This document shows, one piece after another, positions 1 to 64,000 of a DNA stretch of 64,000 nt (positions are counted from its first letter, which is position 1; each line of letters opens with the position of its first letter). The DNA lies in the NCBI GenBank assembly GCA_965217865.1, contig CBDCJO010000002.1, positions 4,992,001 to 5,056,000 of the forward strand, in the 5' to 3' direction. A program made the translations under genes and the position numbers. A model generated the notes under the pieces. The model was not told the DNA's origin. It saw only the letters and a list, made by a program, of their open reading frames with translations, and did no database searches. The DNA is from Candidatus Latescibacterota bacterium. GTDB lineage: Bacteria > Latescibacterota > UBA2968 > SICM01.

Positions 1-9
1 GATTCCCTT

Positions 10-1170
10 ATGTTTGTAACCACCAAGGATCGGGCAGTACTGTTTGCGAACGATTTCCCGCCAGTGGGGAGCGGAATCGCAACCGCTTTCCTCAACTTCT
101 GGATGAGGCTTCCTAAAGAACGGGTGGTTGTGATCGCCCCCCGTATGGTGGGGGCCCGGGAGGTGGACGCAGGACTTCCTTTTCCGGTCAAGCGGATCAC
201 TCTCCCGCGAGGGGAAGGAGCCCTGTCAAAAATTCTTAAGACGGGTCTAACGATCATCCACTCGCTCAGGATTGCGGGTTCCGCCAGGCCTTCCTGTCTA
301 CACTGCGGTCAGGTTTTCTCCTCGGGGATTGCGGGTTGGATCTGCAAACGGATCTTCGGCATCCCTTACGTGATCTATGTGTATGGTTCGGAAACGGTAC
401 GATTGGGCGGAGGGATTTTAAAAAGCTTGATGCGTGCGACCCTGGAGGGAAGCGAGAGGGTTGTCACCAATAGTAATGCGACCACGGATGAGTTCCGGGA
501 TTTTGGAGTCCGGGGAGAAAGGCTCATACGGGTTTATCCCGGGGTCGATCCAACTCTTTTTCAACCCGGTCCGAAGAACCCTGAGTTCCTGAGTCGCTAT
601 AGTCTTGAGGGCAGACGCGTCATCCTCACCGTGGCTAGGCTGGACCAGAGAAAGGGTCACGACATGGTCCTGCGGGCGTTGGGAAGGCTTCGGGACTCTC
701 ATCCGGATCTCGTCTATCTGGTGACGGGGCGAGGTAGAGAAGAATCGAGACTCAAGGCCCTTGCGGAGGACTGCGGGGTCGCAAATCGGGTCCGTTTCAT
801 CGGATTCGTGCCCGATGAGGACCTCCCGTCGATCTATAATCTCTGCGATGTCTTCGCCATGCCGAACCGCGTGACGGAGGGGACGGCGCTCAAAGGGGAT
901 GTGGAGGGGTTCGGGATTACGTTTGTCGAAGCCGGGGCCTGCGCCAAGCCCGTGGTGGCGGGACGCTCTGGGGGCGCGATAGAGGCTGTCCTGGATGGCC
1001 AGACCGGGGTCCTGGTCGATCCCCATTCGGAAGAGGAGGTCACTGAAGCGATCCGGGGCTTGCTGGATAATCCCGATGAGGCCCGCCGCCTGGGGGAGGC
1101 AGGGCGCCTTCGGGCTGAAAGGGAATTTGACTGGAACCGATTGGCCAAGCAAATTGAGGAGATCTTATAG
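10..1170 (+). CDS. GT4 family glycosyltransferase (PimB-like)
   Basis: NDFPP..GI N-terminus, VARLDQRKGHD and EGFGITFVEAGAC..PVVAG.SGG GT-B motifs. Confidence 0.92.
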   Translation: MFVTTKDRAVLFANDFPPVGSGIATAFLNFWMRLPKERVVVIAPRMVGAREVDAGLPFPVKRITLPRGEGALSKILKTGLTIIHSLRIAGSARPSCLHCGQVFSSGIAGWICKRIFGIPYVIYVYGSETVRLGGGILKSLMRATLEGSERVVTNSNATTDEFRDFGVRGERLIRVYPGVDPTLFQPGPKNPEFLSRYSLEGRRVILTVARLDQRKGHDMVLRALGRLRDSHPDLVYLVTGRGREESRLKALAEDCGVANRVRFIGFVPDEDLPSIYNLCDVFAMPNRVTEGTALKGDVEGFGITFVEAGACAKPVVAGRSGGAIEAVLDGQTGVLVDPHSEEEVTEAIRGLLDNPDEARRLGEAGRLRAEREFDWNRLAKQIEEIL

Positions 1171-1198
1171 TATCAAATCCGAATGTGAGGAGGGAATC

Positions 1199-2536
1199 TT
1201 GTCCAAAACCGTTAAGATTGCTGTCGTGGGAGGGGGAAGTTATGGGTGGACGCCCAATCTTATGTCGGACCTCGCTCGGTCGACTTACTTGTCGGGGTCG
1301 GAGCTCTGTCTGATCGATACGGATCCAGGTCGCCTGGAGGTCATGGACCCCCTGGGGGTTCGTTATTTCCGGGAGAAAAATTCGAAGTGCCGGATACAAA
1401 CGACGACGGATCTTTCGAAGGGCTTGGATGGAGCCGATTATGTGATGGTTTGTATCTCGACCGGCGGGCTGAAGTCCATGGCGGTGGATTTGGAAGTCCC
1501 GGAACGCTACGGGGTCTATCAACCTGTCGGGGATACGGTGGGGCCGGGGGGCCTTTCCCGCACCTTCAGAAATGTACCGGTCTTTCTGGATCTGGCTCGT
1601 CAAGTGGAGGATCGTTGTCGACCAGGGGCACTGATGATCAACGTGACGAACCCCCTGACCCCCCTCACCCGGGTGGTCGCCAGGGAGACGAGTGTTCCGG
1701 TGGTTGGGCTTTGCCACGGAGTGGGGGGGCAGGTGAATCACCTGTCCGGGCTGGTCGGTGCCGAGGGACCCGAGGATGTCGCCTATGTCACATCCGGGAT
1801 GGACCACTGTCCCTGGTTGCTCGAGTTCAAAGTTGGGGGTCGGGACGTGGGGGAGGTTCTGATTGAGATGGGAATCGACGAGTGGTTAGCGACTCCCCTG
1901 GATCAGGTTCAGGAGGACAGTCCCTTTGTGGAAGAGGTGAAAAACCGGGCGGGATTCAGGCTCTGGCGGGACCTGGGTTACTTGCCGGGGATCGGCGACC
2001 GTCACCTCACGGAGTTCTTCCCACATTTCCTGAAGGACAAGGAGACCATCTCCCGATATGGCGTGAAATTGACCACGATCACCACCCGGGTGGAGAATCT
2101 GAAAAGGGCCAGGGAACGGGCGGAGGGGATGGCCTCAGGGAAGGTACCGTTGAGATTCAACCCGCCCGCGGACAACGTCATCGGGATCGTCGAGGCGCTG
2201 GAGGGAGGCGACCGTCTGATGGAATCTGTCAACGCTCCGAATATCGGCCAGGTCTCCAACCTGCCGACCGGCTTCGTCGTGGAGACCAGGTGCGCTTACG
2301 ATGCGACAGGGATTCACCCCCTTGCTGCTGGTGCACTTCCTTCCGTCCTGCGCGCGATCGTGGAGCCCCACCTCCTTCGACAGGAACTGAGTATCGATGC
2401 TGCACTCGAGGGTGACCGCCGGAAGGCCCTTCAAGCCCTGATTGAAGACCCGCGGATAATGGACATAGACATTGCAAGGCCGATGTTGAATGAGATGCTG
2501 GAAGGAAACAGGGAACATTTGCCGAGGTTTTTCTAA
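1199..2536 (+). CDS. Glycoside hydrolase family 4 (NAD-dependent, alpha-galactosidase/glucosidase-like)
   Basis: KIAVVGGGS Rossmann start, GDTVGPGG, NVTNP, GLCHG motifs; TTG start at 1199 after GAGGAGG RBS (ORF-track start 995 overlaps the previous gene). Confidence 0.9.
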   Translation: MSKTVKIAVVGGGSYGWTPNLMSDLARSTYLSGSELCLIDTDPGRLEVMDPLGVRYFREKNSKCRIQTTTDLSKGLDGADYVMVCISTGGLKSMAVDLEVPERYGVYQPVGDTVGPGGLSRTFRNVPVFLDLARQVEDRCRPGALMINVTNPLTPLTRVVARETSVPVVGLCHGVGGQVNHLSGLVGAEGPEDVAYVTSGMDHCPWLLEFKVGGRDVGEVLIEMGIDEWLATPLDQVQEDSPFVEEVKNRAGFRLWRDLGYLPGIGDRHLTEFFPHFLKDKETISRYGVKLTTITTRVENLKRARERAEGMASGKVPLRFNPPADNVIGIVEALEGGDRLMESVNAPNIGQVSNLPTGFVVETRCAYDATGIHPLAAGALPSVLRAIVEPHLLRQELSIDAALEGDRRKALQALIEDPRIMDIDIARPMLNEMLEGNREHLPRFF

Positions 2537-2538
2537 AA

Positions 2539-3300
2539 ATGTCAACATCTGAATCACTAAACGGGCGGGTCGCGATTGTGACAGGGGCCGGCCGTGGAAT
2601 GGGTCGCGCCGTGGCTATCGCAATCGGCAAAAGGGGGGGGAGCGTTGTCGTTAATGACTTAGACACGCCATCCGCCGAGGAGACCGCGGCGAAGCTCACG
2701 GGCAAGGGCTACGATGCGATCGCCGTCCAGGCCGACGTGGTCGACCCATCGGGCGTCCGGAGTATGGTCGATCGGACCGTTGAGCGGTTCGGCGCTGTGC
2801 ATATCCTGGTGAACAACGCGGGGATTCTCCGGCCGACTTCCGTCCCGGATATTTCCGTGGAGGAATGGGAGCTTGTGATCGGGGTCAATCTGAAAGGGAC
2901 CTTCCTCTGTTCCCAAGCCGTTCTTCCGTCGATGAAGGACGGGGGCTGGGGCCGTATTGTCAATTTTTCTTCCACGGCCGGAAAGAGCGTCAGCACCCTT
3001 GGTGGGGCCCACTATACCTCGGCCAAAGCGGGCATCCTGGGCTTCACCCGACACCTTGCAAAGGAGGTCGCAGGGGACGGGATTACGGTCAATGCGGTCT
3101 GTCCGGGATTGATCGACACGGAGATGGTCCGGTCAACGATCGACGAGGAAGGGATTCGGGGTTACACCGAAGGTTTCCCGATTTCACGTCTGGGTACACC
3201 CGAGGAGGTGGCGGACCTGGTGACGTTCCTGGTTTCGGATCGTGCGGCATATATCACCGGGGCCGCGATCGATATCAACGGGGGAGATTTGATGGTGTAA
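2539..3300 (+). CDS. Short-chain dehydrogenase/reductase (FabG-like)
   Basis: TGAGRGMG, NNAG, YTSAK catalytic motif, INGG C-terminus. Confidence 0.92.
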   Translation: MSTSESLNGRVAIVTGAGRGMGRAVAIAIGKRGGSVVVNDLDTPSAEETAAKLTGKGYDAIAVQADVVDPSGVRSMVDRTVERFGAVHILVNNAGILRPTSVPDISVEEWELVIGVNLKGTFLCSQAVLPSMKDGGWGRIVNFSSTAGKSVSTLGGAHYTSAKAGILGFTRHLAKEVAGDGITVNAVCPGLIDTEMVRSTIDEEGIRGYTEGFPISRLGTPEEVADLVTFLVSDRAAYITGAAIDINGGDLMV

Positions 3301-3524
3301 AGGTCACCGAGCAGGATCGGGCCTTCGGAAAAGTTCAACTGAAGTTGATCGTGCAGGGGCGCACCGTTCGGTTCGGCTGCGAACCTTTTAGGATGATACC
3401 TATGACACCTACCGAAATTATATGATACGAAAGTCCGGCTTGCCTTCTAAGTGTCGGGTTTGGAGGTATTATATCCATCGGATAAAAAGGATTTGAGCGA
3501 TGAACCCTAACCCTCTTATCATAA

Positions 3525-4421
3525 GGTGATTGAGTAGATATTGGCACCAGCGTATATTAATAATATGCTGGTAATTAATCCACTTAAGTTAGCAAATGAC
3601 TGCAAGATAAGTAGGGCCTATTTTCGTGCAGCCCGTTGGGGTGGAAAAAGGCGATGTCCAAGCTGCGATTATCAGCGCAGGTTGCCCTTATTAAAAGACG
3701 ATCGGTTCAGGTGTTCACGGTGTGGATATCGGTTTAAAGATTTCACGGGCACTTATCTTGAAAGGCTTCGAATTTCATTTGACGAGCTTGCCCATTTACT
3801 TTATCTGTTTGTATTGGGAGTGCCCTCTTACCGATCCAGGCACTACCTGTCCGTATCGCTGAAAACGGCTCAGCGGATTTATACCACGTTTCGCCAGGCC
3901 ATCTACGATCATAGCTTTACGGACCAGGTGCTTTGGGGTGAGATCGAGTTGGACGAGGCGATGTATGGAGGTCATCATAAGGGTAAGCGTGGATGGGGAG
4001 CAGCCGGAAAACACTTGGTTTTCGGGCTTTATCAGAGGAACGGAAAAGTCCTCACCTTTCCCATTCCGGATCGAAGTCGAAACACCCTTACACCGCTTGT
4101 GACCTCACACACCAAAGCAGGCAGTCTATACTACACCGATGACTGGCACGCCTACACTTGGCTGTCAGTCAAAGGTGACCACGTGGTTGTTCGAAAAGAA
4201 GAAGGGGTGCCCAAAGGCAAAGGCCGACATCACATCAATGGCATCGAAGGCTTCTGGAGTTTTTCTAAAAATTGGCTATATCAATACAGAGGAATCCCTC
4301 GACATCATTTCCATTTATACCTGAAGGAAACAGAGTTCAGATTCAACCAGGAAGACGAGGATCTCTTCCCAATTATTGCTTCATATCTGGTGAATCTGGT
4401 ACCAATATCTTCCTAATTACC
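3525..4421 (+). mobile_element. IS1595-family insertion sequence, complete
   Basis: 26-bp imperfect TIRs (GGTGATTGAGTAGATATTGGCACCAG / rc GGTAATTAGGAAGATATTGGTACCAG); 8-bp target duplication TATCATAA at 3517-3524 and 4422-4429. Confidence 0.93.
3565..4416 (+). CDS. IS1595-family DDE transposase
   Basis: CPSC/CSRC zinc finger, IELDEAMYGG, YTDDW, HINGIEGFWS, YLKETEFRFN. Confidence 0.93.
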   Translation: MLVINPLKLANDCKISRAYFRAARWGGKRRCPSCDYQRRLPLLKDDRFRCSRCGYRFKDFTGTYLERLRISFDELAHLLYLFVLGVPSYRSRHYLSVSLKTAQRIYTTFRQAIYDHSFTDQVLWGEIELDEAMYGGHHKGKRGWGAAGKHLVFGLYQRNGKVLTFPIPDRSRNTLTPLVTSHTKAGSLYYTDDWHAYTWLSVKGDHVVVRKEEGVPKGKGRHHINGIEGFWSFSKNWLYQYRGIPRHHFHLYLKETEFRFNQEDEDLFPIIASYLVNLVPISS

Positions 4422-4675
4422 TATCATAAACACATACAGCGCCTTACGGGATGAAGTCGGAAAGGTTCTAAGTGCCGGTAAGGAAAGGGCCCGCCAGGCT
4501 GTGGAACGGGAAAAAGCTGGGACCTACTGGGAGGTTGGGGGCTTGATCCAGGGGCATTTGCTTGCAAATAAGGACCGGGCAGACTACGGAAAAAAGTTGG
4601 TTCCCCGGCTGGCAAATTCCGTGGGGATCAGCGAGAGGGTTTTGTATGAATCTCTCCAATTCTACCGCTCGTTTC

Positions 4676-4701
4676 CAATTCTGCGCGCGCGCGCAGAATT
4701 G
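4676..4701. repeat. Perfect 26-bp palindrome inside the DUF1016 coding region
   Basis: CAATTCTGCGCGCGCGCGCAGAATTG is its own reverse complement; encodes ILRARAEL just before TWSHY. Confidence 0.95.
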
Positions 4702-5532
4702 ACCTGGTCGCACTACCGAAAACTGATGAAAATCCCGTCGGATAACAAACGATATCTCTTTGCAAAAAAAGCAGATAGACAGGGTTGGAGCAGCCGGGAA
4801 CTGGCCGCGCAGATACAGGCCGGATCTCTCCCGGCGAAGAGCGTTCAGCAGCCCGAAAAGGGTCCGATCATCCGACTCCAAGCCAAGCGGGGACGGCTTT
4901 TCACCTACCGGCTGATCGAGGCTCCGAGCGGAAGGGGACTGCGGCTGGATCTGGGGTTCGGAATCCTTCTAAAAAGGTCACTAAATCGGCTTGGTAACCC
5001 CGAAGAAGGCTCGTTTGTGGAGGCGGTTCGGGGTCCGGATGACGGGGAACCGGTTTTCAGGCTTCGGACAATTCGCGACAGGCGGGCATTTTATACGTAC
5101 TTGGCGTACGTGGAGCGTGTAATCGACGGGGACACCATATGGCTGGACGTGGACTGCTGTTTCCAGGTGTGGAGCCGGCAGAAGGTGCGCCTGAGAGGGA
5201 TCGACACGCCGGAGCTTCGGACCAGGGAGGGCCAGGAGGCGAGGGCATTCGTGGCGTCAGCGCTTTCAGGGAATGGGTCTGTGGCGATCACGACGACGAA
5301 ACCGGACAAGTACGACCGGTATCTGGCCGACCTGTTTTATCTGCCCGGAAAAGGGAAGGCTGAAGATGCGGTGAGAAACGGCCGGTTTTTAAACGGGGGA
5401 GCTGTTAGGAAGGGATACGCAAAGAGGCATTGAAGATTGAAGAAATCAATAAGGCCACAAGAGGGCCGCCTTTCCGATCCCCGAATCACGAATCACGATC
5501 CACGGCCTCACATATTTGATGCCAGATTGGGG

Positions 5533-5568
5533 TTGACTCGGCTTTGAATAGTTGATATATTCAACTAT
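5533..5568 (+). promoter_or_regulatory. Sigma70-type promoter with overlapping inverted-repeat operator, probably leaderless
   Basis: TTGACT (5533-5538) N17 TATATT (5556-5561); ATAGTTGA-N5-TCAACTAT (5548-5568); ATG at 5569. Confidence 0.7.
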
Positions 5569-5937
5569 ATGAATATTTCAACCGATTGGCTGGGCGAGAT
5601 TCGCCGATTGCCGTCCAGCAAACGGGCTGTGGTCCACGAACCGGAAACGCCGAGATATTCGCAGGCCCGAACCAAGCTTCGCTATCTGATTAACCAGGGG
5701 ATATACATCGGCTTCCAGAAAAGTCCTGAAAAGCACAGGGAAATCGAGATCGCTGTCTGGGCACCCCCTGATGCAGGAAAAAGATCCGGGCACTATGGTT
5801 GCTTTCGGGTATTCTTTAAGGGCGGTGAAGTCCTAAGCGCTGTCCTTTTTTGTTATTATGACGGAACTGAAGGGTCTCCGGGTTTCACATCCCGTGAGAA
5901 GGCGCAAGTTTTCGCCAGACAACAGGGTTTTATTTAA
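5569..5937 (+). CDS. Hypothetical protein, candidate toxin
   Basis: 122-aa ORF directly after the promoter and 10 bp before an HTH gene; no family recognised. Confidence 0.6.
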   Translation: MNISTDWLGEIRRLPSSKRAVVHEPETPRYSQARTKLRYLINQGIYIGFQKSPEKHREIEIAVWAPPDAGKRSGHYGCFRVFFKGGEVLSAVLFCYYDGTEGSPGFTSREKAQVFARQQGFI

Positions 5938-5947
5938 GGAGAAAAGA

Positions 5948-6418
5948 ATGGCTAAACTGAGTGAGAGAAATTACAAATATCAGGCTGCTGGACGAACCTG
6001 GGTAGTGCCGAAGCTCAATCTCGCAAAGATGCCCGATGGTACAGTGGCAATACTGGAGAAAGAGATTGATAGGATACATCGGGCAATTGCGAATGAGATC
6101 TGCGGGTCGCCAGAGAATCTCTCAAAGGAGGAGCTTGAATTCCTATGTGATGTTGCTGAGACTCCCTTCTCGCAAGTTGCTGACTACCTTGGTGTGCACA
6201 AGAGTACGCTCACTAAGTGGCGCAGAAGTGAATTACCAAAGAACGCTTTGAATCTTCTTCTCAAGAAGTGGTTCTGGTTCAAGCTCTTTGGGTCATTCGT
6301 TGGCAATTATACAGTGAGGTACAGAGAGCTAGAAGATGAAAGAACATTCTTGGCTCACGCCAAAAGTGAGGCAATTGGGAAGAAACTCGCTGAGTCAATA
6401 AAAAAGATGACGGCTTAG
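5948..6418 (+). CDS. XRE-type HTH protein, MqsA-like antitoxin architecture
   Basis: AAGGAG RBS at 5936; LSKEELEFL...SQVADYLGVHKSTLTKW helix-turn-helix after a beta-rich N-terminus. Confidence 0.7.
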   Translation: MAKLSERNYKYQAAGRTWVVPKLNLAKMPDGTVAILEKEIDRIHRAIANEICGSPENLSKEELEFLCDVAETPFSQVADYLGVHKSTLTKWRRSELPKNALNLLLKKWFWFKLFGSFVGNYTVRYRELEDERTFLAHAKSEAIGKKLAESIKKMTA

Positions 6419-6759
6419 CCTTAATGCGGCATTAATCGCGTCCCCGTAACGAAGAGAATCTCGCCGGGGTTGGTGTTTGAAGCATTCAGGGCTTATTCCA
6501 TGAGTCCACATTCTGTGGCCTGATGGAAGCCAGCTTCAGTCTGGCTTGGTGCCCCAGAAGCGAGGGGCTTCAGCCCCACGCGACGGTTGCCGAATGCCGA
6601 ATTAAGGTTAGTTATGCATAGAAAGGTTTAACGTCAATATACCTTTAAGCGTCTTAAATAATTGCGCATAATTTCTGGAGAGTTTCGTTTCAACGAGCCT
6701 GCTCCTTTCCTGTAGTCAATGGCTGAACGATCTCTGTGCGTAATATTTTGATCGACGCT

Positions 6760-7300
6760 TCACGCTGCCGCTGCCACTTTTTTTGTGCCACTTCCGTCTC
6801 ACGGTTTTCCTGCCACTGCCACTGCTTTTCCCCTGACTTCCGACCTCTGGCCCCTGACGTTGCTCTTCCTGCCCCTGCCACTGCTCTCCCTGGCCCCTGA
6901 CTTCAGGTTTTGACTTTACCTGACCTCCGACCTCTGGCCACTGCCCTTGCCTTTCCTGCTACTTCCACCTGCCACTGCTCTCCCTGACCCCTGACCTTTT
7001 ATACGCAAATATTTATGATGTAAACGACACCCCATGCTTGTACGTGGACTGCGGTTTCCAGGTGTGGAGCCGGCAGAAGGTTGCCTTTTTGAACCCCGAA
7101 TCACGATCCACGAACCCCGGGTTCTCCGATCCCTGACCTCCGACCTCTGACCCCTGCCTTTCCTGCCACTGCCACTGCTACTGCCTTTGCTTTCCCCGTT
7201 TCACCTCTCACGGTTTTCCTGCTACTGCCACTGCAACTGCTTTTCCCCTGACCTCTGACTTCCAGTTTTGACTTTCCCCGACCTCTGACCCCCGACCCCT
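6760..7300 (+). repeat. Pyrimidine-rich mosaic of short degenerate repeats with an embedded thermonuclease gene fragment
   Basis: Many CTGACCT/CCGACCT/CTGACCC and TGCCAC units; 7042-7081 matches 5147-5186 at 39/40 nt. Confidence 0.85.
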
Positions 7301-7302
7301 GC

Positions 7303-7479
7303 TTATCGGTGCATACCTTGCGGCATTCCTTCGCTACTCATTTGCTTGAACGGGGAACGGATTTGCGTTATATTCAAGAATTATTAGGACATAAGAGTTC
7401 TAAGACCACCGAAATCTACACCAGGGTCACAACCCGAGATATCGGTAAGATTCAGAGTCCTCTGGATAGTTTAATGTAA
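7303..7479 (+). pseudogene. C-terminal fragment of a tyrosine recombinase (integron-integrase/XerA-like)
   Basis: Manual translation [58 protein letters not shown]: HxLRH, LLGH, catalytic Tyr, SPLD tail; N-terminal part absent. Confidence 0.9.
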
Positions 7480-7515
7480 CCGTCAAAGGTGAGTTCATCC
7501 TAAAAACGATTTCTC

Positions 7516-7638
7516 CTATAGCAAGGCATTCACGAACATATACCGGTATCTTCTTCGTGGGGAGGTATCTGCGAAGGGCGGGGAATATCCCGAAATTAAG
7601 AAATCTACGTAGGAGTTCGGGAATACCGTAAGTTAGGT
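7516..7638 (+). other. attC-like site directly after the integrase fragment
   Basis: GGCATTCACGAAC (7525-7537) pairs with GTTCGGGAATACC (7615-7627); ends in GTTAGGT (7632-7638); left core degenerate (CTATAGC). Confidence 0.6.
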
Positions 7639-7675
7639 GCCATGGTTGACATCAGCAAACTTCCTGAAGAGCAAC

Positions 7676-8470
7676 ATGAATGCTAAGTCGACTTGCGCTC
7701 TCTGCCTCACTCGGACGGAATTAGTCAACAGCCATCTGATCCCTGCGGCACTATACCGCCAGATTCGCGAGCCCCAGCAACTGAATCCCAACCCTGTCTT
7801 GATTTCTAAATCTGGAGCACGGCTCACAAGTGATCAGGTCAAAGCGCGTCTTCTTTGCAGTGATTGCGAAAATCTACTTTCCAGAGAAGGTGAGGACTAT
7901 GTTCTTCCGAGATGTGCAAGGAAAGACGGAGGGTTCAAATTACGGGACGACATACTCAAGGGCACTTTGATTGAACAGTCTCCGAGATACAAGGGCTACG
8001 AAATTGGCTCTACATTAAGGCAAGGGATCACCAAACTCCTCCACTTTGGCTCCGGTGTGTTTTGGAAGAGTTCCGTGGGCAAGTGGAAAGACCGGGGAAG
8101 GATGGTGAAATCCATCGATCTTGGGCCATATGAGGAAGAGTTCCGTCGGTATCTTCATGGGCAAGCACCTTTCCCTCTCCAAAGTCGTATGATGCTTCAG
8201 GTATCCGACAGCCCCAATCCTGACCTTGTAATTACTTTCCCTCATCGGACGAAACTGCGAGGAATGTTTAGGTACAAATTTCAGATACCAGGCCTGCAAT
8301 TCGTTCTTTTCGTTGGTGGCAAAATCCCTCACGAAAAGTTCACGCTTGCTTCGAGCACTTGCCAATCAGTGTTTCTTTGCGATTTGCACGACGATGGAGC
8401 GTTTCGTGGCATGCTTGATTTGGTGAGACAGGCTGGGAAACTGAAACCAGCAAGGCGAAAGAGGAAATAA
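7676..8470 (+). CDS. HNH-like zinc-binding protein in a gene cassette
   Basis: CALC...SHLIP...LLCSDCE..S pattern; cassette bounded by GTTAGGTGCC (7632-7641) and its exact complement GGCACCTAAC (8481-8490). Confidence 0.7.
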   Translation: MNAKSTCALCLTRTELVNSHLIPAALYRQIREPQQLNPNPVLISKSGARLTSDQVKARLLCSDCENLLSREGEDYVLPRCARKDGGFKLRDDILKGTLIEQSPRYKGYEIGSTLRQGITKLLHFGSGVFWKSSVGKWKDRGRMVKSIDLGPYEEEFRRYLHGQAPFPLQSRMMLQVSDSPNPDLVITFPHRTKLRGMFRYKFQIPGLQFVLFVGGKIPHEKFTLASSTCQSVFLCDLHDDGAFRGMLDLVRQAGKLKPARRKRK

Positions 8471-8658
8471 GGTCATCCACGGCACCTAACAAGGCACTCC
8501 CAAGCTTCGCTGACGCTCCGCAGAAACCTGCCTTTGTATCTTTTGTCTGAGATCGCCCGAAAAAACGGGGGCAAGGTCGAAGCAAGATCCTGGTTGCCTG
8601 TAGGGTTGAGAAGGGATACATATTTTGGGATATCCCTGACCTCACAGGAGGAGTAAAG

Positions 8659-8994
8659 ATGGAGCAACTGTCCTCAAACAGTGACCCGGTCAAGAAGCGC
8701 AGGAGCTTGTCCCCGGAACAGAAGTATGAGATTTTCCTTGAAGCCAGCCGGGGAGATGTTCCCATTGCACAGGTGCTGCGGAAATGGGGCATTCATTCCT
8801 CGGATCTAAAGCGTATTCGTGAGTCGGTCAAGTCCGGGGCCCTCAAGGAGTTCAAGGGTCGCCGGAGCCGCAAGCCGATGGTATCGGCTGAGGAGGTGGA
8901 GCAGCTGCGCAAAGAGCGGGCACGCCTGGAGCAAACGATCATTGAGCAATCTGTGGAACTTTCCCTGCTAAAAAAAAGTGTGAATGGGATCTGA
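8659..8994 (+). CDS. IS3-family OrfA (HTH)
   Basis: LSPEQKYEI...AQVLRKWGIHSSDL HTH plus leucine-zipper tail ending LLKKS. Confidence 0.85.
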   Translation: MEQLSSNSDPVKKRRSLSPEQKYEIFLEASRGDVPIAQVLRKWGIHSSDLKRIRESVKSGALKEFKGRRSRKPMVSAEEVEQLRKERARLEQTIIEQSVELSLLKKSVNGI

Positions 8995-9017
8995 CAGGCC
9001 CGATCAAGGGCCACCGG

Positions 9018-10016
9018 GTGCAAGCTGAGGTCAAACGCGAGATCCTCTTAATGGTCCATCGGGCCAAGGAGAAAGGGGTGAAACTCACCCGTTCTTGCGA
9101 GATCCTACAGCTTCCCCTCCAGCGGTATTGTGCCTGGAGCCGGCGAGATCGAGAAGAGAAGCTGGATGGGGTGTCGGACCCGCTTTTGGATGGGAAGCCC
9201 GGGCCCGCCCCTGATGAGGCCCTACACGGATTGCTGAGGGAGGAGAAAGAGCAAATCTCGGCCCTCTTAAGGGATGAGACCTATGCCGATCTGCCTCCCC
9301 ATCAGCTGGCGGTGGTAGCCTCAGAGAAGGGGGTAGTGCAGGCCTCGGCCTCCACACGCAGGAAACAGGTGAGGACGCCGGTCAAGCAGAGCAAGCCCCA
9401 GGTCAAACCTGAAGGTCCTAATCAGGTCTGGAGCTGGGACCTGACCTACATCCCATTTTTCGGTTTGTTCCTGTATTTTACCGCCATTCTCGACGTGTAT
9501 TCCAGGAAGATCGTAGGATGGAAGCTCTCCTTCAACGCGACCGTGGAGCAGGTCAAACAGGCTTGGGATCAAGCCCTTGCCAACGAAGGACTGCTGGACC
9601 TGGACACTGGGCCCATAAGCTTGACAGCCCTCTCAGATCACGGATCTCAGATGAAGGCCAAATCGATGGCCCAATTCTTCAAGGACCTGGGCATCTCGCA
9701 GCTGTTTGCCCGATATCAAACACCCACGGACAACGCCTGGATCGAAGCCTTTTTCCGGACATTCAAATACGACTGGCTGCGCTTCCAGGACATCTTCACA
9801 TTCCATCAACTGGAAGGCCTGATTGATTCCTTCATTCACAGCTACAACGCCGAACGCTATCACGGGGCAATACAGTATGTCACGCCTCTTCAGAGGCATA
9901 AAGGCCAGCATCAAAAGATTCTTCACCACCGACAAGGTCGAAAGGAGGAGGCTCGGCAGCGCCGCATAGAAATCAATCGGCAAAGAACATCCCAGACCAT
10001 CCACAAGGCTGCCTGA
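9018..10016 (+). CDS. IS3-family OrfB DDE transposase
   Basis: PNQVWSWDLTY, ILDVYSRKIVGW, SDHGSQ, DNAWIEAFFRTFK, YN.ER.H. Confidence 0.92.
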   Translation: MQAEVKREILLMVHRAKEKGVKLTRSCEILQLPLQRYCAWSRRDREEKLDGVSDPLLDGKPGPAPDEALHGLLREEKEQISALLRDETYADLPPHQLAVVASEKGVVQASASTRRKQVRTPVKQSKPQVKPEGPNQVWSWDLTYIPFFGLFLYFTAILDVYSRKIVGWKLSFNATVEQVKQAWDQALANEGLLDLDTGPISLTALSDHGSQMKAKSMAQFFKDLGISQLFARYQTPTDNAWIEAFFRTFKYDWLRFQDIFTFHQLEGLIDSFIHSYNAERYHGAIQYVTPLQRHKGQHQKILHHRQGRKEEARQRRIEINRQRTSQTIHKAA

Positions 10017-10159
10017 ATCTTGCTTGGACCTTTATCTACTTTTCTCTTGTTATCTCAGAATAGATACAGTTGGCAGGTCGGGAGTGCCGGGAACGTTACA
10101 CGCCAGCGGCACAAGCTCTTGAAAGAACCACCACGCAGACATTCAGGGATATAAAATCT

Positions 10160-10528
10160 ATGACACTAATACTGGGCGTCTGTGGGAAAGACTTTCTAGT
10201 GGTCGGAGCGGATTCCCGACGTGTTGAGGAATCCAGTGATGGAATGGAGATCAAGGATGGTGTACAGAAGCTCTTCCACCTGAAGGACCTCCTATACTTC
10301 TCCTTCTCTGGCCAAAGGCTGATTCCTGCCGCAATTCTTAAGAGCTATCAAGAAAACCGAATTCGGAAACCCAAGACATTCTCAGATTTCATTGAAGCCT
10401 TCAGTAGCCTGGCCCGCCACATCAGGGAACACACACCTCATCCGGTAAAGGCCAACCAGTTCGCCGTATATGGATTTGACCAGGAGAGAAGGACATTCCG
10501 GATGGTGATCTTTCATGAAAGTATTTGA
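10160..10528 (+). pseudogene. Proteasome-beta-like Ntn hydrolase in a cassette, probably truncated
   Basis: MTLILGVCGKDFLVVGADSR: Thr1, Asp17 and a downstream Lys (VQK); only 122 aa before an IS200-like remnant. Confidence 0.6.
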
Positions 10529-10534
10529 ACTTGG

Positions 10535-10746
10535 ATACCCCTTCCTTTGGAAGGGGAGGAAAAGTTTAGCTTGCTGAGGGTAAGCTAAAAGGCTGTTTTG
10601 TCCGTACCGTAGTCGAAAAGGTAACTTCTAAAGTGATCAGAGGATATATTCGGTTTCATCTTCAAGAGCAGAAAGGGCCCCTACAGTTGGATCTGTTTGG
10701 GGAGGGGAGTGGTTAATGCCCCGCCCTTTGGGCGGGGTGATTTACT
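10535..10746 (+). mobile_element. Internally deleted IS200/IS605-family remnant
   Basis: Hairpins CCCCTTCC-TTT-GGAAGGGG (10538-10556) and GCCCCGCCC-TTT-GGGCGGGGT (10718-10738); TnpA-like tail GCFVRTV..VTSKVIRGYI. Confidence 0.65.
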
Positions 10747-10793
10747 CTGGTAATGACTATCAGCCTTTGGAGCCCCACACGTCATTTTTCGCG

Positions 10794-11000
10794 CTAGCAG
10801 CCTGTTGAAAAAGTGCGTTTATGCCAAGATGACTGTTGTCTTTCCTTGTGGTTTGGTCCTATGATATATCAGGTTCAAACTGAGAAGGGAGGACGAGCAA
10901 ATGGCAATGGGAAAACGAGGACGACAGAGACAGGAAAACCTGTTCATCGCATCGAACACTTTGGTGAAATTTCCGGGTCATCCCTTTGCGAAGCCTTAAG
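10794..11000 (+). mobile_element. Left-end remnant of an IS1182/IS5-like element
   Basis: CTAGCAGCCTGTTGAAAAA end; 32-codon stub MAMGKRGRQRQENLF...LVKFPGHPF at 10902-11000. Confidence 0.5.
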
Positions 11001-11226
11001 GGCCAGAAGAAGATCTTTATCTTGAGATCACCATCCGAGGTCAGAACATTCTTAGGCACAATGAAACACAAGGCAGTCAAACAACTATGAAGAATCATAA
11101 AGGGAAATTCTGGCCCTTTTGCTCTTTTGACTTTTCCAAAATTGGAACAGGCTCTTAACACGCCGCTTGCGGCTCGTGCCTGCGGCCCTCGACCAAACCC
11201 ACTTCGTGGGTTCGCAAGCGGCTAAA

Positions 11227-11685
11227 CTACATGCGGAAAGTCAAGAGCAAAGTTGACGATTTCGAGGTTGGATGAGATTTTTTATGCCGGTTTTCTCAGC
11301 GTCAAGGGGTGTAAAGTGGACATTCTTACTATGTTCGGAGCGCAGTTCGCCCTTATGGTGCAGGACCGGTCTTTGAAGAGGGGCGAAGCTCCCGTGTGGG
11401 GGGTGGTGTCTTCCGATACCAACTTACATCCGCGGCCGGCACTCTTGTTTGTGTGAGTAGGTGTGCCGGTCTTCGCGCATTTTCTAATCCGATCCAGGAA
11501 GACGGGGAGGCCTGCGGATCTGTTAGCCGAAGCGACTCCTATCGGAGCCCTCCTCTCAAGCCAGTTCTGCAGGCCGCCCCTGGCCGCCTTGGAAGGCGGC
11601 AGCTTGTGTAACCGGTCCGGCAGGAGACTGCACCGGATGTGAATCGAGCAGCGATGTCAAAGAGCGAGTGTGACCGCGGCAGCGG
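11227..11685 (-). ncRNA. Candidate bridge/seek RNA region of the IS110 element
   Basis: About 460 nt without a credible ORF downstream of the transposase, rich in short stems; IS110/IS1111 elements are known to encode guide RNAs in such regions. Confidence 0.5.
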
Positions 11686-13017
11686 TCAGGCGGCGGCGCG
11701 AGCGCGCCGTCGGGGATGCTGCTTTTTCTTGTAGCGCTTCATGTAGCGCCTCTCGAGCGTTTTGAGGGATGCCGCGGGGTGGTCTCTCTCCTCGTAGAGA
11801 CGATTTTCTCTGAGCAGGGCTACGATGAGCCGTAGGAGCTGGGACGAGGCGGCCACGATATTCTTGCGGTAGCACTTCTTCCTGAGCTCGCGTTCGAGGA
11901 AGCGGCGGCGGACCTGGGGCACGACCCGGGCGGTCTGTTCGGTCATCTGGTAGATGATTCGCCGCAGCCGGGGATTGCCGATCTTGCTCATCCGCCTTTT
12001 GCCTTTGTACTTTCCGGAGTCGGCGATGCGCACGTTCGTGCCGGCGAGCTTCTCGATCTGTTTGAAGTGGGTGAAGCGGGTGGCCCCTCGCGTCTCCGCG
12101 GTAAATTGGGCAGCCAGGTTTTTGTTGATGTTGGGGATCGAGTCGACGATTTGGAAAGTCGGATCCTGCTGAGTGCGGGCGATCATCGCCTGCTCCACAG
12201 CTTTGAGTTGCGTCTCGGTCCGCCGGAGCGCCTCGATCCAGCCATTCAGGATGATGCGGAGGACATCTTCCTGGCCCTCGACCGGGATCCCGATGGAGGT
12301 CCGGGCCTCCTCCTTCAGCTTCTGCAGCGTCGCCACCCCGTAACTGCCTCTTGAGATCCGATGGATCTGGCGGCCCTCCTCTTCGATGTCAATTTCCTCG
12401 AAGTGGCGGGGCAAGAAATATCGCTCCAACAGGTAGCGGGAGGTCTTCGTACGAATGTTGACCGCGTGGAGGAACTCCGGGAAGACGCGTTCCATCAGAG
12501 ACCGGGTGCGGAGCAGGGACTTTGTGAGGTCCTTCCGGAGCTTGTCGTAGGCGATTGAGAGCTGGTGCGCGGCCTCCATGTGAGGCTCGAACGTCCTGAA
12601 GAGATCATAGCTTCCCTTCTGTGCGCTGTCGGCCACCAGAAAGGCATCCCTGGGATCCGACTTGGAGAAATCGCGGTGCATCATCGGTCTTGCGTGATAC
12701 GTCGTGAGGGGGCTCACCAGCAGCACGCGATACCCCTTCCCCTGGAGGTAGTGGGCCAGGGTAACCCACAGATTGCAGGACGTCTCGATGGCCACCACCA
12801 TCCGATCCGGCCCGCAATCTTTGATGCGTCGCTCCAGATGCTGCCAGAGGGTATGGTCATATCCCGCTCGCGTCACGGGGAATGAGAAGGCCCCGCCTTG
12901 CTGAAGTCCGGAGGGATCGAGCACCGACCCGCTGTGTTTTTCCTTGCCCGGATCGATCCCGAGGACGAAATTCTGGGAGATGGCCTGTCGTTTAAGGTGG
13001 AAGATTTTCGACTTCAT
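11686..13017 (-). CDS. IS110-family DEDD recombinase/transposase
   Basis: LGIDPGK, IETS, KSDPRDA; C-terminal LAGT...DSGK...MSKIGNPRLR. Confidence 0.93.
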   Translation of the reverse strand: MKSKIFHLKRQAISQNFVLGIDPGKEKHSGSVLDPSGLQQGGAFSFPVTRAGYDHTLWQHLERRIKDCGPDRMVVAIETSCNLWVTLAHYLQGKGYRVLLVSPLTTYHARPMMHRDFSKSDPRDAFLVADSAQKGSYDLFRTFEPHMEAAHQLSIAYDKLRKDLTKSLLRTRSLMERVFPEFLHAVNIRTKTSRYLLERYFLPRHFEEIDIEEEGRQIHRISRGSYGVATLQKLKEEARTSIGIPVEGQEDVLRIILNGWIEALRRTETQLKAVEQAMIARTQQDPTFQIVDSIPNINKNLAAQFTAETRGATRFTHFKQIEKLAGTNVRIADSGKYKGKRRMSKIGNPRLRRIIYQMTEQTARVVPQVRRRFLERELRKKCYRKNIVAASSQLLRLIVALLRENRLYEERDHPAASLKTLERRYMKRYKKKQHPRRRARAAA

Positions 13018-13229
13018 CGTATACCTCCAGCGTTGAGGGTTGAGTTTGCTTGCGCTTGCCGAATCTTAAGACACCTTGCCTTGCAAGGGAAGATTCAGCC
13101 CCTCAACGCTGTTTTTTCCTCCTTTACTCAATATAGAAATCGTTAAATGCAAGCAGCGCAAAGACAAACCCCATAAACCATACACTCTTGCTCTTGACTG
13201 AGCAATCCTGCAAATCGTCGGAGGCAAGT

Positions 13230-13682
13230 ATGCAACATGTGAAGTTTACTTCAGATTATAAGATACCGATGCTGGGATTAGGGACGTGGGGCTTGCGTGG
13301 GCATGCTTGCAAGCAGGCGGTGAAAGAGGCATTGAGTCTTGAGTATACCCACATCGATACGGCGTGGATGTATGAGAACCAGGGAGCGATCGGAGAGGCG
13401 CTGAAGGAGTCTGGGACTGACCGAGGTAGGCTTTTTATCACATCTAAGGTGTGGTGCACCGACCTGCACTATGACGGGGTGTTGGCGCAGTGCGAGGAGA
13501 CGCTACGGGATCTACAGACAGCGTATGTGGATCTGTTTCTGATTCACTCGCCCAGCGAGACGGTGCCGATGGCAGAGACGTTCAAGGCACTGAAGCGACT
13601 CTTCGAGGAGAGGAAGGTTCGGAGCGTTGGGGTGAGCAATTTTACGGTGGTTCATCTGGAAGAGGCACATCCGGGTTCGTGA
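13230..13682 (+). pseudogene. Aldo/keto reductase, 3'-truncated
   Basis: LGLGTW, HIDTAWMY, LFITSK, DLFLIH, GVSNF then stop after about 150 aa. Confidence 0.85.
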
Positions 13683-13702
13683 GCCACTGAACGATTTATG
13701 AA

Positions 13703-14479
13703 ATGGGAAAAGAAAGGAAATGTATGAGGTCGATACGCTGTAAAACGCTACTAATAGGACTACTATTGTGGATGGTGTTGTTCGACGAAAGAGGATATGC
13801 TCAGGATCAATTGGTCATTTCAAGTGGAATAGCTGCTGATAATGATAACATATTTCTTTTAACTGAACCAATCATCAGAGAGGCGTATACACGGTTAGGA
13901 ATCACCATTGAGATAAAGCAATATCCTTGGCTACGATCCCTTAATGCTGCTAATGATGGCATCGTTGATGGCGAACTCTACCGAGTCGCCGAAATCCAGG
14001 AGGAGTATCCTAATCTCCTGATGGTGAAGGTGCCCATTGTTTATGTAGACTTTGTTGTGTTCACTAAGGATCTTCATTTTCAGGTGAAAGGTTGGGACAG
14101 TTTACGCCCCTACCACCTCGGTTTTCTTCGAGGAGTCAAGAAAATCGAATACCACACTCAGGGGATGCAGGTTCATATGTCGAACACGCAGGAAGCAACC
14201 TTCAAAAACTTACAGATTGGACGGTCCGATCTTGTTATTGATGAACGGTTTTCCGGATTGCAAATCCTCAATACGCTGGGATTCAAGGACATTCAGGTGC
14301 TTTCTCCTCCGCTTGAACGATTTCCTAGCTATCATTTTCTGCATACTCGTCACGCAGACCTGGTACCCCAAGTGGAAAGGATATTAAAGCAACTGGAACA
14401 GGAAGGATTTATGGAAGCGGTGTACAAGCAGGTGAGCCAAGAACTGTTCAGTCCGAAAGAGGAGTCATTGCCTGAATAG
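13703..14479 (+). CDS. Family 3 extracellular solute-binding protein (cassette-like)
   Basis: Signal-like N-terminus, PWLRSL..ANDG.VDG, L..GRSD; followed by GCTTAAC attC-like start at 14489. Confidence 0.8.
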   Translation: MGKERKCMRSIRCKTLLIGLLLWMVLFDERGYAQDQLVISSGIAADNDNIFLLTEPIIREAYTRLGITIEIKQYPWLRSLNAANDGIVDGELYRVAEIQEEYPNLLMVKVPIVYVDFVVFTKDLHFQVKGWDSLRPYHLGFLRGVKKIEYHTQGMQVHMSNTQEATFKNLQIGRSDLVIDERFSGLQILNTLGFKDIQVLSPPLERFPSYHFLHTRHADLVPQVERILKQLEQEGFMEAVYKQVSQELFSPKEESLPE

Positions 14480-14581
14480 AAAGGGATTGCTTAACCGCCA
14501 AATGCACCGTATTTGGGGGACGCGCAGCAATTTTAGCTCTGTACGTTTGGTCACGTTTCTTGTTGCTTCAAGCTTGGGGGC

Positions 14582-15900
14582 TGTATCTATTCTGAGATAA
14601 CAAGAGAAAAGCAGATAAAGGTCCAAGCAAGATTCAGGCAGCCTTGTGGATGGTCTGGGATGTTCTTTGCCGATTGATTTCTATGCGGCGCTGCCGAGCC
14701 TCCTCCTTTCGACCTTGTCGGTGGTGAAGAATCTTTTGATGCTGGCCTTTATGCCTCTGAAGAGGCGTGACATACTGTATTGCCCCGTGATAGCGTTCGG
14801 CGTTGTAGCTGTGAATGAAGGAATCAATCAGGCCTTCCAGTTGATGGAATGTGAAGATGTCCTGGAAGCGCAGCCAGTCGTATTTGAATGTCCGGAAAAA
14901 GGCTTCGATCCAGGCGTTGTCCGTGGGTGTTTGATATCGGGCAAACAGCTGCGAGATGCCCAGGTCCTTGAAGAATTGGGCCATCGATTTGGCCTTCATC
15001 TGAGATCCGTGATCTGAGAGGGCTGTCAAGCTTATGGGCCCAGTGTCCAGGTCCAGCAGTCCTTCGTTGGCAAGGGCTTGATCCCAGGCCTGTTTGACCT
15101 GCTCCACGGTCGCGTTGAAGGAGAGCTTCCATCCTACGATCTTCCTGGAATACACGTCGAGAATGGCGGTAAAATACAGGAACAAACCGAAAAATGGGAT
15201 GTAGGTCAGGTCCCAGCTCCAGACCTGATTAGGACCTTCAGGTTTGACCTGGGGCTTGCTCTGCTTGACCGGCGTCCTCACCTGTTTCCTGCGTGTGGAG
15301 GCCGAGGCCTGCACTACCCCCTTCTCTGAGGCTACCACCGCCAGCTGATGGGGAGGCAGATCGGCATAGGTCTCATCCGTGTGGGGCCTCATCAGGGGCG
15401 GGCCCGGGCTTCCCATCCAAAAGCGGGTCCGACACCCCATCCAGCTTCTCTTCTCGATCTCGCCGGCTCCAGGCACAATACCGCTGGAGGGGAAGCTGTA
15501 GGATCTCGCAAGAACGGGTGAGTTTCACCCCTTTCTCCTTGGCCCGATGGACCATTAAGAGGATCTCGCGTTTGACCTCAGCTTGCACCCGGTGGCCCTT
15601 GATCGGGCCTGTCAGATCCCATTCACACTTTTTTTTAGCAGGGAAAGTTCCACAGATTGCTCAATGATCGTTTGCTCCAGGCGTGCCCGCTCTTTGCGCA
15701 GCTGCTCCACCTCCTCAGCCGATACCATCGGCTTGCGGCTCCGGCGACCCTTGAACTCCTTGAGGGCCGTTGCTCCATCTTTACTCCTCCTGTGAGGTCA
15801 GGGATATCCCAAAATATGTATCCCTTCTCAACCCTACAGGCAACCAGGATCTTGCTTCGACCTTGCCCCCGTTTTTTCGGGCGATCTCAGACAAAAGATA
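14582..15900 (-). mobile_element. IS3-family insertion sequence, copy 2 (inverted, degenerate)
   Basis: Near-identical reverse complement of 8535-10068 with most of orfA deleted, a frameshifting deletion in orfB and the terminal 2 nt of IRL missing. Confidence 0.9.
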
Positions 15901-16569
15901 GGACCCCCAGTGCCAGATTCCCGCTGTGGCTGCTGGTTGTCGGAATAATTGCTTATACGACCCTGTTGAGCACACTCTCAGCCGTCGGATCCGCGTTGTT
16001 GTTTCGGTATGCTGCGCGGCAGCGACCTCCGGCGGTAGTACGGTCGGAGGGTTGACCCGCGCGCCGGCGATCTAATCAGAGATCGCGGACCTAGGCCGGT
16101 TCCCCGGGACGGAGAATGAAATTCCGGGTTTCGCCGCCTCCCACGCGTGAAGCGCCTTACTTGCCGTTAGTTTCGACTGAGTATCAAATATAGATCCCCG
16201 CTGGACAGGTTGTGTGGCGGGGATTCCCGTCAAAAGCAGCCTCCCAACCACCTCCAATGACATACACCTATTCTATTATTCTATTTCCCCTATCTGCGCT
16301 CAGATCAGCAAAGCCATGAATTACCGGTAGAAAAACACTCTTGGCCAGGCATCCACGTGACCTACAGAAGAACGCCATCACGACGCTTCGTTTCATCAAG
16401 AAGTACTTGACATCAGCCTGAGTCTTGATATTTTATTCGATGAGTTTGCTGGGGAAGCCGCCAGTCCGCGGAAAGGGTCTCAGGCCCACCCCACCTCCCG
16501 CTATGTCCGACATATACCTTCTTTCTGCCCGCCGTGCGGACACCGGGCGCTTTCAGAAAGAGGGTTCCC

Positions 16570-18057
16570 ATGTCTAAGCTTCCCGCAAGTCCCAACCTAG
16601 TTTACCTCCGCAAGCAGGCGCGCAATTTCCTCAAAGCACTCCAGGAGGGTGATCCTGAAGCGCGCTCTCGTGTTATCGAGGGACACCCGCGCCTATCTTC
16701 CAACTCTTCAGACCCGGAGGTAGAGGAACTCGGGCTTGTCGACGTGCAGCTCGTCATCGCACGCGAGTACGGGTTCGACTCCTGGGCGAAGATGAAAGCC
16801 CACATTCTCAACGTTTCTGACGAGCTGATTAGCCGATTTCGTGAAGCGTTGATCCAGTACGATGTTGAGGCAACACGCCGATGTCTAGATGAATGTCCAG
16901 ACTTGGTCAACCTGCGTTTGCCAGATGGAGATGACCCTCTCGCGCCCATCACATCGGAGTCTGGATTCCAGACGCCATTGCACATTGTTGCGTATCATCG
17001 CAACTGGATACCCGCACATCGTGATCCCCGGCCTCACATTGAATTGACCCGCTTACTCATCGAAAGGGGCGCCGACGTCAATGCCTCCGACAGCGAAGGT
17101 GAGGGCCCGCTGGTCCTTGCAACTCACGAGGGTTCGATTGAGTCTATGAAGCTCCTGCTGGAAGCCGGTGCCGATCCAAACATGGTGGGACATGGCGGTG
17201 GGAGCGCCTTAAGCTGCGCAGCCGTACACTGTGACTGGGATCGGTGTGATCTCCTAATGGCTGCCGGCGCCGAACCAGATCTTGGAACAGCAGCAATGAT
17301 GGGAGATTTCGATCGAGTTCAACATCTATTGTCAGCATCCGAGTACGCGAATGATACGCTGCTTCAAGCACTTGATGGCGCCCTACGTTTTGGCCATCAG
17401 GAGGTCGCGCGGATCTTGGTGAATCAGGGCATCCCACCCTCAAGCGCACATGCAGCAGCGTTGGGCATGGATGACCGTGTTAAGCAAATGGTTGCTAACA
17501 ATCCACAGCTTGTAACGAATCCGGACATTGGAGAGGACCCACTCGCGGCGGCGGCTCTGAACGGCCACACTAATCTGGTCCTATGGTTGTTGGACCACGG
17601 CGCTGATCCGAATCATCCCGATGATGATAATGCCGCTCCGCTGCATCAATGTGCCATGGGTGGGCATATCGCCGCGGCGGCGGTTCCTGGGCTCGTAAAC
17701 GCGGGCGCAATGCTTCAGGCCATCCATCGCGGTTTTTCGCCCCTTCGGCGGGCGTTATCTACCGGCAATCTCGCTGTGGCGTTGGCTCTGATTGACGCGG
17801 GAGCAGATGTCAATGAGGCTACAGACGAGGAACCGAATCGGCTATTTCAACTCGCCGACGCTGAACGAAGTGGACAACCTCTGGAACTCTACCCGACGGT
17901 TATCGAGGCATTGATTCAACGAGGTGCAGGAGTCAACGAGACTGATACGAGGGGCCGAACATCATTGGATGCAGCGATAGCGGCCATCAAACCACACTGT
18001 GCCGAAATTCTTCGTCGCCACGGTGGTATGACCTCGCAGGAACTTTCGACGGCGTAG
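16570..18057 (+). CDS. Ankyrin-repeat protein with LPxxPNLxxLRKQA N-terminal domain
   Basis: TPLH, LIERGADVN, LLEAGADPN, LLDHGADPN repeats; IAREYGFDSWAKMK; followed by GCATAAC attC-like start at 18058. Confidence 0.88.
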   Translation: MSKLPASPNLVYLRKQARNFLKALQEGDPEARSRVIEGHPRLSSNSSDPEVEELGLVDVQLVIAREYGFDSWAKMKAHILNVSDELISRFREALIQYDVEATRRCLDECPDLVNLRLPDGDDPLAPITSESGFQTPLHIVAYHRNWIPAHRDPRPHIELTRLLIERGADVNASDSEGEGPLVLATHEGSIESMKLLLEAGADPNMVGHGGGSALSCAAVHCDWDRCDLLMAAGAEPDLGTAAMMGDFDRVQHLLSASEYANDTLLQALDGALRFGHQEVARILVNQGIPPSSAHAAALGMDDRVKQMVANNPQLVTNPDIGEDPLAAAALNGHTNLVLWLLDHGADPNHPDDDNAAPLHQCAMGGHIAAAAVPGLVNAGAMLQAIHRGFSPLRRALSTGNLAVALALIDAGADVNEATDEEPNRLFQLADAERSGQPLELYPTVIEALIQRGAGVNETDTRGRTSLDAAIAAIKPHCAEILRRHGGMTSQELSTA

Positions 18058-18228
18058 GCATAACAAGCGGATCGAGACGGACCGGTCAGGCTACCCTCCC
18101 ATAGATACGTTTTCTTGCGGGGATTTTCAACAATAGCTATCTTCTTTTAACAAGCAGAGAATCACGAAAAACAAAACGTGTGACGTCCGCTCTATTCTTC
18201 ATTTCGTGATGACAACAACCAACACAGC

Positions 18229-18342
18229 ATGTAACAAGACGGTTCCCGGCTCCGCTCCTTCGTCGCTCCGGCCCAACTTGGCCTCACCGCACCGAAGACC
18301 CAACCACCCAATGGCCAAGTTCGGGAACCGCGACCGTTAACT
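18229..18342 (+). other. Intact attC-like site
   Basis: ATGTAAC-AAGA-CGGTTCCC...AACTTGGCC...GGCCAAGTT-C-GGGAACCG-CGACC-GTTAACT. Confidence 0.75.
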
Positions 18343-18387
18343 GCCATACAGTTTTTTGACTTATGGTTTGAGTATAAGGGGCAAAAA

Positions 18388-19169
18388 CTGATTTCGAAGC
18401 CTAAAAACACCTTGGCCCTGAATATGCGTCGCAATTTAAAGATCACAGCATTGTTGACGCTTATCACCACCGACCTCCCTATCCCCCAGAGGCTTTTGAA
18501 TTCCTTTCAGAACTCATTACAGACGAACCAAGAAGGACGCTTGATGTCGGATGTGGTACAGGAGATATTGCTCGAGGGCTGTTAAATTTTGTTGACAGGA
18601 TCGATGCGGTAGATTTTTCGGAGGGAATGATCGAAAAAGGCAAACGTTTACCCGATGGCGATAATTCCAAACTCAGGTGGATCTGTGGTCCAGTGGAAGA
18701 AGTGCCATATCAGTCCCCCTATGCCTTGATTACAGCAGGAGAAAGTCTTCACTGGATGTCTTGGGACATTGTTTTGCCACGATTCAAAAAAGCGCTCACT
18801 CCAAGAGGGTATGTGGCACTGATAACTCGCAGCAAGGGCATAAATAGTCAAGAAGAGATTGATATCATTAATCGGTTTTCCACGAATAAAGATTTTCAAC
18901 CATACGATATGATAGGTGAATTGGAGAAGCGTGGCTTGTTTCGGACACAGGGCAAGAAGCAGACAAAGCCTATTATATGGCGTCCTTCAATTGATAAATA
19001 TATCGAAATGAGGCACTCACAAAATGGCCTTTCCCGAGATCGGCTGGGAAAAGAGAATACTATTGCATTTGATGCCGAGTTGAGAGAATTATTGCTGAGA
19101 AATTACAATGATGAAAGATTAGAGTTGGAAATCCGCGGGAGCGTAACATGGGGAACCCCTACGCCATGA
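18388..19169 (+). pseudogene. Class I SAM-dependent methyltransferase cassette with apparent 5' frameshift
   Basis: Frame upstream of ORF 18627 reads HLGPEYASQF..VDAYHHRPPYP...LDVGCGTG but is closed by TAA 18402 at an A5 run; cassette bounded by GTTAACT (18336) and AGTTAAC (19219). Confidence 0.7.
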
Positions 19170-19218
19170 AATAACTGTCCGCCCCGTTTTGCCTTCCCCT
19201 GACAAAAACCTGTAAAGC

Positions 19219-19285
19219 AGTTAACACAACACTCCCGAGCTTCGGCCCGTTTCGGGCCTGGCCGTCCGACGGGGTCGGCTCAGGT
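19219..19285 (+). other. Partial attC-like site
   Basis: AGTTAAC-ACAACACTCCC start resembles the 8484 site; internal hairpin GGCCCG-TTT-CGGGCC; right arm not found. Confidence 0.5.
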
Positions 19286-19401
19286 CATGGGGTTGGAACG
19301 GCCGGGGATGGAATTGTGAAAAACTCGCCGAACCAGGTTTCGCATGGGACGTCGCTATCGGACCCCGGGTCAAGGCCATGGTCCGCCTCGCAGGTGAGGA
19401 G

Positions 19402-20553
19402 ATGAACAATCCGTACGAAAGCGTGAACTGGCAGAGTACGATCAGAGTCGGATCCGCAACCCATATACACCTAGACAACCAGAGCGACATGGATAACGGG
19501 TATCGTTTTGGCCTAAGGCATTTACCAATATCTAACTACTACCCGTCAGCGCCTTATGACGCGGACACCCGGCTCAGTGATTTCCGGTTGCGTCAATGGT
19601 GGGGAATCAAGCGCCACGGAGAGCTGTTGGATCCGCCCATCAATTGGAACGGCATCATCACCTGGCCGGATGAGTTCGAAGCGCCGTACAGATCGGAGTT
19701 TCCCTTTACCGAAACGGACCCTGTGTTCACGAAAATCCCTGAGGATGTGATCTTAAGCCACAATGCGGAGCATCATGGGTTCACCAATTCAGGAGCCCAC
19801 ATATGCAGTCCGGGCTCCTCCTTTGCCTCAGGAACCTTCGATGTACGGGGGCGGCGTTATCATCTGAAGGAACACGGCTTCCCCGTGGGCTTTGGAGGCA
19901 CGTGGCAGGAAGGTTTTGAAGGCATGCTCCAGGCCATCGACTATTCCGACGGGGGAGGAATCACGATCGCTCACCCGACCTGGTTTTCCCGGTTTTCGGA
20001 CGACCGCGTCTTGGAGATGCTGGATTTTGACGAGAGGGTTCTTGGAATCGAAATCTACAACGACTACTCAGCCACGAGAAACTGGTTCGAGAATCCTGAC
20101 TACAAAGCCCCATCCGAGTCAGAACCCGGCTTTTCTCTGAACCTCTGGGACCGGATTCTGTCCACGGGTCGAAGATGCTGGGGCTTTTGCGTGCCCGATC
20201 ACAGTGTCTGCAAAGTCGGAGACTGGCACGGGCGAAATATCCTCCTTGTCTCCGAATTCACGGAACACGACTGCCTGAAAGCCTATCGCCAAGGCCGGTT
20301 CTACGGGTGTTTGAAGGGCAGTAGTCTCACAATCACGGACTTCACGGCCACGGATTCCTCGATCTCCGTCACGGCCAGTTCCACAGCAACGATCAAGTTC
20401 ATAACCGATGCCGGCCTGGCAAAATCGATTACGGGAGACACCGCCGTTTACGAGTTGCCGCAAAAAATCGGCGCCCCTGATGTGAAATATGTACGCGTGG
20501 AACTCGAGGATGAATCCGGAGAACGCCTCTTCCTGCAACCAGTCTTGATGTAG
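19402..20553 (+). CDS. Hypothetical protein, PHP-like metallophosphoesterase
   Basis: GAGGAG RBS; THIH, NAEHH, IAHP, GIEIYN, PDH metal-binding pattern. Confidence 0.6.
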   Translation: MNNPYESVNWQSTIRVGSATHIHLDNQSDMDNGYRFGLRHLPISNYYPSAPYDADTRLSDFRLRQWWGIKRHGELLDPPINWNGIITWPDEFEAPYRSEFPFTETDPVFTKIPEDVILSHNAEHHGFTNSGAHICSPGSSFASGTFDVRGRRYHLKEHGFPVGFGGTWQEGFEGMLQAIDYSDGGGITIAHPTWFSRFSDDRVLEMLDFDERVLGIEIYNDYSATRNWFENPDYKAPSESEPGFSLNLWDRILSTGRRCWGFCVPDHSVCKVGDWHGRNILLVSEFTEHDCLKAYRQGRFYGCLKGSSLTITDFTATDSSISVTASSTATIKFITDAGLAKSITGDTAVYELPQKIGAPDVKYVRVELEDESGERLFLQPVLM

Positions 20554-20929
20554 CAGCCGAGCTTGAGGAGCTTATGACGAAGTCATTTGCAGCACTCGCG
20601 GAATCGTACAGGAAGGCTCTTGCGCCTTCGATCCAAAACACAAACCCGAAGACCAGTCGACACGTTCTACTCAGAAAGAATTCGACCACCCGAACACCCC
20701 TGAATGGGTAAAGACCAAGGCGTCGGGAATGGTATGTACTCTTCCGGTAGGCCCTGAATACTCAGGAGAGACAAAGGCTAACGAGGATAGAGGCGATCCT
20801 TGCGGGCGAAGGCAAGGTCGAGAACATCAGGCAGGACGCGTACCACGTTTTTGAGGCACAGAAGCAAGGCTCCTACTTCATCACTACAGACTAAAGGATT
20901 CTGACATTTGAACTCGTTTGGGCAACACG

Positions 20930-21110
20930 ATGGGAGCTGAAGCAAACAGAGTGATCGCCCCAATCCTAGGTCTGCCCGAACTACCCGTTATTGACTTTCC
21001 ACGCGATGATGTTTCGGGATTACTTGCGTGAAAATCCTGATGAACAAAGAAAGTATGAGGGGCCCTATGACTCTGTGCGTTTTTCAAAGATCCAAAAGTA
21101 ATGTGTTGGC
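20930..21110 (+). pseudogene. GrpB-family remnant
   Basis: Fragment FRDYLRENPDEQRKYE near 21012-21060. Confidence 0.45.
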
Positions 21111-21139
21111 AATTCCAGTGAAGTGAAGAGGGGGTAAGT

Positions 21140-22429
21140 ATGGATGATAAGATGAATATTCCTGAACTACATGCTCAGGTTGCTCGCCTGGAGAAAGAGT
21201 TAAGAGAAGCTCGCGACCTGTTGGCGCAGGCAACGCACGATTCTGAATCGGTGACTGCTGAATTGAAACTTACGCGAGCTTATGCACTCAGTGCTGCAAA
21301 AGATTCGATTGAGGAAGTGATTGAAGGTTGTGCGGGTTCGCTGAGTCGTTATGGGTTCTGTGTGATTGACGATGTGATCCCGCCTGATGAGGTGGGTAAA
21401 ATTCGTGAAGAAGCGGTCGCCGCTTCAGCAACGGTTGCTCAAAATATAAAAGCGATACAAGACTTGCTTGGCGACCGGGAATTGTCTCCTGAGGAAGTTT
21501 TACGTGAGGCGAAGGCAAAAGGTGTGGAAATGAGGCCTGTGCGCAGAGCAAGGCACCCACCCAAACCGCCGAACGATATTATATGGCTGCCGAAGTATGC
21601 ACAGCATTTGGCCAATCCTGTTGTGACCGCAGTGGCGCGTCATGTGCTCGACGATCACTTGCGTATTGCACAGTTGCATTCGCGGATGATTGTGGCGGAC
21701 AAACCCGATGGTACGTTGGGTGGATATGGCTCTCCCAAAACACGAGGGAATCCTGAGACGCGTGAATGGCATACAGATTGGCCTCACGATTTGTCTGCTT
21801 ATGGAAGAGATAATCCATTTCGAAATGCGGGCTGTATTCGCCAGCCTTTTCCAAACATTGCGATGTGTCTGGTTATGATCTGGTATTTGACGGATGTAGA
21901 TGAAACTTCTGGCGGGACGTGGGCAGTGCCTGGGTCGCATAGGGACAAACGCAATCCGCGTGGACCTGCTGATTGTATTTCGGTTACAGCGCCTATTCCT
22001 GGCGATATGCAGGTGAGTGCAAAGGCAGGGTCTGTTTTTATTCAGGATTCACGAAATTGGCACGGGTCTGCGATGCATAATCCCAGTGGGCGAGATCGGG
22101 TTGCGATCGTTAATCGATGGGCCCCATGGTGGTTGGCGGTCGATGATTATGCACCGGGCAATGTGTATAGCACCAATATGGTATGTCGTCCACTCGCGCA
22201 TGATGAGTATCTTGCGTTGCCTAAAGATCTACAACCGCTGATGCGCCATCTTTGCCCAGATGAACACGATACATTGCAGGAGCCGGTACTTGAACGTGCC
22301 AAAGAGTCTGGTTTGCGCGCTCAGTCATGTTTTCAGCAACTGGAAGAAGACCCAGATTCATTGGCAGATGCAAACGCTCACATTCGTGTGCCGGTGGATC
22401 GGTTATGCGATTCTACCCAAAACCTCTAA
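21140..22429 (+). CDS. Phytanoyl-CoA dioxygenase (PhyH) family Fe(II)/2OG oxygenase
   Basis: GFCVIDDVI, WHTDWPH, WYLTDV...GGTWAVPGSH, AGSVFIQDSRNWH. Confidence 0.88.
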   Translation: MDDKMNIPELHAQVARLEKELREARDLLAQATHDSESVTAELKLTRAYALSAAKDSIEEVIEGCAGSLSRYGFCVIDDVIPPDEVGKIREEAVAASATVAQNIKAIQDLLGDRELSPEEVLREAKAKGVEMRPVRRARHPPKPPNDIIWLPKYAQHLANPVVTAVARHVLDDHLRIAQLHSRMIVADKPDGTLGGYGSPKTRGNPETREWHTDWPHDLSAYGRDNPFRNAGCIRQPFPNIAMCLVMIWYLTDVDETSGGTWAVPGSHRDKRNPRGPADCISVTAPIPGDMQVSAKAGSVFIQDSRNWHGSAMHNPSGRDRVAIVNRWAPWWLAVDDYAPGNVYSTNMVCRPLAHDEYLALPKDLQPLMRHLCPDEHDTLQEPVLERAKESGLRAQSCFQQLEEDPDSLADANAHIRVPVDRLCDSTQNL

Positions 22430-22650
22430 CGAGGGAAGAAGCACGAAACTTCATTCGAGTGGTGTTAAGTCAATATAGGAAATGGGATTTTGGCTGGTGG
22501 GCCTCACATTACAGGAAGTGGACGGAGAAGAAGAGCTAGAGTTGGGCTACATGGTAAGGAGAGAATACTGGTGAGAGGGAATAGCGACGGAAGCAGCGAG
22601 GGCTTGTAGTGAGTATGCTTTTGATACGCTGGGATACAACCGAATCATAG
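22405..22650 (+). pseudogene. RimJ/RimL-like GNAT remnant
   Basis: Fragments MRFYPKPLTREEA, ELELGY...REYW*EGIATEAARAC.EYAF.TLG in broken frames. Confidence 0.6.
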
Positions 22651-22773
22651 GGCGGCCCTCCCTGGACGCCCAAACACATGGAACAACACTGAGATACTGG
22701 TGAGGGATCCGCTGCTGCCGAGCCCGCGGCTGAGCGGGATGTTATTCCGCCTAACGATTGGATGGAGGCAACG

Positions 22774-23280
22774 ATGCTTCAGAGACTCGTCGCACGTGAC
22801 GGCGAAGAGTTTGCGGTTCGCTCTACTGGGGGCAATTGGCTGCTTGCTTGGCATTCGCCGATTACGGTTCCCCCGGGTAAAGCCCATGGAGCGAACGGCT
22901 TCTGCGTGACCGCCGACGATGGCGTCGTGCTGATCAGCAACGATGGTGAGCGATGGGGCTGGCCAGGGGGTCGTCCCGAGGGTGACGAGTCTTGGGAGCA
23001 AACCTTCCGTCGTGAGATCTTGGAGGAGACGTGCGCCGTGGTGGGTGACGCCCGGCTCCTGGGTTTTTGTCGGTCCGTGTGCCTTACCGGCCCAGAGGAA
23101 GGTCTCGTACTGGTCCGGTCTGTGTGGCGGGCGGAAGTGGAGTTGATGCCGTGGGAGCCCCGTTTCGAGATTAGACATCGTCGGGTCATCCCGGCGAGTG
23201 AGCTACCGTCGCACTTTTGGATGGAAGAGGGATTTGAGCCCATTTATCATCGGGCGCTAGCTGAGGCAGGGTTGATGTAG
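22774..23280 (+). CDS. NUDIX hydrolase
   Basis: PGGRPEGDESWEQTFRREILEET Nudix box; GGAGG RBS. Confidence 0.9.
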   Translation: MLQRLVARDGEEFAVRSTGGNWLLAWHSPITVPPGKAHGANGFCVTADDGVVLISNDGERWGWPGGRPEGDESWEQTFRREILEETCAVVGDARLLGFCRSVCLTGPEEGLVLVRSVWRAEVELMPWEPRFEIRHRRVIPASELPSHFWMEEGFEPIYHRALAEAGLM

Positions 23281-23351
23281 GGATGCGCTGGCAATTTCTC
23301 TATACGTCATAAATAATTGCGCATATTTGTAAGATTCGTTATCTTAATACT

Positions 23352-23783
23352 ATGAAAAAGCTCACATTATCCGAAGCCGAGCGTGTCGTCCTCGTGCTAC
23401 AGGATGAGATCCGGCGATCTACGGAGTCCCGCTATGGCCATCGCCTGCACGGCATCTTGCTGATTGCCCAGGGAAACAGTGGTCGGGAGGTCGCCCGACT
23501 GCTTGGAGTCGCTCCTCGAACCGTAGCCTACTGGGTGCGAAGGTACAAACAGGGGGGGCTGGCCGAGCTCGTGGGGAGGGAGCGCTCCGGGCGTCCGCGG
23601 CGGCTGAGCGAAGAACAAGATGCGCAGATCGATGTGGCTCTGGGGAAGAGACCGAGGGACTTTGGCTTGGCCGGTAATGTCTGGACCGGCAAGACACTGG
23701 TGGCATTTATTAGGGAGCAGTGGGGTGTGATGCTGGGAGTACGGCAGTGTCAGAGGATGTTTCGGGAAAAGCAAAAACAGTAG
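23352..23783 (+). pseudogene. IS630-like transposase N-terminal HTH fragment
   Basis: HRLHGILL...EVARLLG...TV.YWVRRY..GGL...RSGRPRRL, WTGK, GVRQCQRMF; no DDE domain follows. Confidence 0.75.
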
Positions 23784-24690
23784 CAGTGGCAAGAAAGGCA
23801 AGGGCAGGGGTCAGAGGTCGGAGGCCAGAGGTCGGGGAAAGAAAGACCTTCCACCCATCCAGACCGGAATACAGAATACAGGAGTTAAAAAGACCGCCAA
23901 ACGTGAGTCGGGAAGAGCAGTAGCAGCAGACAAAGGCTGATGAAAAAAAAGCGAATACGGGGGTCAGAGTCAGGGGAAGTCGAAACCGCGAGCATCCGGG
24001 GGCAGATTTCCCAGTTCGAAGGGATCGGCTCCCAACTCATAAAACGAACCTATTACTAAATAGAAGCATATGGCGAGGGCAAGATTCTGTCAAATCAGCT
24101 TAGCATAAATATTTACAGTGTCTTAGATGGTAAAATCGCACAGGTTCTGGCTGCAGGTAAGGAAAGGGCCAGGGAGGCGGTGGAACAGGAAAAGGCAAGG
24201 ACGTGACCAATTCTGCGCGCGCGCAGAATTGGAAGGGGCCAGAGGCCAGAGGCTAGGGGTCGGAAAAAGCAAGGGGTCAAGTAGAGGACTTTGTATGAAT
24301 CTCTTCGGTTCCACCGGTTCTTTACAATTTTGAACGCGCGTTCAAAATTGACCTGGAGGAGTTACCGAAGCAGGTGAAAAATCCAAAGGAAACTGACCTG
24401 TATCTCTTTGACCAGAAATCAGATAGGCAAGGTTGAAACAACCTGGAACTGGCTGGAAGTCAGGGGTCAGTTGTCGGGAAAAGGAAGGGGTTAGCGAGAG
24501 GATTTTGTATTAATCTCTTCGGTTTCATCGGACATTTCCAATTCTGCACGCGCGTGCAGAATTAACCTGGGCGGGAAAAGGAGTAGCAGAAAGGTCGTCA
24601 AACGTGAGAGGTGAGATGTGAAACGGGAAAAGCGGAACGAGAAAAGCAGTGTCAGTGGCAGGAAAAGCAAAGGCAGGAGTCAGAGGAAAT
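23783..24690 (-). repeat. Purine-rich mosaic of short repeats, reverse complement of the 6760-7300 mosaic
   Basis: For example GGGGTCAGAGGTCGGAGG, GCAGTGGCAG, GTGAGAGGTGAGATGTGAAACGGG. Confidence 0.8.
24095..24570 (+). pseudogene. Degenerate, partly duplicated copies of the DUF1016 N-terminal coding region with three palindrome variants
   Basis: GGTAAGGAAAGGGCC...GTGGAAC and TTGTATGAATCTCT align with 4477-4507 and 4642-4655; palindromes at 24207-24232, 24325-24350 and 24540-24563. Confidence 0.85.
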
Positions 24691-25045
24691 GGGAGATCGA
24701 TAAAAGGCATTGCAGATTGAATATACGACCGGGTTTCATCGTCCTCGACTGGTAGAATACCCGGGCTTATTTGAAAGACGGTAAAGCATCCATTTTATTA
24801 CTTAACGGATCTTAACAAGACTTTACAGAAGAATTCTAATCAAATCCTGAAAAAATAATCAAGGGGATATCACCCGGGACTTTGTAATCATCTGGCCCGG
24901 CATTATCCCCTTTTGGTCATGCAGGCAAAAACGGACAATCCTCAAGGCGGGGAGGCGTCAGGTCTTTTTAGTTTGACAATGCTTTTACTCGTGGATACCT
25001 TGTTCAAGGGATGGATTTTAAGACACCGCTTGGAGGAAAGCACCA

Positions 25046-26392
25046 ATGCCAGCGACGACCGAATCACTCGAGCAGAAGCTGAAGTCCTGGAAGAATCCGG
25101 TCGAGATGATGCGGAACGCACAGACCGGGCCCTACATTTTTCCGATCTCTCCGGAGTTCAGCAACTGGCGTGACGAGCAGGAGGCATGGTTCAAGACGGC
25201 CGTCCTTTTCGATCTCTCAAAACACATGACGGACATATATTTGGAGGGACGAGATCTGATTCGCCTGCTGGAAAGCCTCGCGGTCAATAGTTTCAAGAAC
25301 TTTGGGCCGAACAAAGCAAAGCAGATCGTCTGCTGCAACGAAGAAGGCTTTGTGATCGGGGACGCGATTCTGTTTTGCCTTGCCGAGAACAAAGTCAACA
25401 TCAGCGGTCGACCGTCCGTGCCTAACTGGGTCGCCTACCACGCTGAGACCGGTGACTATGGCGTCAGTGTATCACGCGACAATCGGTCCGTTCAAAACGA
25501 AGCAGAACGCAGAACCTATCGCTATCAGGTTCAAGGTCCGAACGCCGGTGCGATCCTGGAAGCTGCTACGGGCCGTCCTCTGCCTCCCATCAAATTCTTC
25601 AACATCGGCGAGGTCACCATCGCCGGAAAGACCGTGAACGCACTGAATCATGGTATGGCTCGGACTCAAGGACTGGAGTTGTGGGGGCCTTCTGAAGATG
25701 GTGAGATCATACGTTCCGCACTCATGGAAGCCGGCGAGGCCCACGGTTTGAAGGAAGTCGGCGCTCGCGCATACTCCACGGTTTCACCGGAGTCAGGCTG
25801 GATTCCCTCACCCATGCCGGCGATTTACACAGATTCGATGAAAGCCTACCGAGAATGGCTGCCTGCAGACGGTTTCGAAGCGAACGCCTCTCTTGGCGGA
25901 AGCTTTTATTCCGATGATATCGAGGACTACTACCAAACCCCTTGGGACCTGGGTTATGGTATGCACGTAAAGTTCGACCACGATTTCATCGGTCGAGAAG
26001 CGCTTGAGAAGATGGCCGATCAGCCCCACCGCCAGAAGGTCTGGCTGGTGTGGAACGACGATGATGTGGTTCGCATTCTCGCCAGCATGTTCGGTTCAGG
26101 TGACCGCTACAAGCACTTGGAAGCTCCCGGGTCACATTACTCCGCGTTACCGTTCGACAAGGTTCTGCTGAACGGAAAACTTGTCGGGCTCTCTACGTAC
26201 AGTTGTTATACGTCCAATGTTCGCGCCTGGTTTTCGCTTGCAATGGTTGATGAGGATCAGGCAGTCGACGGGGCAGAGGTCACGCTCGTCTGGGGCGAGG
26301 AGGGGGGCGGTTCCTCCAAACCTGTTGTGGAACGTCACGTGCAGACCGAGGTCCGGGCAGTCATTCACACGTCGCGTCCGACTGTCCAGTAA
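25046..26392 (+). CDS. ligM: THF-dependent aryl O-demethylase (LigM/DesA-like, GcvT family)
   Basis: EFSNWRDEQ.AW, LFDLSKHM, ALNHGM, GARAYS...ESGWIPSP.PAIY, ERHVQ. Confidence 0.82.
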   Translation: MPATTESLEQKLKSWKNPVEMMRNAQTGPYIFPISPEFSNWRDEQEAWFKTAVLFDLSKHMTDIYLEGRDLIRLLESLAVNSFKNFGPNKAKQIVCCNEEGFVIGDAILFCLAENKVNISGRPSVPNWVAYHAETGDYGVSVSRDNRSVQNEAERRTYRYQVQGPNAGAILEAATGRPLPPIKFFNIGEVTIAGKTVNALNHGMARTQGLELWGPSEDGEIIRSALMEAGEAHGLKEVGARAYSTVSPESGWIPSPMPAIYTDSMKAYREWLPADGFEANASLGGSFYSDDIEDYYQTPWDLGYGMHVKFDHDFIGREALEKMADQPHRQKVWLVWNDDDVVRILASMFGSGDRYKHLEAPGSHYSALPFDKVLLNGKLVGLSTYSCYTSNVRAWFSLAMVDEDQAVDGAEVTLVWGEEGGGSSKPVVERHVQTEVRAVIHTSRPTVQ

Positions 26393-26865
26393 CGAACGAT
26401 TCGACTGGGCGTTCTGGCGTTAAGTTGATTTCCCTCCGAGGAAGAGCAGAAAGATGGTGTTCCCTGCATGATCTACGAAATCGAGAAATGGGTTAAAGAG
26501 AAGCTCTTCGATTGCCAGTTTTGCTGACAATGCGGGGGTTCAGTTTTAATCGTGGATTCCTCCTGGCTTTTTCGGCTTAACACCCAAAATACCCCTCCGT
26601 AAATTGTCCCCGTTGTCCAATCGAAGTCTAAGTTTCGTGTCGGGAAGGCCCCGATGGACGCCGAAGTGAATAGCAAACAAGGGTAACGGTCAAGCCGCAT
26701 CCAAATAGGTGCGGCTTTTGTGTGTGGACTAAAATGCCTGCTCCAAGTATTCAAGTCTGGTAGGCGTTCCGATCTTGCGCGAATAGAAGCCAGGACAATC
26801 ACGGGTGCCCTCGTGTGGGGTGGAGGTAACGTGATCAGGAATCACCCATAAGGAAGGCGGAGGAA

Positions 26866-28134
26866 ATGGATCCCCTGTTTGCTGAACGTGTTGCGGCGAC
26901 CGTTCCAAAAGAAACCCTGTTCCTGCATGTTTATTTCCCGGGAGACCACGGGGGCATGCTGGAGCTTCCCGACAAACAGATGTTTATGGTTTACTCCACC
27001 GGCTATTCCCGCTCAGCGTCACTGCGGGGATCCCTGTCAACCGACGGTGGAGAGACATGGGAAGAATCCCGGTCGCTTCTGGATGTTGATGGACAGGAGA
27101 TATCCGGGACCTCCCCGACGTTGATACGTCTGAAGTCGGAACGAATAGGGCTTTTCTACTCCACAACCGGATGGGACGGGTCGGGACCGGACGTCCTGTC
27201 AGGGGCTGAACTCAGAAAGCGCGACAGCGCCGGAGCATGGTTTGTGAGCTCCGAGGATGAAGGACAGACCTGGTCAAAGCCCACAAGAGTCTCCGAGCCG
27301 GGTGTCGATGCGATTCCTATGCACGATTCGGCCATCGTCACGAGCCGGGGACGCATCGTCGCCCCCGTGTATCATTATGTGGGCCAGCGGAACATGATCC
27401 CCGAAGACCCGGGCAAATCGGTGGCATTGGCGGGAGACAGGTGGGTCCGTATCGGAGGTCACGATTTTGAGAACTGCATGGATTTCAGCTGGGTGTACTT
27501 CTCTGACGACGAAGGCAAAAGTTGGGAACGAAACCAGGACGGCACCATGATCGGGACCCTGGATTACAGCGCAGGGGGCCACTACTCTTGCGAGGAATCC
27601 GCTGTCGCCGAGGTCAGCCCGGATCACCTCTTACTGATCCACCGCACCCCCATGGGACGTCTTTATCAATCGTGGTCCAGCTACGACGGGACCACCTGGT
27701 CCTTGCCGGAGCCAACCTCCCTGGCCGCGTCACGAGCCCCCGCGAATCTGAAAAGGATCCCGGGAACGGATGATCTCCTGATCATCTGGAGCCAGGCGTC
27801 CGCCGAAGAGATCAGCATGGGTCACCATCGCCATCGGTTGAGCGCCGCAGTAAGTCACGATGGTGGCGTCACGTGGCAGCACCACAGAAACGTGAGGGCC
27901 CCCGAAAGCGACACGACGACGCGAGTGGACGTGCCGCCGATCCAATACTACCGTAGCTTAAGACACGCAAGCAGACGACGTACGGATGGGCGGCAGCCCT
28001 ACTCGAGCTATCCTGCAACGGCCTTCTGGGAGGATCGTGTCATCATCACCTTCTACTCACCCGGGCCCGATTCCCCAGAGGGAAAAAGGGGCGTGTGCAT
28101 GGGTCTTCCCTTGTCGTGGTTTTACAGTCCTTAG
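26866..28134 (+). CDS. BNR/Asp-box sialidase-family protein
   Basis: Five Asp boxes: STDGGETW, SEDEGQTW, SDDEGKSW, SYDGTTW, SHDGGVTW. Confidence 0.82.
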   Translation: MDPLFAERVAATVPKETLFLHVYFPGDHGGMLELPDKQMFMVYSTGYSRSASLRGSLSTDGGETWEESRSLLDVDGQEISGTSPTLIRLKSERIGLFYSTTGWDGSGPDVLSGAELRKRDSAGAWFVSSEDEGQTWSKPTRVSEPGVDAIPMHDSAIVTSRGRIVAPVYHYVGQRNMIPEDPGKSVALAGDRWVRIGGHDFENCMDFSWVYFSDDEGKSWERNQDGTMIGTLDYSAGGHYSCEESAVAEVSPDHLLLIHRTPMGRLYQSWSSYDGTTWSLPEPTSLAASRAPANLKRIPGTDDLLIIWSQASAEEISMGHHRHRLSAAVSHDGGVTWQHHRNVRAPESDTTTRVDVPPIQYYRSLRHASRRRTDGRQPYSSYPATAFWEDRVIITFYSPGPDSPEGKRGVCMGLPLSWFYSP

Positions 28135-28231
28135 GCCGATGAAATCCCTGTATGCCAACCTTATTCATAGTGTTGTAAAAACAAACGGTCTTGCTCCCTT
28201 ATAGAAAACACCCTAATCGTGGTCAAGTCTG

Positions 28232-31200
28232 ATGTTCAGGAAGTCAAAAACCGCCCTTTCAATTCTCCTCTTCTGTGTCCTCATTCTCCCCACCCTCACA
28301 TCCGCGGACACGGCGTCCGAACTGGCTGATATCCAGACGGTCGCGGACTGGATCATCGGTCTGCAATACGTAGATACAAACCTCCCAAGCTACGGCGCGA
28401 TAAAGATCTCGAATAACATAGGGCTCTACAGCCCCCCGCCTCCCCCTCAGGATGCGTACTTCCGTGTAAACCCATACTTTTCGAATCTGGGGGTAGCCGG
28501 ACTGCTTCGATCGCCCGTTTCAGGCAAGCTGGAGGTGGCCGAACGATGGATCGACTGGTATCTGAGTCACCAGAACACCAGCGGGGCACCCCCTGGCGTG
28601 GCCTATGACCACTGGTATCTGTCGGATGGTACGGGAGAGACGACCTGTCCGCCGGGGATCGATTCCCTTCATTGCGACTATGCCGATGCGGACGACAGCT
28701 ATGCTGCAACACTTCTCGGTTTAGCCTGGATCTATTTCGAGGAGGGGGGGAGCTTGTCCTTTCTCAATGCCCCGGGCAACAAGGCGAAGTTCGAGACAAT
28801 CGCGGGGGCGGTCCTTGCGTTGAAGCAGTCGGACGGGCTGACGTGGAACCGGCCCACTTCCCCCAAAGCCAAATTTACCCTGGACAACTGCGAGGTCTAC
28901 TGGGGTCTCAAGGCCATGGGGAACCTGGAGTCTACGGTCTTCGGGGATGCGGTGGCAGCTCAGACCTACGACGATGCGGCTGAGGAGGTCCGAAACGCGA
29001 TCGAGAACGAGCTGTTCAATTCAGCGACACAGCTCTACCGGGTCGCAAAGTTCGAAAACGACGCCTACCAGGATGCTGTTCTCAACAATGCCTGGTACCC
29101 GGATACGGTCGCGCAGGTATGGCCTCTCCTGTTTGGTGTGATCGAAGCGGACTCTCCCAGGGCCCAGGCGCAGATGGCGGCCCTGAACGATACCTGGGAT
29201 GGGGACCCCCAAACAGACTGGACGGCCACCTTCGCGGATCCGAACGGTTTCCCGTTTACTTCAATCGGCTACGCCGCTCTGCTTGCGGGTGACGATTCCC
29301 GGGCGCAAGCCCATACGGCTCTCGTAAAGGCCCAGAAGTTCCCCAACTTTGATTCGTTTTTCTCCGTGGACGATGCTGGATGGCTCTTGAATACCCTCAC
29401 CCAGCCGTCCATCAGTCTTTCGTCGGATCCTGTGGCCATCGGGGACGTTGCGGTGGGGGCCTCCCGTACGGGATCGCTGACGGTCCAGAACACGGGTACG
29501 GACACTCTGAAGGTCACGCAGATTCAATCCTCCGATCCCGCGTTTACGTTCTCCCCGGCGGCGTTGACTCTGCTCGCAGGTCAGAGTGGGACCCTGACCG
29601 TGACGTTCACGTCCACGGCTGCGGAAGAGAAATCAGCTACCCTGTCCCTGCCGCACAATGGAACCGGGAGCCCGTCCACGATCACGATCACCGGAACGGG
29701 AATCGATTCGCCTCCGGGTGCGCCCGCGGGATTGACCGCAGTGGCGGGGAACAACCAGATGACTCTCAATTGGACCGGGAACGCGGAGAGCGATCTCTCC
29801 CACTATGTGGTTTATCGAAGCCAGACGAGCGACTTCACGCCGGCCGGTGTGGATTCGATCGGCCGGGTCGAATCCCCGGCGACGGCTTACACCAGTACCG
29901 GCTTGAGTGCAGGGACTTACTACTTCAAGATTTCGGCTGTGGACAATGCGGGGAACAAAAGCCTGGAATCCGCCCAGGCTTCCATAACCCTCGCTCCGGG
30001 CTACAGTCCGTCCCTCTCCACCGTGTCGTTCGGGGATGTCCAGGTCGGGACTTCCGGCACCCAAACCTTTACCGTCTCGAATACAGGGAGCTCGGACCTC
30101 ATCGTCGAGGAGATCACGATATCCGGGACCGATGCCTCTGAATTCACCGCGAGTCCGACGGGCTTCACGATCGACGCAGGCGGGTCCCCACAGAGTGTAA
30201 CCGTGACGTTCGCCCCGGCTTCGGAGGGATCGAAGGCTGCCGCCCTATCGATTGTTCACAACGCCACCGGGAGCCCGTCCGCCGTGTCGTTGACGGGAAA
30301 CGGGACCGCAGAACCGCCTCCTCCCGCCCCGCTGATCAGCCTGTCGGCTGTATCGCTTACGATGGACGATACACAAGTGGGTTCCAGCTCCGAGAGGACG
30401 TTCACGGTTGGAAACTCCGGGAGTGCGGACCTTTCGATCACGAGCATAGCCCTGAGCGGAGCGGACGGAACGCAGTTCACCGTATCGCCGACTACAGCGA
30501 CGATCTCGCCGGGGGGGCCTCCGCAAACGATTACCGTGACGTTTGCACCCACCTCAACAGGGGCCAGGACGGCCTCATTGACGATAAACCACGACGCTGC
30601 GGGCAGTCCCTCTTCGGTCGGGCTGATCGGGAACGGGACAACGATCCCCGTGCCGGTCCTCTCACTTGGGGTCCCCTTTATTGGATTCGAGGAAGTGGAG
30701 GTCGGCGCGTCAAGCCAGAAGGAGCTTACGATCCGGAACACCGGCACTGCGGACCTTTCGATCACTGATATAAATCTTACGGGAACGGATGCAGACCAGT
30801 TCGGGTTTCAGCCGGAGACACTCGTCATAGGATCCGGTACGGCACAATCCGTTCTGGTCGTCTTTGAGCCCACATCTTCGGGAGGAAAGTCAGCCGCTTT
30901 GTCATTCACACACAATGCGGAGGGGAGCCCTATATCCGTGCAGATAACGGGAACGGCTGTGGAGCCCGCTATCCCCGAGGCCATGCCCGACGTCGACGCA
31001 CCTTCCGTATTTTTCGTCGGCAGTGCAGCCGTTGGCCAACGGATATCCGCGGTGATGAAGGTGTTCAACAGGGGAGATGAAAGTCTGACCATCAACGACA
31101 TCGTCCTCACGGATCCTGAGTTTCAGTTCTCATCTCCTTCATTTCCATTCGTCATTCCGGTTGAGGGATCGGAGGATCTGAGGATCACCTTCATCCCGAC

Positions 31201-32425
31201 GTCTCTCGGAGTCGAGGAGGCTATGCTGACGATCCGATCGGACGACCCTGATGAAGAAAACCTGGAGGTCACCCTTACCGGAACCGGGGCGGGGATCGCC
31301 GTGGAGATTTCGATCGAGGACATCGATTTCGGCCAGGTTGCCGTCGGTCTGTCCTCGACGGAGACTTTTATTCTGACCAACACGGGAACCACGAACTTTG
31401 TCGTCAACGATGTTTCCATCACCGGAGGAATCGGTCAGTTCGAGGTCAGTTCCTCGAAAGCATTCACGGTGAACGCCGCGGGCGGAACTCAAACCGTCGA
31501 ATTAACCTACAGCCCGGTCGAGTCCGGGCTGACAGGGGCAACCCTCGGCGTGGTGTTCCAGGACACGACCTTCGACGTCGGGCTTTCCGGAACGGGAATT
31601 GGGCCGTCTATCCGTGTCGTACCGGCGACTCCCGACAGCCTCGTGTTCGGGTCGGTGATTGTGGGGGAAACGCGAACGCTGGATGTCGTTATTATCAACG
31701 ATGGGAATGTTTTATTGCATGTAGTAGGGATTTCGGCATCGGACCCGGCATACACCGTGTCCGCGGACATCCTGTCCCTGGATCCCGGGGAGATCGACAC
31801 GATCGAGGTGACTTTCAGTCCGGAGGAAGTGGGATTTGTCTCTCCTGCGCACGTGACGATCTCAAGCAACGTTTTCGCCCGGCCCACGATCAACGTAATA
31901 ACATCTGGAAGAGGCGTAGTTGAAGAACCTAAAATTTCCGTCCAGATCGATACCGTCAATTTTGAACAGGTTAGTATCGGAGAGGAAAGATCCCTTGGCC
32001 TCCCGATCGGGAACGTGGGGACTGGGCCGCTCAACATCCTGGATATCACGTCGGGCAGCCCACAGGTTACGGTTTCGCAGACGAGTCTGATCATCTCTCC
32101 CGGGGAGTCCCGATCCGTTACGGTTACTTACCGTCCGCAGACGAATCAGGCGCGATCGGGGAGCATCCGGATTACATCGAACGACTCCACGGTCATCGTT
32201 CCCTGGATCGCAAAGGAACCTCTTGTAAAGATTGCTGATTTGACCGGGGACTTCGATGTGGATGGGGATGTGGATTTCGATGATTTCTTCCTTTTTGCCG
32301 GGGTTTTCGGATCGCAAAGAGAAGATCCGGGTTTTGATTCCAGGTATGACCTGGACGACAGCGGGGGTGTCGGGTTTGACGACTTTTTCATTTTCGCCGC
32401 TAATTTTGGGAGGGAGGAAAGTTAA
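28232..32425 (+). CDS. Large secreted protein: glycosidase-like helical domain, FN3, multiple Ig-like (choice-of-anchor D/Hydin-like) domains, C-terminal EF-hand/dockerin-like motif
   Basis: Signal peptide; repeated FG.V.VG...N.G..L.I...V.F.P...LTG.G units; YFKISAVD.AGN.S FN3; GDFDVDGDVDFDDFF / DLDDSGGVGFDDFF. Confidence 0.85.
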   Translation: MFRKSKTALSILLFCVLILPTLTSADTASELADIQTVADWIIGLQYVDTNLPSYGAIKISNNIGLYSPPPPPQDAYFRVNPYFSNLGVAGLLRSPVSGKLEVAERWIDWYLSHQNTSGAPPGVAYDHWYLSDGTGETTCPPGIDSLHCDYADADDSYAATLLGLAWIYFEEGGSLSFLNAPGNKAKFETIAGAVLALKQSDGLTWNRPTSPKAKFTLDNCEVYWGLKAMGNLESTVFGDAVAAQTYDDAAEEVRNAIENELFNSATQLYRVAKFENDAYQDAVLNNAWYPDTVAQVWPLLFGVIEADSPRAQAQMAALNDTWDGDPQTDWTATFADPNGFPFTSIGYAALLAGDDSRAQAHTALVKAQKFPNFDSFFSVDDAGWLLNTLTQPSISLSSDPVAIGDVAVGASRTGSLTVQNTGTDTLKVTQIQSSDPAFTFSPAALTLLAGQSGTLTVTFTSTAAEEKSATLSLPHNGTGSPSTITITGTGIDSPPGAPAGLTAVAGNNQMTLNWTGNAESDLSHYVVYRSQTSDFTPAGVDSIGRVESPATAYTSTGLSAGTYYFKISAVDNAGNKSLESAQASITLAPGYSPSLSTVSFGDVQVGTSGTQTFTVSNTGSSDLIVEEITISGTDASEFTASPTGFTIDAGGSPQSVTVTFAPASEGSKAAALSIVHNATGSPSAVSLTGNGTAEPPPPAPLISLSAVSLTMDDTQVGSSSERTFTVGNSGSADLSITSIALSGADGTQFTVSPTTATISPGGPPQTITVTFAPTSTGARTASLTINHDAAGSPSSVGLIGNGTTIPVPVLSLGVPFIGFEEVEVGASSQKELTIRNTGTADLSITDINLTGTDADQFGFQPETLVIGSGTAQSVLVVFEPTSSGGKSAALSFTHNAEGSPISVQITGTAVEPAIPEAMPDVDAPSVFFVGSAAVGQRISAVMKVFNRGDESLTINDIVLTDPEFQFSSPSFPFVIPVEGSEDLRITFIPTSLGVEEAMLTIRSDDPDEENLEVTLTGTGAGIAVEISIEDIDFGQVAVGLSSTETFILTNTGTTNFVVNDVSITGGIGQFEVSSSKAFTVNAAGGTQTVELTYSPVESGLTGATLGVVFQDTTFDVGLSGTGIGPSIRVVPATPDSLVFGSVIVGETRTLDVVIINDGNVLLHVVGISASDPAYTVSADILSLDPGEIDTIEVTFSPEEVGFVSPAHVTISSNVFARPTINVITSGRGVVEEPKISVQIDTVNFEQVSIGEERSLGLPIGNVGTGPLNILDITSGSPQVTVSQTSLIISPGESRSVTVTYRPQTNQARSGSIRITSNDSTVIVPWIAKEPLVKIADLTGDFDVDGDVDFDDFFLFAGVFGSQREDPGFDSRYDLDDSGGVGFDDFFIFAANFGREES

Positions 32426-32566
32426 AAGCAGGCGGTTTAATTTCATGGCATACCGGCCATAATGACTGAGACCTTTTTCGCTTGACGGCCCCTCCACGAT
32501 TCTCTAACATGAGGCGGAATTCGGAATCAGAAAAACGGGAGTACCATAGACAGAGGGAAAATAAGG

Positions 32567-34093
32567 GTGGCACGCACGGACCAAGACAAAACGAAACACG
32601 GACCGGCTCCGGGCTCGATACGTCGAAAGACTCCCGACAGGCGAACCGAGGATTCCTTCACTATTGGGGGGTTCCAAGATCTCCTTCGTCCGGCGGAAGA
32701 CCTGAGCTGGCTGAAGGAGATGATCGACAGCCAGCGCAATGCCCCGAAATCGAACGAACGGGGACTTCGGTGGGTGGTCTACGAGGATCAGGAAAAGGGA
32801 GAACGGAGGTTCATGCGCGACCGCCGCCGGCTGGAAGATCGGAGAAGGCGGGGTTCTGCGATGTCGGCGCTGCTGAACGCCGGGATGTTGATCAACTCCT
32901 CTCTTGAGTTCGACCAGGTGATCGCATCGGCCATCGAGGCCTTGTCTCCCGTCACGAGTGCAGAAGCGGGTTCGTTGATTCTCATCGACAAAGAGACCGA
33001 CGAACTCGTCATCGCCGAGGCGACCGGGCAGAAATCCGAAAGGGTTCGGGGTCTTCGTTTCAGAAAAGGACACGGGATTGCCGGTTGGGTCGCGGAAAAC
33101 GACCAGCCGCTAATCGTGCACGACGTACGAAGTGACCCCCGGTGGTTCGAGGGGATCGACCTCACTTCCGACTTCGAGACCTTTTCGATCATCTGCGTTC
33201 CGCTTCGAGCCCGTGAACGCCTCCTGGGCGTGGTGGAACTTTTGAATAAAAAGGGGGGCCAGAGGTTTGACGAATGGGACCTGAACATCCTTCAGGTTTT
33301 CGCGAACCAGGTGGGCATTGCGATCGATAACGCCCGACTCCATCAGGAAGCCCTTGAACAGAGACGCATCGAGACGGAGCTTTCTATGGCCAAACGTATC
33401 CAGGAAGGGCTTCTTCCCGAAACCCTGCCACAGCCAGAGGGGTTCCAGATGTCAGGGATGAGCGTGGCCTGCGAAGAGGTCGCCGGGGATTACTTCGACG
33501 CCATACCCCTGAAGGACGGGTGCATCGGCCTTGCGATCGCAGACGTGTCGGGAAAGGGGGTCCCGGCCGCGCTTTTGATGTCATCCCTCCGGACGGCCCT
33601 CCACGCCGAAGCACAAAGCGGCAATTCCCTTCCCGAGGTCCTTAACAAGGTCAGTGGGCTTCTTTACCGGGAGGGTTCGGGTATGTTTGCAACCTGCGTC
33701 TATTCGGTATTCGATCCCAAATCTTGCAAGCTGCGGATCGCTAATGCCGGACATAATTTCCCGCTCTTATTCCGGTCGGATGGCTCCTGCGAAAAACTGC
33801 CGAGTACAAGTTTTCCCCTGGGCCTTCTGCCCGAGGGGGTGAAATCGGTGAAGGACCAGGAGACGCCCCTGCATCCCGGGGATGTCCTGGTTTTTTTCAC
33901 CGATGGGGTCCTGGAGGCGTCGCGCGAGGACATGGAGCAGTTCGGGGAAGAACGCTTGGAGGAGCTGATCTCCAACAGCAGGGAACTCTCGGCCGACGAC
34001 CTCCGGAATCGGATTTACGAAGAGGTTCTGGACTTCATTGGAGATGCTCACCGGTCGGACGACATCACGTTGATGGTCCTGAAAGCGCTTTGA
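32567..34093 (+). CDS. GAF + PP2C (SpoIIE/RsbU-like) phosphatase
   Basis: GIAGWVA GAF with LLNKK; VAGDYFD, IADVSGKG, NAGH, FTDG, DDIT. Confidence 0.93.
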   Translation: MARTDQDKTKHGPAPGSIRRKTPDRRTEDSFTIGGFQDLLRPAEDLSWLKEMIDSQRNAPKSNERGLRWVVYEDQEKGERRFMRDRRRLEDRRRRGSAMSALLNAGMLINSSLEFDQVIASAIEALSPVTSAEAGSLILIDKETDELVIAEATGQKSERVRGLRFRKGHGIAGWVAENDQPLIVHDVRSDPRWFEGIDLTSDFETFSIICVPLRARERLLGVVELLNKKGGQRFDEWDLNILQVFANQVGIAIDNARLHQEALEQRRIETELSMAKRIQEGLLPETLPQPEGFQMSGMSVACEEVAGDYFDAIPLKDGCIGLAIADVSGKGVPAALLMSSLRTALHAEAQSGNSLPEVLNKVSGLLYREGSGMFATCVYSVFDPKSCKLRIANAGHNFPLLFRSDGSCEKLPSTSFPLGLLPEGVKSVKDQETPLHPGDVLVFFTDGVLEASREDMEQFGEERLEELISNSRELSADDLRNRIYEEVLDFIGDAHRSDDITLMVLKAL

Positions 34094-34117
34094 GCCGGCG
34101 TATCACGGAATGCATAC

Positions 34118-34154
34118 AAAAAGGCCGACTGTCGCGTGTAACAGTCGGCCTTTT
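34118..34154. terminator. Bidirectional intrinsic terminator
   Basis: AAAAAGGCCGACTGT-loop-ACAGTCGGCCTTTT. Confidence 0.85.
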
Positions 34155-34156
34155 AT

Positions 34157-34345
34157 GCCCTTGCCGGTAGGCAGCTGACCACAAAGTCCCCCCTCGATAG
34201 CCAGGGGGGTGGTGTGGCATCCCTGCTCTGCCCAAGACTTCCTTGTAGTGTTCCGTACATGGGGGCTGGTCGGAGAGACTTCCTCCCAGCGCCGCAGGGC
34301 AACAGGTTTGGCTATCGGGTCCAGGTTGGGTCCGGTGACCCGTTT
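34157..34345 (-). ncRNA. Structured non-coding RNA candidate, family not identified
   Basis: Nested stems CGATAGCCA/TGGCTATCG, CCCTGC/GCAGGG, GCTGG/CCAGC, TGTA/TACA; AGGAAGTCT twice; strand inferred from the adjacent terminator. Confidence 0.5.
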
Positions 34346-34497
34346 TACTTCATCGGCAAATTTGAATGAGGCTTTAGTGTTTCTTTTCTAAGGGTTTGGA
34401 CTCTAGGAGCTGCTTTGCTTGCCCCATCAAGCGTCCCTAGAGTCGATTCCGTCCGTAAGGATGAAGCTGAAAGACAGGCCGCGATTCCTTTAAGTAA

Positions 34498-35205
34498 ATG
34501 AATTACAATAACATGAGTGTGTTCGGGAAAATTAGGCGATGGTTTGAAAATGACCGATTCTTCGTCACAAGAAGGGTTCGAAGGCTTCGGATCCGATTCA
34601 AAATCGGTCTTTCAGCAACGATTTTTCTTGTAGGATGGTCCCTTGCTCCAATCTGGCTTCCGTTGGTCGCAGATCCGCTTGTTGCGGACTATGCCGGAAT
34701 GGTGACCGAAGCTGTGGTCGTAGAAGGATGGTTTGCTCTAGATATCAGGAAGGCCGAAGAGACTTCGCGTATCTACAACGGTCAACGGGTCTATGTCGTC
34801 GTGAATGAAAACGACGAGGATATCTACGGATTCGGACTGGATCGGCTCGGACAGTCCAAAACCAACCTTTTTCGTGCAGGGATCGATACGTCGAAGGCCT
34901 TCATGGTCCTGATTCCCGAAAGATCCAAGTCACCAGGTTACACCGCATTTAATGCGGACCGGGTGAGGGAGCGGCTTCTTCAGGATGGGATCCGGAGCTT
35001 CACCCTTGTCACAGATTCATTCCACAGCCAAAGATCAAGCCTGATTTACAATCGGGTCTTTAAGGGAACCGGGATCGTCCTGGACTGTTATCCCTCCCCC
35101 CAGGAATTCGATCGCACCAATTGGTGGCGTTATTCATCGGGAATTCAGTACCTGGTCAGGGAGTATTTAAAGTTGTGTTACTACCTGTTTCGAGGTTTTA
35201 ACTAA
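34498..35205 (+). CDS. YdcF/DUF218-family membrane-anchored protein
   Basis: N-terminal TM; T..NA, LVTDSFHSQRS, REYLKL..Y. Confidence 0.8.
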   Translation: MNYNNMSVFGKIRRWFENDRFFVTRRVRRLRIRFKIGLSATIFLVGWSLAPIWLPLVADPLVADYAGMVTEAVVVEGWFALDIRKAEETSRIYNGQRVYVVVNENDEDIYGFGLDRLGQSKTNLFRAGIDTSKAFMVLIPERSKSPGYTAFNADRVRERLLQDGIRSFTLVTDSFHSQRSSLIYNRVFKGTGIVLDCYPSPQEFDRTNWWRYSSGIQYLVREYLKLCYYLFRGFN

Positions 35206-35236
35206 AGGGGTTGGGTACCTCCGGATTTCAGCCGGG

Positions 35237-36655
35237 ATGGGTCCGGGAACTGTGGACCGATATATGGCATCTCAGGACCTTCATTTCCTGACCATCGCAG
35301 AGCTAGTGCCTTTGTTTCGGCGGGGAGAGGTTTCTCCCGTGGAGCTGACCGAGGCGGTCCTTGAACGAATCGATCGCCTGGACGGAGAACTGCGGTCCTA
35401 TATCACCGTGACCGAAGACCGGGCTCGCGTGGACGCAAAGAGCGCTGAGATCGCCCTCAGGGAGGGGAACGACCTCGGACCGCTTCACGGCATCCCCGTG
35501 GCATTGAAGGACCTTTGTGATACGGCTGGAATTCGGACGACTTCGGGGTCGAAGATCAGGGAGAACTTCGTCCCGACCACATCATCCGCTGTGGCCACGA
35601 AGCTCGCCCGGGCAGGGGCCGTGCTCCTGGGGAAGACGAATTTGGTCGAGTTCGCTTTCGGCCCTTATGGTCTGAACCCGCATTACGGCACACCGGCCAA
35701 CCCGTGGGATTTGGAGCGGGCTCCCGGGGGTTCGAGCAGCGGGTCGGGTGTCTCGGTCTCCACGGGCCTGGCCACTGCGGCCATTGGGACCGATACCGGG
35801 GGATCGGTACGGATTCCGTCGGCATTTTGCGGGATCGTCGGCTTGAAACCGACGGTTGGACGGGTGAGTACCGCCGGGATTACCCCCCTGAGCCGGACCC
35901 TGGACAGTGTCGGGCCGATGACAAGGTGCGTGGAAGACGCGGCCCTGGTCTACACGACGATCGCAGGACTGGATGGGGAGGAACCGGCACCTCAGTCCAG
36001 GGAGGGTGCGGAGGTCTTGAGGTCGTTGAAACGGGACGTGAAGGGGATGCGGACGGGCGTGGTACGGTCCCCCTTTTTTCAAAACGCTGAGGCCGATGTC
36101 GTGGCTTTGGTGGACCGCGCCGTTAAAGTCCTTGACGGCCTCGGCGTCCGAGTCGATGAGTTGGATTGGCCGGAGGCGGAATCGGTCGTGGAACAAGGGG
36201 AGGGTCTCCTGATCATGAAGGCGGAGGGTTTTGCGTTTCACCGTGAGAGCCTTGCCGGACAGCCTCAGGCCTTCGATCCGCGGGTCCGGGTCCGTCTTGA
36301 AGAAGGCGCAAAGATCCCCGCCCCGGACTATGTGCTGGCCCTGGAGCGACAGGCCAAGTTGAAAAGGTCTACTCAGCGTAGGCTCGAAGACTTGGACGCT
36401 GTTGTGGGGCCGACAGTGATCACACAAGCCCCGAGGGTCGGTGAAATTAGGGATGGACAACCGCCCAAGTTGACAACCCGGGTGGTGAACGTCCTGGGAC
36501 TCTGTTCGATTTCCGTTCCTTGCGGACTCACTCCGGAGGGGATGCCGGTGGGGCTCCAAATTATCGGAAAATCCTTCGACGAAAGTAAGATCCTCCGCCT
36601 GGCCTATGCCTATGAGCAGTCAACAGATTGGCACGTGCGTCATCCAATGCTATAA
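35237..36655 (+). CDS. Amidase signature family protein
   Basis: GPLHGIPVALKD, PGGSSSGS, GTDTGGSVRIP; start may be 35264. Confidence 0.92.
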   Translation: MGPGTVDRYMASQDLHFLTIAELVPLFRRGEVSPVELTEAVLERIDRLDGELRSYITVTEDRARVDAKSAEIALREGNDLGPLHGIPVALKDLCDTAGIRTTSGSKIRENFVPTTSSAVATKLARAGAVLLGKTNLVEFAFGPYGLNPHYGTPANPWDLERAPGGSSSGSGVSVSTGLATAAIGTDTGGSVRIPSAFCGIVGLKPTVGRVSTAGITPLSRTLDSVGPMTRCVEDAALVYTTIAGLDGEEPAPQSREGAEVLRSLKRDVKGMRTGVVRSPFFQNAEADVVALVDRAVKVLDGLGVRVDELDWPEAESVVEQGEGLLIMKAEGFAFHRESLAGQPQAFDPRVRVRLEEGAKIPAPDYVLALERQAKLKRSTQRRLEDLDAVVGPTVITQAPRVGEIRDGQPPKLTTRVVNVLGLCSISVPCGLTPEGMPVGLQIIGKSFDESKILRLAYAYEQSTDWHVRHPML

Positions 36656-36690
36656 TAATGAGGCATACAATCTGAACGATTGAGACTCGA

Positions 36691-37389
36691 ATGCTTTCTT
36701 TCATTTTCAAAGGAAGCCGGGATCGGGAGCAAACGGGAGGTGACGATCCACGTTTCCTAAAACAGCGTCAAATGATGGCTGAATCCCAGATATCCAGCCG
36801 CGGGATTTCGGATTCACGGGTGCTCAATGCCATGCGATCGGTCCCTCGCCACCTTTTCGTGCCGGAACATCTTCGCGATCAGGCTTATGACGACGGGGCC
36901 CTGCCGATTGGAGAAGGACAGACCATTTCCCAGCCGTATATCGTCGCGATTATGACTTCCCTCCTGGCCTTGAGAGGGCATGAGCGGGTTCTGGAAGTCG
37001 GAAGCGGATCGGGTTATCAGACGGCTATCCTTTCAATATTGGCCGGACAGGTTTACTCGATCGAGATTTTGGAAGAACTCTACCTCCGAGGAAAAAGATT
37101 ATTGGCTTCTCTGGGACACGAAAATGTCACGTTACGGAACGGGGATGGCTACTGGGGATGGGTTGAATACGCCCCCTTTGACGGCATCATCATCACAGCG
37201 GCTCCCGTCCAGGTGCCATATATCCTGCTGGATCAGTTGAAAGTAGGAGGCCGTCTTGTGGTTCCAGTTGGGGAAGCGGATCAGGAGCTTATGAAAGTCG
37301 TGAAGAAAGAGGACGGCGTTCATGAGGAAAAAGTGCTTCCCGTAAGATTCGTGCCGATGACAGGGGAAGTGAGGAAACGAGAGGGCTGA
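36691..37389 (+). CDS. pcm: Protein-L-isoaspartate O-methyltransferase
   Basis: VPRHLFVP, GQTISQPY, VLEVGSGSGYQ, APFDGIIITAA, VRFVPM. Confidence 0.95.
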   Translation: MLSFIFKGSRDREQTGGDDPRFLKQRQMMAESQISSRGISDSRVLNAMRSVPRHLFVPEHLRDQAYDDGALPIGEGQTISQPYIVAIMTSLLALRGHERVLEVGSGSGYQTAILSILAGQVYSIEILEELYLRGKRLLASLGHENVTLRNGDGYWGWVEYAPFDGIIITAAPVQVPYILLDQLKVGGRLVVPVGEADQELMKVVKKEDGVHEEKVLPVRFVPMTGEVRKREG

Positions 37390-37495
37390 TGCCCGACTGC
37401 CCAGCCACTCCAGGGAATACAGAAGACAGAATACAGAAGAAGATCGAAATCAAGTGCTTTACTTCTAAATCCTCTATTCTTCGCGTGCCCTTCTT

Positions 37496-38566
37496 ATGCG
37501 CATTCTGAGTCGCTACATCATCCGGCGCTACGTTGTCAACCTGAGCATGGCCTTGACAGCCCTTGTCGCTATCTTCCTGGTGGTGGACTTGACCGACCGA
37601 TTGAGCGAATTTCTGGACCGCGACTTTGATACCCGAACCATTTTCGGTTTCTATCTATTTTATATTCCCTATATCATCATCCTCACACTCCCGATGGCCT
37701 CCCTCCTGTCCTGTCTGTTCGCGGTTGGAGATCTTTCCCGGCACCGGGAGTTAACTGCCATGAAGGCCGCGGGTGTTAGTTTGGGTCGCATCCTGGCACC
37801 TCTGTTCGGCGCGGCTTTCGTCCTGACCCTGATTGCCCTATTATTCAGCGACCTGGTTGTCCCCGGTGCCAACAGGCGCAGAGCGGAGATTGATCGCGGC
37901 GGTGCCCTGGAGATCCCTTTTTTCACCGTGAGGGAGAATCTTGTGTTGCTGGATGTGGACGGGCAAACCCTTTCGATCGGCCGGTATGAGGTGGGGACAA
38001 AGATCGGTCATGTTGTTATCCTGGATCGGTTCGAAGGCGAACGGCTTCAGAGCAGGATCACCGCCCGAACGATGCGCTGGGACGGCTACAGGTGGGAGTG
38101 GCAGGATGGAATCGACCGGGAGTTTGTGGGGGAGAGGGAAATGACCAGGCCGTTCGTGTCAAAGTTCCCCGAAGGGCTTACCCTACGCCCTGAAGACATC
38201 GAAAGGCCAAATCGCAAACCGGAGGAGATGAGCTACTCCGAACTCAGCAGACACATCGATCGAAGGGTCCTCAAAGGCATACAGGTCCGCAAGGAACGGG
38301 TCGAACTGAATCTCAAGCTGGCCTTTCCTTTTGCCCCCCTGGTCATGGTCCTGTTCGGTGCCCCGCTCATCTCTTCCCAATCCCATTCCGGCCGATGGGC
38401 GATCTTTGGAATCTGTCTGCTCCTCTCTTTCATCTATTATGGGGGAATTCGTGGGTGCCAGGCCATCGGTTGGAACGGTCTCCTTTCACCGGCCTTGTCG
38501 GCCTGGCTACCAAATGGGGTGTTCATCGGTGCCGGAGCCTTCCTTTTCAAAAGAGCGCATAAGTGA
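37496..38566 (+). CDS. LPS export permease LptF/LptG family
   Basis: ILSRYI, LPMA.L, ELTAMKAAGVS, AWLPN. Confidence 0.9.
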   Translation: MRILSRYIIRRYVVNLSMALTALVAIFLVVDLTDRLSEFLDRDFDTRTIFGFYLFYIPYIIILTLPMASLLSCLFAVGDLSRHRELTAMKAAGVSLGRILAPLFGAAFVLTLIALLFSDLVVPGANRRRAEIDRGGALEIPFFTVRENLVLLDVDGQTLSIGRYEVGTKIGHVVILDRFEGERLQSRITARTMRWDGYRWEWQDGIDREFVGEREMTRPFVSKFPEGLTLRPEDIERPNRKPEEMSYSELSRHIDRRVLKGIQVRKERVELNLKLAFPFAPLVMVLFGAPLISSQSHSGRWAIFGICLLLSFIYYGGIRGCQAIGWNGLLSPALSAWLPNGVFIGAGAFLFKRAHK

Positions 38567-38612
38567 CGAGGAAATCCGTTCTACGGGGAGGATCCTGCGA
38601 GGGGAAAAGGAG

Positions 38613-40092
38613 ATGGATAAGGGAGACCTGAAATTCCTGGCTTTCGACCTCGGTGCGGAAAGCGGCCGAGGCGTGATCGGAGGATTTGATGGGAAGCGGC
38701 TCTCTCTCGAGGAGGTCCACCGTTTTTCGAACGGGGCGGTCCACCTCCCGGACGGCCTTCACTGGGATGTCTTGAGGCTGTTTGAGGAGATCAAACGAGG
38801 GATCGGATTATGCGTGAAACGTCACGGCCGGGGAATTTCCGCGATGGGGATCGACACGTGGGGGGTTGATTTCGCGTTGTTGGACTGCAGGGATGCATTG
38901 CTCGGGAACCCGCATCATTACCGAGACCCCCGGACGGATGGGATGCTCGAGGAGGCCTTTAAACGGGTTCCGAAACGGAAAATATTCGAAATGACCGGCA
39001 TCCAGTTTATGAAGGTCAACACGCTCTACCAGCTCGTCGCCATGTCCCTGGAGAAATCCCCGCTGCTCGAAGTTGCAGCTTCGCTGTTGACGATTCCGGA
39101 CCTGTTCAATTTCTGGTTGACCGGGCGTAAGGTCTGCGAGTTCACGAATGCCACCACAACCCAATTCTACGATCCGAGGCAGCGTGACTGGGCGCGGGAG
39201 CTTTTCAACCGCATGGCTTTGCCGACACGTATCCTCCAGCAGGTCGTCCAACCGGGAACCGTTCTCGGGCCCATCCTCCAAAAGGTGGGGGAGGAGACGG
39301 GAATGGGCGAAGTAACGGTCGTCGCCCCCGCCTGCCACGACACGGGTTCCGCCGTTGCGGCGGTACCGGCCGAAGTGAAGGATTATGTGTACATCAGTTC
39401 AGGGACATGGTCCATTTTGGGGGTCGAAGTCCCCGAACCCATCATTAGCGAGGCCGCTCTTGAATATAATTTCACGAATGAGGGGGGCGTTGGGGGAACT
39501 TTTCGCTTCCTGAAGAATATCATGGGGCTCTGGCTCGTTCAGGAGTGCCGCCGGGAATGGGGTCGCGGAGGGAGCGACTTGAGTTACGATGACCTAACGC
39601 GAACGGCCTCGGAAGCTTCTGCTTTCGGCCCCGTGGTCGAACCCGATGACGACAGCTTCATTGGGATGGGGGATATGCCGGGGAGGATCGTGAAGTTTTG
39701 TTCGAAGACGGGCCAGAAGCCTCCGGAAGGCGTGGGCGGAATCGTGAGGTGCGCCCTTGAGAGTCTGGCCTTGAAATATCGATATGTGCTGGAGCGCCTT
39801 GAGGAGATTCTGCAGAGAAGACTGGAGGTCATTCATGTCGTGGGGGGGGGGAGGAAAAAACCGCCTTTTATGCCAGCTCACGGCAGATGTGACCGGGAGG
39901 CCTGTGTTGACAGGTCCGGTGGAGGCCACGGCGATCGGGAATATCCTTGTTCAGGCCATGGCGACCGGCCACCTCGACTCTCTTGCCGACGCTCGATCCG
40001 TCGTCAGGCGATCGTTTGATGTTGAAACTTATGAGCCTAAAAGGGATGAGCGGTGGGACGAGACCTACGAACGGTTTGTTCAGTTGTTGTAG
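38613..40092 (+). pseudogene. rhaB: Rhamnulokinase with a frameshift in a homopolymer tract
   Basis: AFDLGAESGR, GIDTWGVD, HDTGSA, ISSGTW, FTNEGG; frame changes at the G10/A6 runs 39842-39860 and resumes NRLLCQ..GPVEATAIGN. Confidence 0.88.
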
Positions 40093-40230
40093 ACCCGAGG
40101 AGTGACAAACTTCGGCTCGATGATCCTTCCGAACAACAAAACCCTCCCGGAACGAAGAAAGGCGGAAAGCCTAGCAGCAACCCTTGAATCAGGCGCCAGA
40201 TGGTTTTCCGCCTTTTTGATGTTCGTCAGC

Positions 40231-41463
40231 CTACGCCCTTTTCCGTTTCATCGCCTGAAAATCGGTGAACTTCCCTTCGATGATTTCCTGTGTAATCAGG
40301 AATTCCTTGATGTTGGATTTGGAGGGGATTTCGAACATAAGGTCGACCATGATATTTTCCAGGACGGATCGAAGCCCTCGCGCACCGGTCCCTTTTTTTA
40401 TGGCGAGTTCCACGACCTTGTTTAGGGCATCGGGTGTAAATTCCAGCTTGACATCATCCATTTCAAAAAGCCTCTGGTACTGTTTGGTTGTGGCATTCCG
40501 CGGCTTCGTCAGGATGTCCATCATGGCCTGCGTATCCAGGTCATCCATGGTGCTTACGATTGGAAGCCGGCCCACCATTTCGGGAATCAATCCATAATGG
40601 ATGAGGTCGTCGGGTTGAATGTGAACGAGAATCTCCCCCACTTTTCCGTCGGCCGATTTTTCGACTTCGGCCCCGAACCCGATCGATTTCTTCCCGATTC
40701 GATTTTTAATAATATCCTCGATGCCCTCGAAGGCCCCACCGCATATGAAGAGGATATTCTTGGTGTTTATCTGGACGAGGGGCTGTTCCGGATGCTTCCT
40801 TCCGCCCTTGGGGGGGACACCTGATGTGGTACCTTCAAGGATTTTGAGCAGTTCCTGTTGCACACCCTCCCCCGATACGTCGCGGGTAATCGATGGGGTG
40901 CTGGACTTGCGGGATATCTTATCGATCTCATCGATATAAATAATCCCCCGCTCGGACTTGGAAACGTCGTAGTCGGCGGCATGGAGAAGCCTTACGAGGA
41001 TGTTCTCAACGTCTTCCCCGACATAGCCGGCCTCGGTGAGGACGGTGGCATCGACGATCGTAAAGGGAAGTTGAAGGATTCTGGCGAGGGTCTCCGCAAG
41101 GAAGGTCTTCCCGGTGCCGGTGGGTCCCACCAGGAGGATGTTGCTCTTGGTCAGCTCAACATCGTTGTCGACAACTTGAATCCGTTTGTAATGGTTGTAG
41201 ACGGCAACAGCCAGTGTCCTCTTCGCCCGTTCCTGACCGATGACGTGTTCATCAAGCCGCTTCTTGATTTCAATCGGCTTCAGAAGGGCACCCGTCTGGG
41301 GGAGGGTTCGTTCCCGCTTGTCTTCGACGAGGATGTCGTTGCAGAGCCGGACGCATTCATTGCAAATGTGAACGTATGGTCCGGTGATTATTTTTTCGAC
41401 TTGGCCGGGACCCTTTCCGCAGAATGAACATTTAGGCTCTATGCGCGATCGGCCTTTGAGCAT
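40231..41463 (-). CDS. clpX: ATP-dependent Clp protease ATPase subunit
   Basis: CSFCGK..ICNEC zinc finger, [25 protein letters not shown] loop. Confidence 0.97.
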
Positions 41464-41606
41464 TCAGGTTGTCCTCGCTAAAATTGTGACTCTGGAAGAA
41501 GCCTCGTTATAACTTAAACGGTCGGGTAGCGCCGGGGTTCCGGCGCAGATCTATGGAAAATGATAAATGAAACAAGAACCCGGAGTCAAGCAGAATTTAA
41601 TTTCCC

Positions 41607-42332
41607 CTATGGGGTACCGTTGGCCCCGATCTTCACAAAACCTTCGGCGAGTTTACAATCGGGAAGGCTTCCGATGATACGGGCTTCGATTCCCCGGAAG
41701 CGTGCACAGGCGTCATACATCCAGGGGAGGTCCGGCTGGGACTTGAGTTGTCGTAAGGCATCCATCTTACGGTCGAAGACTTTCTCTATGTCCACGTAGG
41801 TGTCCGGGAGAAATTGCGAAACAGGGGCCGTGCCCATGGTCGTCTCATAACAAAAAATGTCGGGTTTGGGGGTGGGGGAGTGTTCGGTCCGGATTCCGGG
41901 TGAGCCGGAATAGATACAGGCCCATAAAACGTTCTCCGCCGTGGTCACGTGGTCTGGATGTAAAATATCCTTTCGCCAATGCACCAGGACGACTTCCGGA
42001 CGGCGAAGCCGGATCGTGTCGATGATCCTCAATTTTCGGTCTTCGTCGATGATAATCGGGCTATCCCCAAAATCCAGACACTCGATCGTGGCACCCAGGG
42101 TGCCAGCTGCGTGTTCGATTTCGGATTTTCTGATCGCCTTCACTTCATCGAGGGGGATCGTTTTTCTCTCGGCGTAGATGGCGGGGGACTCACAGCGTTC
42201 ACCATACGTTAAATCGATGACGTGTACGCTCCCCCCGATATCGCTGTAGCGGGCGATTGCCCCCCCGGCACGGGAACAGAAATCGGCAGCGTGGGCGCTA
42301 AAGACGAGTACGCGTGCGTTGGGCGTGATCAT
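41607..42332 (-). CDS. PIG-L family protein, GalB (4-oxalomesaconate hydratase)-like
   Basis: SAHAADF.SRAGGAIA, GERCES, HPDH, SQ..L..Y. Confidence 0.7.
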   Translation of the reverse strand: MITPNARVLVFSAHAADFCSRAGGAIARYSDIGGSVHVIDLTYGERCESPAIYAERKTIPLDEVKAIRKSEIEHAAGTLGATIECLDFGDSPIIIDEDRKLRIIDTIRLRRPEVVLVHWRKDILHPDHVTTAENVLWACIYSGSPGIRTEHSPTPKPDIFCYETTMGTAPVSQFLPDTYVDIEKVFDRKMDALRQLKSQPDLPWMYDACARFRGIEARIIGSLPDCKLAEGFVKIGANGTP

Positions 42333-42811
42333 GCGGATTTCCCCTGAAGGAGTCTTTCATCGTTTTGAGGTACTTTCCCAGTATTCGTGTAACGACGGGT
42401 CTCCCGTTCCATTTCCCGCCAGGCGTCTTCGGTTTTGTGTTCGTAACCCGCAAGGTGCAGGATGCCGTGTATCGCCAGGTGCAGAACCTCTTTCTGCAGG
42501 GATCGCTTTCGTTTAATGGCCTGGCTTCGGGCCTGGGGCAGGGAGATGTAAATTTCCCCGAGGATACCTTCATCAGAAGGGCCGCGCAGATCGAAAGAAA
42601 GGACGTTTGTCGGCGCGTCGATCCCACGGTAAGACCGATTCAGGCGGAGCAACTCTTCGTCGCCGGTTAGAATCACGTTGACCCCTCCGCCTCGAAGGCC
42701 ATGCTGCAGCGCCGCCCTGTGCGCAATGCGGCGAAGTCCGTCCAGGTCGAGTCGGGGGGCCTTCGAACCCTCTTCGACGAGAAGGACCCTGAGGGTTAAC
42801 CGCTCAGACAC
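42329..42811 (-). CDS. ybeY: rRNA maturation endoribonuclease
   Basis: LNRSYRG.D.PTNVLSF, HGILHLAGYEH. Confidence 0.93.
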   Translation of the reverse strand: MSERLTLRVLLVEEGSKAPRLDLDGLRRIAHRAALQHGLRGGGVNVILTGDEELLRLNRSYRGIDAPTNVLSFDLRGPSDEGILGEIYISLPQARSQAIKRKRSLQKEVLHLAIHGILHLAGYEHKTEDAWREMERETRRYTNTGKVPQNDERLLQGKSA

Positions 42812-45086
42812 GGGGGGACTCCTTCTGGCGCTGCGAGGGATATGCCACCCGGGTGTGCATCATGCCTCTCAAAACCGGCAGGAATGCCTGTTCGATCTTG
42901 TGGAGGTCCCCAAGGGTCAGGGCACACTCGTTTAATTCCCCGGATGTAAACTTCCCTTCGATGATACTTCGAACCATTCCCTTAACCCGGCTGGGGGTCC
43001 GCTCCTTTAAGGACCGGACAGCGCTTTCGACCGAATCCGCAAGCATGATGATTCCCGCCTCCTTGGTCTGGGGCTTTGGACCCGGATACCGAAAATCTTC
43101 ATCGCGAATCTCTTCGCCACGCTCCAGAGCTCGATTTTTGAAATACGCGATCTCGCCTGTTCCCTGATGTTGGGGAATGATGTCGATGATGATCTTCGGC
43201 AGCCCCTCTTGCTCGGCCATCCGTATACCTTCTCGTACGTGTGAGATGAGGACCAGGGCGCTCATCCTCGGCTGGAGCTCATCGTGGGGATTTTCCCCAG
43301 ATTGGTTCTCGACGAAGTATTGTGGCCTCACCATCTTTCCGATGTCGTGATAGTAACAGCCGACCCGCGCAAGCAGGGCGTTGGCGTCGATCGCCTCCGC
43401 TGCCGTTTCAGACAGGTTCGCGACGATGACGCTGTGGGAGTAACTCCCGGGGGCCCGTGTGGCCAGGTTACGGAGAAGGGGCCGGTTCAGGTCGGACAGC
43501 TCAAGCAGGGTGATGGGGGTCACGATGCCGAACAGGTTCTCGAACATCGGAGAGAGGCCGAGGGTCAGGACCGGTGTGAGGATTCCCATCACGAGTCCGG
43601 GGATCAAATCCCGGGCAAGCGGGCCGAAAATGTCGGATGAACTGGAGTAGGTGAACCAGATGCCTTTGATAACCAGAATGACCAAGACGTATGATATGGT
43701 GAGGTAGATGATAGAGTAGTTGAAGTGCTGACGATTTCTTACCCGTCTGACCGAGTAACATCCAACCATGCCGCAGAGGGATGAGACGATCGTCGCGTGA
43801 AGGTCGTTCAAAGCAACCCCGCACAAAATAGCCGACATGACCGCCACAGTGATGCCCAATTCGATGTCGAGAAGGAGGGCCACCAGCATGGCGGATAGGG
43901 CGACCGGGACATACAGGGACGACACGTCGGCTGTCCCCGACAGGTAGGATGCGACCAGGGTGGGAATTATAAGAAGGATGCCGAAGAGGACCAGAATCTC
44001 GGTGCGACGGTAGAGTTCGTTTCGGAATGCGTAGAGGTATAGGAGGATCAGGCCAAGGACGAGTGAGGAGAGCAAAAAAGAGGCAAGGATCTGAAGATAT
44101 CCGGCATAGGGGGATTCACGGTGCCTAAGATATTTTGCTTCTGAAAGAGACCTGAGGATGTCTACGTGTTCAGAGGTCACCCTTTCGTGGGCATCGATGA
44201 TTTTCTGGTTTTCGAGAACGACATTTCGATTTTGAGAAACGGACTGGGCTGCGACTTCCCGACGGCGTTCGGTTTCGGCGGAATCGAATGTCAGGTTGGG
44301 AGAGATGAAGGCCTGAATCAGTTCATATAATGCCCGGGCAAGGGCAGGATGCGCCTCCGCCCAGCGTTCCTGGATCAGGTCCGGCAACACCTTATCTGAG
44401 ATTTCACCTGTGTCGTAGAAATGGCTCGAGGAGGCCAGGTTTTCTTCCTCATCCTTCCGCATCGTCACCCAGGTTGCCTTTTTCCCTTCGAAGGCCTGCT
44501 TGTCCGAAACGATTCCGCCGGTATACAAGTCGGTAAGAATTCTATAAGCCAGATTCTTAATTTCCTTTAACTGTTCTTCCGAAATGTATCCCTGCCCTTC
44601 GATGGGATCCGCTCCGATTAGAATGCGGAATGCGGGATCAGATATGGCCCGAAGGTTTCCTTCCCGGTTGAACCCGTCTCCAAGAAGAGAGTCCGCTAAG
44701 GAACTCCCCGAACGGCCAAGGAGGTCTTTGAACAGCGTGTCGAGGGAATCGACCTGTGCTCCACCCACCGCGGAGCTGAAGACAAGAAGAGGGGGGATGC
44801 GCCTGCGGGCGTTGGCCTGTTCCCGCTCGAAAACCGATGGACTTTTTTTGACCCAAAAAGTGAATGGGGTGACGATCCGTTCCCGGGCGACGGTACCCTC
44901 TCGCAGGTCACCGAATTCAGTTGCTTTTCGATGTCCCATCAGATAGGTCAGGACACACACAGTCGCCGCAACAACGCCCCACCGCAGGACTTGGGCAGGG
45001 CGGAAGATCTGAGAAGGCCCTTTGCCGACCCCTTTTGGCAGCCCCTTTTTTACTTGCTTTCTAAGGGCGAGAAATTTTGAAGGCAT
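42804..45086 (-). CDS. 7TM-HD phosphohydrolase (PgpH-like)
   Basis: Extracellular domain, TM block, APGSYSHS, YHDIGK, YPGPKPQTKEA, LADS; phoH-ybeY context. Confidence 0.92.
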   Translation of the reverse strand: MPSKFLALRKQVKKGLPKGVGKGPSQIFRPAQVLRWGVVAATVCVLTYLMGHRKATEFGDLREGTVARERIVTPFTFWVKKSPSVFEREQANARRRIPPLLVFSSAVGGAQVDSLDTLFKDLLGRSGSSLADSLLGDGFNREGNLRAISDPAFRILIGADPIEGQGYISEEQLKEIKNLAYRILTDLYTGGIVSDKQAFEGKKATWVTMRKDEEENLASSSHFYDTGEISDKVLPDLIQERWAEAHPALARALYELIQAFISPNLTFDSAETERRREVAAQSVSQNRNVVLENQKIIDAHERVTSEHVDILRSLSEAKYLRHRESPYAGYLQILASFLLSSLVLGLILLYLYAFRNELYRRTEILVLFGILLIIPTLVASYLSGTADVSSLYVPVALSAMLVALLLDIELGITVAVMSAILCGVALNDLHATIVSSLCGMVGCYSVRRVRNRQHFNYSIIYLTISYVLVILVIKGIWFTYSSSSDIFGPLARDLIPGLVMGILTPVLTLGLSPMFENLFGIVTPITLLELSDLNRPLLRNLATRAPGSYSHSVIVANLSETAAEAIDANALLARVGCYYHDIGKMVRPQYFVENQSGENPHDELQPRMSALVLISHVREGIRMAEQEGLPKIIIDIIPQHQGTGEIAYFKNRALERGEEIRDEDFRYPGPKPQTKEAGIIMLADSVESAVRSLKERTPSRVKGMVRSIIEGKFTSGELNECALTLGDLHKIEQAFLPVLRGMMHTRVAYPSQRQKESPRV

Positions 45087-45125
45087 GTCATCCCCCCCAG
45101 ACCCCCGGAAGGTAAAACATCCAAC

Positions 45126-46106
45126 TCACATTTCACTTTCCGCAGCGTTAATTCCAATCTCTTTTTCATAGATCTCGTAAGCCTTGATGATCTGGCGAAC
45201 GAGTGGATGTCTCACCACATCCCGATCCGTCAAGTAGACGAATTCGATATCCTCGACCTGTCCCAGGATGGTCTGGATCTGAACGAGGCCGGATTGACTG
45301 GAAGACGGGAGATCGACCTGAGTGATGTCACCGGTGATGATGGCCTTTGCGTTTACGCCGAGGCGAGTCAGGAACATTTTCATCTGTCGAATACTCGTAT
45401 TCTGTGCCTCGTCCAGGATCACATATGCGTTGTTCAGGGTGCGTCCACGCATAAAGGCCAGGGGGACGATCTCCAGTGTACGTGAATCGGTGAGCTGGCG
45501 CATTCGGTCTTGAGGAACCATGTCCTGGAGCGCATCGTACAGCGGCCGGAGATACGGGTCGACTTTCTCCTGGATGTCGCCGGGGAGATATCCCAGGCTC
45601 TCCCCGGCTTCCACGGCCGGTCTGGTGAGTACAATATGATCGATCTCCCGACGTTTCAAGGCGGCCACCGCTGCCCCAACGGCCAGGTAGGTCTTGCCGG
45701 TACCCGCTGGTCCGATGCAAAATACGATATCCCGACTCTCCATGGCGGTCACATATCGGCCTTGGCCGGGCGAACGAGGTCGAATGGAGCCCTTTCGGGT
45801 GTTCAACAATACCTTTGCAGAATGCGGGGACTCGCCCATCTCCTTGAGGACGTCCTGCCCGGACCGGAGGAGATAACTCAGGTCGATCTCAACTCCGCCC
45901 CGGAGATGAGATACGACGTCGATGAGCACCTCACAAGCTTTTTCGACGTGGCCGGGCTCTCCTTCCACGAGGATGGATTCCCCCCGCGCTACAAGGTCGA
46001 CGCCGTATCGTTTCTCAAAGGCGATGAGATTGGCATCGTTGTGTCCATAAAGATGGAGTGGGTCGATCCCGTCGATCTCCACCCTTTGCGATATGCGTTG
46101 ACCCAA
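45126..46106 (-). CDS. phoH: PhoH-family ATPase
   Basis: GPAGTGKTYLA, TRPAVEAGE, MRGRTL, DEAQN, VVRHPLV. Confidence 0.95.
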   Translation of the reverse strand: MGQRISQRVEIDGIDPLHLYGHNDANLIAFEKRYGVDLVARGESILVEGEPGHVEKACEVLIDVVSHLRGGVEIDLSYLLRSGQDVLKEMGESPHSAKVLLNTRKGSIRPRSPGQGRYVTAMESRDIVFCIGPAGTGKTYLAVGAAVAALKRREIDHIVLTRPAVEAGESLGYLPGDIQEKVDPYLRPLYDALQDMVPQDRMRQLTDSRTLEIVPLAFMRGRTLNNAYVILDEAQNTSIRQMKMFLTRLGVNAKAIITGDITQVDLPSSSQSGLVQIQTILGQVEDIEFVYLTDRDVVRHPLVRQIIKAYEIYEKEIGINAAESEM

Positions 46107-46352
46107 GCCTTGTGTCTTACTCCTTCCTGAATATCCCGCCCCCGCCGTTCTCCGAGCTTTCGGATCCTGTGCGTAAAAGAAAAAGCCCCCTTCCTCAAAG
46201 ATGAGAGGCCGAGAGCTATCCTATCTTTCAAAAATCAACGATTTTTCATCATTTCGGTGGCCCCTGGGTCATAGAAACGGGCTTATTAAACACAGTGTTA
46301 TACTAACATATCCCTCAGAAGGTGTCAAGGGGAAAAACGACCCGAAAGCGAC

Positions 46353-48128
46353 CTAAAGGATCTTCAATCCCAACTCCTGGAGCTGAGCGGGATCCACCCC
46401 GGAGGGTGCGTCGTCCATCAGGGAGACGGCGTTGTTCGTCTTCGGAAAGGCGATCACCTCCCTGATGGAACGCACACCCGCCAACAAGGAGACCATTCGG
46501 TCAAATCCGAAGGCAATCCCTCCGTGTGGAGGTGCTCCATATTCGAAGGCCTCAAGCAAGAACCCGAATTTCCGCTCCGCTTCATCGTGGGATATGCCGA
46601 GCAGATTGAACATTCTGTTCTGAACGTCCCGCCGGTATATCCGGATGCTTCCTCCCGCGATTTCGTTTCCGTTGAGGACCAGGTCGTAGGCGCGAGCTCG
46701 AACAGACGAAGGGTCGGACTCCATCTTCTCAAGGTCCTCTTCAACGGGAGCGGTGAAGGGATGGTGACAGGCCACATATCGTTTCTCCGTAGGGTTATAC
46801 TCGACCAGGGGAAATCGAACAACCCACAACGGGTTCCACACACGACCATCCAAGAGGCCTAAATCCCTCCCCAACCGGAGTCGGAGGTCGCAGAGCGTCG
46901 ACGCAACGAGAGCGGGTTTATCGGCCACGAAGAGGAGGAGGTCGCCGGGTTGGGCATTCATGCGCTCCGCCAGGCTCGTCTTGACAGCGGTTGGAAAGAA
47001 CTTGACGATTGACGATTCCAGACCCTTTTCGGTGACCTTAATCCAGGCCAGGCCCTTTGCCCCCAAATTGGTGGAGAAGGCAACCAGATCGTCGATCTGT
47101 TTGCGTGAGAGAGAGGCCTGACCCGTTGCGTTGATCCCTTTGACCCGTCCCCCTTCCTCTACGGCGTTCTTGAAAACCTGGAATTCGCTTTCGGAGGCCA
47201 GGTCGCTGATGTCTACGATCTCCAAACCGAATCGTGTGTCAGGTTTATCGGTACCGTAACGGTCGATGGCCTCCTGATACGTCATGCGCGGGAAAGGGAG
47301 GGAGGGTTGGTATCCGATCGTTTCCTTGAAAATGTGGGCTGTGAGTCCCTCCGCCATGCCAAGGACATCATCCTCTTCGACAAAGGACATCTCGATGTCG
47401 ATCTGAGTAAATTCCGGCTGACGATCCGAACGGAGATCCTCGTCTCGGAAACATTTGACGATCTGGAAATATTTCTCTAAACCCGCGACCATAAGGAGTT
47501 GCTTGTAAGTCTGAGGGGATTGTGGGAGTGCGTAAAAGTTACCCGGGCTTACCCGGCTTGGGACCAGATAGTCCCTGGCCCCTTCGGGTGTGCTCTTCAT
47601 CAGGAAAGGGGTTTCCACCTCGATGAATCCCTGTTGGTACAGGTGGCTCCGGGTTGCCTGATAGGCCCGATGGCGCAACCGGAGGTTCGCGAGCATGGAA
47701 GGCGTTCGGAGGTCCAGATAACGGTATTTGAGACGAAGTTCTTCGCTCGTCTCCTCGGCGGAATCGATTTGAAAAGGGGGTGTCTTGGCCTCATTCAGAA
47801 TTCTGAGATCTTGACAAAGCACGTCGATCGTGCCGGTGCTTAGTTTCAGGTTCTCCATTCCCGGAGGCCTCATTTCCACCAGGCCGCTCACTGCGATCAC
47901 ATATTCGGATCGGATGGATTCCGCCTTTTGATGCATTTCGGTGTTAACGTCGGGCTTGAAGACAACCTGCGTTTTTCCCTCGCGATCCCGGAGGTCGACA
48001 AAGATGACCCCACCGTGGTCCCGTCTTTTTGACACCCAACCCATCAAGGTGACGGATTTTCCCAAGTCCTCCTCACGAAGTTCCCCGCAATTGACAGTTC
48101 GTTTCCATCCGGACATCGGTTCAGGCAT
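46353..48128 (-). CDS. aspS: Aspartate-tRNA ligase
   Basis: RRDHGGVIFVDLRD, TPEGARDY, FRDEDLR.DRQPEFTQ, GAPPHGG. Confidence 0.97.
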   Translation of the reverse strand: MPEPMSGWKRTVNCGELREEDLGKSVTLMGWVSKRRDHGGVIFVDLRDREGKTQVVFKPDVNTEMHQKAESIRSEYVIAVSGLVEMRPPGMENLKLSTGTIDVLCQDLRILNEAKTPPFQIDSAEETSEELRLKYRYLDLRTPSMLANLRLRHRAYQATRSHLYQQGFIEVETPFLMKSTPEGARDYLVPSRVSPGNFYALPQSPQTYKQLLMVAGLEKYFQIVKCFRDEDLRSDRQPEFTQIDIEMSFVEEDDVLGMAEGLTAHIFKETIGYQPSLPFPRMTYQEAIDRYGTDKPDTRFGLEIVDISDLASESEFQVFKNAVEEGGRVKGINATGQASLSRKQIDDLVAFSTNLGAKGLAWIKVTEKGLESSIVKFFPTAVKTSLAERMNAQPGDLLLFVADKPALVASTLCDLRLRLGRDLGLLDGRVWNPLWVVRFPLVEYNPTEKRYVACHHPFTAPVEEDLEKMESDPSSVRARAYDLVLNGNEIAGGSIRIYRRDVQNRMFNLLGISHDEAERKFGFLLEAFEYGAPPHGGIAFGFDRMVSLLAGVRSIREVIAFPKTNNAVSLMDDAPSGVDPAQLQELGLKIL

Positions 48129-48139
48129 AGTCGTTTCCT

Positions 48140-49429
48140 TCATCCTTGATTCAGGATAAAACCAACCCATTTTTCCGTGGAGACATTCTCCTGCTTCCCC
48201 GTTTCCATGTCTTTGACGACGACTTCTCCCCGGTTTAATTCCTCATCGCCGATGATGACCACCCGGCGGGCGGAGGACGTGTTTGCCGCGCGCATCTGTG
48301 CCTTGAGGCTTCTGTCCCCGTATAGCGATGCCACGGATATCCCCCTCCTGCGAAGGTCGGCTCCAAGACCGATCGTACTTGCGCGGGCCGCTTCCCCCAA
48401 GGCCACAATAAAGACATCGGGCCCCGATTCGGAGTCCCCCCCGATCCCTTGTTCCCTCAAGGTGAGGATCGCACGTTCAATGCCGATGCCGAAACCGATC
48501 GCCGGGGTGGGAGGCCCGCCGAGTTCCTCGATAAGGCCATCGTAGCGGCCGCCGCCACCGACGGCGTTTTGCGCGCCGATCCCCTCGGTCCAGAGCTCGA
48601 AAATTGTCTTTGTGTAATAATCGAACCCCCGAACGAGCCGTGGATTGGGGGAAAAATCGATTCCAAGCGACTTCAAATGACCCTTCAAACCTGTAAAGTG
48701 AGTCGCACAATCGGTGCAAAGCCAACCTTCTATCGCAGGCGCATCCGCGATGACGGGCTGGCAGCCGGGCTTCTTGCAATCGAAAAGACGCAGAGGGTTT
48801 ATTTCGAGGCGTCGTTTACAATCGTCGCAAATTTCACCCACACGGCTGCGGTAATAAGCCGACACCTCTTTCAGATAATCCGATCGACATTTCGGACATC
48901 CGATGCTGTTGACCTGAAGGGAGAGTCCTGAAATTCCCAAACGGCGGTAAAAATCGAGGGCGAGGGAGATGATCTCGGCATCCAGGGTTGGATCGATCTC
49001 TCCGAAGGCTTCCACCCCGAACTGGTGGTGTTGCCGATAGCGGCCTGCCTGAGGCCTTTCATAGCGGAAGTTTGGGGCAACGTAGTAGAGTTTTACGGGT
49101 TGGGGGAGGGTCCGCATCCCGTGTTGCAGGTAGGCCCGAGCGATCGGTGCCGTACCCTCCGGTTTGAGCGTGAGACTCGAGTTGCCTTTATCCAGGAAGG
49201 TGTACATCTCCTTTTCGACGATGTCGGTTCCCTCCCCAACACCCCGCACAAAGAGGCTTGTCTCTTCGAACATCGGTGTAACGATCCGACGATAGGCGTA
49301 AAGGTGACCAAGATCGGTGATGACGGCGTTGATTTTCGCCCAAAAGGCCCACTCATCGGGCAGGATGTCCCGGGTGCCGCGGGGGGTCTGAAATTTCGTG
49401 AATTTCTCCTCATTAAGGGAGGCCGTCAA
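48140..49429 (-). CDS. hisS: Histidine-tRNA ligase
   Basis: PRGTRD, KEMY, FRYERPQAGRYRQ, LVRGFDYY, GGGRYDGL. Confidence 0.97.
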   Translation of the reverse strand: MTASLNEEKFTKFQTPRGTRDILPDEWAFWAKINAVITDLGHLYAYRRIVTPMFEETSLFVRGVGEGTDIVEKEMYTFLDKGNSSLTLKPEGTAPIARAYLQHGMRTLPQPVKLYYVAPNFRYERPQAGRYRQHHQFGVEAFGEIDPTLDAEIISLALDFYRRLGISGLSLQVNSIGCPKCRSDYLKEVSAYYRSRVGEICDDCKRRLEINPLRLFDCKKPGCQPVIADAPAIEGWLCTDCATHFTGLKGHLKSLGIDFSPNPRLVRGFDYYTKTIFELWTEGIGAQNAVGGGGRYDGLIEELGGPPTPAIGFGIGIERAILTLREQGIGGDSESGPDVFIVALGEAARASTIGLGADLRRRGISVASLYGDRSLKAQMRAANTSSARRVVIIGDEELNRGEVVVKDMETGKQENVSTEKWVGFILNQG

Positions 49430-49729
49430 GTTCTTCAGAACTCAAAATGTCCCTAAGTAATGGACTTACCATAAAATACGATAGTGAGGCTGATCAATCA
49501 ATATAAAAAATCTATCGCGAATGAGCCCGTGCGGGTTGGAGCGCTCTAAAAAGGTCAACCGCAAAAGTCGGATCCCGAGTCTTTGGCTCAGGTTTTTTTG
49601 GCATCAGGTTTGCAAATTATTAACCCCCGAGGATGCGCAGGATTACAAGAACCCGTCCCCACAAACGAATTGTATAGACCACCGATTTCTTAGATGGCCA
49701 AATCTTTCAAACCCGGAAAGCGTTCTGAA

Positions 49730-51580
49730 ATGAATTTTCAACTTTCTACGCTGATCATCCTGCTGGCGGGGTTCTTGACAACGGCTCACGGGGAGGACGC
49801 TCTCGATCGATCCGTGGATGATGAAGAAAGACTATCCGAGGATATGGTTGCAGACTTGGAAGAACCATTTTTGGACTTGAATCGGGCTTCTGCCGTTGAA
49901 CTAGCGTCCCTTTCGGCCCTTTCATATTCGGATGCCGAAAAGATTGTGGCCTTTCGCGGCTCCCGGGGCCCCTTCCGAAACCCCCACGACCTTTTTTCTG
50001 TTGAAGGAATTCCGGAGTCCGTGGTTGAGGCCATCATACCCATGGTTACCGCGGGCACCCGATATCCGGTCGCATTGAACTCCCGGGCCCGGTTTATCCG
50101 GCGATCCGCGCCCACCCGAGGCGAATCGATTTTTATAGGGGCCAGCCTGCATACCCGAACCTCCTATTCGATCGGAGAAGTGGCGACGGTCTCCTTTACA
50201 ACTGACAAAGATCCGGGCGAGGGGAGTCCTCTAGAATTTACGGCAGGCTTTGTGGAAGTCCAATCGGAGGACTCCGGATGGCGTCTGATTTTAGGGGATT
50301 TTCGGCCCGGTTTCGCTCAGGGGTTGGTGTTCAGCCGATGGGGACGGGTGTACATGGGGATGGATCAGGTGGTACGCGTTTCCAGCCGACGTGTCGGTTA
50401 CCTGTCGACAGATGAGAACGGCGCCCTGAGGGGGGCCTATCTATCCGGGTTGAAGAATGGGTGGAGAATCTCCGGGTTCGGTTCGTCGTCGCGGTATGAT
50501 GCGACAAGGGATACCTCCGGCCTCGTGAACCGGCTTTCCGAGAGCGGAAGACACGTGACCCCGGGGGAGAAGCGGGGTGTGGACGCCCTGCACGAGGCAG
50601 CGTGGGGTTTGAGGGTTGAGCGGGGCCGTCGTGGAGGGGTGGGGATGGGAACCACGGTTCTGAACGCCAGGTTCAACCCTCCTTTTAATGGAAAGAGTCG
50701 GGCCCAAAATCCTCTGGGGTCGGCGACGATCATCGGCGTGGACGGCCATCTCTCCTTCGAAGGATTCCAGGTTGGGGGAGAAGCGGCGCAAGTCGTCTCA
50801 GGGACTCAGGCCTGGGTGGTCGGGGCCATCTACAAGCGCCGTGGGATGAAACTGGGGATCCAAGCCCGGGACTATGATGGGGGATTCCGATCGATCCACG
50901 GGGCCGGGACATCGACATTCGGGGACATCCAAAACGAGCGGGGTTTTGTTTCCGGTGTAAGGCTAAAGGCGCCCGGGATCAAAACTTTCGACCTGATGTT
51001 TGATCGTGCCTGGAGGCCGAACCCCACGGAAAGGTTTCCTGCCGGCTCGCGCAGATCGACGCTTACCTTTCGTGTGGAACAGATCCCCCTTCGAGGTTGG
51101 TTAACCGAATGGAAGGTTCGAGGAAAGTGGGACAAGCGATGGAAAGGGAAACGAATCGGACTGATGAATCATCGGGGGATTAACTTGCGGATCAACCTGA
51201 CGAAGAAATTTCGATCGAATTTCCGGGTAAAGACGAGGGGGGAAATCGTGCGAGCGAGGGTCGGGCCCCAACAGGCGTCAGGGATGGCGTTTTTCGGGGA
51301 TGTCGGCTTCGGCTGGCACGCCTTGAAGGCAAGAGGACGTCTCACCTATTTCGAGGCTCCGTCGTACGAAACACGGATCTTCGAGTGGGAAGACGGCCCC
51401 ACCGGGTTGATGGGAACCCGGACCTTGACGGGGAGAGGATTGAAAGGGTATATCCTGCTTTCCAAACCATTCGGTGGGAGCAAGGCGACAATAAGACTGT
51501 GGCGGTGGCACGCGTTCGATGGGCGTGAGCCGAAGACAGAAATCGTCGCACAATGGGACTGCAGCCTGAAGGGGCTTTGA
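49730..51580 (+). CDS. ComEA-like helix-hairpin-helix protein with probable beta-rich outer-membrane domain
   Basis: Signal peptide; DLNRAS..EL..L, IV.FR..RGPF; DKDPGE, GDFRPGFAQGL. Confidence 0.75.
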   Translation: MNFQLSTLIILLAGFLTTAHGEDALDRSVDDEERLSEDMVADLEEPFLDLNRASAVELASLSALSYSDAEKIVAFRGSRGPFRNPHDLFSVEGIPESVVEAIIPMVTAGTRYPVALNSRARFIRRSAPTRGESIFIGASLHTRTSYSIGEVATVSFTTDKDPGEGSPLEFTAGFVEVQSEDSGWRLILGDFRPGFAQGLVFSRWGRVYMGMDQVVRVSSRRVGYLSTDENGALRGAYLSGLKNGWRISGFGSSSRYDATRDTSGLVNRLSESGRHVTPGEKRGVDALHEAAWGLRVERGRRGGVGMGTTVLNARFNPPFNGKSRAQNPLGSATIIGVDGHLSFEGFQVGGEAAQVVSGTQAWVVGAIYKRRGMKLGIQARDYDGGFRSIHGAGTSTFGDIQNERGFVSGVRLKAPGIKTFDLMFDRAWRPNPTERFPAGSRRSTLTFRVEQIPLRGWLTEWKVRGKWDKRWKGKRIGLMNHRGINLRINLTKKFRSNFRVKTRGEIVRARVGPQQASGMAFFGDVGFGWHALKARGRLTYFEAPSYETRIFEWEDGPTGLMGTRTLTGRGLKGYILLSKPFGGSKATIRLWRWHAFDGREPKTEIVAQWDCSLKGL

Positions 51581-51651
51581 CTGAAAAGAGGGGAAGATTT
51601 TGATGAAACCCAAAGTCCAAATCATAACCAGATGGTTTTCCCAAACGAAAG

Positions 51652-52671
51652 TTATCTCCTCAGGTACTGCCTCTCATAGTATGCCTTAAAGTCACTACCT
51701 TCTTTGATATTCCGCCACCAATCCTGATGTTCCAGATACCAGGAAACGGTCTTGCGGAGTGCGCTTTCGAAATCATACTGCGGCTTCCAGCCGAGTGCCC
51801 TGATCTTCGAGGTATCGAGGGCGTATCGCATGTCGTGTGCGGGGCGGTCCTTTACGAATTCGATGAGCCTCTCGGATTCCTCGACCAATTTCAGGATCTT
51901 TTTGGCAACCGTCTCCCCGTCCGCATCGTTATCGCCCCCAATGTTGTAGGCTTCGCCTGGAGTTCCTTTGTGGAGCACCACGTCGATCGCCTCGCAGTTA
52001 TCGGTCACATAAAGATGGTCCCGAACCGCGAGCCCCTTGCCGTAGACGGGGAGGGGCAGGTCCTCGATTGCGTTGGAGATGAATAACGGCACTCTCTTTT
52101 CCGGGTACTGAAAGGGCCCGATATTGTTCGCAGATCGAGTGATCAGGACCGGAAGGCCGTATGTCAACCCGAACGCCCGGGCCATCAAATCGCCTGCGGC
52201 CTTGCTGACCGAATAGGGATTTCGCGGGGCCATGGGCACGTCTTCCGACCAAGGGGGCTCACCAGGAGCAAGGCTTCCGTACACCTCGTCGGTAGAAATC
52301 TGTAATATCCGTTCGACGGGGTGTCGGCGCGCTGCGTCCAAAAGGGTGAAAACGCCCATCGTGTTGGACCGCATAAAGTCCTCGGCCTCCATAATGCTCC
52401 GGTCCACGTGGCTCTCGGCCGCAAAGTTCACCACCCCGTCGACGCGTTGCATCAGACGGTCTACCAATTCTCGGTCACAGATATCCCCCTGAACGAATTC
52501 ATAGCGTGGATTTTTCTCCACATCCCTCAGGTTGTCGAGGTTCCCGGCATACGTCAGCTTGTCCAGGTTGACCACCTCGTAGTCCTCGTACTTTTGGAGG
52601 AGGTGCCTGATAAAGTTGCTGCCGATGAATCCCGCCCCGCCGGTAACCAGAAATGTTTTCACGGATGCCAT
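51652..52671 (-). CDS. rfbB: dTDP-glucose 4,6-dehydratase
   Basis: VTGGAGFIGSNF, DKLTYAG, AAESHVDRSI, STDEVYG, YSVSK; start could be 52698. Confidence 0.95.
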   Translation of the reverse strand: MASVKTFLVTGGAGFIGSNFIRHLLQKYEDYEVVNLDKLTYAGNLDNLRDVEKNPRYEFVQGDICDRELVDRLMQRVDGVVNFAAESHVDRSIMEAEDFMRSNTMGVFTLLDAARRHPVERILQISTDEVYGSLAPGEPPWSEDVPMAPRNPYSVSKAAGDLMARAFGLTYGLPVLITRSANNIGPFQYPEKRVPLFISNAIEDLPLPVYGKGLAVRDHLYVTDNCEAIDVVLHKGTPGEAYNIGGDNDADGETVAKKILKLVEESERLIEFVKDRPAHDMRYALDTSKIRALGWKPQYDFESALRKTVSWYLEHQDWWRNIKEGSDFKAYYERQYLRR

Positions 52672-52694
52672 CCTGAGAAGAGCAGCCCGTTCGG

Positions 52695-53873
52695 TCAATT
52701 TGAGCTGTTTTGTTTGACAACCTCCACTTGGCCGGAGTCACGGCGGATGATCCTGTATGGCCTCCGGGCAAGCCTGGCTTTCCAGTCCCCCCGGGGAAAC
52801 GGCCAGGGGCATTCCGCCCATTCGATGTAAGGCGCCATGAGCGACGTGCAAAATCTGAAGGCCTGGGTAGCGTTCATGTTGGAACGGGGTTTTTCGGAGG
52901 GGCGGCAGATCCGGCTGCCGCACCAGTTAATCGGATCGGTCCCTTTCCGGGTGCTGGCAAATCCCCCATCCGGAATCTGGAAATCTTTGAAGGATTCGAC
53001 GATCGCACCAAGGACCGCGTTCAGATCCACCCTGCGATAATCCGAAATCTCCAAACAAATCAGGCAGAGTTCGGCCACATTGCGTGGAATCAGAATATTA
53101 TCCATGTCTTGAAAACTCCCATCGGCCCACCGTTTGATAAGGGTGTCGGCCAAACGATCGGTGTGTGGGAAGTTGAATCCGGTGTTCCAGAACGGACCGG
53201 CCATGATCTTGAAAGCACCCGACATCTGCTGTTCGAGGGGGATGTCGATCCGACCCCACATCCCGGTGTCGGGATTCTGATGAGAGAGGATGATCTCCAT
53301 ACCCTCGGTCAACGAGGGGATGACTTCCTCGTTCCCAAGGTTCAAATATTCAAAAAGCTCATTGGTCCTACCCGCCGCACCTGACCCCGTACCCCACGGC
53401 TGATCCCAGTCACCGTGCTTCAGATAATCGATGTAGGCCTGCCCGTCCGGATCGCCCCTTCCACCGGTTTTGGTGTAAGGGTAGCGAGGCTTGCTCCCCA
53501 ATTGATTCAGGAACATGGTCGCATACTTTGTGACGGCGTCACGGAATGTGCGACGTACTTTCAGATCCTCCCGCCCCTCCAGTCGCTCGTCCAGGTAGGG
53601 GTCTATAAAAAGGCCGGAATCGGGATCCTGGAACCCCTGGGCATAAGCGATGGTTTTTGTCAAAGCGGTAGAAGAATATCTCGGAAGCTTGGCCAGGGGG
53701 ATCGTTTCCTTGAGCAGCCAGAGACCCACCCCGCTGGCGGTCAGGCAGTGAGGCATTTCCGCATCCACGCAGTCCTTGAACAGGCCAAATCCTTCAGGGT
53801 CCATGACCGATATCAACCACGAATCGATTGCGGCCGGCGTTTCAAAAAGCCAGGATCGGGTTTCGGCTGTCAC
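52695..53873 (-). CDS. Hypothetical protein, alpha/alpha-barrel-like repeats
   Basis: Long ORF between rfbC and rfbB; QDPDSGLF, QNPDTGMW, QIPDGGF repeats resemble prenyltransferase/QW motifs. Confidence 0.6.
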   Translation of the reverse strand: MTAETRSWLFETPAAIDSWLISVMDPEGFGLFKDCVDAEMPHCLTASGVGLWLLKETIPLAKLPRYSSTALTKTIAYAQGFQDPDSGLFIDPYLDERLEGREDLKVRRTFRDAVTKYATMFLNQLGSKPRYPYTKTGGRGDPDGQAYIDYLKHGDWDQPWGTGSGAAGRTNELFEYLNLGNEEVIPSLTEGMEIILSHQNPDTGMWGRIDIPLEQQMSGAFKIMAGPFWNTGFNFPHTDRLADTLIKRWADGSFQDMDNILIPRNVAELCLICLEISDYRRVDLNAVLGAIVESFKDFQIPDGGFASTRKGTDPINWCGSRICRPSEKPRSNMNATQAFRFCTSLMAPYIEWAECPWPFPRGDWKARLARRPYRIIRRDSGQVEVVKQNSSN

Positions 53874-53952
53874 GAGATCGAAGTCCTCTTTGTTCGGGAT
53901 TTGCTACAGGGGGAAGGCGGATTGGAGACCTCGACCGCCACCTATTTCCAAT

Positions 53953-54444
53953 CTATCGCATTTCGGTCGTCCAATCGAAACCAATGGAGGGGTCATCGTA
54001 GGGGATTCGCTGTTCGTCGGGGTCCTTCGGGTCGTAGGGTTGGCTCACGTGGTAGAGGAGGTAAGCCGGATCATTTCCGAGGACGCGATACCCGTGTGCC
54101 ACGCCTCGCGGAATGACCAGCAGGATCGGATTATGCTCTCCCATGCAGTAGACCTCGGTGAGCCCCCTGGTGGGGGAATCTTCACGAAGGTCGTGGAGGA
54201 CCGCCTGGGCCATTCCTTTTACGACAAACCACGCGTCATCCTGCCGCTTGTGCCAGTGGAAGGCTTTGATGACGCCCGGGTAGGACATGGTGATGCTCGT
54301 CTGGCCAAACTCAGCAAACCCCTTGCCGAAAAAGGGGTCGTCCGTCCTCAGGAGTTCTGCAAGAAAACCCCGGTCGTCTGCAAAGACAACCAATCGTTTC
54401 CCCCATACATCATCGATCCTGCCCGCAAAGAGGGTCTCGTTCAC
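53953..54444 (-). CDS. rfbC: dTDP-4-dehydrorhamnose 3,5-epimerase family
   Basis: DDRGFL.E, GVIKAFHWH, DLREDSPT, IPRGVAHGY. Confidence 0.9.
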   Translation of the reverse strand: MNETLFAGRIDDVWGKRLVVFADDRGFLAELLRTDDPFFGKGFAEFGQTSITMSYPGVIKAFHWHKRQDDAWFVVKGMAQAVLHDLREDSPTRGLTEVYCMGEHNPILLVIPRGVAHGYRVLGNDPAYLLYHVSQPYDPKDPDEQRIPYDDPSIGFDWTTEMR

Positions 54445-54466
54445 GGTAAGTTCCCTTCAGATGGGT

Positions 54467-55059
54467 TTAATAGAAGGCCATACTGGCATATGTGACTGCG
54501 GAATCGGTCTGCGGATCGACGGTTCGGTCATAGTTCAGGAGCCGGCCCTCGGAGGCATTCATCACCTGAAGCATCGTGTAGATGGAGGAGGTTCCGCAGA
54601 TCCGTCTGCGGTCGCCGTCCCTCTGAATCGTTTTAAAGAACCCATCCGCATCGAGGGTTTCAATCGCTTCGATGCGTTCCCGGTCCTCGGACGCAACCGA
54701 TTCGAGGAAGTCCGGCGGACCGGGGCACGGCGATAACCATCGAGAGCTTGTTGCCGAAGCTTTGAAACTCGGTTCCCCTCTAGAAAGAGCGCCTCGTCCA
54801 GCTGGTTTATGATCTCCCTTATCCTGTCACTCGGGATGACTGTCCCGAACTGTCGGGTATACGCGAGTGAGATGTCCGGAATGGAATGCCGGCCGTCGAA
54901 CATCGCGATAATATAGAAAAGTTCCGGCGGGACCATCACCGCACCTTCGGCCAGACCTTCGGGGTCTCTCAAACAGATAGAGGATCGACCCTGGATCTTG
55001 ACCGGATATGCCTCAACCGCACGAAGTTTGGGATAGTCCGAACCCATATTTTCCGCCAT
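54467..55059 (-). pseudogene. MEMO1 (AmmeMemoRadiSam protein B)-like gene with large internal deletion and frameshift
   Basis: N-terminus PKLR..E..P...LRDP...LDEALFL...APVR joined out of frame near 54715 to C-terminus ICG..IY..L...GRLLNY...VTYASMAFY*. Confidence 0.75.
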
Positions 55060-55156
55060 CAGGAAATCCTCAACCATAAAGAGAAATCCCACAGGACTTT
55101 AAAAAGGTTATACAGGATGTTATAGTAAAATTCACCTGAGTTGTCAACTTCAATTG

Positions 55157-55192
55157 AAAAAAATCCCCGCCTGGCAAAATCCAGACGGGGAT
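55157..55192 (-). terminator. Intrinsic terminator of the cold-shock gene
   Basis: Minus strand ATCCCCGTCTGG-loop-CCAGGCGGGGAT followed by a T-run. Confidence 0.8.
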
Positions 55193-55220
55193 AGGATTCG
55201 AGTTGGATTTTCGGATAAGA

Positions 55221-55424
55221 TCAGTCCGATTTGGTGACGTTTGCGGCCTGGGGGCCCTTAGGTCCCTGGGTAATTTCGAATTCCACTTGTTGTCCCTCAC
55301 TCAACGATTTGAAGCCATCCTGTTCAATCGCAGAGAAATGAACAAAGACATCCTCACCATCATCCTGTTCAATGAAGCCATAGCCCTTGCTGTCGTTGAA
55401 CCACTTTACCCGACCAACCGGCAT
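55221..55424 (-). CDS. cspA: Cold-shock protein
   Basis: [29 protein letters not shown]. Confidence 0.95.
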
Positions 55425-55639
55425 GTATTATCACCTACTTTCTTTTCTGGATGGTTCGTCTTCTGACCTGTCAGAAAGAGAAAATAAAAACACCACAAAG
55501 CCTAAAACAAAGCCTTGTGGTCCGCGTGCGAATTGCATGTCAGATCGACACTTTGAATCAAGCTGCAATTATTTTTATTTTATTGTCGGATAAAAATAAT
55601 AAGACGTGCCATACGATATGTCAAGCATTTTTTGAAAAT

Positions 55640-56425
55640 TTATCGCGACGCAATTTTCGCAATCCAGATGCTGATCTCATAAAGAAAGCAGAGGGGGAGG
55701 GCAAGCATCAGCTGAGAGAACGGGTCCGGGGATGGCGTAGCGACAGCAGCGATGATGAAGACGCCCACGTAAGCATAAGGTCGATAGTGTCTCATGAACG
55801 GGGCGGTGAGGACACCCACTTTTGCGAGAAAAAAAGCAACCACGGGGAGTTCGAAGACCAATCCGAAGACTGCGACTGTGTAGATGATAAAAGTAATATA
55901 TTGTCGGACATCGAGCATGGTCTTGACATCGAGGGTCCCCATACCCACGAGAAATTTCAGCATCGTCGGGATGGCTCCGAAATAAGCCAGGGAGGCCCCG
56001 CATAAAAAACAGAAGAAGGTGGAGGAGACGACTCCCCACAGGTATAGACGTTCTGTTTTGTAAAGCCCGGGGGCCAGGAACAACCAGAACTGATAAACGA
56101 TCACGGGGAGGGCAAGGATCAAGCCGCCGATGAGAGCGGCGTTCATCCGCACCAGGAACATGCCCAGCGGATGGGTGTTGATGAATTGCACCGGCGGGTC
56201 CGCAACCCTGCCAGGACGCAGGATGATGTCGAGGAGGTTGTCGGAAAAGATACCGCATATAATGATTCCGACGAACAGGGCTCCCAAGGCCTTGATGATC
56301 CGCCAACGCAGCTCTTCGAGATGGTCGAGGAAGGGCATCGCCCTCTGGTCGGTTTCCGATCCTTCAGGATCCGCTTCGTGTTCGGCTGACAACTTTTCTA
56401 TGGATTGATCGGATTCTTCCGGCAT
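55640..56425 (-). CDS. tatC: Twin-arginine translocase subunit
   Basis: MPFLDHLEELRWR, FLAPGLY..E, FELP, TPSPD, LYEISI. Confidence 0.95.
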   Translation of the reverse strand: MPEESDQSIEKLSAEHEADPEGSETDQRAMPFLDHLEELRWRIIKALGALFVGIIICGIFSDNLLDIILRPGRVADPPVQFINTHPLGMFLVRMNAALIGGLILALPVIVYQFWLFLAPGLYKTERLYLWGVVSSTFFCFLCGASLAYFGAIPTMLKFLVGMGTLDVKTMLDVRQYITFIIYTVAVFGLVFELPVVAFFLAKVGVLTAPFMRHYRPYAYVGVFIIAAVATPSPDPFSQLMLALPLCFLYEISIWIAKIASR

Positions 56426-56537
56426 TTCATCCCAAAAGGAAATAGAATTTACAACAGGAGAATTTTAATCCGATGGGTGGTGTTGAAGAGGGAAGAGGGG
56501 GGTATGGCCTGCCCGCTGGAACCGATCAGTCGTTCCG

Positions 56538-57695
56538 TTAAGGAAGCGCCTTATCTATGATTCCCCCGCCCAGGACGAGGTCGCCGTCATAGAGCACCAG
56601 GGACTGACCGGGGGTTAGCGCACGCTGAGGACGATCAAATCGGAAGCGGATTCGATTGTTCTCCACCGGCAGGATCATCCCGGGGGCGGCATCGTGGCGG
56701 TAACGCATCTTGGCCCCGGCACATAATTCCGGCGGTGGGGACTCAAAGGCGATCCAGTTGGCGGATGACGCGAGGACTTCGCTGGCCAGAAGATCGTCCG
56801 GACTTCCGATCCGGATGGTGTTCGTGTCCGCGTCGATGGAGGTGACATAGCGGGGTGACGCTGCCGCAACACCAAGACCCTTTCGCTGGCCGACGGTGAA
56901 AAAAGCGGCTCCTCGATGCGTTCCAACCCTGGAACCATCGACGTCCAGTACCGGCCCGGGCCGGAAGGTTGATGGCGAAATTTCTTCGATCCGGGCCCGA
57001 TCTCGCATAAAACGCTCTACCTTCCGGTCCACGATAAAACAGATATCCTGGCTTTCCGGTACGTCAGCTGTCTTGAGGCCCGATTCGCGGGCAACACCTC
57101 TGACATCTTCCTTTGAGAGTCCGCCCAGCGGGAAGATCGTTCGCCGAAGCATCTCCTGAGAAAGACCCCACAGGACGTAAGACTGGTCCTTGCGTGGATC
57201 GGCGCTGCGCTTTAGGATGTAGCGGGAAAGTCCGTTTCCCCAGCTGGCTCGGGCGTAATGTCCGGTGGCGATCCGGGCGGCCCCAAGGGATTCCGCCTTT
57301 CGAAGGAGAGGATCCCATTTGACCTTATGATTGCACATCACGCAGGGATTCGGCGTCCGCCCATTGAGGTATTCGTCCACGAAATTCCGAATGACGGATT
57401 GGCCGAAGTCCTCACGCAGGTCGAAGACAAAGTGGGGTGCGCCAATTTGGTGACAGACGGCCCTCGCATTGTTGATCCCTTCCACCCCGCAACAGCTTCC
57501 CTTCCCGTGCGTCGGATCGCCCCCTACCTGGTCGTAACTCCACAGGTGCATTGTCACACCGATCACGTCGTAACCGCGGCGCTTCAGCAGGAAGGCAGCT
57601 ACGGAACTGTCCACCCCGCCGCTCATCCCAACCACAATACGGGGTTCTGAGTCGGGGGCTGGAATCGTCTCGAGAATTCGATTCAAATCGATCAT
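56538..57695 (-). CDS. mnmA: tRNA 2-thiouridylase
   Basis: MSGGVDSS, GRTPNPCVMCN, ATGHY, KDQSY, ESQDICF, TPGQ. Confidence 0.96.
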   Translation of the reverse strand: MIDLNRILETIPAPDSEPRIVVGMSGGVDSSVAAFLLKRRGYDVIGVTMHLWSYDQVGGDPTHGKGSCCGVEGINNARAVCHQIGAPHFVFDLREDFGQSVIRNFVDEYLNGRTPNPCVMCNHKVKWDPLLRKAESLGAARIATGHYARASWGNGLSRYILKRSADPRKDQSYVLWGLSQEMLRRTIFPLGGLSKEDVRGVARESGLKTADVPESQDICFIVDRKVERFMRDRARIEEISPSTFRPGPVLDVDGSRVGTHRGAAFFTVGQRKGLGVAAASPRYVTSIDADTNTIRIGSPDDLLASEVLASSANWIAFESPPPELCAGAKMRYRHDAAPGMILPVENNRIRFRFDRPQRALTPGQSLVLYDGDLVLGGGIIDKALP

Positions 57696-57789
57696 AAGGA
57701 ATTGAATATAACCGGCTTCTGAAGAGTTGTCAAGGCGAAAGCTCCCCGTGATGAACCGGTCCCGGGCGGTTCCATCCCTCCGCTTTTGC

Positions 57790-57819
57790 TTGACAGACCC
57801 TGTCCGCCGGTTTTATACT
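57790..57819 (+). promoter_or_regulatory. Sigma70-type promoter of the bio operon
   Basis: TTGACA N18 TATACT about 80 bp upstream of bioF. Confidence 0.6.
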
Positions 57820-57896
57820 CACCGAGAATTTCACAAGAACTCGGGTCCGTTGGTGGACGGATCCCCCCCCTGTGCAACGGTTAGGAGGACTGCCCG

Positions 57897-59061
57897 ATGA
57901 GCGATCATCTGGCATTTATCGGCGACGAACTGAACGACCTGGAAAGAAGAGGGCTCCGCCGTTATCTCAGGGTCCTGGAGGGCGCACAGGGCCCCGTTGT
58001 GAGCGTTTTAGGTCGGACCCTGAAGCTTTTCTGCAGCAACGATTACCTTGGCCTGGCGAACCATCCGGCTCTCAAGGCTGCGGCGAATGCGGCTATTGAG
58101 AAATACGGATACGGAACGGGGGCCTCCCGGCTTGTGTCCGGGACGATGGAACCGCACGCCAAGCTCGAGGTGCAACTGGCCGATTTCCTAGGTTCGGAGG
58201 CCGCCCTTGTTTTTTCGTCCGGATACATGGCCAACGTCGGTACGATCCCCGCCCTCGTGGGAAAAGGAGACGCGGTGATCCTGGACCGCCTGGACCACGC
58301 CAGCATCGTCGACGGGGCCCGTCTGTCCGGAGCCAGGACATTGGTCTACGCTCACCGCGATGTCGAAAGACTTAAGGCCGTGCTGGAGCGTCACTCAGGC
58401 TACCGGCGGAGATTGATTGTGACGGATGGGGTCTTCAGCGTGGACGGTGACATCGCCCCGCTGAAGGAGATCCAGCGACTTTCACGTGAGCACGGGGCGA
58501 TCCTGATGTTGGACGATGCACACGGAACAGGTGTGCTTGGCGAGAACGGACGCGGAACCCTCGAACACCTGGGAGCCGAAGGGGTGGATGTCCTGATGGG
58601 CTCTTTGAGCAATGCCATGGGGGGCACGGGTGGATATATTGCTGCAAGCCGGCGGCTGATCGATTTTCTTATCAATAGATCGCGAACGTTCGTCTTCACA
58701 ACCGCTCTGCCCCCGGATGCCTGCGCAGTGGCCTCAGCCGCCATCGACCTGGTTGCGTCCGGTCCCGGGCTTCGAGATCGCCTTTGGGAGAAGGTGGGTC
58801 AGATAAAGAGGGAGTTGACGGGGATGGGTTATGACTTGATGGGCTCGGAGACTCAGATCGTACCTGTTTTGGTCGGGGAAGCCCAGAAGGCGAAGGAACT
58901 ATCCGATTACCTGTATGAAAGAGGGGTCTTCCTCTCTGCGATCCGTCCCCCGACCGTTCCGAAAGGCCAAAGCCGGTTGCGGTTGACCATCACCGCCGGC
59001 CATTCGGCCGAGGACATCGGGTTTCTGCTGGAGGCTATGAGGGAAGCTCGGAGGCGATTTT

Positions 59062-59069
<8 letters not shown>
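57897..59069 (+). CDS. bioF: 8-amino-7-oxononanoate synthase (PLP lysine replaced by Asn)
   Basis: SNDYLGL, SGYMAN, HASIVDG, DDAHG, IRPPTVP; GSLSNAMG instead of G(T/S)LSKA.G. Confidence 0.9.
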
Positions 59070-61136
<2,067 letters not shown>

Positions 61137-61158
61137 ATGTGGGATGAATGATGCAGAA

Positions 61159-62181
61159 TCACGTGGTATCCTCATATTGTTTCAACACCTGCTCCGGCGA
61201 AGCCGTTCCCGTTACCCCTACCTGTTGAACCGTGATCGAGGCGACCAGAACGCCGATCGTGGCCGCCTCGATATGGGTTGCCCCCCCACAAAGAGCGGAG
61301 ACGATCCCGGCCGTTGTGCTGTCACCCGCTCCCACCAGATCTAATTTTCCTTCGGCCCACACTCCGCGGATATGCTCGTTTCCCCCCTCTGTGATCAGGA
61401 GAAGGCCCTCTTCGCTCATCGTCAGGTAGATGGGCATCCGGGTTCTTTCGAATAACGTCCGTCCGCACCGTTCCGCCATCGGGCCGTCAACGTCGCCGTC
61501 CCATTCCGGGTGAATGGCCCTGGCGGCCTCCCGGCGGTTGGGCTTGAGGATGGCGTTTCGAAACTGGCCGATATGGGCTCGAGAATCGACGAAAAAACAT
61601 TTTTCCCTATATTTTCCCGCGAGTTCGGCCAACTCCGCCCGGAGCCTGGCCGTGATCACCCCGCATTCCGGCTCCTCCACCTGATCCGCGACGATGACCC
61701 CGTCAAATTCGGGGAGGACGCTCCGGAGTTTCTGGATGATCTGATCCTCTAAGTGGGGAGGTGTGGGGGTCCTGTTTTTGATATCGAGACGATTAATCTC
61801 GCGTTCCGTCCCCGTTTTATCCCTGGACATCGGCTTTGTGTAAGTTGGCGTCAAGCGGTCCGGGGTATCGATCAGGAGATCGACGTCGACGGAGATGTCC
61901 GTAAGGCCCTGTTTGAGTTCATAACCCTCACCGTCGTCTCCGATAAAACCCAAGGCGGCTGTCCTTACACCAAGAGCCCTGAGGTTGGACGTCACGGTCC
62001 CGGCGGCCCCGGGAAAACACCTTGCGTCTATCACCTGATACGCATCCAGCCCGGTCTCAAGAGAAGGCTCGTTCAGATCGGGATCGATGATCAGATATTT
62101 GTCGAGGAAGAAATCACCGAGAACCAGGACAGAGGTTTCTGGGAAGCGGCTCAGGAGGGATTCGAGGCGGGCACGGTTCAT
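61159..62181 (-). CDS. PfkB-family kinase, HldE/RfaE kinase-domain-like
   Basis: GDFFLDKY, PGAAG, KPNRRE, DLVGAGDS; start placed at MNRARLE. Confidence 0.85.
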   Translation of the reverse strand: MNRARLESLLSRFPETSVLVLGDFFLDKYLIIDPDLNEPSLETGLDAYQVIDARCFPGAAGTVTSNLRALGVRTAALGFIGDDGEGYELKQGLTDISVDVDLLIDTPDRLTPTYTKPMSRDKTGTEREINRLDIKNRTPTPPHLEDQIIQKLRSVLPEFDGVIVADQVEEPECGVITARLRAELAELAGKYREKCFFVDSRAHIGQFRNAILKPNRREAARAIHPEWDGDVDGPMAERCGRTLFERTRMPIYLTMSEEGLLLITEGGNEHIRGVWAEGKLDLVGAGDSTTAGIVSALCGGATHIEAATIGVLVASITVQQVGVTGTASPEQVLKQYEDTT

Positions 62182-62242
62182 GTTCCTTGTGTCGGACGTG
62201 GTTTCTGATTCGTCGTTCGTGATTTCTTCATCCGATCCCGAA

Positions 62243-63214
62243 TCACGAAAGACGATCCACGGATAAGATTTGTCTGTAGAGGTTCGGGAACGTTGCTTTA
62301 AGATCCCCCTGGATGTAGAAGCTCTCCCCGCCGTCCTGAACGGTTCGGACGAGGATCGTCTTGTATGGCCTGAAATAATAACGGGGATCGGTCTTCGGGG
62401 CCTCGACGCGATAGTCTCCATCCAGGGGAATAATATCAAAAACTGCAGTGGTGAATCGTTTTATATCGCGTCCCTCCTGACGGGCGACGTTTCGGGCCAT
62501 CGAAAGGGCTTTGAGATAGACTTCGGGCCCCATGACAGAGGACCCAATGTTGAGGAAAACGCCGCCTTCCAGTTGGGAAACGGTCTGGGTAAAGACCAGG
62601 AAATCGCGGTATGAGGTGTCTCCGGTCGTGGCGCCGTCACAATTCGGGTGTTCGTGGATGATGTCGTAGCCGATCCCGATGTGAACGGTGATCGGAATGC
62701 GAAGCCTGAAACCCGCGGCCAGGAGGCTTAGATCCCGGTGAGGGAATCCCTCCTCCTGGATCATCCTGCCGATCGCCTCACCCAGGCCTATGCCTTCCCG
62801 CTGTCCCAGTTTCGCTGCTTCGTTGATCCTTCCCGTCTCCTCCCAGAGTCCGAATTCCCCCGTCTGGATGTAACGCGCGACCTTCTCCGTCGTGGCTCCG
62901 ATCAGGGCCGTCTCGAAGTCGTGGATCGGTACCGCCCCGTTCATCCCAATGTGGGTGATGAACCCCCGGTCCATGAGATCGATGATCTGGCGGCAAAGGC
63001 CTGCCTTCAGGAGGTGGGCGCCCATCATGAATATTACCTGGCATCCCTTTCGCCGGGCGGAGACGACCTTTTCCGAGACGCTCAAGAGGTCCGGGTTTTC
63101 AAACGGAATCGGAATCTCTTCGACTTTCAGGAGGTCGGGGAGGTTCAGGTCGTGGCGGCGCTCAGACAGGGGCTTGAGTTTCAGTCTGCTACGATCGAAA
63201 GTCGGATAAGGCAC
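62243..63214 (-). CDS. Conserved hypothetical protein, deoxyhypusine-synthase-like fold suspected
   Basis: MGAHLLKAGL, MNGA..IHDFE, IGYDIIHEHP, GSSVMGPEVYLKA. Confidence 0.65.
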   Translation of the reverse strand: MPYPTFDRSRLKLKPLSERRHDLNLPDLLKVEEIPIPFENPDLLSVSEKVVSARRKGCQVIFMMGAHLLKAGLCRQIIDLMDRGFITHIGMNGAVPIHDFETALIGATTEKVARYIQTGEFGLWEETGRINEAAKLGQREGIGLGEAIGRMIQEEGFPHRDLSLLAAGFRLRIPITVHIGIGYDIIHEHPNCDGATTGDTSYRDFLVFTQTVSQLEGGVFLNIGSSVMGPEVYLKALSMARNVARQEGRDIKRFTTAVFDIIPLDGDYRVEAPKTDPRYYFRPYKTILVRTVQDGGESFYIQGDLKATFPNLYRQILSVDRLS

Positions 63215-63260
63215 TTTGGGGTCTCGAATATAAAGGATGAAGAAGCCTTCAGGCTGTTTC

Positions 63261-64000
63261 TTAAATGGACGTTTTCAATTTATCTTCCCTACGGTAGCGC
63301 TCGAGGGCGAGTTGAATCAGTCTGTCGATCAATTCAGTGTATGATATTCCGCTCGCCTTCAATAATCTCGGATACATGCTGATCTTGGTAAACCCTGGAA
63401 TGGTGTTGAGTTCGCTCACGAGGACCTCGCTGTCCCCCTTCAGGAAAAAGTCCACTCGCGCCATCCCTTCGCAACAGAGGGTTTTGAAGGTTTTGAGGGC
63501 CAAACGCTGAACTTCTTCAACAGTTTCCTTTGGGAGCCTGGCGGGGATTTCCGGAACGGCCCCGTTTTCGTCGAGATACTTTGCTTCGTAGGAATAATAA
63601 TCGTGACGGGGGATGACTTCACCTGGGATGGATGCGATGGGCTGGTCGTTCCCCAGTACCGAGCATTCGATTTCCCGGCCATCGATATTTTCCTCTACCA
63701 GAATTTTGTCGTCGTATTGAAAGGCGCTTTTTACGGCGGCGTCGAAATCCGCTCTGTCCAAGGCCTTGGTGACTCCGACGGATGAGCCCATGTTGGCGGG
63801 TTTGACAAACATGGGCACCCCCAATTGTTCCTTTGTTATTTCGAAGTCGATTTCATCGTGCCGGTTGAAGGACCGGAATTTTGGCGTAGGGATGCCTGCT
63901 TCTCTGAAAAGGCGCTTCATGACATCTTTGTCCATCCCCGCCGCCGAACCCAGAACACCCGGGCCGACAAAGGGGACGTTCGCAAGTTTCAGCAAACCCT
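63261..64000 (-). CDS. ddl: D-alanine-D-alanine ligase (5' end outside window)
   Basis: MDKD..K, FVKPANMGSSVG, GREIEC, YSYEAKY, ARVDFF, ELNTIPGFT..SMYP. Confidence 0.95.
   Translation of the reverse strand, partial: GLLKLANVPFVGPGVLGSAAGMDKDVMKRLFREAGIPTPKFRSFNRHDEIDFEITKEQLGVPMFVKPANMGSSVGVTKALDRADFDAAVKSAFQYDDKILVEENIDGREIECSVLGNDQPIASIPGEVIPRHDYYSYEAKYLDENGAVPEIPARLPKETVEEVQRLALKTFKTLCCEGMARVDFFLKGDSEVLVSELNTIPGFTKISMYPRLLKASGISYTELIDRLIQLALERYRREDKLKTSI

Follow-up and report, generated by a model that had tools for sequence, protein, structure and literature searches.

A 24-bp palindrome lying in frame within a DUF1016_N–staphylococcal nuclease (SNase) gene is best explained as the autogenous operator of the nuclease which that same gene encodes, a reading to which I give a probability of roughly two in three. 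The letters of the palindrome covary with residues of the ParB-like domain of the protein, and it is therefore likely to be the protein's own binding site. If the predicted binding holds, a single sequence serves as coding DNA and as ligand of the encoded protein, and target and reader co-diversify inside one gene.

A palindrome within a split nuclease gene

The window analysed here is a 64,000-nucleotide stretch of a Candidatus Latescibacterota genome (contig CBDCJO010000002.1). Its nuclease gene is split by an IS1595 element (positions 3525–4421, forward strand) that entered close to codon 8 and duplicated 8 bp of its target, TATCATAA, and the gene body is thereby cut off from its start. The first codons lie to the left of the element (3500–3524, forward strand, with the ATG at 3500) and match the start of paralogue A2b, while the translated body (protein P0001; 4420–5433, forward strand) scores over cut-off for Pfam PF17761 and PF00565. 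Contigs from two runs join 3516 to 4422. The candidate operator occupies 4676–4701 (no strand assigned), and its core at 4677–4700 consists of AATT, the 16-bp dyad CTGCGCGC-GCGCGCAG and a second AATT. It encodes the residues ILRARAEL, which form a loop (residues 87–94) in the structure model, which would explain why the peptide tolerates the palindrome.

The N-terminal domain scored 66.8 bits for DUF1016_N against a cut-off of 32.8, and is modelled with the ParB/Noc DNA-binding fold, that is, a helix-turn-helix (HTH) and the helices following it, preceded by a long helix at residues 5–49. Its best structural matches were the DNA-binding domains of Noc, ParB and Spo0J (VIA Z 10.6 with rmsd 2.8 and 96/108 aligned; Z 10.6–8.6 over 92–98 residues across these proteins, above unrelated rows), and the best PDB match in a profile search was Spo0J (E 4.7e-4); the Foldseek match of the domain had an E of only 0.03. 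The CTPase domain of ParABS was without a match, Pfam giving DUF1016_N and SNase alone, and PF06250, the C-terminal PD-(D/E)XK domain, found no match in the window protein, where SNase occupies its place. This thermonuclease domain (5092–5430, forward strand) carries DGD, RLRGIDTPE and DKYDRY motifs, aligns at the catalytic DxD, R, D, E and R motifs and matched the SNase fold with a Foldseek E of 8e-7 and an rmsd of 1.7, so that the protein is a predicted nuclease by both fold and motifs. The nuclease motifs are retained in 70–79 of 80 genes that had not been selected by motif.

Models of PDC-S02 matched the protein with E down to 1e-26, covering only residues about 4–160. No longer fusion, such as one with an integrase, turned up among 566 candidates, which is weak evidence, and the best 80 of 190 viral relatives matched the nuclease domain only, giving no sign of phage carriage of the SNase fusion. 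Phylum searches on the Verrucomicrobiota side and on the G680 side returned no genomes beyond the centre (1/201 each).

Symmetry is maintained at the DNA level

The four palindromes picked out in the sequence-only reading of the window are each their own reverse complement, and all four belong to a larger set in this genome. Of 133 AATT-N16-AATT 24-mers in the whole genome, 45 had at least 11/12 matching arm pairs, compared with 2/808 for seven other palindromic 4-mers used as ends in the same genome, which is symmetry far beyond chance. The full set comprises 48 AATT-N16-AATT sites (29 perfect, 16 with one mismatch and three with two), and the enrichment among AATT-ended palindromes is limited to the 24-bp length. 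The proposal that symmetry is maintained at the DNA level was borne out in homologues: an in-frame palindrome is present in 96 of 136 non-redundant DUF1016_N–SNase genes against 1.2 under a recoding null, and 16/17 decayed copies ascertained by their flanks keep the site. At the same time the sites are highly diverse, with 148 different 16-mers among 153 genes.

Remnants of a paralogous subfamily

The copies at 24.2–24.6 kb are remnants of a paralogue subfamily, broken gene copies whose sites have persisted longer than the sequence around them. The first is a decayed piece from the 5' part of a paralogous gene (24101–24202, forward strand; blastn and tblastn), followed by a solo site with the CTGC allele (24207–24232, no strand assigned). 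Two decayed A2-type gene fragments on the forward strand follow, at 24283–24453 with a perfect TTGAACGC-allele site at 24325–24350, and at 24487–24573 with a perfect CTGCACGC-allele site at 24540–24563, where similarity to the gene stops about 10 bp past the site.

It had been claimed that these three variants were kept perfect by compensatory changes, and the symmetry stood in all three cases. The compensation did not: the solo site arose by a 2-bp central contraction of GC, leaving a 22-bp core, and since the contraction is central the site stays symmetric without any compensatory change. Nor are the other two decayed copies of the window gene's own segment, since their diagnostic flank bases are shared with paralogue A2 (G000:C2:1659687-1660712) instead. 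The peptides ILNARSKL and ILHARAEL are present in database proteins P0010, P0005 and P0012, and the two sites are therefore existing paralogue alleles rather than local compensated mutants of 4676–4701.

A residue-to-base code links protein and site

Sequence comparison across the family shows that residues 73, 76, 77, 100 and 125, and weakly 72, are predictive of individual half-site bases. When positions within the peptide of the palindrome are set aside, mutual information was highest for 76-h2, 125-h7, 77-h4, 100-h6 and 73-h3, the top nine also containing two artefactual or unsupported columns. In the window gene, residues 72–77 at the start of the recognition helix (4633–4650, forward strand) are predicted to read half-site bases 1–4; Arg100 (4717–4719, forward strand), which aligns with a parS-contacting arginine of ParB, covaries with base 6, and Ser125 (4792–4794, forward strand), at the start of helix 125–134, with base 7.

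The rules were picked following a scan of 2,360 pairs. They held up on independent pairs from a tree built without the code columns: pairs in the same direction numbered 14.1 vs 0.1 for R/K73-G (p 1e-4), 11.3 vs 0 for aromatic76-T, 11.9 vs 0.3 for R100-C, 10.9 vs 0.1 for V/I125-A and 7.1 vs 0.7 for R/K77-G (p 0.04). This test was failed by columns 74, 78, 118, 157 and 225, which had high raw scores; they were dropped together with column 304 as clade effects or single outliers. With a tree of the N-terminal domain alone, the directions held but only 2/17 tests reached p<0.05. In 57 held-out genes, almost all from one phylum, 11/12 preset rules were replicated (p 3e-3 to 7e-11), and the pooled counts were 36/37 for R73-G, 10/10 for K76-G, 7/7 for E76-C and 32/33 for R/K125-C, with R/K72-G being weak (22/38). 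After training on the other genes only, the six residues of the window gene predicted CTGC-CGC, and its own half-site ranked top among 96 family half-sites.

The rules mostly transfer to 36 PD-(D/E)XK YhcG genes (R73-G 13/13, E/Y77-C 13/13, R/K125-C 18/19 and V/I125-A 11/13), the K/R76 rule failing there (4/18).

Cognate sites upstream and the proposed mechanism

Among genes lacking the in-frame site, 8/40 (4/33 plus 4/7 further genes), from two or three lineages only, have a code-matching non-coding palindrome just upstream. These cognate sites lie 39–116 bp away and rank in the 94th percentile or higher among 153 matrices, and 0/144 genes with an in-frame site have one. Several sit on a sigma-70-like promoter, overlapping -35/-10-like hexamers at L033 and L093; the promoter scan gave no promoter-like match at the L158 site and listed none for L137. 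No cognate site was detected in 32/40 genes without an in-frame site, so that the operator is not universal. Solo sites in this genome are not enriched at promoter-like elements (6/43 vs 18/172), so that their persistence is not explained by autorepression alone. In relatives they show a modest promoter enrichment (13/54 vs 10/108), a comparison which the TTG/AATT content of the sites themselves confounds, and non-coding arrays of sites with multiple alleles are found there. Of the options put forward on first inspection, the residue-to-base code and the promoter-placed cognate sites strongly support the first, in which the coding sequence of the DNA-binding domain contains the site that the protein binds.

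I infer direct binding, dimer formation and repression by the protein from sequence and structure models, and the architecture of the dyad fits dimer binding by analogy with the ParB/Noc clan. The ParB/Noc-fold domain fused to a thermonuclease is predicted to bind the 16-bp dyad as a pair, and the bound protein would hold down expression of its own gene, through promoter occlusion at an upstream site or as an elongation roadblock at an in-frame site. The nuclease would be costly enough to need restraint. Specificity and site would diversify together, giving many near-orthogonal variants, with arm-to-arm template switching probably speeding the matching change, and where the in-frame site has been lost a code-matching site may often sit on the promoter instead.

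Alternative explanations

A rather improbable reading is that the bound protein serves mainly to deliver its SNase domain for nicking immediately beyond the AATT ends, which would make the site a recombination or insertion hot spot through which the gene spreads and nearby cargo is rearranged. At non-gene sites, 46/88 flank sides keep at most 7 bp of gene similarity, and in 4/4 orthologous locus pairs of genomes G001 and G002 similarity breaks within about 5 bp of a site on at least one side, but flank erosion around a retained site yields the same breakpoints. Sites of different allele type adjoin with one AATT in common, at a 20-bp period, hybrid left/right alleles exist, and sites flank toxin-antitoxin (TA), restriction, YhcG and Cas cargo; however, cargo beside solo sites in this genome consists mostly of ordinary genes, only three extra palindromes, none cognate, occur in 989 kb around 96 genes of other lineages, and inspection by eye revealed no shared ends or target duplications around six gene copies. 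The promoter-placed sites fit regulation better. As regards a shufflon or other programmed inversion, in which an invertase and inverted repeats swap coding segments, no inversion joint at the site was among those listed in contigs of seven runs, contigs being prone to drop rare forms. Contig joints near sites were explained by paralogous sites elsewhere, and a dif/Xer or attC identity of a neighbouring motif found no support by eye. Integrase fragments occur near two gene copies, with no link shown.

An unlikely alternative is that the palindrome is a DNA antitoxin carried on the chromosome, whereby binding restrains the fused nuclease and loss or destruction of the DNA, through element loss or phage attack, frees the enzyme. 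If the antitoxin reading were true, hosts would collect non-coding arrays of many operator alleles as decoys or immunity, and an arms race would have produced hundreds of orthogonal protein-site pairs readable from gene sequence.

It is very improbable that the site has no protein reader and is a chance palindrome whose perfection, in a loop that tolerates it, is due to replication template switching. Arms are copied past the site at G000:C2:2354055, 5161715 and 5376515, with one flank on both sides, and of the earlier suggestion of a hairpin-templated diversification hotspot the part concerning matched arms probably stands on account of these extended palindromes. Template switching does not account for the code, since it cannot give covariation with residues 10–37 codons away, nor a fixed length and register, nor cognate promoter sites. 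Equally remote is the idea that the covariation stems from contacts between residues 73–125 and the loop peptide, the symmetry serving an mRNA hairpin. Peptide residues do predict the partner about as well as the base at 72, 77 and 125, but the code holds at non-coding upstream sites and six-fold serine codons split by base: where Ser92 is fixed, R/K73 occurs with TCN codons in 11/11 and with AGY codons in 0/3, indicating that residue 73 tracks the base and not the peptide. There is no preference for G-T mismatches (13, against 21 C-A), and in 132/153 the two central bases, part of the loop if a hairpin formed, are complementary.

The proposal that the distant copies are silent donor alleles switching nuclease specificity by gene conversion is already largely refuted: two intact paralogues have hybrid alleles, ILHARSKL for instance, and these do show that arms can be reassorted, but the specificity-linked residues lie outside the palindrome, so that donors would recode only a loop and change the target site rather than the specificity of the protein, and the matches listed for assembled contigs of four runs contain no allelic difference inside 4676–4701.

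Relation to known systems

DUF1016_N is a widespread and uncharacterised domain of the candidate anti-phage family PDC-S02, and it gains here a fold, a predicted DNA target for each member and a role that experiments can address. Neither the palindrome nor self-binding was found described in the main text of open full-text papers; the SNase branch, the code tested on held-out genes, the promoter-placed sites and the non-coding multi-allele arrays in relatives are new. As every gene supplies a protein and its predicted cognate 16-bp site, the family offers hundreds of ParB-fold specificities as a natural training set, and so simple a code may be of use in protein-DNA recognition, orthogonal repressors and targeted nucleases.

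In ParB and Noc, the recognition helix makes contacts together with two helices that follow it, a few residues set specificity and an arginine reads guanine (PMC7383237). ParB-parS and Noc-NBS share with the present system the DNA-binding fold, the 16-bp palindromic core and, as predicted here, contacts from the recognition helix and later helices, few specificity residues and the arginine-guanine pairing. They differ in that the window protein has a fused nuclease instead of a CTPase/ParBc domain, that the site is located inside the reading frame of the gene itself or on its promoter, and that 148 sites among 153 genes replace one conserved consensus. The plasmid regulators KorB, with its operator OB, and VirB are ParB-fold repressors that bind palindromic operators, including in autoregulation, and the fold matches extend to them; in contrast, the present system is a single-gene nuclease fusion without a spreading domain, whose operator is translated within the protein. 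Restriction-modification controller (C) proteins are small HTH regulators with diversified palindromic boxes that limit a nuclease and fall into specificity groups, whereas here regulator and nuclease are one polypeptide, the fold is ParB and not XRE, the box is usually coding, and a methyltransferase was not seen to be required.

The PD-(D/E)XK YhcG/DUF1016 proteins (COG4804), which make up PDC-S02 in PADLOC, share the N-terminal domain, have their own in-frame palindrome in the corresponding place and obey most of the code; here SNase replaces the PD-(D/E)XK nuclease and the site is 24 bp without a spacer instead of 27 bp. REP/RAYT systems are dispersed palindromes tied to a cognate protein, a HUH transposase. 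In the passages covered of three papers, the N-terminal domain of YhcG/DUF1016 is called unknown and no site is reported (PMC1189080, PMC4316617, PMC9881135), and one of them describes Rickettsia palindromic elements within coding sequence (PMC4316617). Dispersed palindromes with a (here predicted) cognate protein and palindromes inside coding sequence are thus common ground, but the present protein is an HTH-SNase fusion and no HUH transposase, its site is an inherent part of a single family, at a single codon position, and not an insert in unrelated genes as in Rickettsia, and, unlike REP, it behaves as a double-stranded DNA dyad rather than a hairpin, with no G-T bias and a paired centre.

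Genome-wide and family-wide symmetry

All four palindromes reported by the sequence-only reading, one inside the nuclease gene (4676-4701) and three distant copies (24207-24232, 24325-24350, 24540-24563), were present and perfect, and a search of the genome for AATT-ended palindromes showed that they belong to a family spread over the genome. For near-palindromes with AATT at both ends and a length of 18-32 bp, 24 bp was the sole enriched length genome-wide (29 perfect sites, 16 with one mismatch, 3 with two), and at least 11 of 12 arm pairs matched in 45/133 AATT-N16-AATT strings versus 2/808 for seven control end-motifs. Four half-site groups were found (CTGC, TTGA, GTGA, and TTCC), and hybrids of left and right arms occur. 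Five DUF1016_N-SNase reading frames are full-length in this genome; there is also one decayed copy, along with many fragments. IS1595 (3525-4421) splits the window gene near codon 8 with an 8-bp target duplication, its empty allele is present in contigs of two other runs, and a second copy carries a premature stop. Close to the C-terminus (5395-5420), a short frameshift and its compensation turn the conserved NGELL into NGGAV relative to paralogues.

Collecting 190 loci yielded 176 aligned reading frames and 146 unique SNase-type genes, reduced to 136 by removing those >85% locally identical; most record titles read Omnitrophota, and others Latescibacterota, Verrucomicrobiota, or Planctomycetota. 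An in-register palindrome (at least 10/12 pairs) was found in 96 of the 136, while synonymous recoding gave a mean of 1.2 palindromic genes (maximum 6) and other gene positions gave 15/123,568, supporting the earlier claim that symmetry is kept at the DNA level. The 153 palindromic genes of both gene sets contained 148 different 16-mers. As G-T mismatches showed no excess (13 versus 21 C-A) and the central pair was complementary in 132/153, the palindrome seems to act as a dyad in double-stranded DNA and not as an RNA hairpin.

A residue-to-base code

Scanning 2,360 column-base pairs outside the palindrome peptide in the 96 palindromic genes ranked the following combinations of protein column and half-site position (h1-h8, counted after AATT) highest: 76-h2, 125-h7, 77-h4, 118-h8, 100-h6, 304-h5, 71-h4, 157-h6, and 73-h3. 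Phylogenetically independent pairs retained columns 73, 76, 77, 100, 125, and 71 (p 1e-4 to 0.04); columns 74, 78, 118, 157, and 225 failed and were dropped. With an N-domain-only tree the directions held, yet only 2/17 tests reached 0.05. In a held-out set of 111 loci (80 non-redundant new genes, nearly all from one phylum), 11 of twelve preset rules replicated in the 57 palindromic genes (p 3e-3 to 7e-11), and the twelfth had one case. Pooled counts were 36/37 for R73-G, 10/10 for K76-G, 7/7 for E76-C, 72/76 for Y/H/W76-T, 30/32 for Y77-C, and 32/33 for R/K125-C, a chemistry (Arg/Lys with G on either strand, Glu with C, aromatic/Val with T) that established protein-DNA recognition predicts.

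The palindrome was also found in 36/62 non-redundant YhcG genes, the relatives in which DUF1016_N is joined to PD-(D/E)XK. Five rules were strong in these 36 (73, two for 77, 100, and R/K or V/I at 125), and the K/R76 rule failed (4/18). In leave-one-out prediction a gene's own site stood at the 94th percentile (median) and in the top tenth for 90/153 genes. Residues of the window protein predict CTGC-CGC. On this basis the gene's own site ranks first of 96, as does the 24540 allele, and the 24325 allele reaches the 84th percentile.

Confident AlphaFold models (pLDDT 90 and 93) place the palindrome-encoded segment in a loop that links helix 72-84 to helix 96-102. The N-domain matched the DNA-binding domains of Noc, ParB, and Spo0J (Z 10.6-8.6), with Foldseek E-values of 0.03 or weaker for ParB-fold matches, and also matched PADLOC PDC-S02 models. 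In a profile alignment to Spo0J/Noc, the recognition helix includes residues 72-77, the DNA-contacting helix that follows includes 97 and 100, and the final one starts at 125. Passages of a ParB study describe parS as contacted by helices 4, 6, and 8, with R173, N178, G201, and R204 as contact residues (PMC7383237); I infer the equivalence to Caulobacter ParB numbering from the profile alignment. The C-terminal domain has a thermonuclease fold, with nuclease motifs conserved in 70-79 of 80 genes that were not motif-selected, and neither a CTPase nor a PD-(D/E)XK domain was found in the DUF1016_N-SNase protein. Among the options of the sequence-only reading, the code and the non-coding cognate sites favour a binding site, and I put the probability that the palindrome is the protein's own binding site at roughly 90%.

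Placement and probable function of the site

An in-register site was missing from 45 genes. In 12 of them a palindrome shifted within the frame fits the code (median 90th percentile); of the remaining 33, 4 had a code-matching palindrome 39-116 bp upstream. The same was true of 4/7 further genes, and a fifth of these seven had a perfect upstream palindrome with wider spacing, while 0/144 genes with an in-frame site had a matching upstream one. Upstream sites of loci L033 and L093 overlap -35/-10-like hexamers, and TATAAT or TATACT begins 2 bp after those of L137, L599, and L601; no promoter-like match was found at the L158 site. It is mainly this either-or placement that leads to the reading of an autogenous operator. 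Against universality, upstream code search found no operator in 32/40 genes without an in-frame site, and the upstream cases stem from two or three lineages. L150 (-464 to -83 upstream) and L135 carry repeated 25-bp palindromes of the TTGA...TCAA type that do not match the code.

The encoded protein would bind its own palindrome, presumably as a dimer, and thereby repress its own gene; autorepression of a nuclease that may be costly to the cell is probably the main job of the site. The main rival, tethered nicking with recombination, seems unlikely as that job. Autorepression does not by itself explain the persistence of solo sites, the palindromes outside an intact gene; decoy binding or site-directed nicking may contribute. 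Solo-site pattern matches numbered 11 and 22 in two relatives' genomes (G001 and G002) versus 0 for the control, 31/33 being near-palindromic on a reading of the listing. Many are non-coding arrays with different alleles fused through a shared AATT, and orthologous non-coding sites differ in both arms, with similarity breaking within ~5 bp of a site in 4/4 orthologous locus pairs. TG at h2-h3 in all of the G001 and G002 sites (32/153 family-wide) fits their R73/Y76 residents, and also shared ancestry. In these two relatives the sites lie next to toxin-antitoxin, HNH, YhcG, methylase, and Cas genes, among others; in the present genome the neighbours are for the most part ordinary genes and IS elements. 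Few extra sites lie near the gene in other lineages (3, non-cognate, in 989 kb). Loci L332, L347-L350, L353, L393, and L394 of the two relatives hold tandem non-coding arrays of two or three different putative operator alleles with a 20-/27-bp period, and in L393 sites lie between successive genes of a WYL-YhcG-Cas6/Cas8 island.

Every palindrome base also shapes the peptide, and covariation through residue-residue contacts with the loop was therefore a real alternative to DNA binding. At positions 72, 77, and 125 peptide residues predict about as well as bases. With Ser92 fixed, however, R/K73 accompanies TCN codons in 11/11 cases and AGY codons in 0/3, and, more decisively, the code locates non-coding sites.

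Distant copies and template switching

At their diagnostic bases, the decayed gene fragments at 24283-24453 and 24487-24573 agree with A2, a paralogue of the window gene, and not with the window gene itself; their alleles are present in database proteins. The distant copies had been read as compensated variants of the window gene; their perfect symmetry stands, but 24325 and 24540 are A2-type alleles and 24207 is a symmetric 2-bp contraction. Copies sought by flank similarity alone (flank identities 74-96%) had the site in 16/17 non-query loci, 12 of them perfect, where ~1 would be expected if flank divergence were random decay, an expectation that overstates retention since part of that divergence is between paralogues. 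Retention in decayed copies is real nonetheless. Template switching is visible in the genome and probably eases co-variation of the arms, but it is not sufficient as a complete explanation. Silent donors of specificity fail because specificity lies outside the palindrome. At G000:C2:4067074-4067350 of the present genome, a TTCC-allele gene fragment stops ~30 bp past its site, where a duplicated TPR-gene end adjoins it.

Prior descriptions and neighbouring features

Full-text literature search found no description of a palindrome or self-binding in DUF1016 genes. Excerpts describe the N-terminal domain as unknown (PMC1189080, PMC4316617, PMC9881135), and published passages place DUF1016 genes by restriction loci and on mobile elements. 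The predicted system would be a ParB-fold autoregulator and operator of known sort, but with an in-frame site that diversifies together with its reader, an arrangement that is undescribed.

A second motif, C[GT]TAA-N3-ATTG[CT]GC, recurs next to solo sites (18/50 within 1 kb of 14 occurrences) and sits 60-110 bp downstream of three gene copies in the present genome; it occurs at 6640-6700 and 23296-23330 of the window and in L337, L365, L366, L393, L395, and L396. A separate REP-like family of perfect palindromes starting GTAGGGGC has 336 motif matches in the present genome, for example at C2:422649, 730058, 1540405, and 4100190. Mosaic intergenic DNA of short repeats (GGTCAGA-type 7-mers, GCAGTG-type 6-mers, and CACGAAT 7-mers) fills 6760-7480 and 23780-24700, and is interspersed with pieces of an SNase gene, of a tyrosine integrase (7303-7431), and of an IS630-like gene (23352-23783). 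Directly 3' of the nuclease gene, two small unannotated genes (5569-6418) resemble a toxin-antitoxin pair; the second matches an HTH weakly, and neither matched a family above the cut-off. From the ORF listing, 8659-10016 and 14634-15700 appear to be two IS3-like transposase gene pairs that are nearly identical and oppositely oriented.
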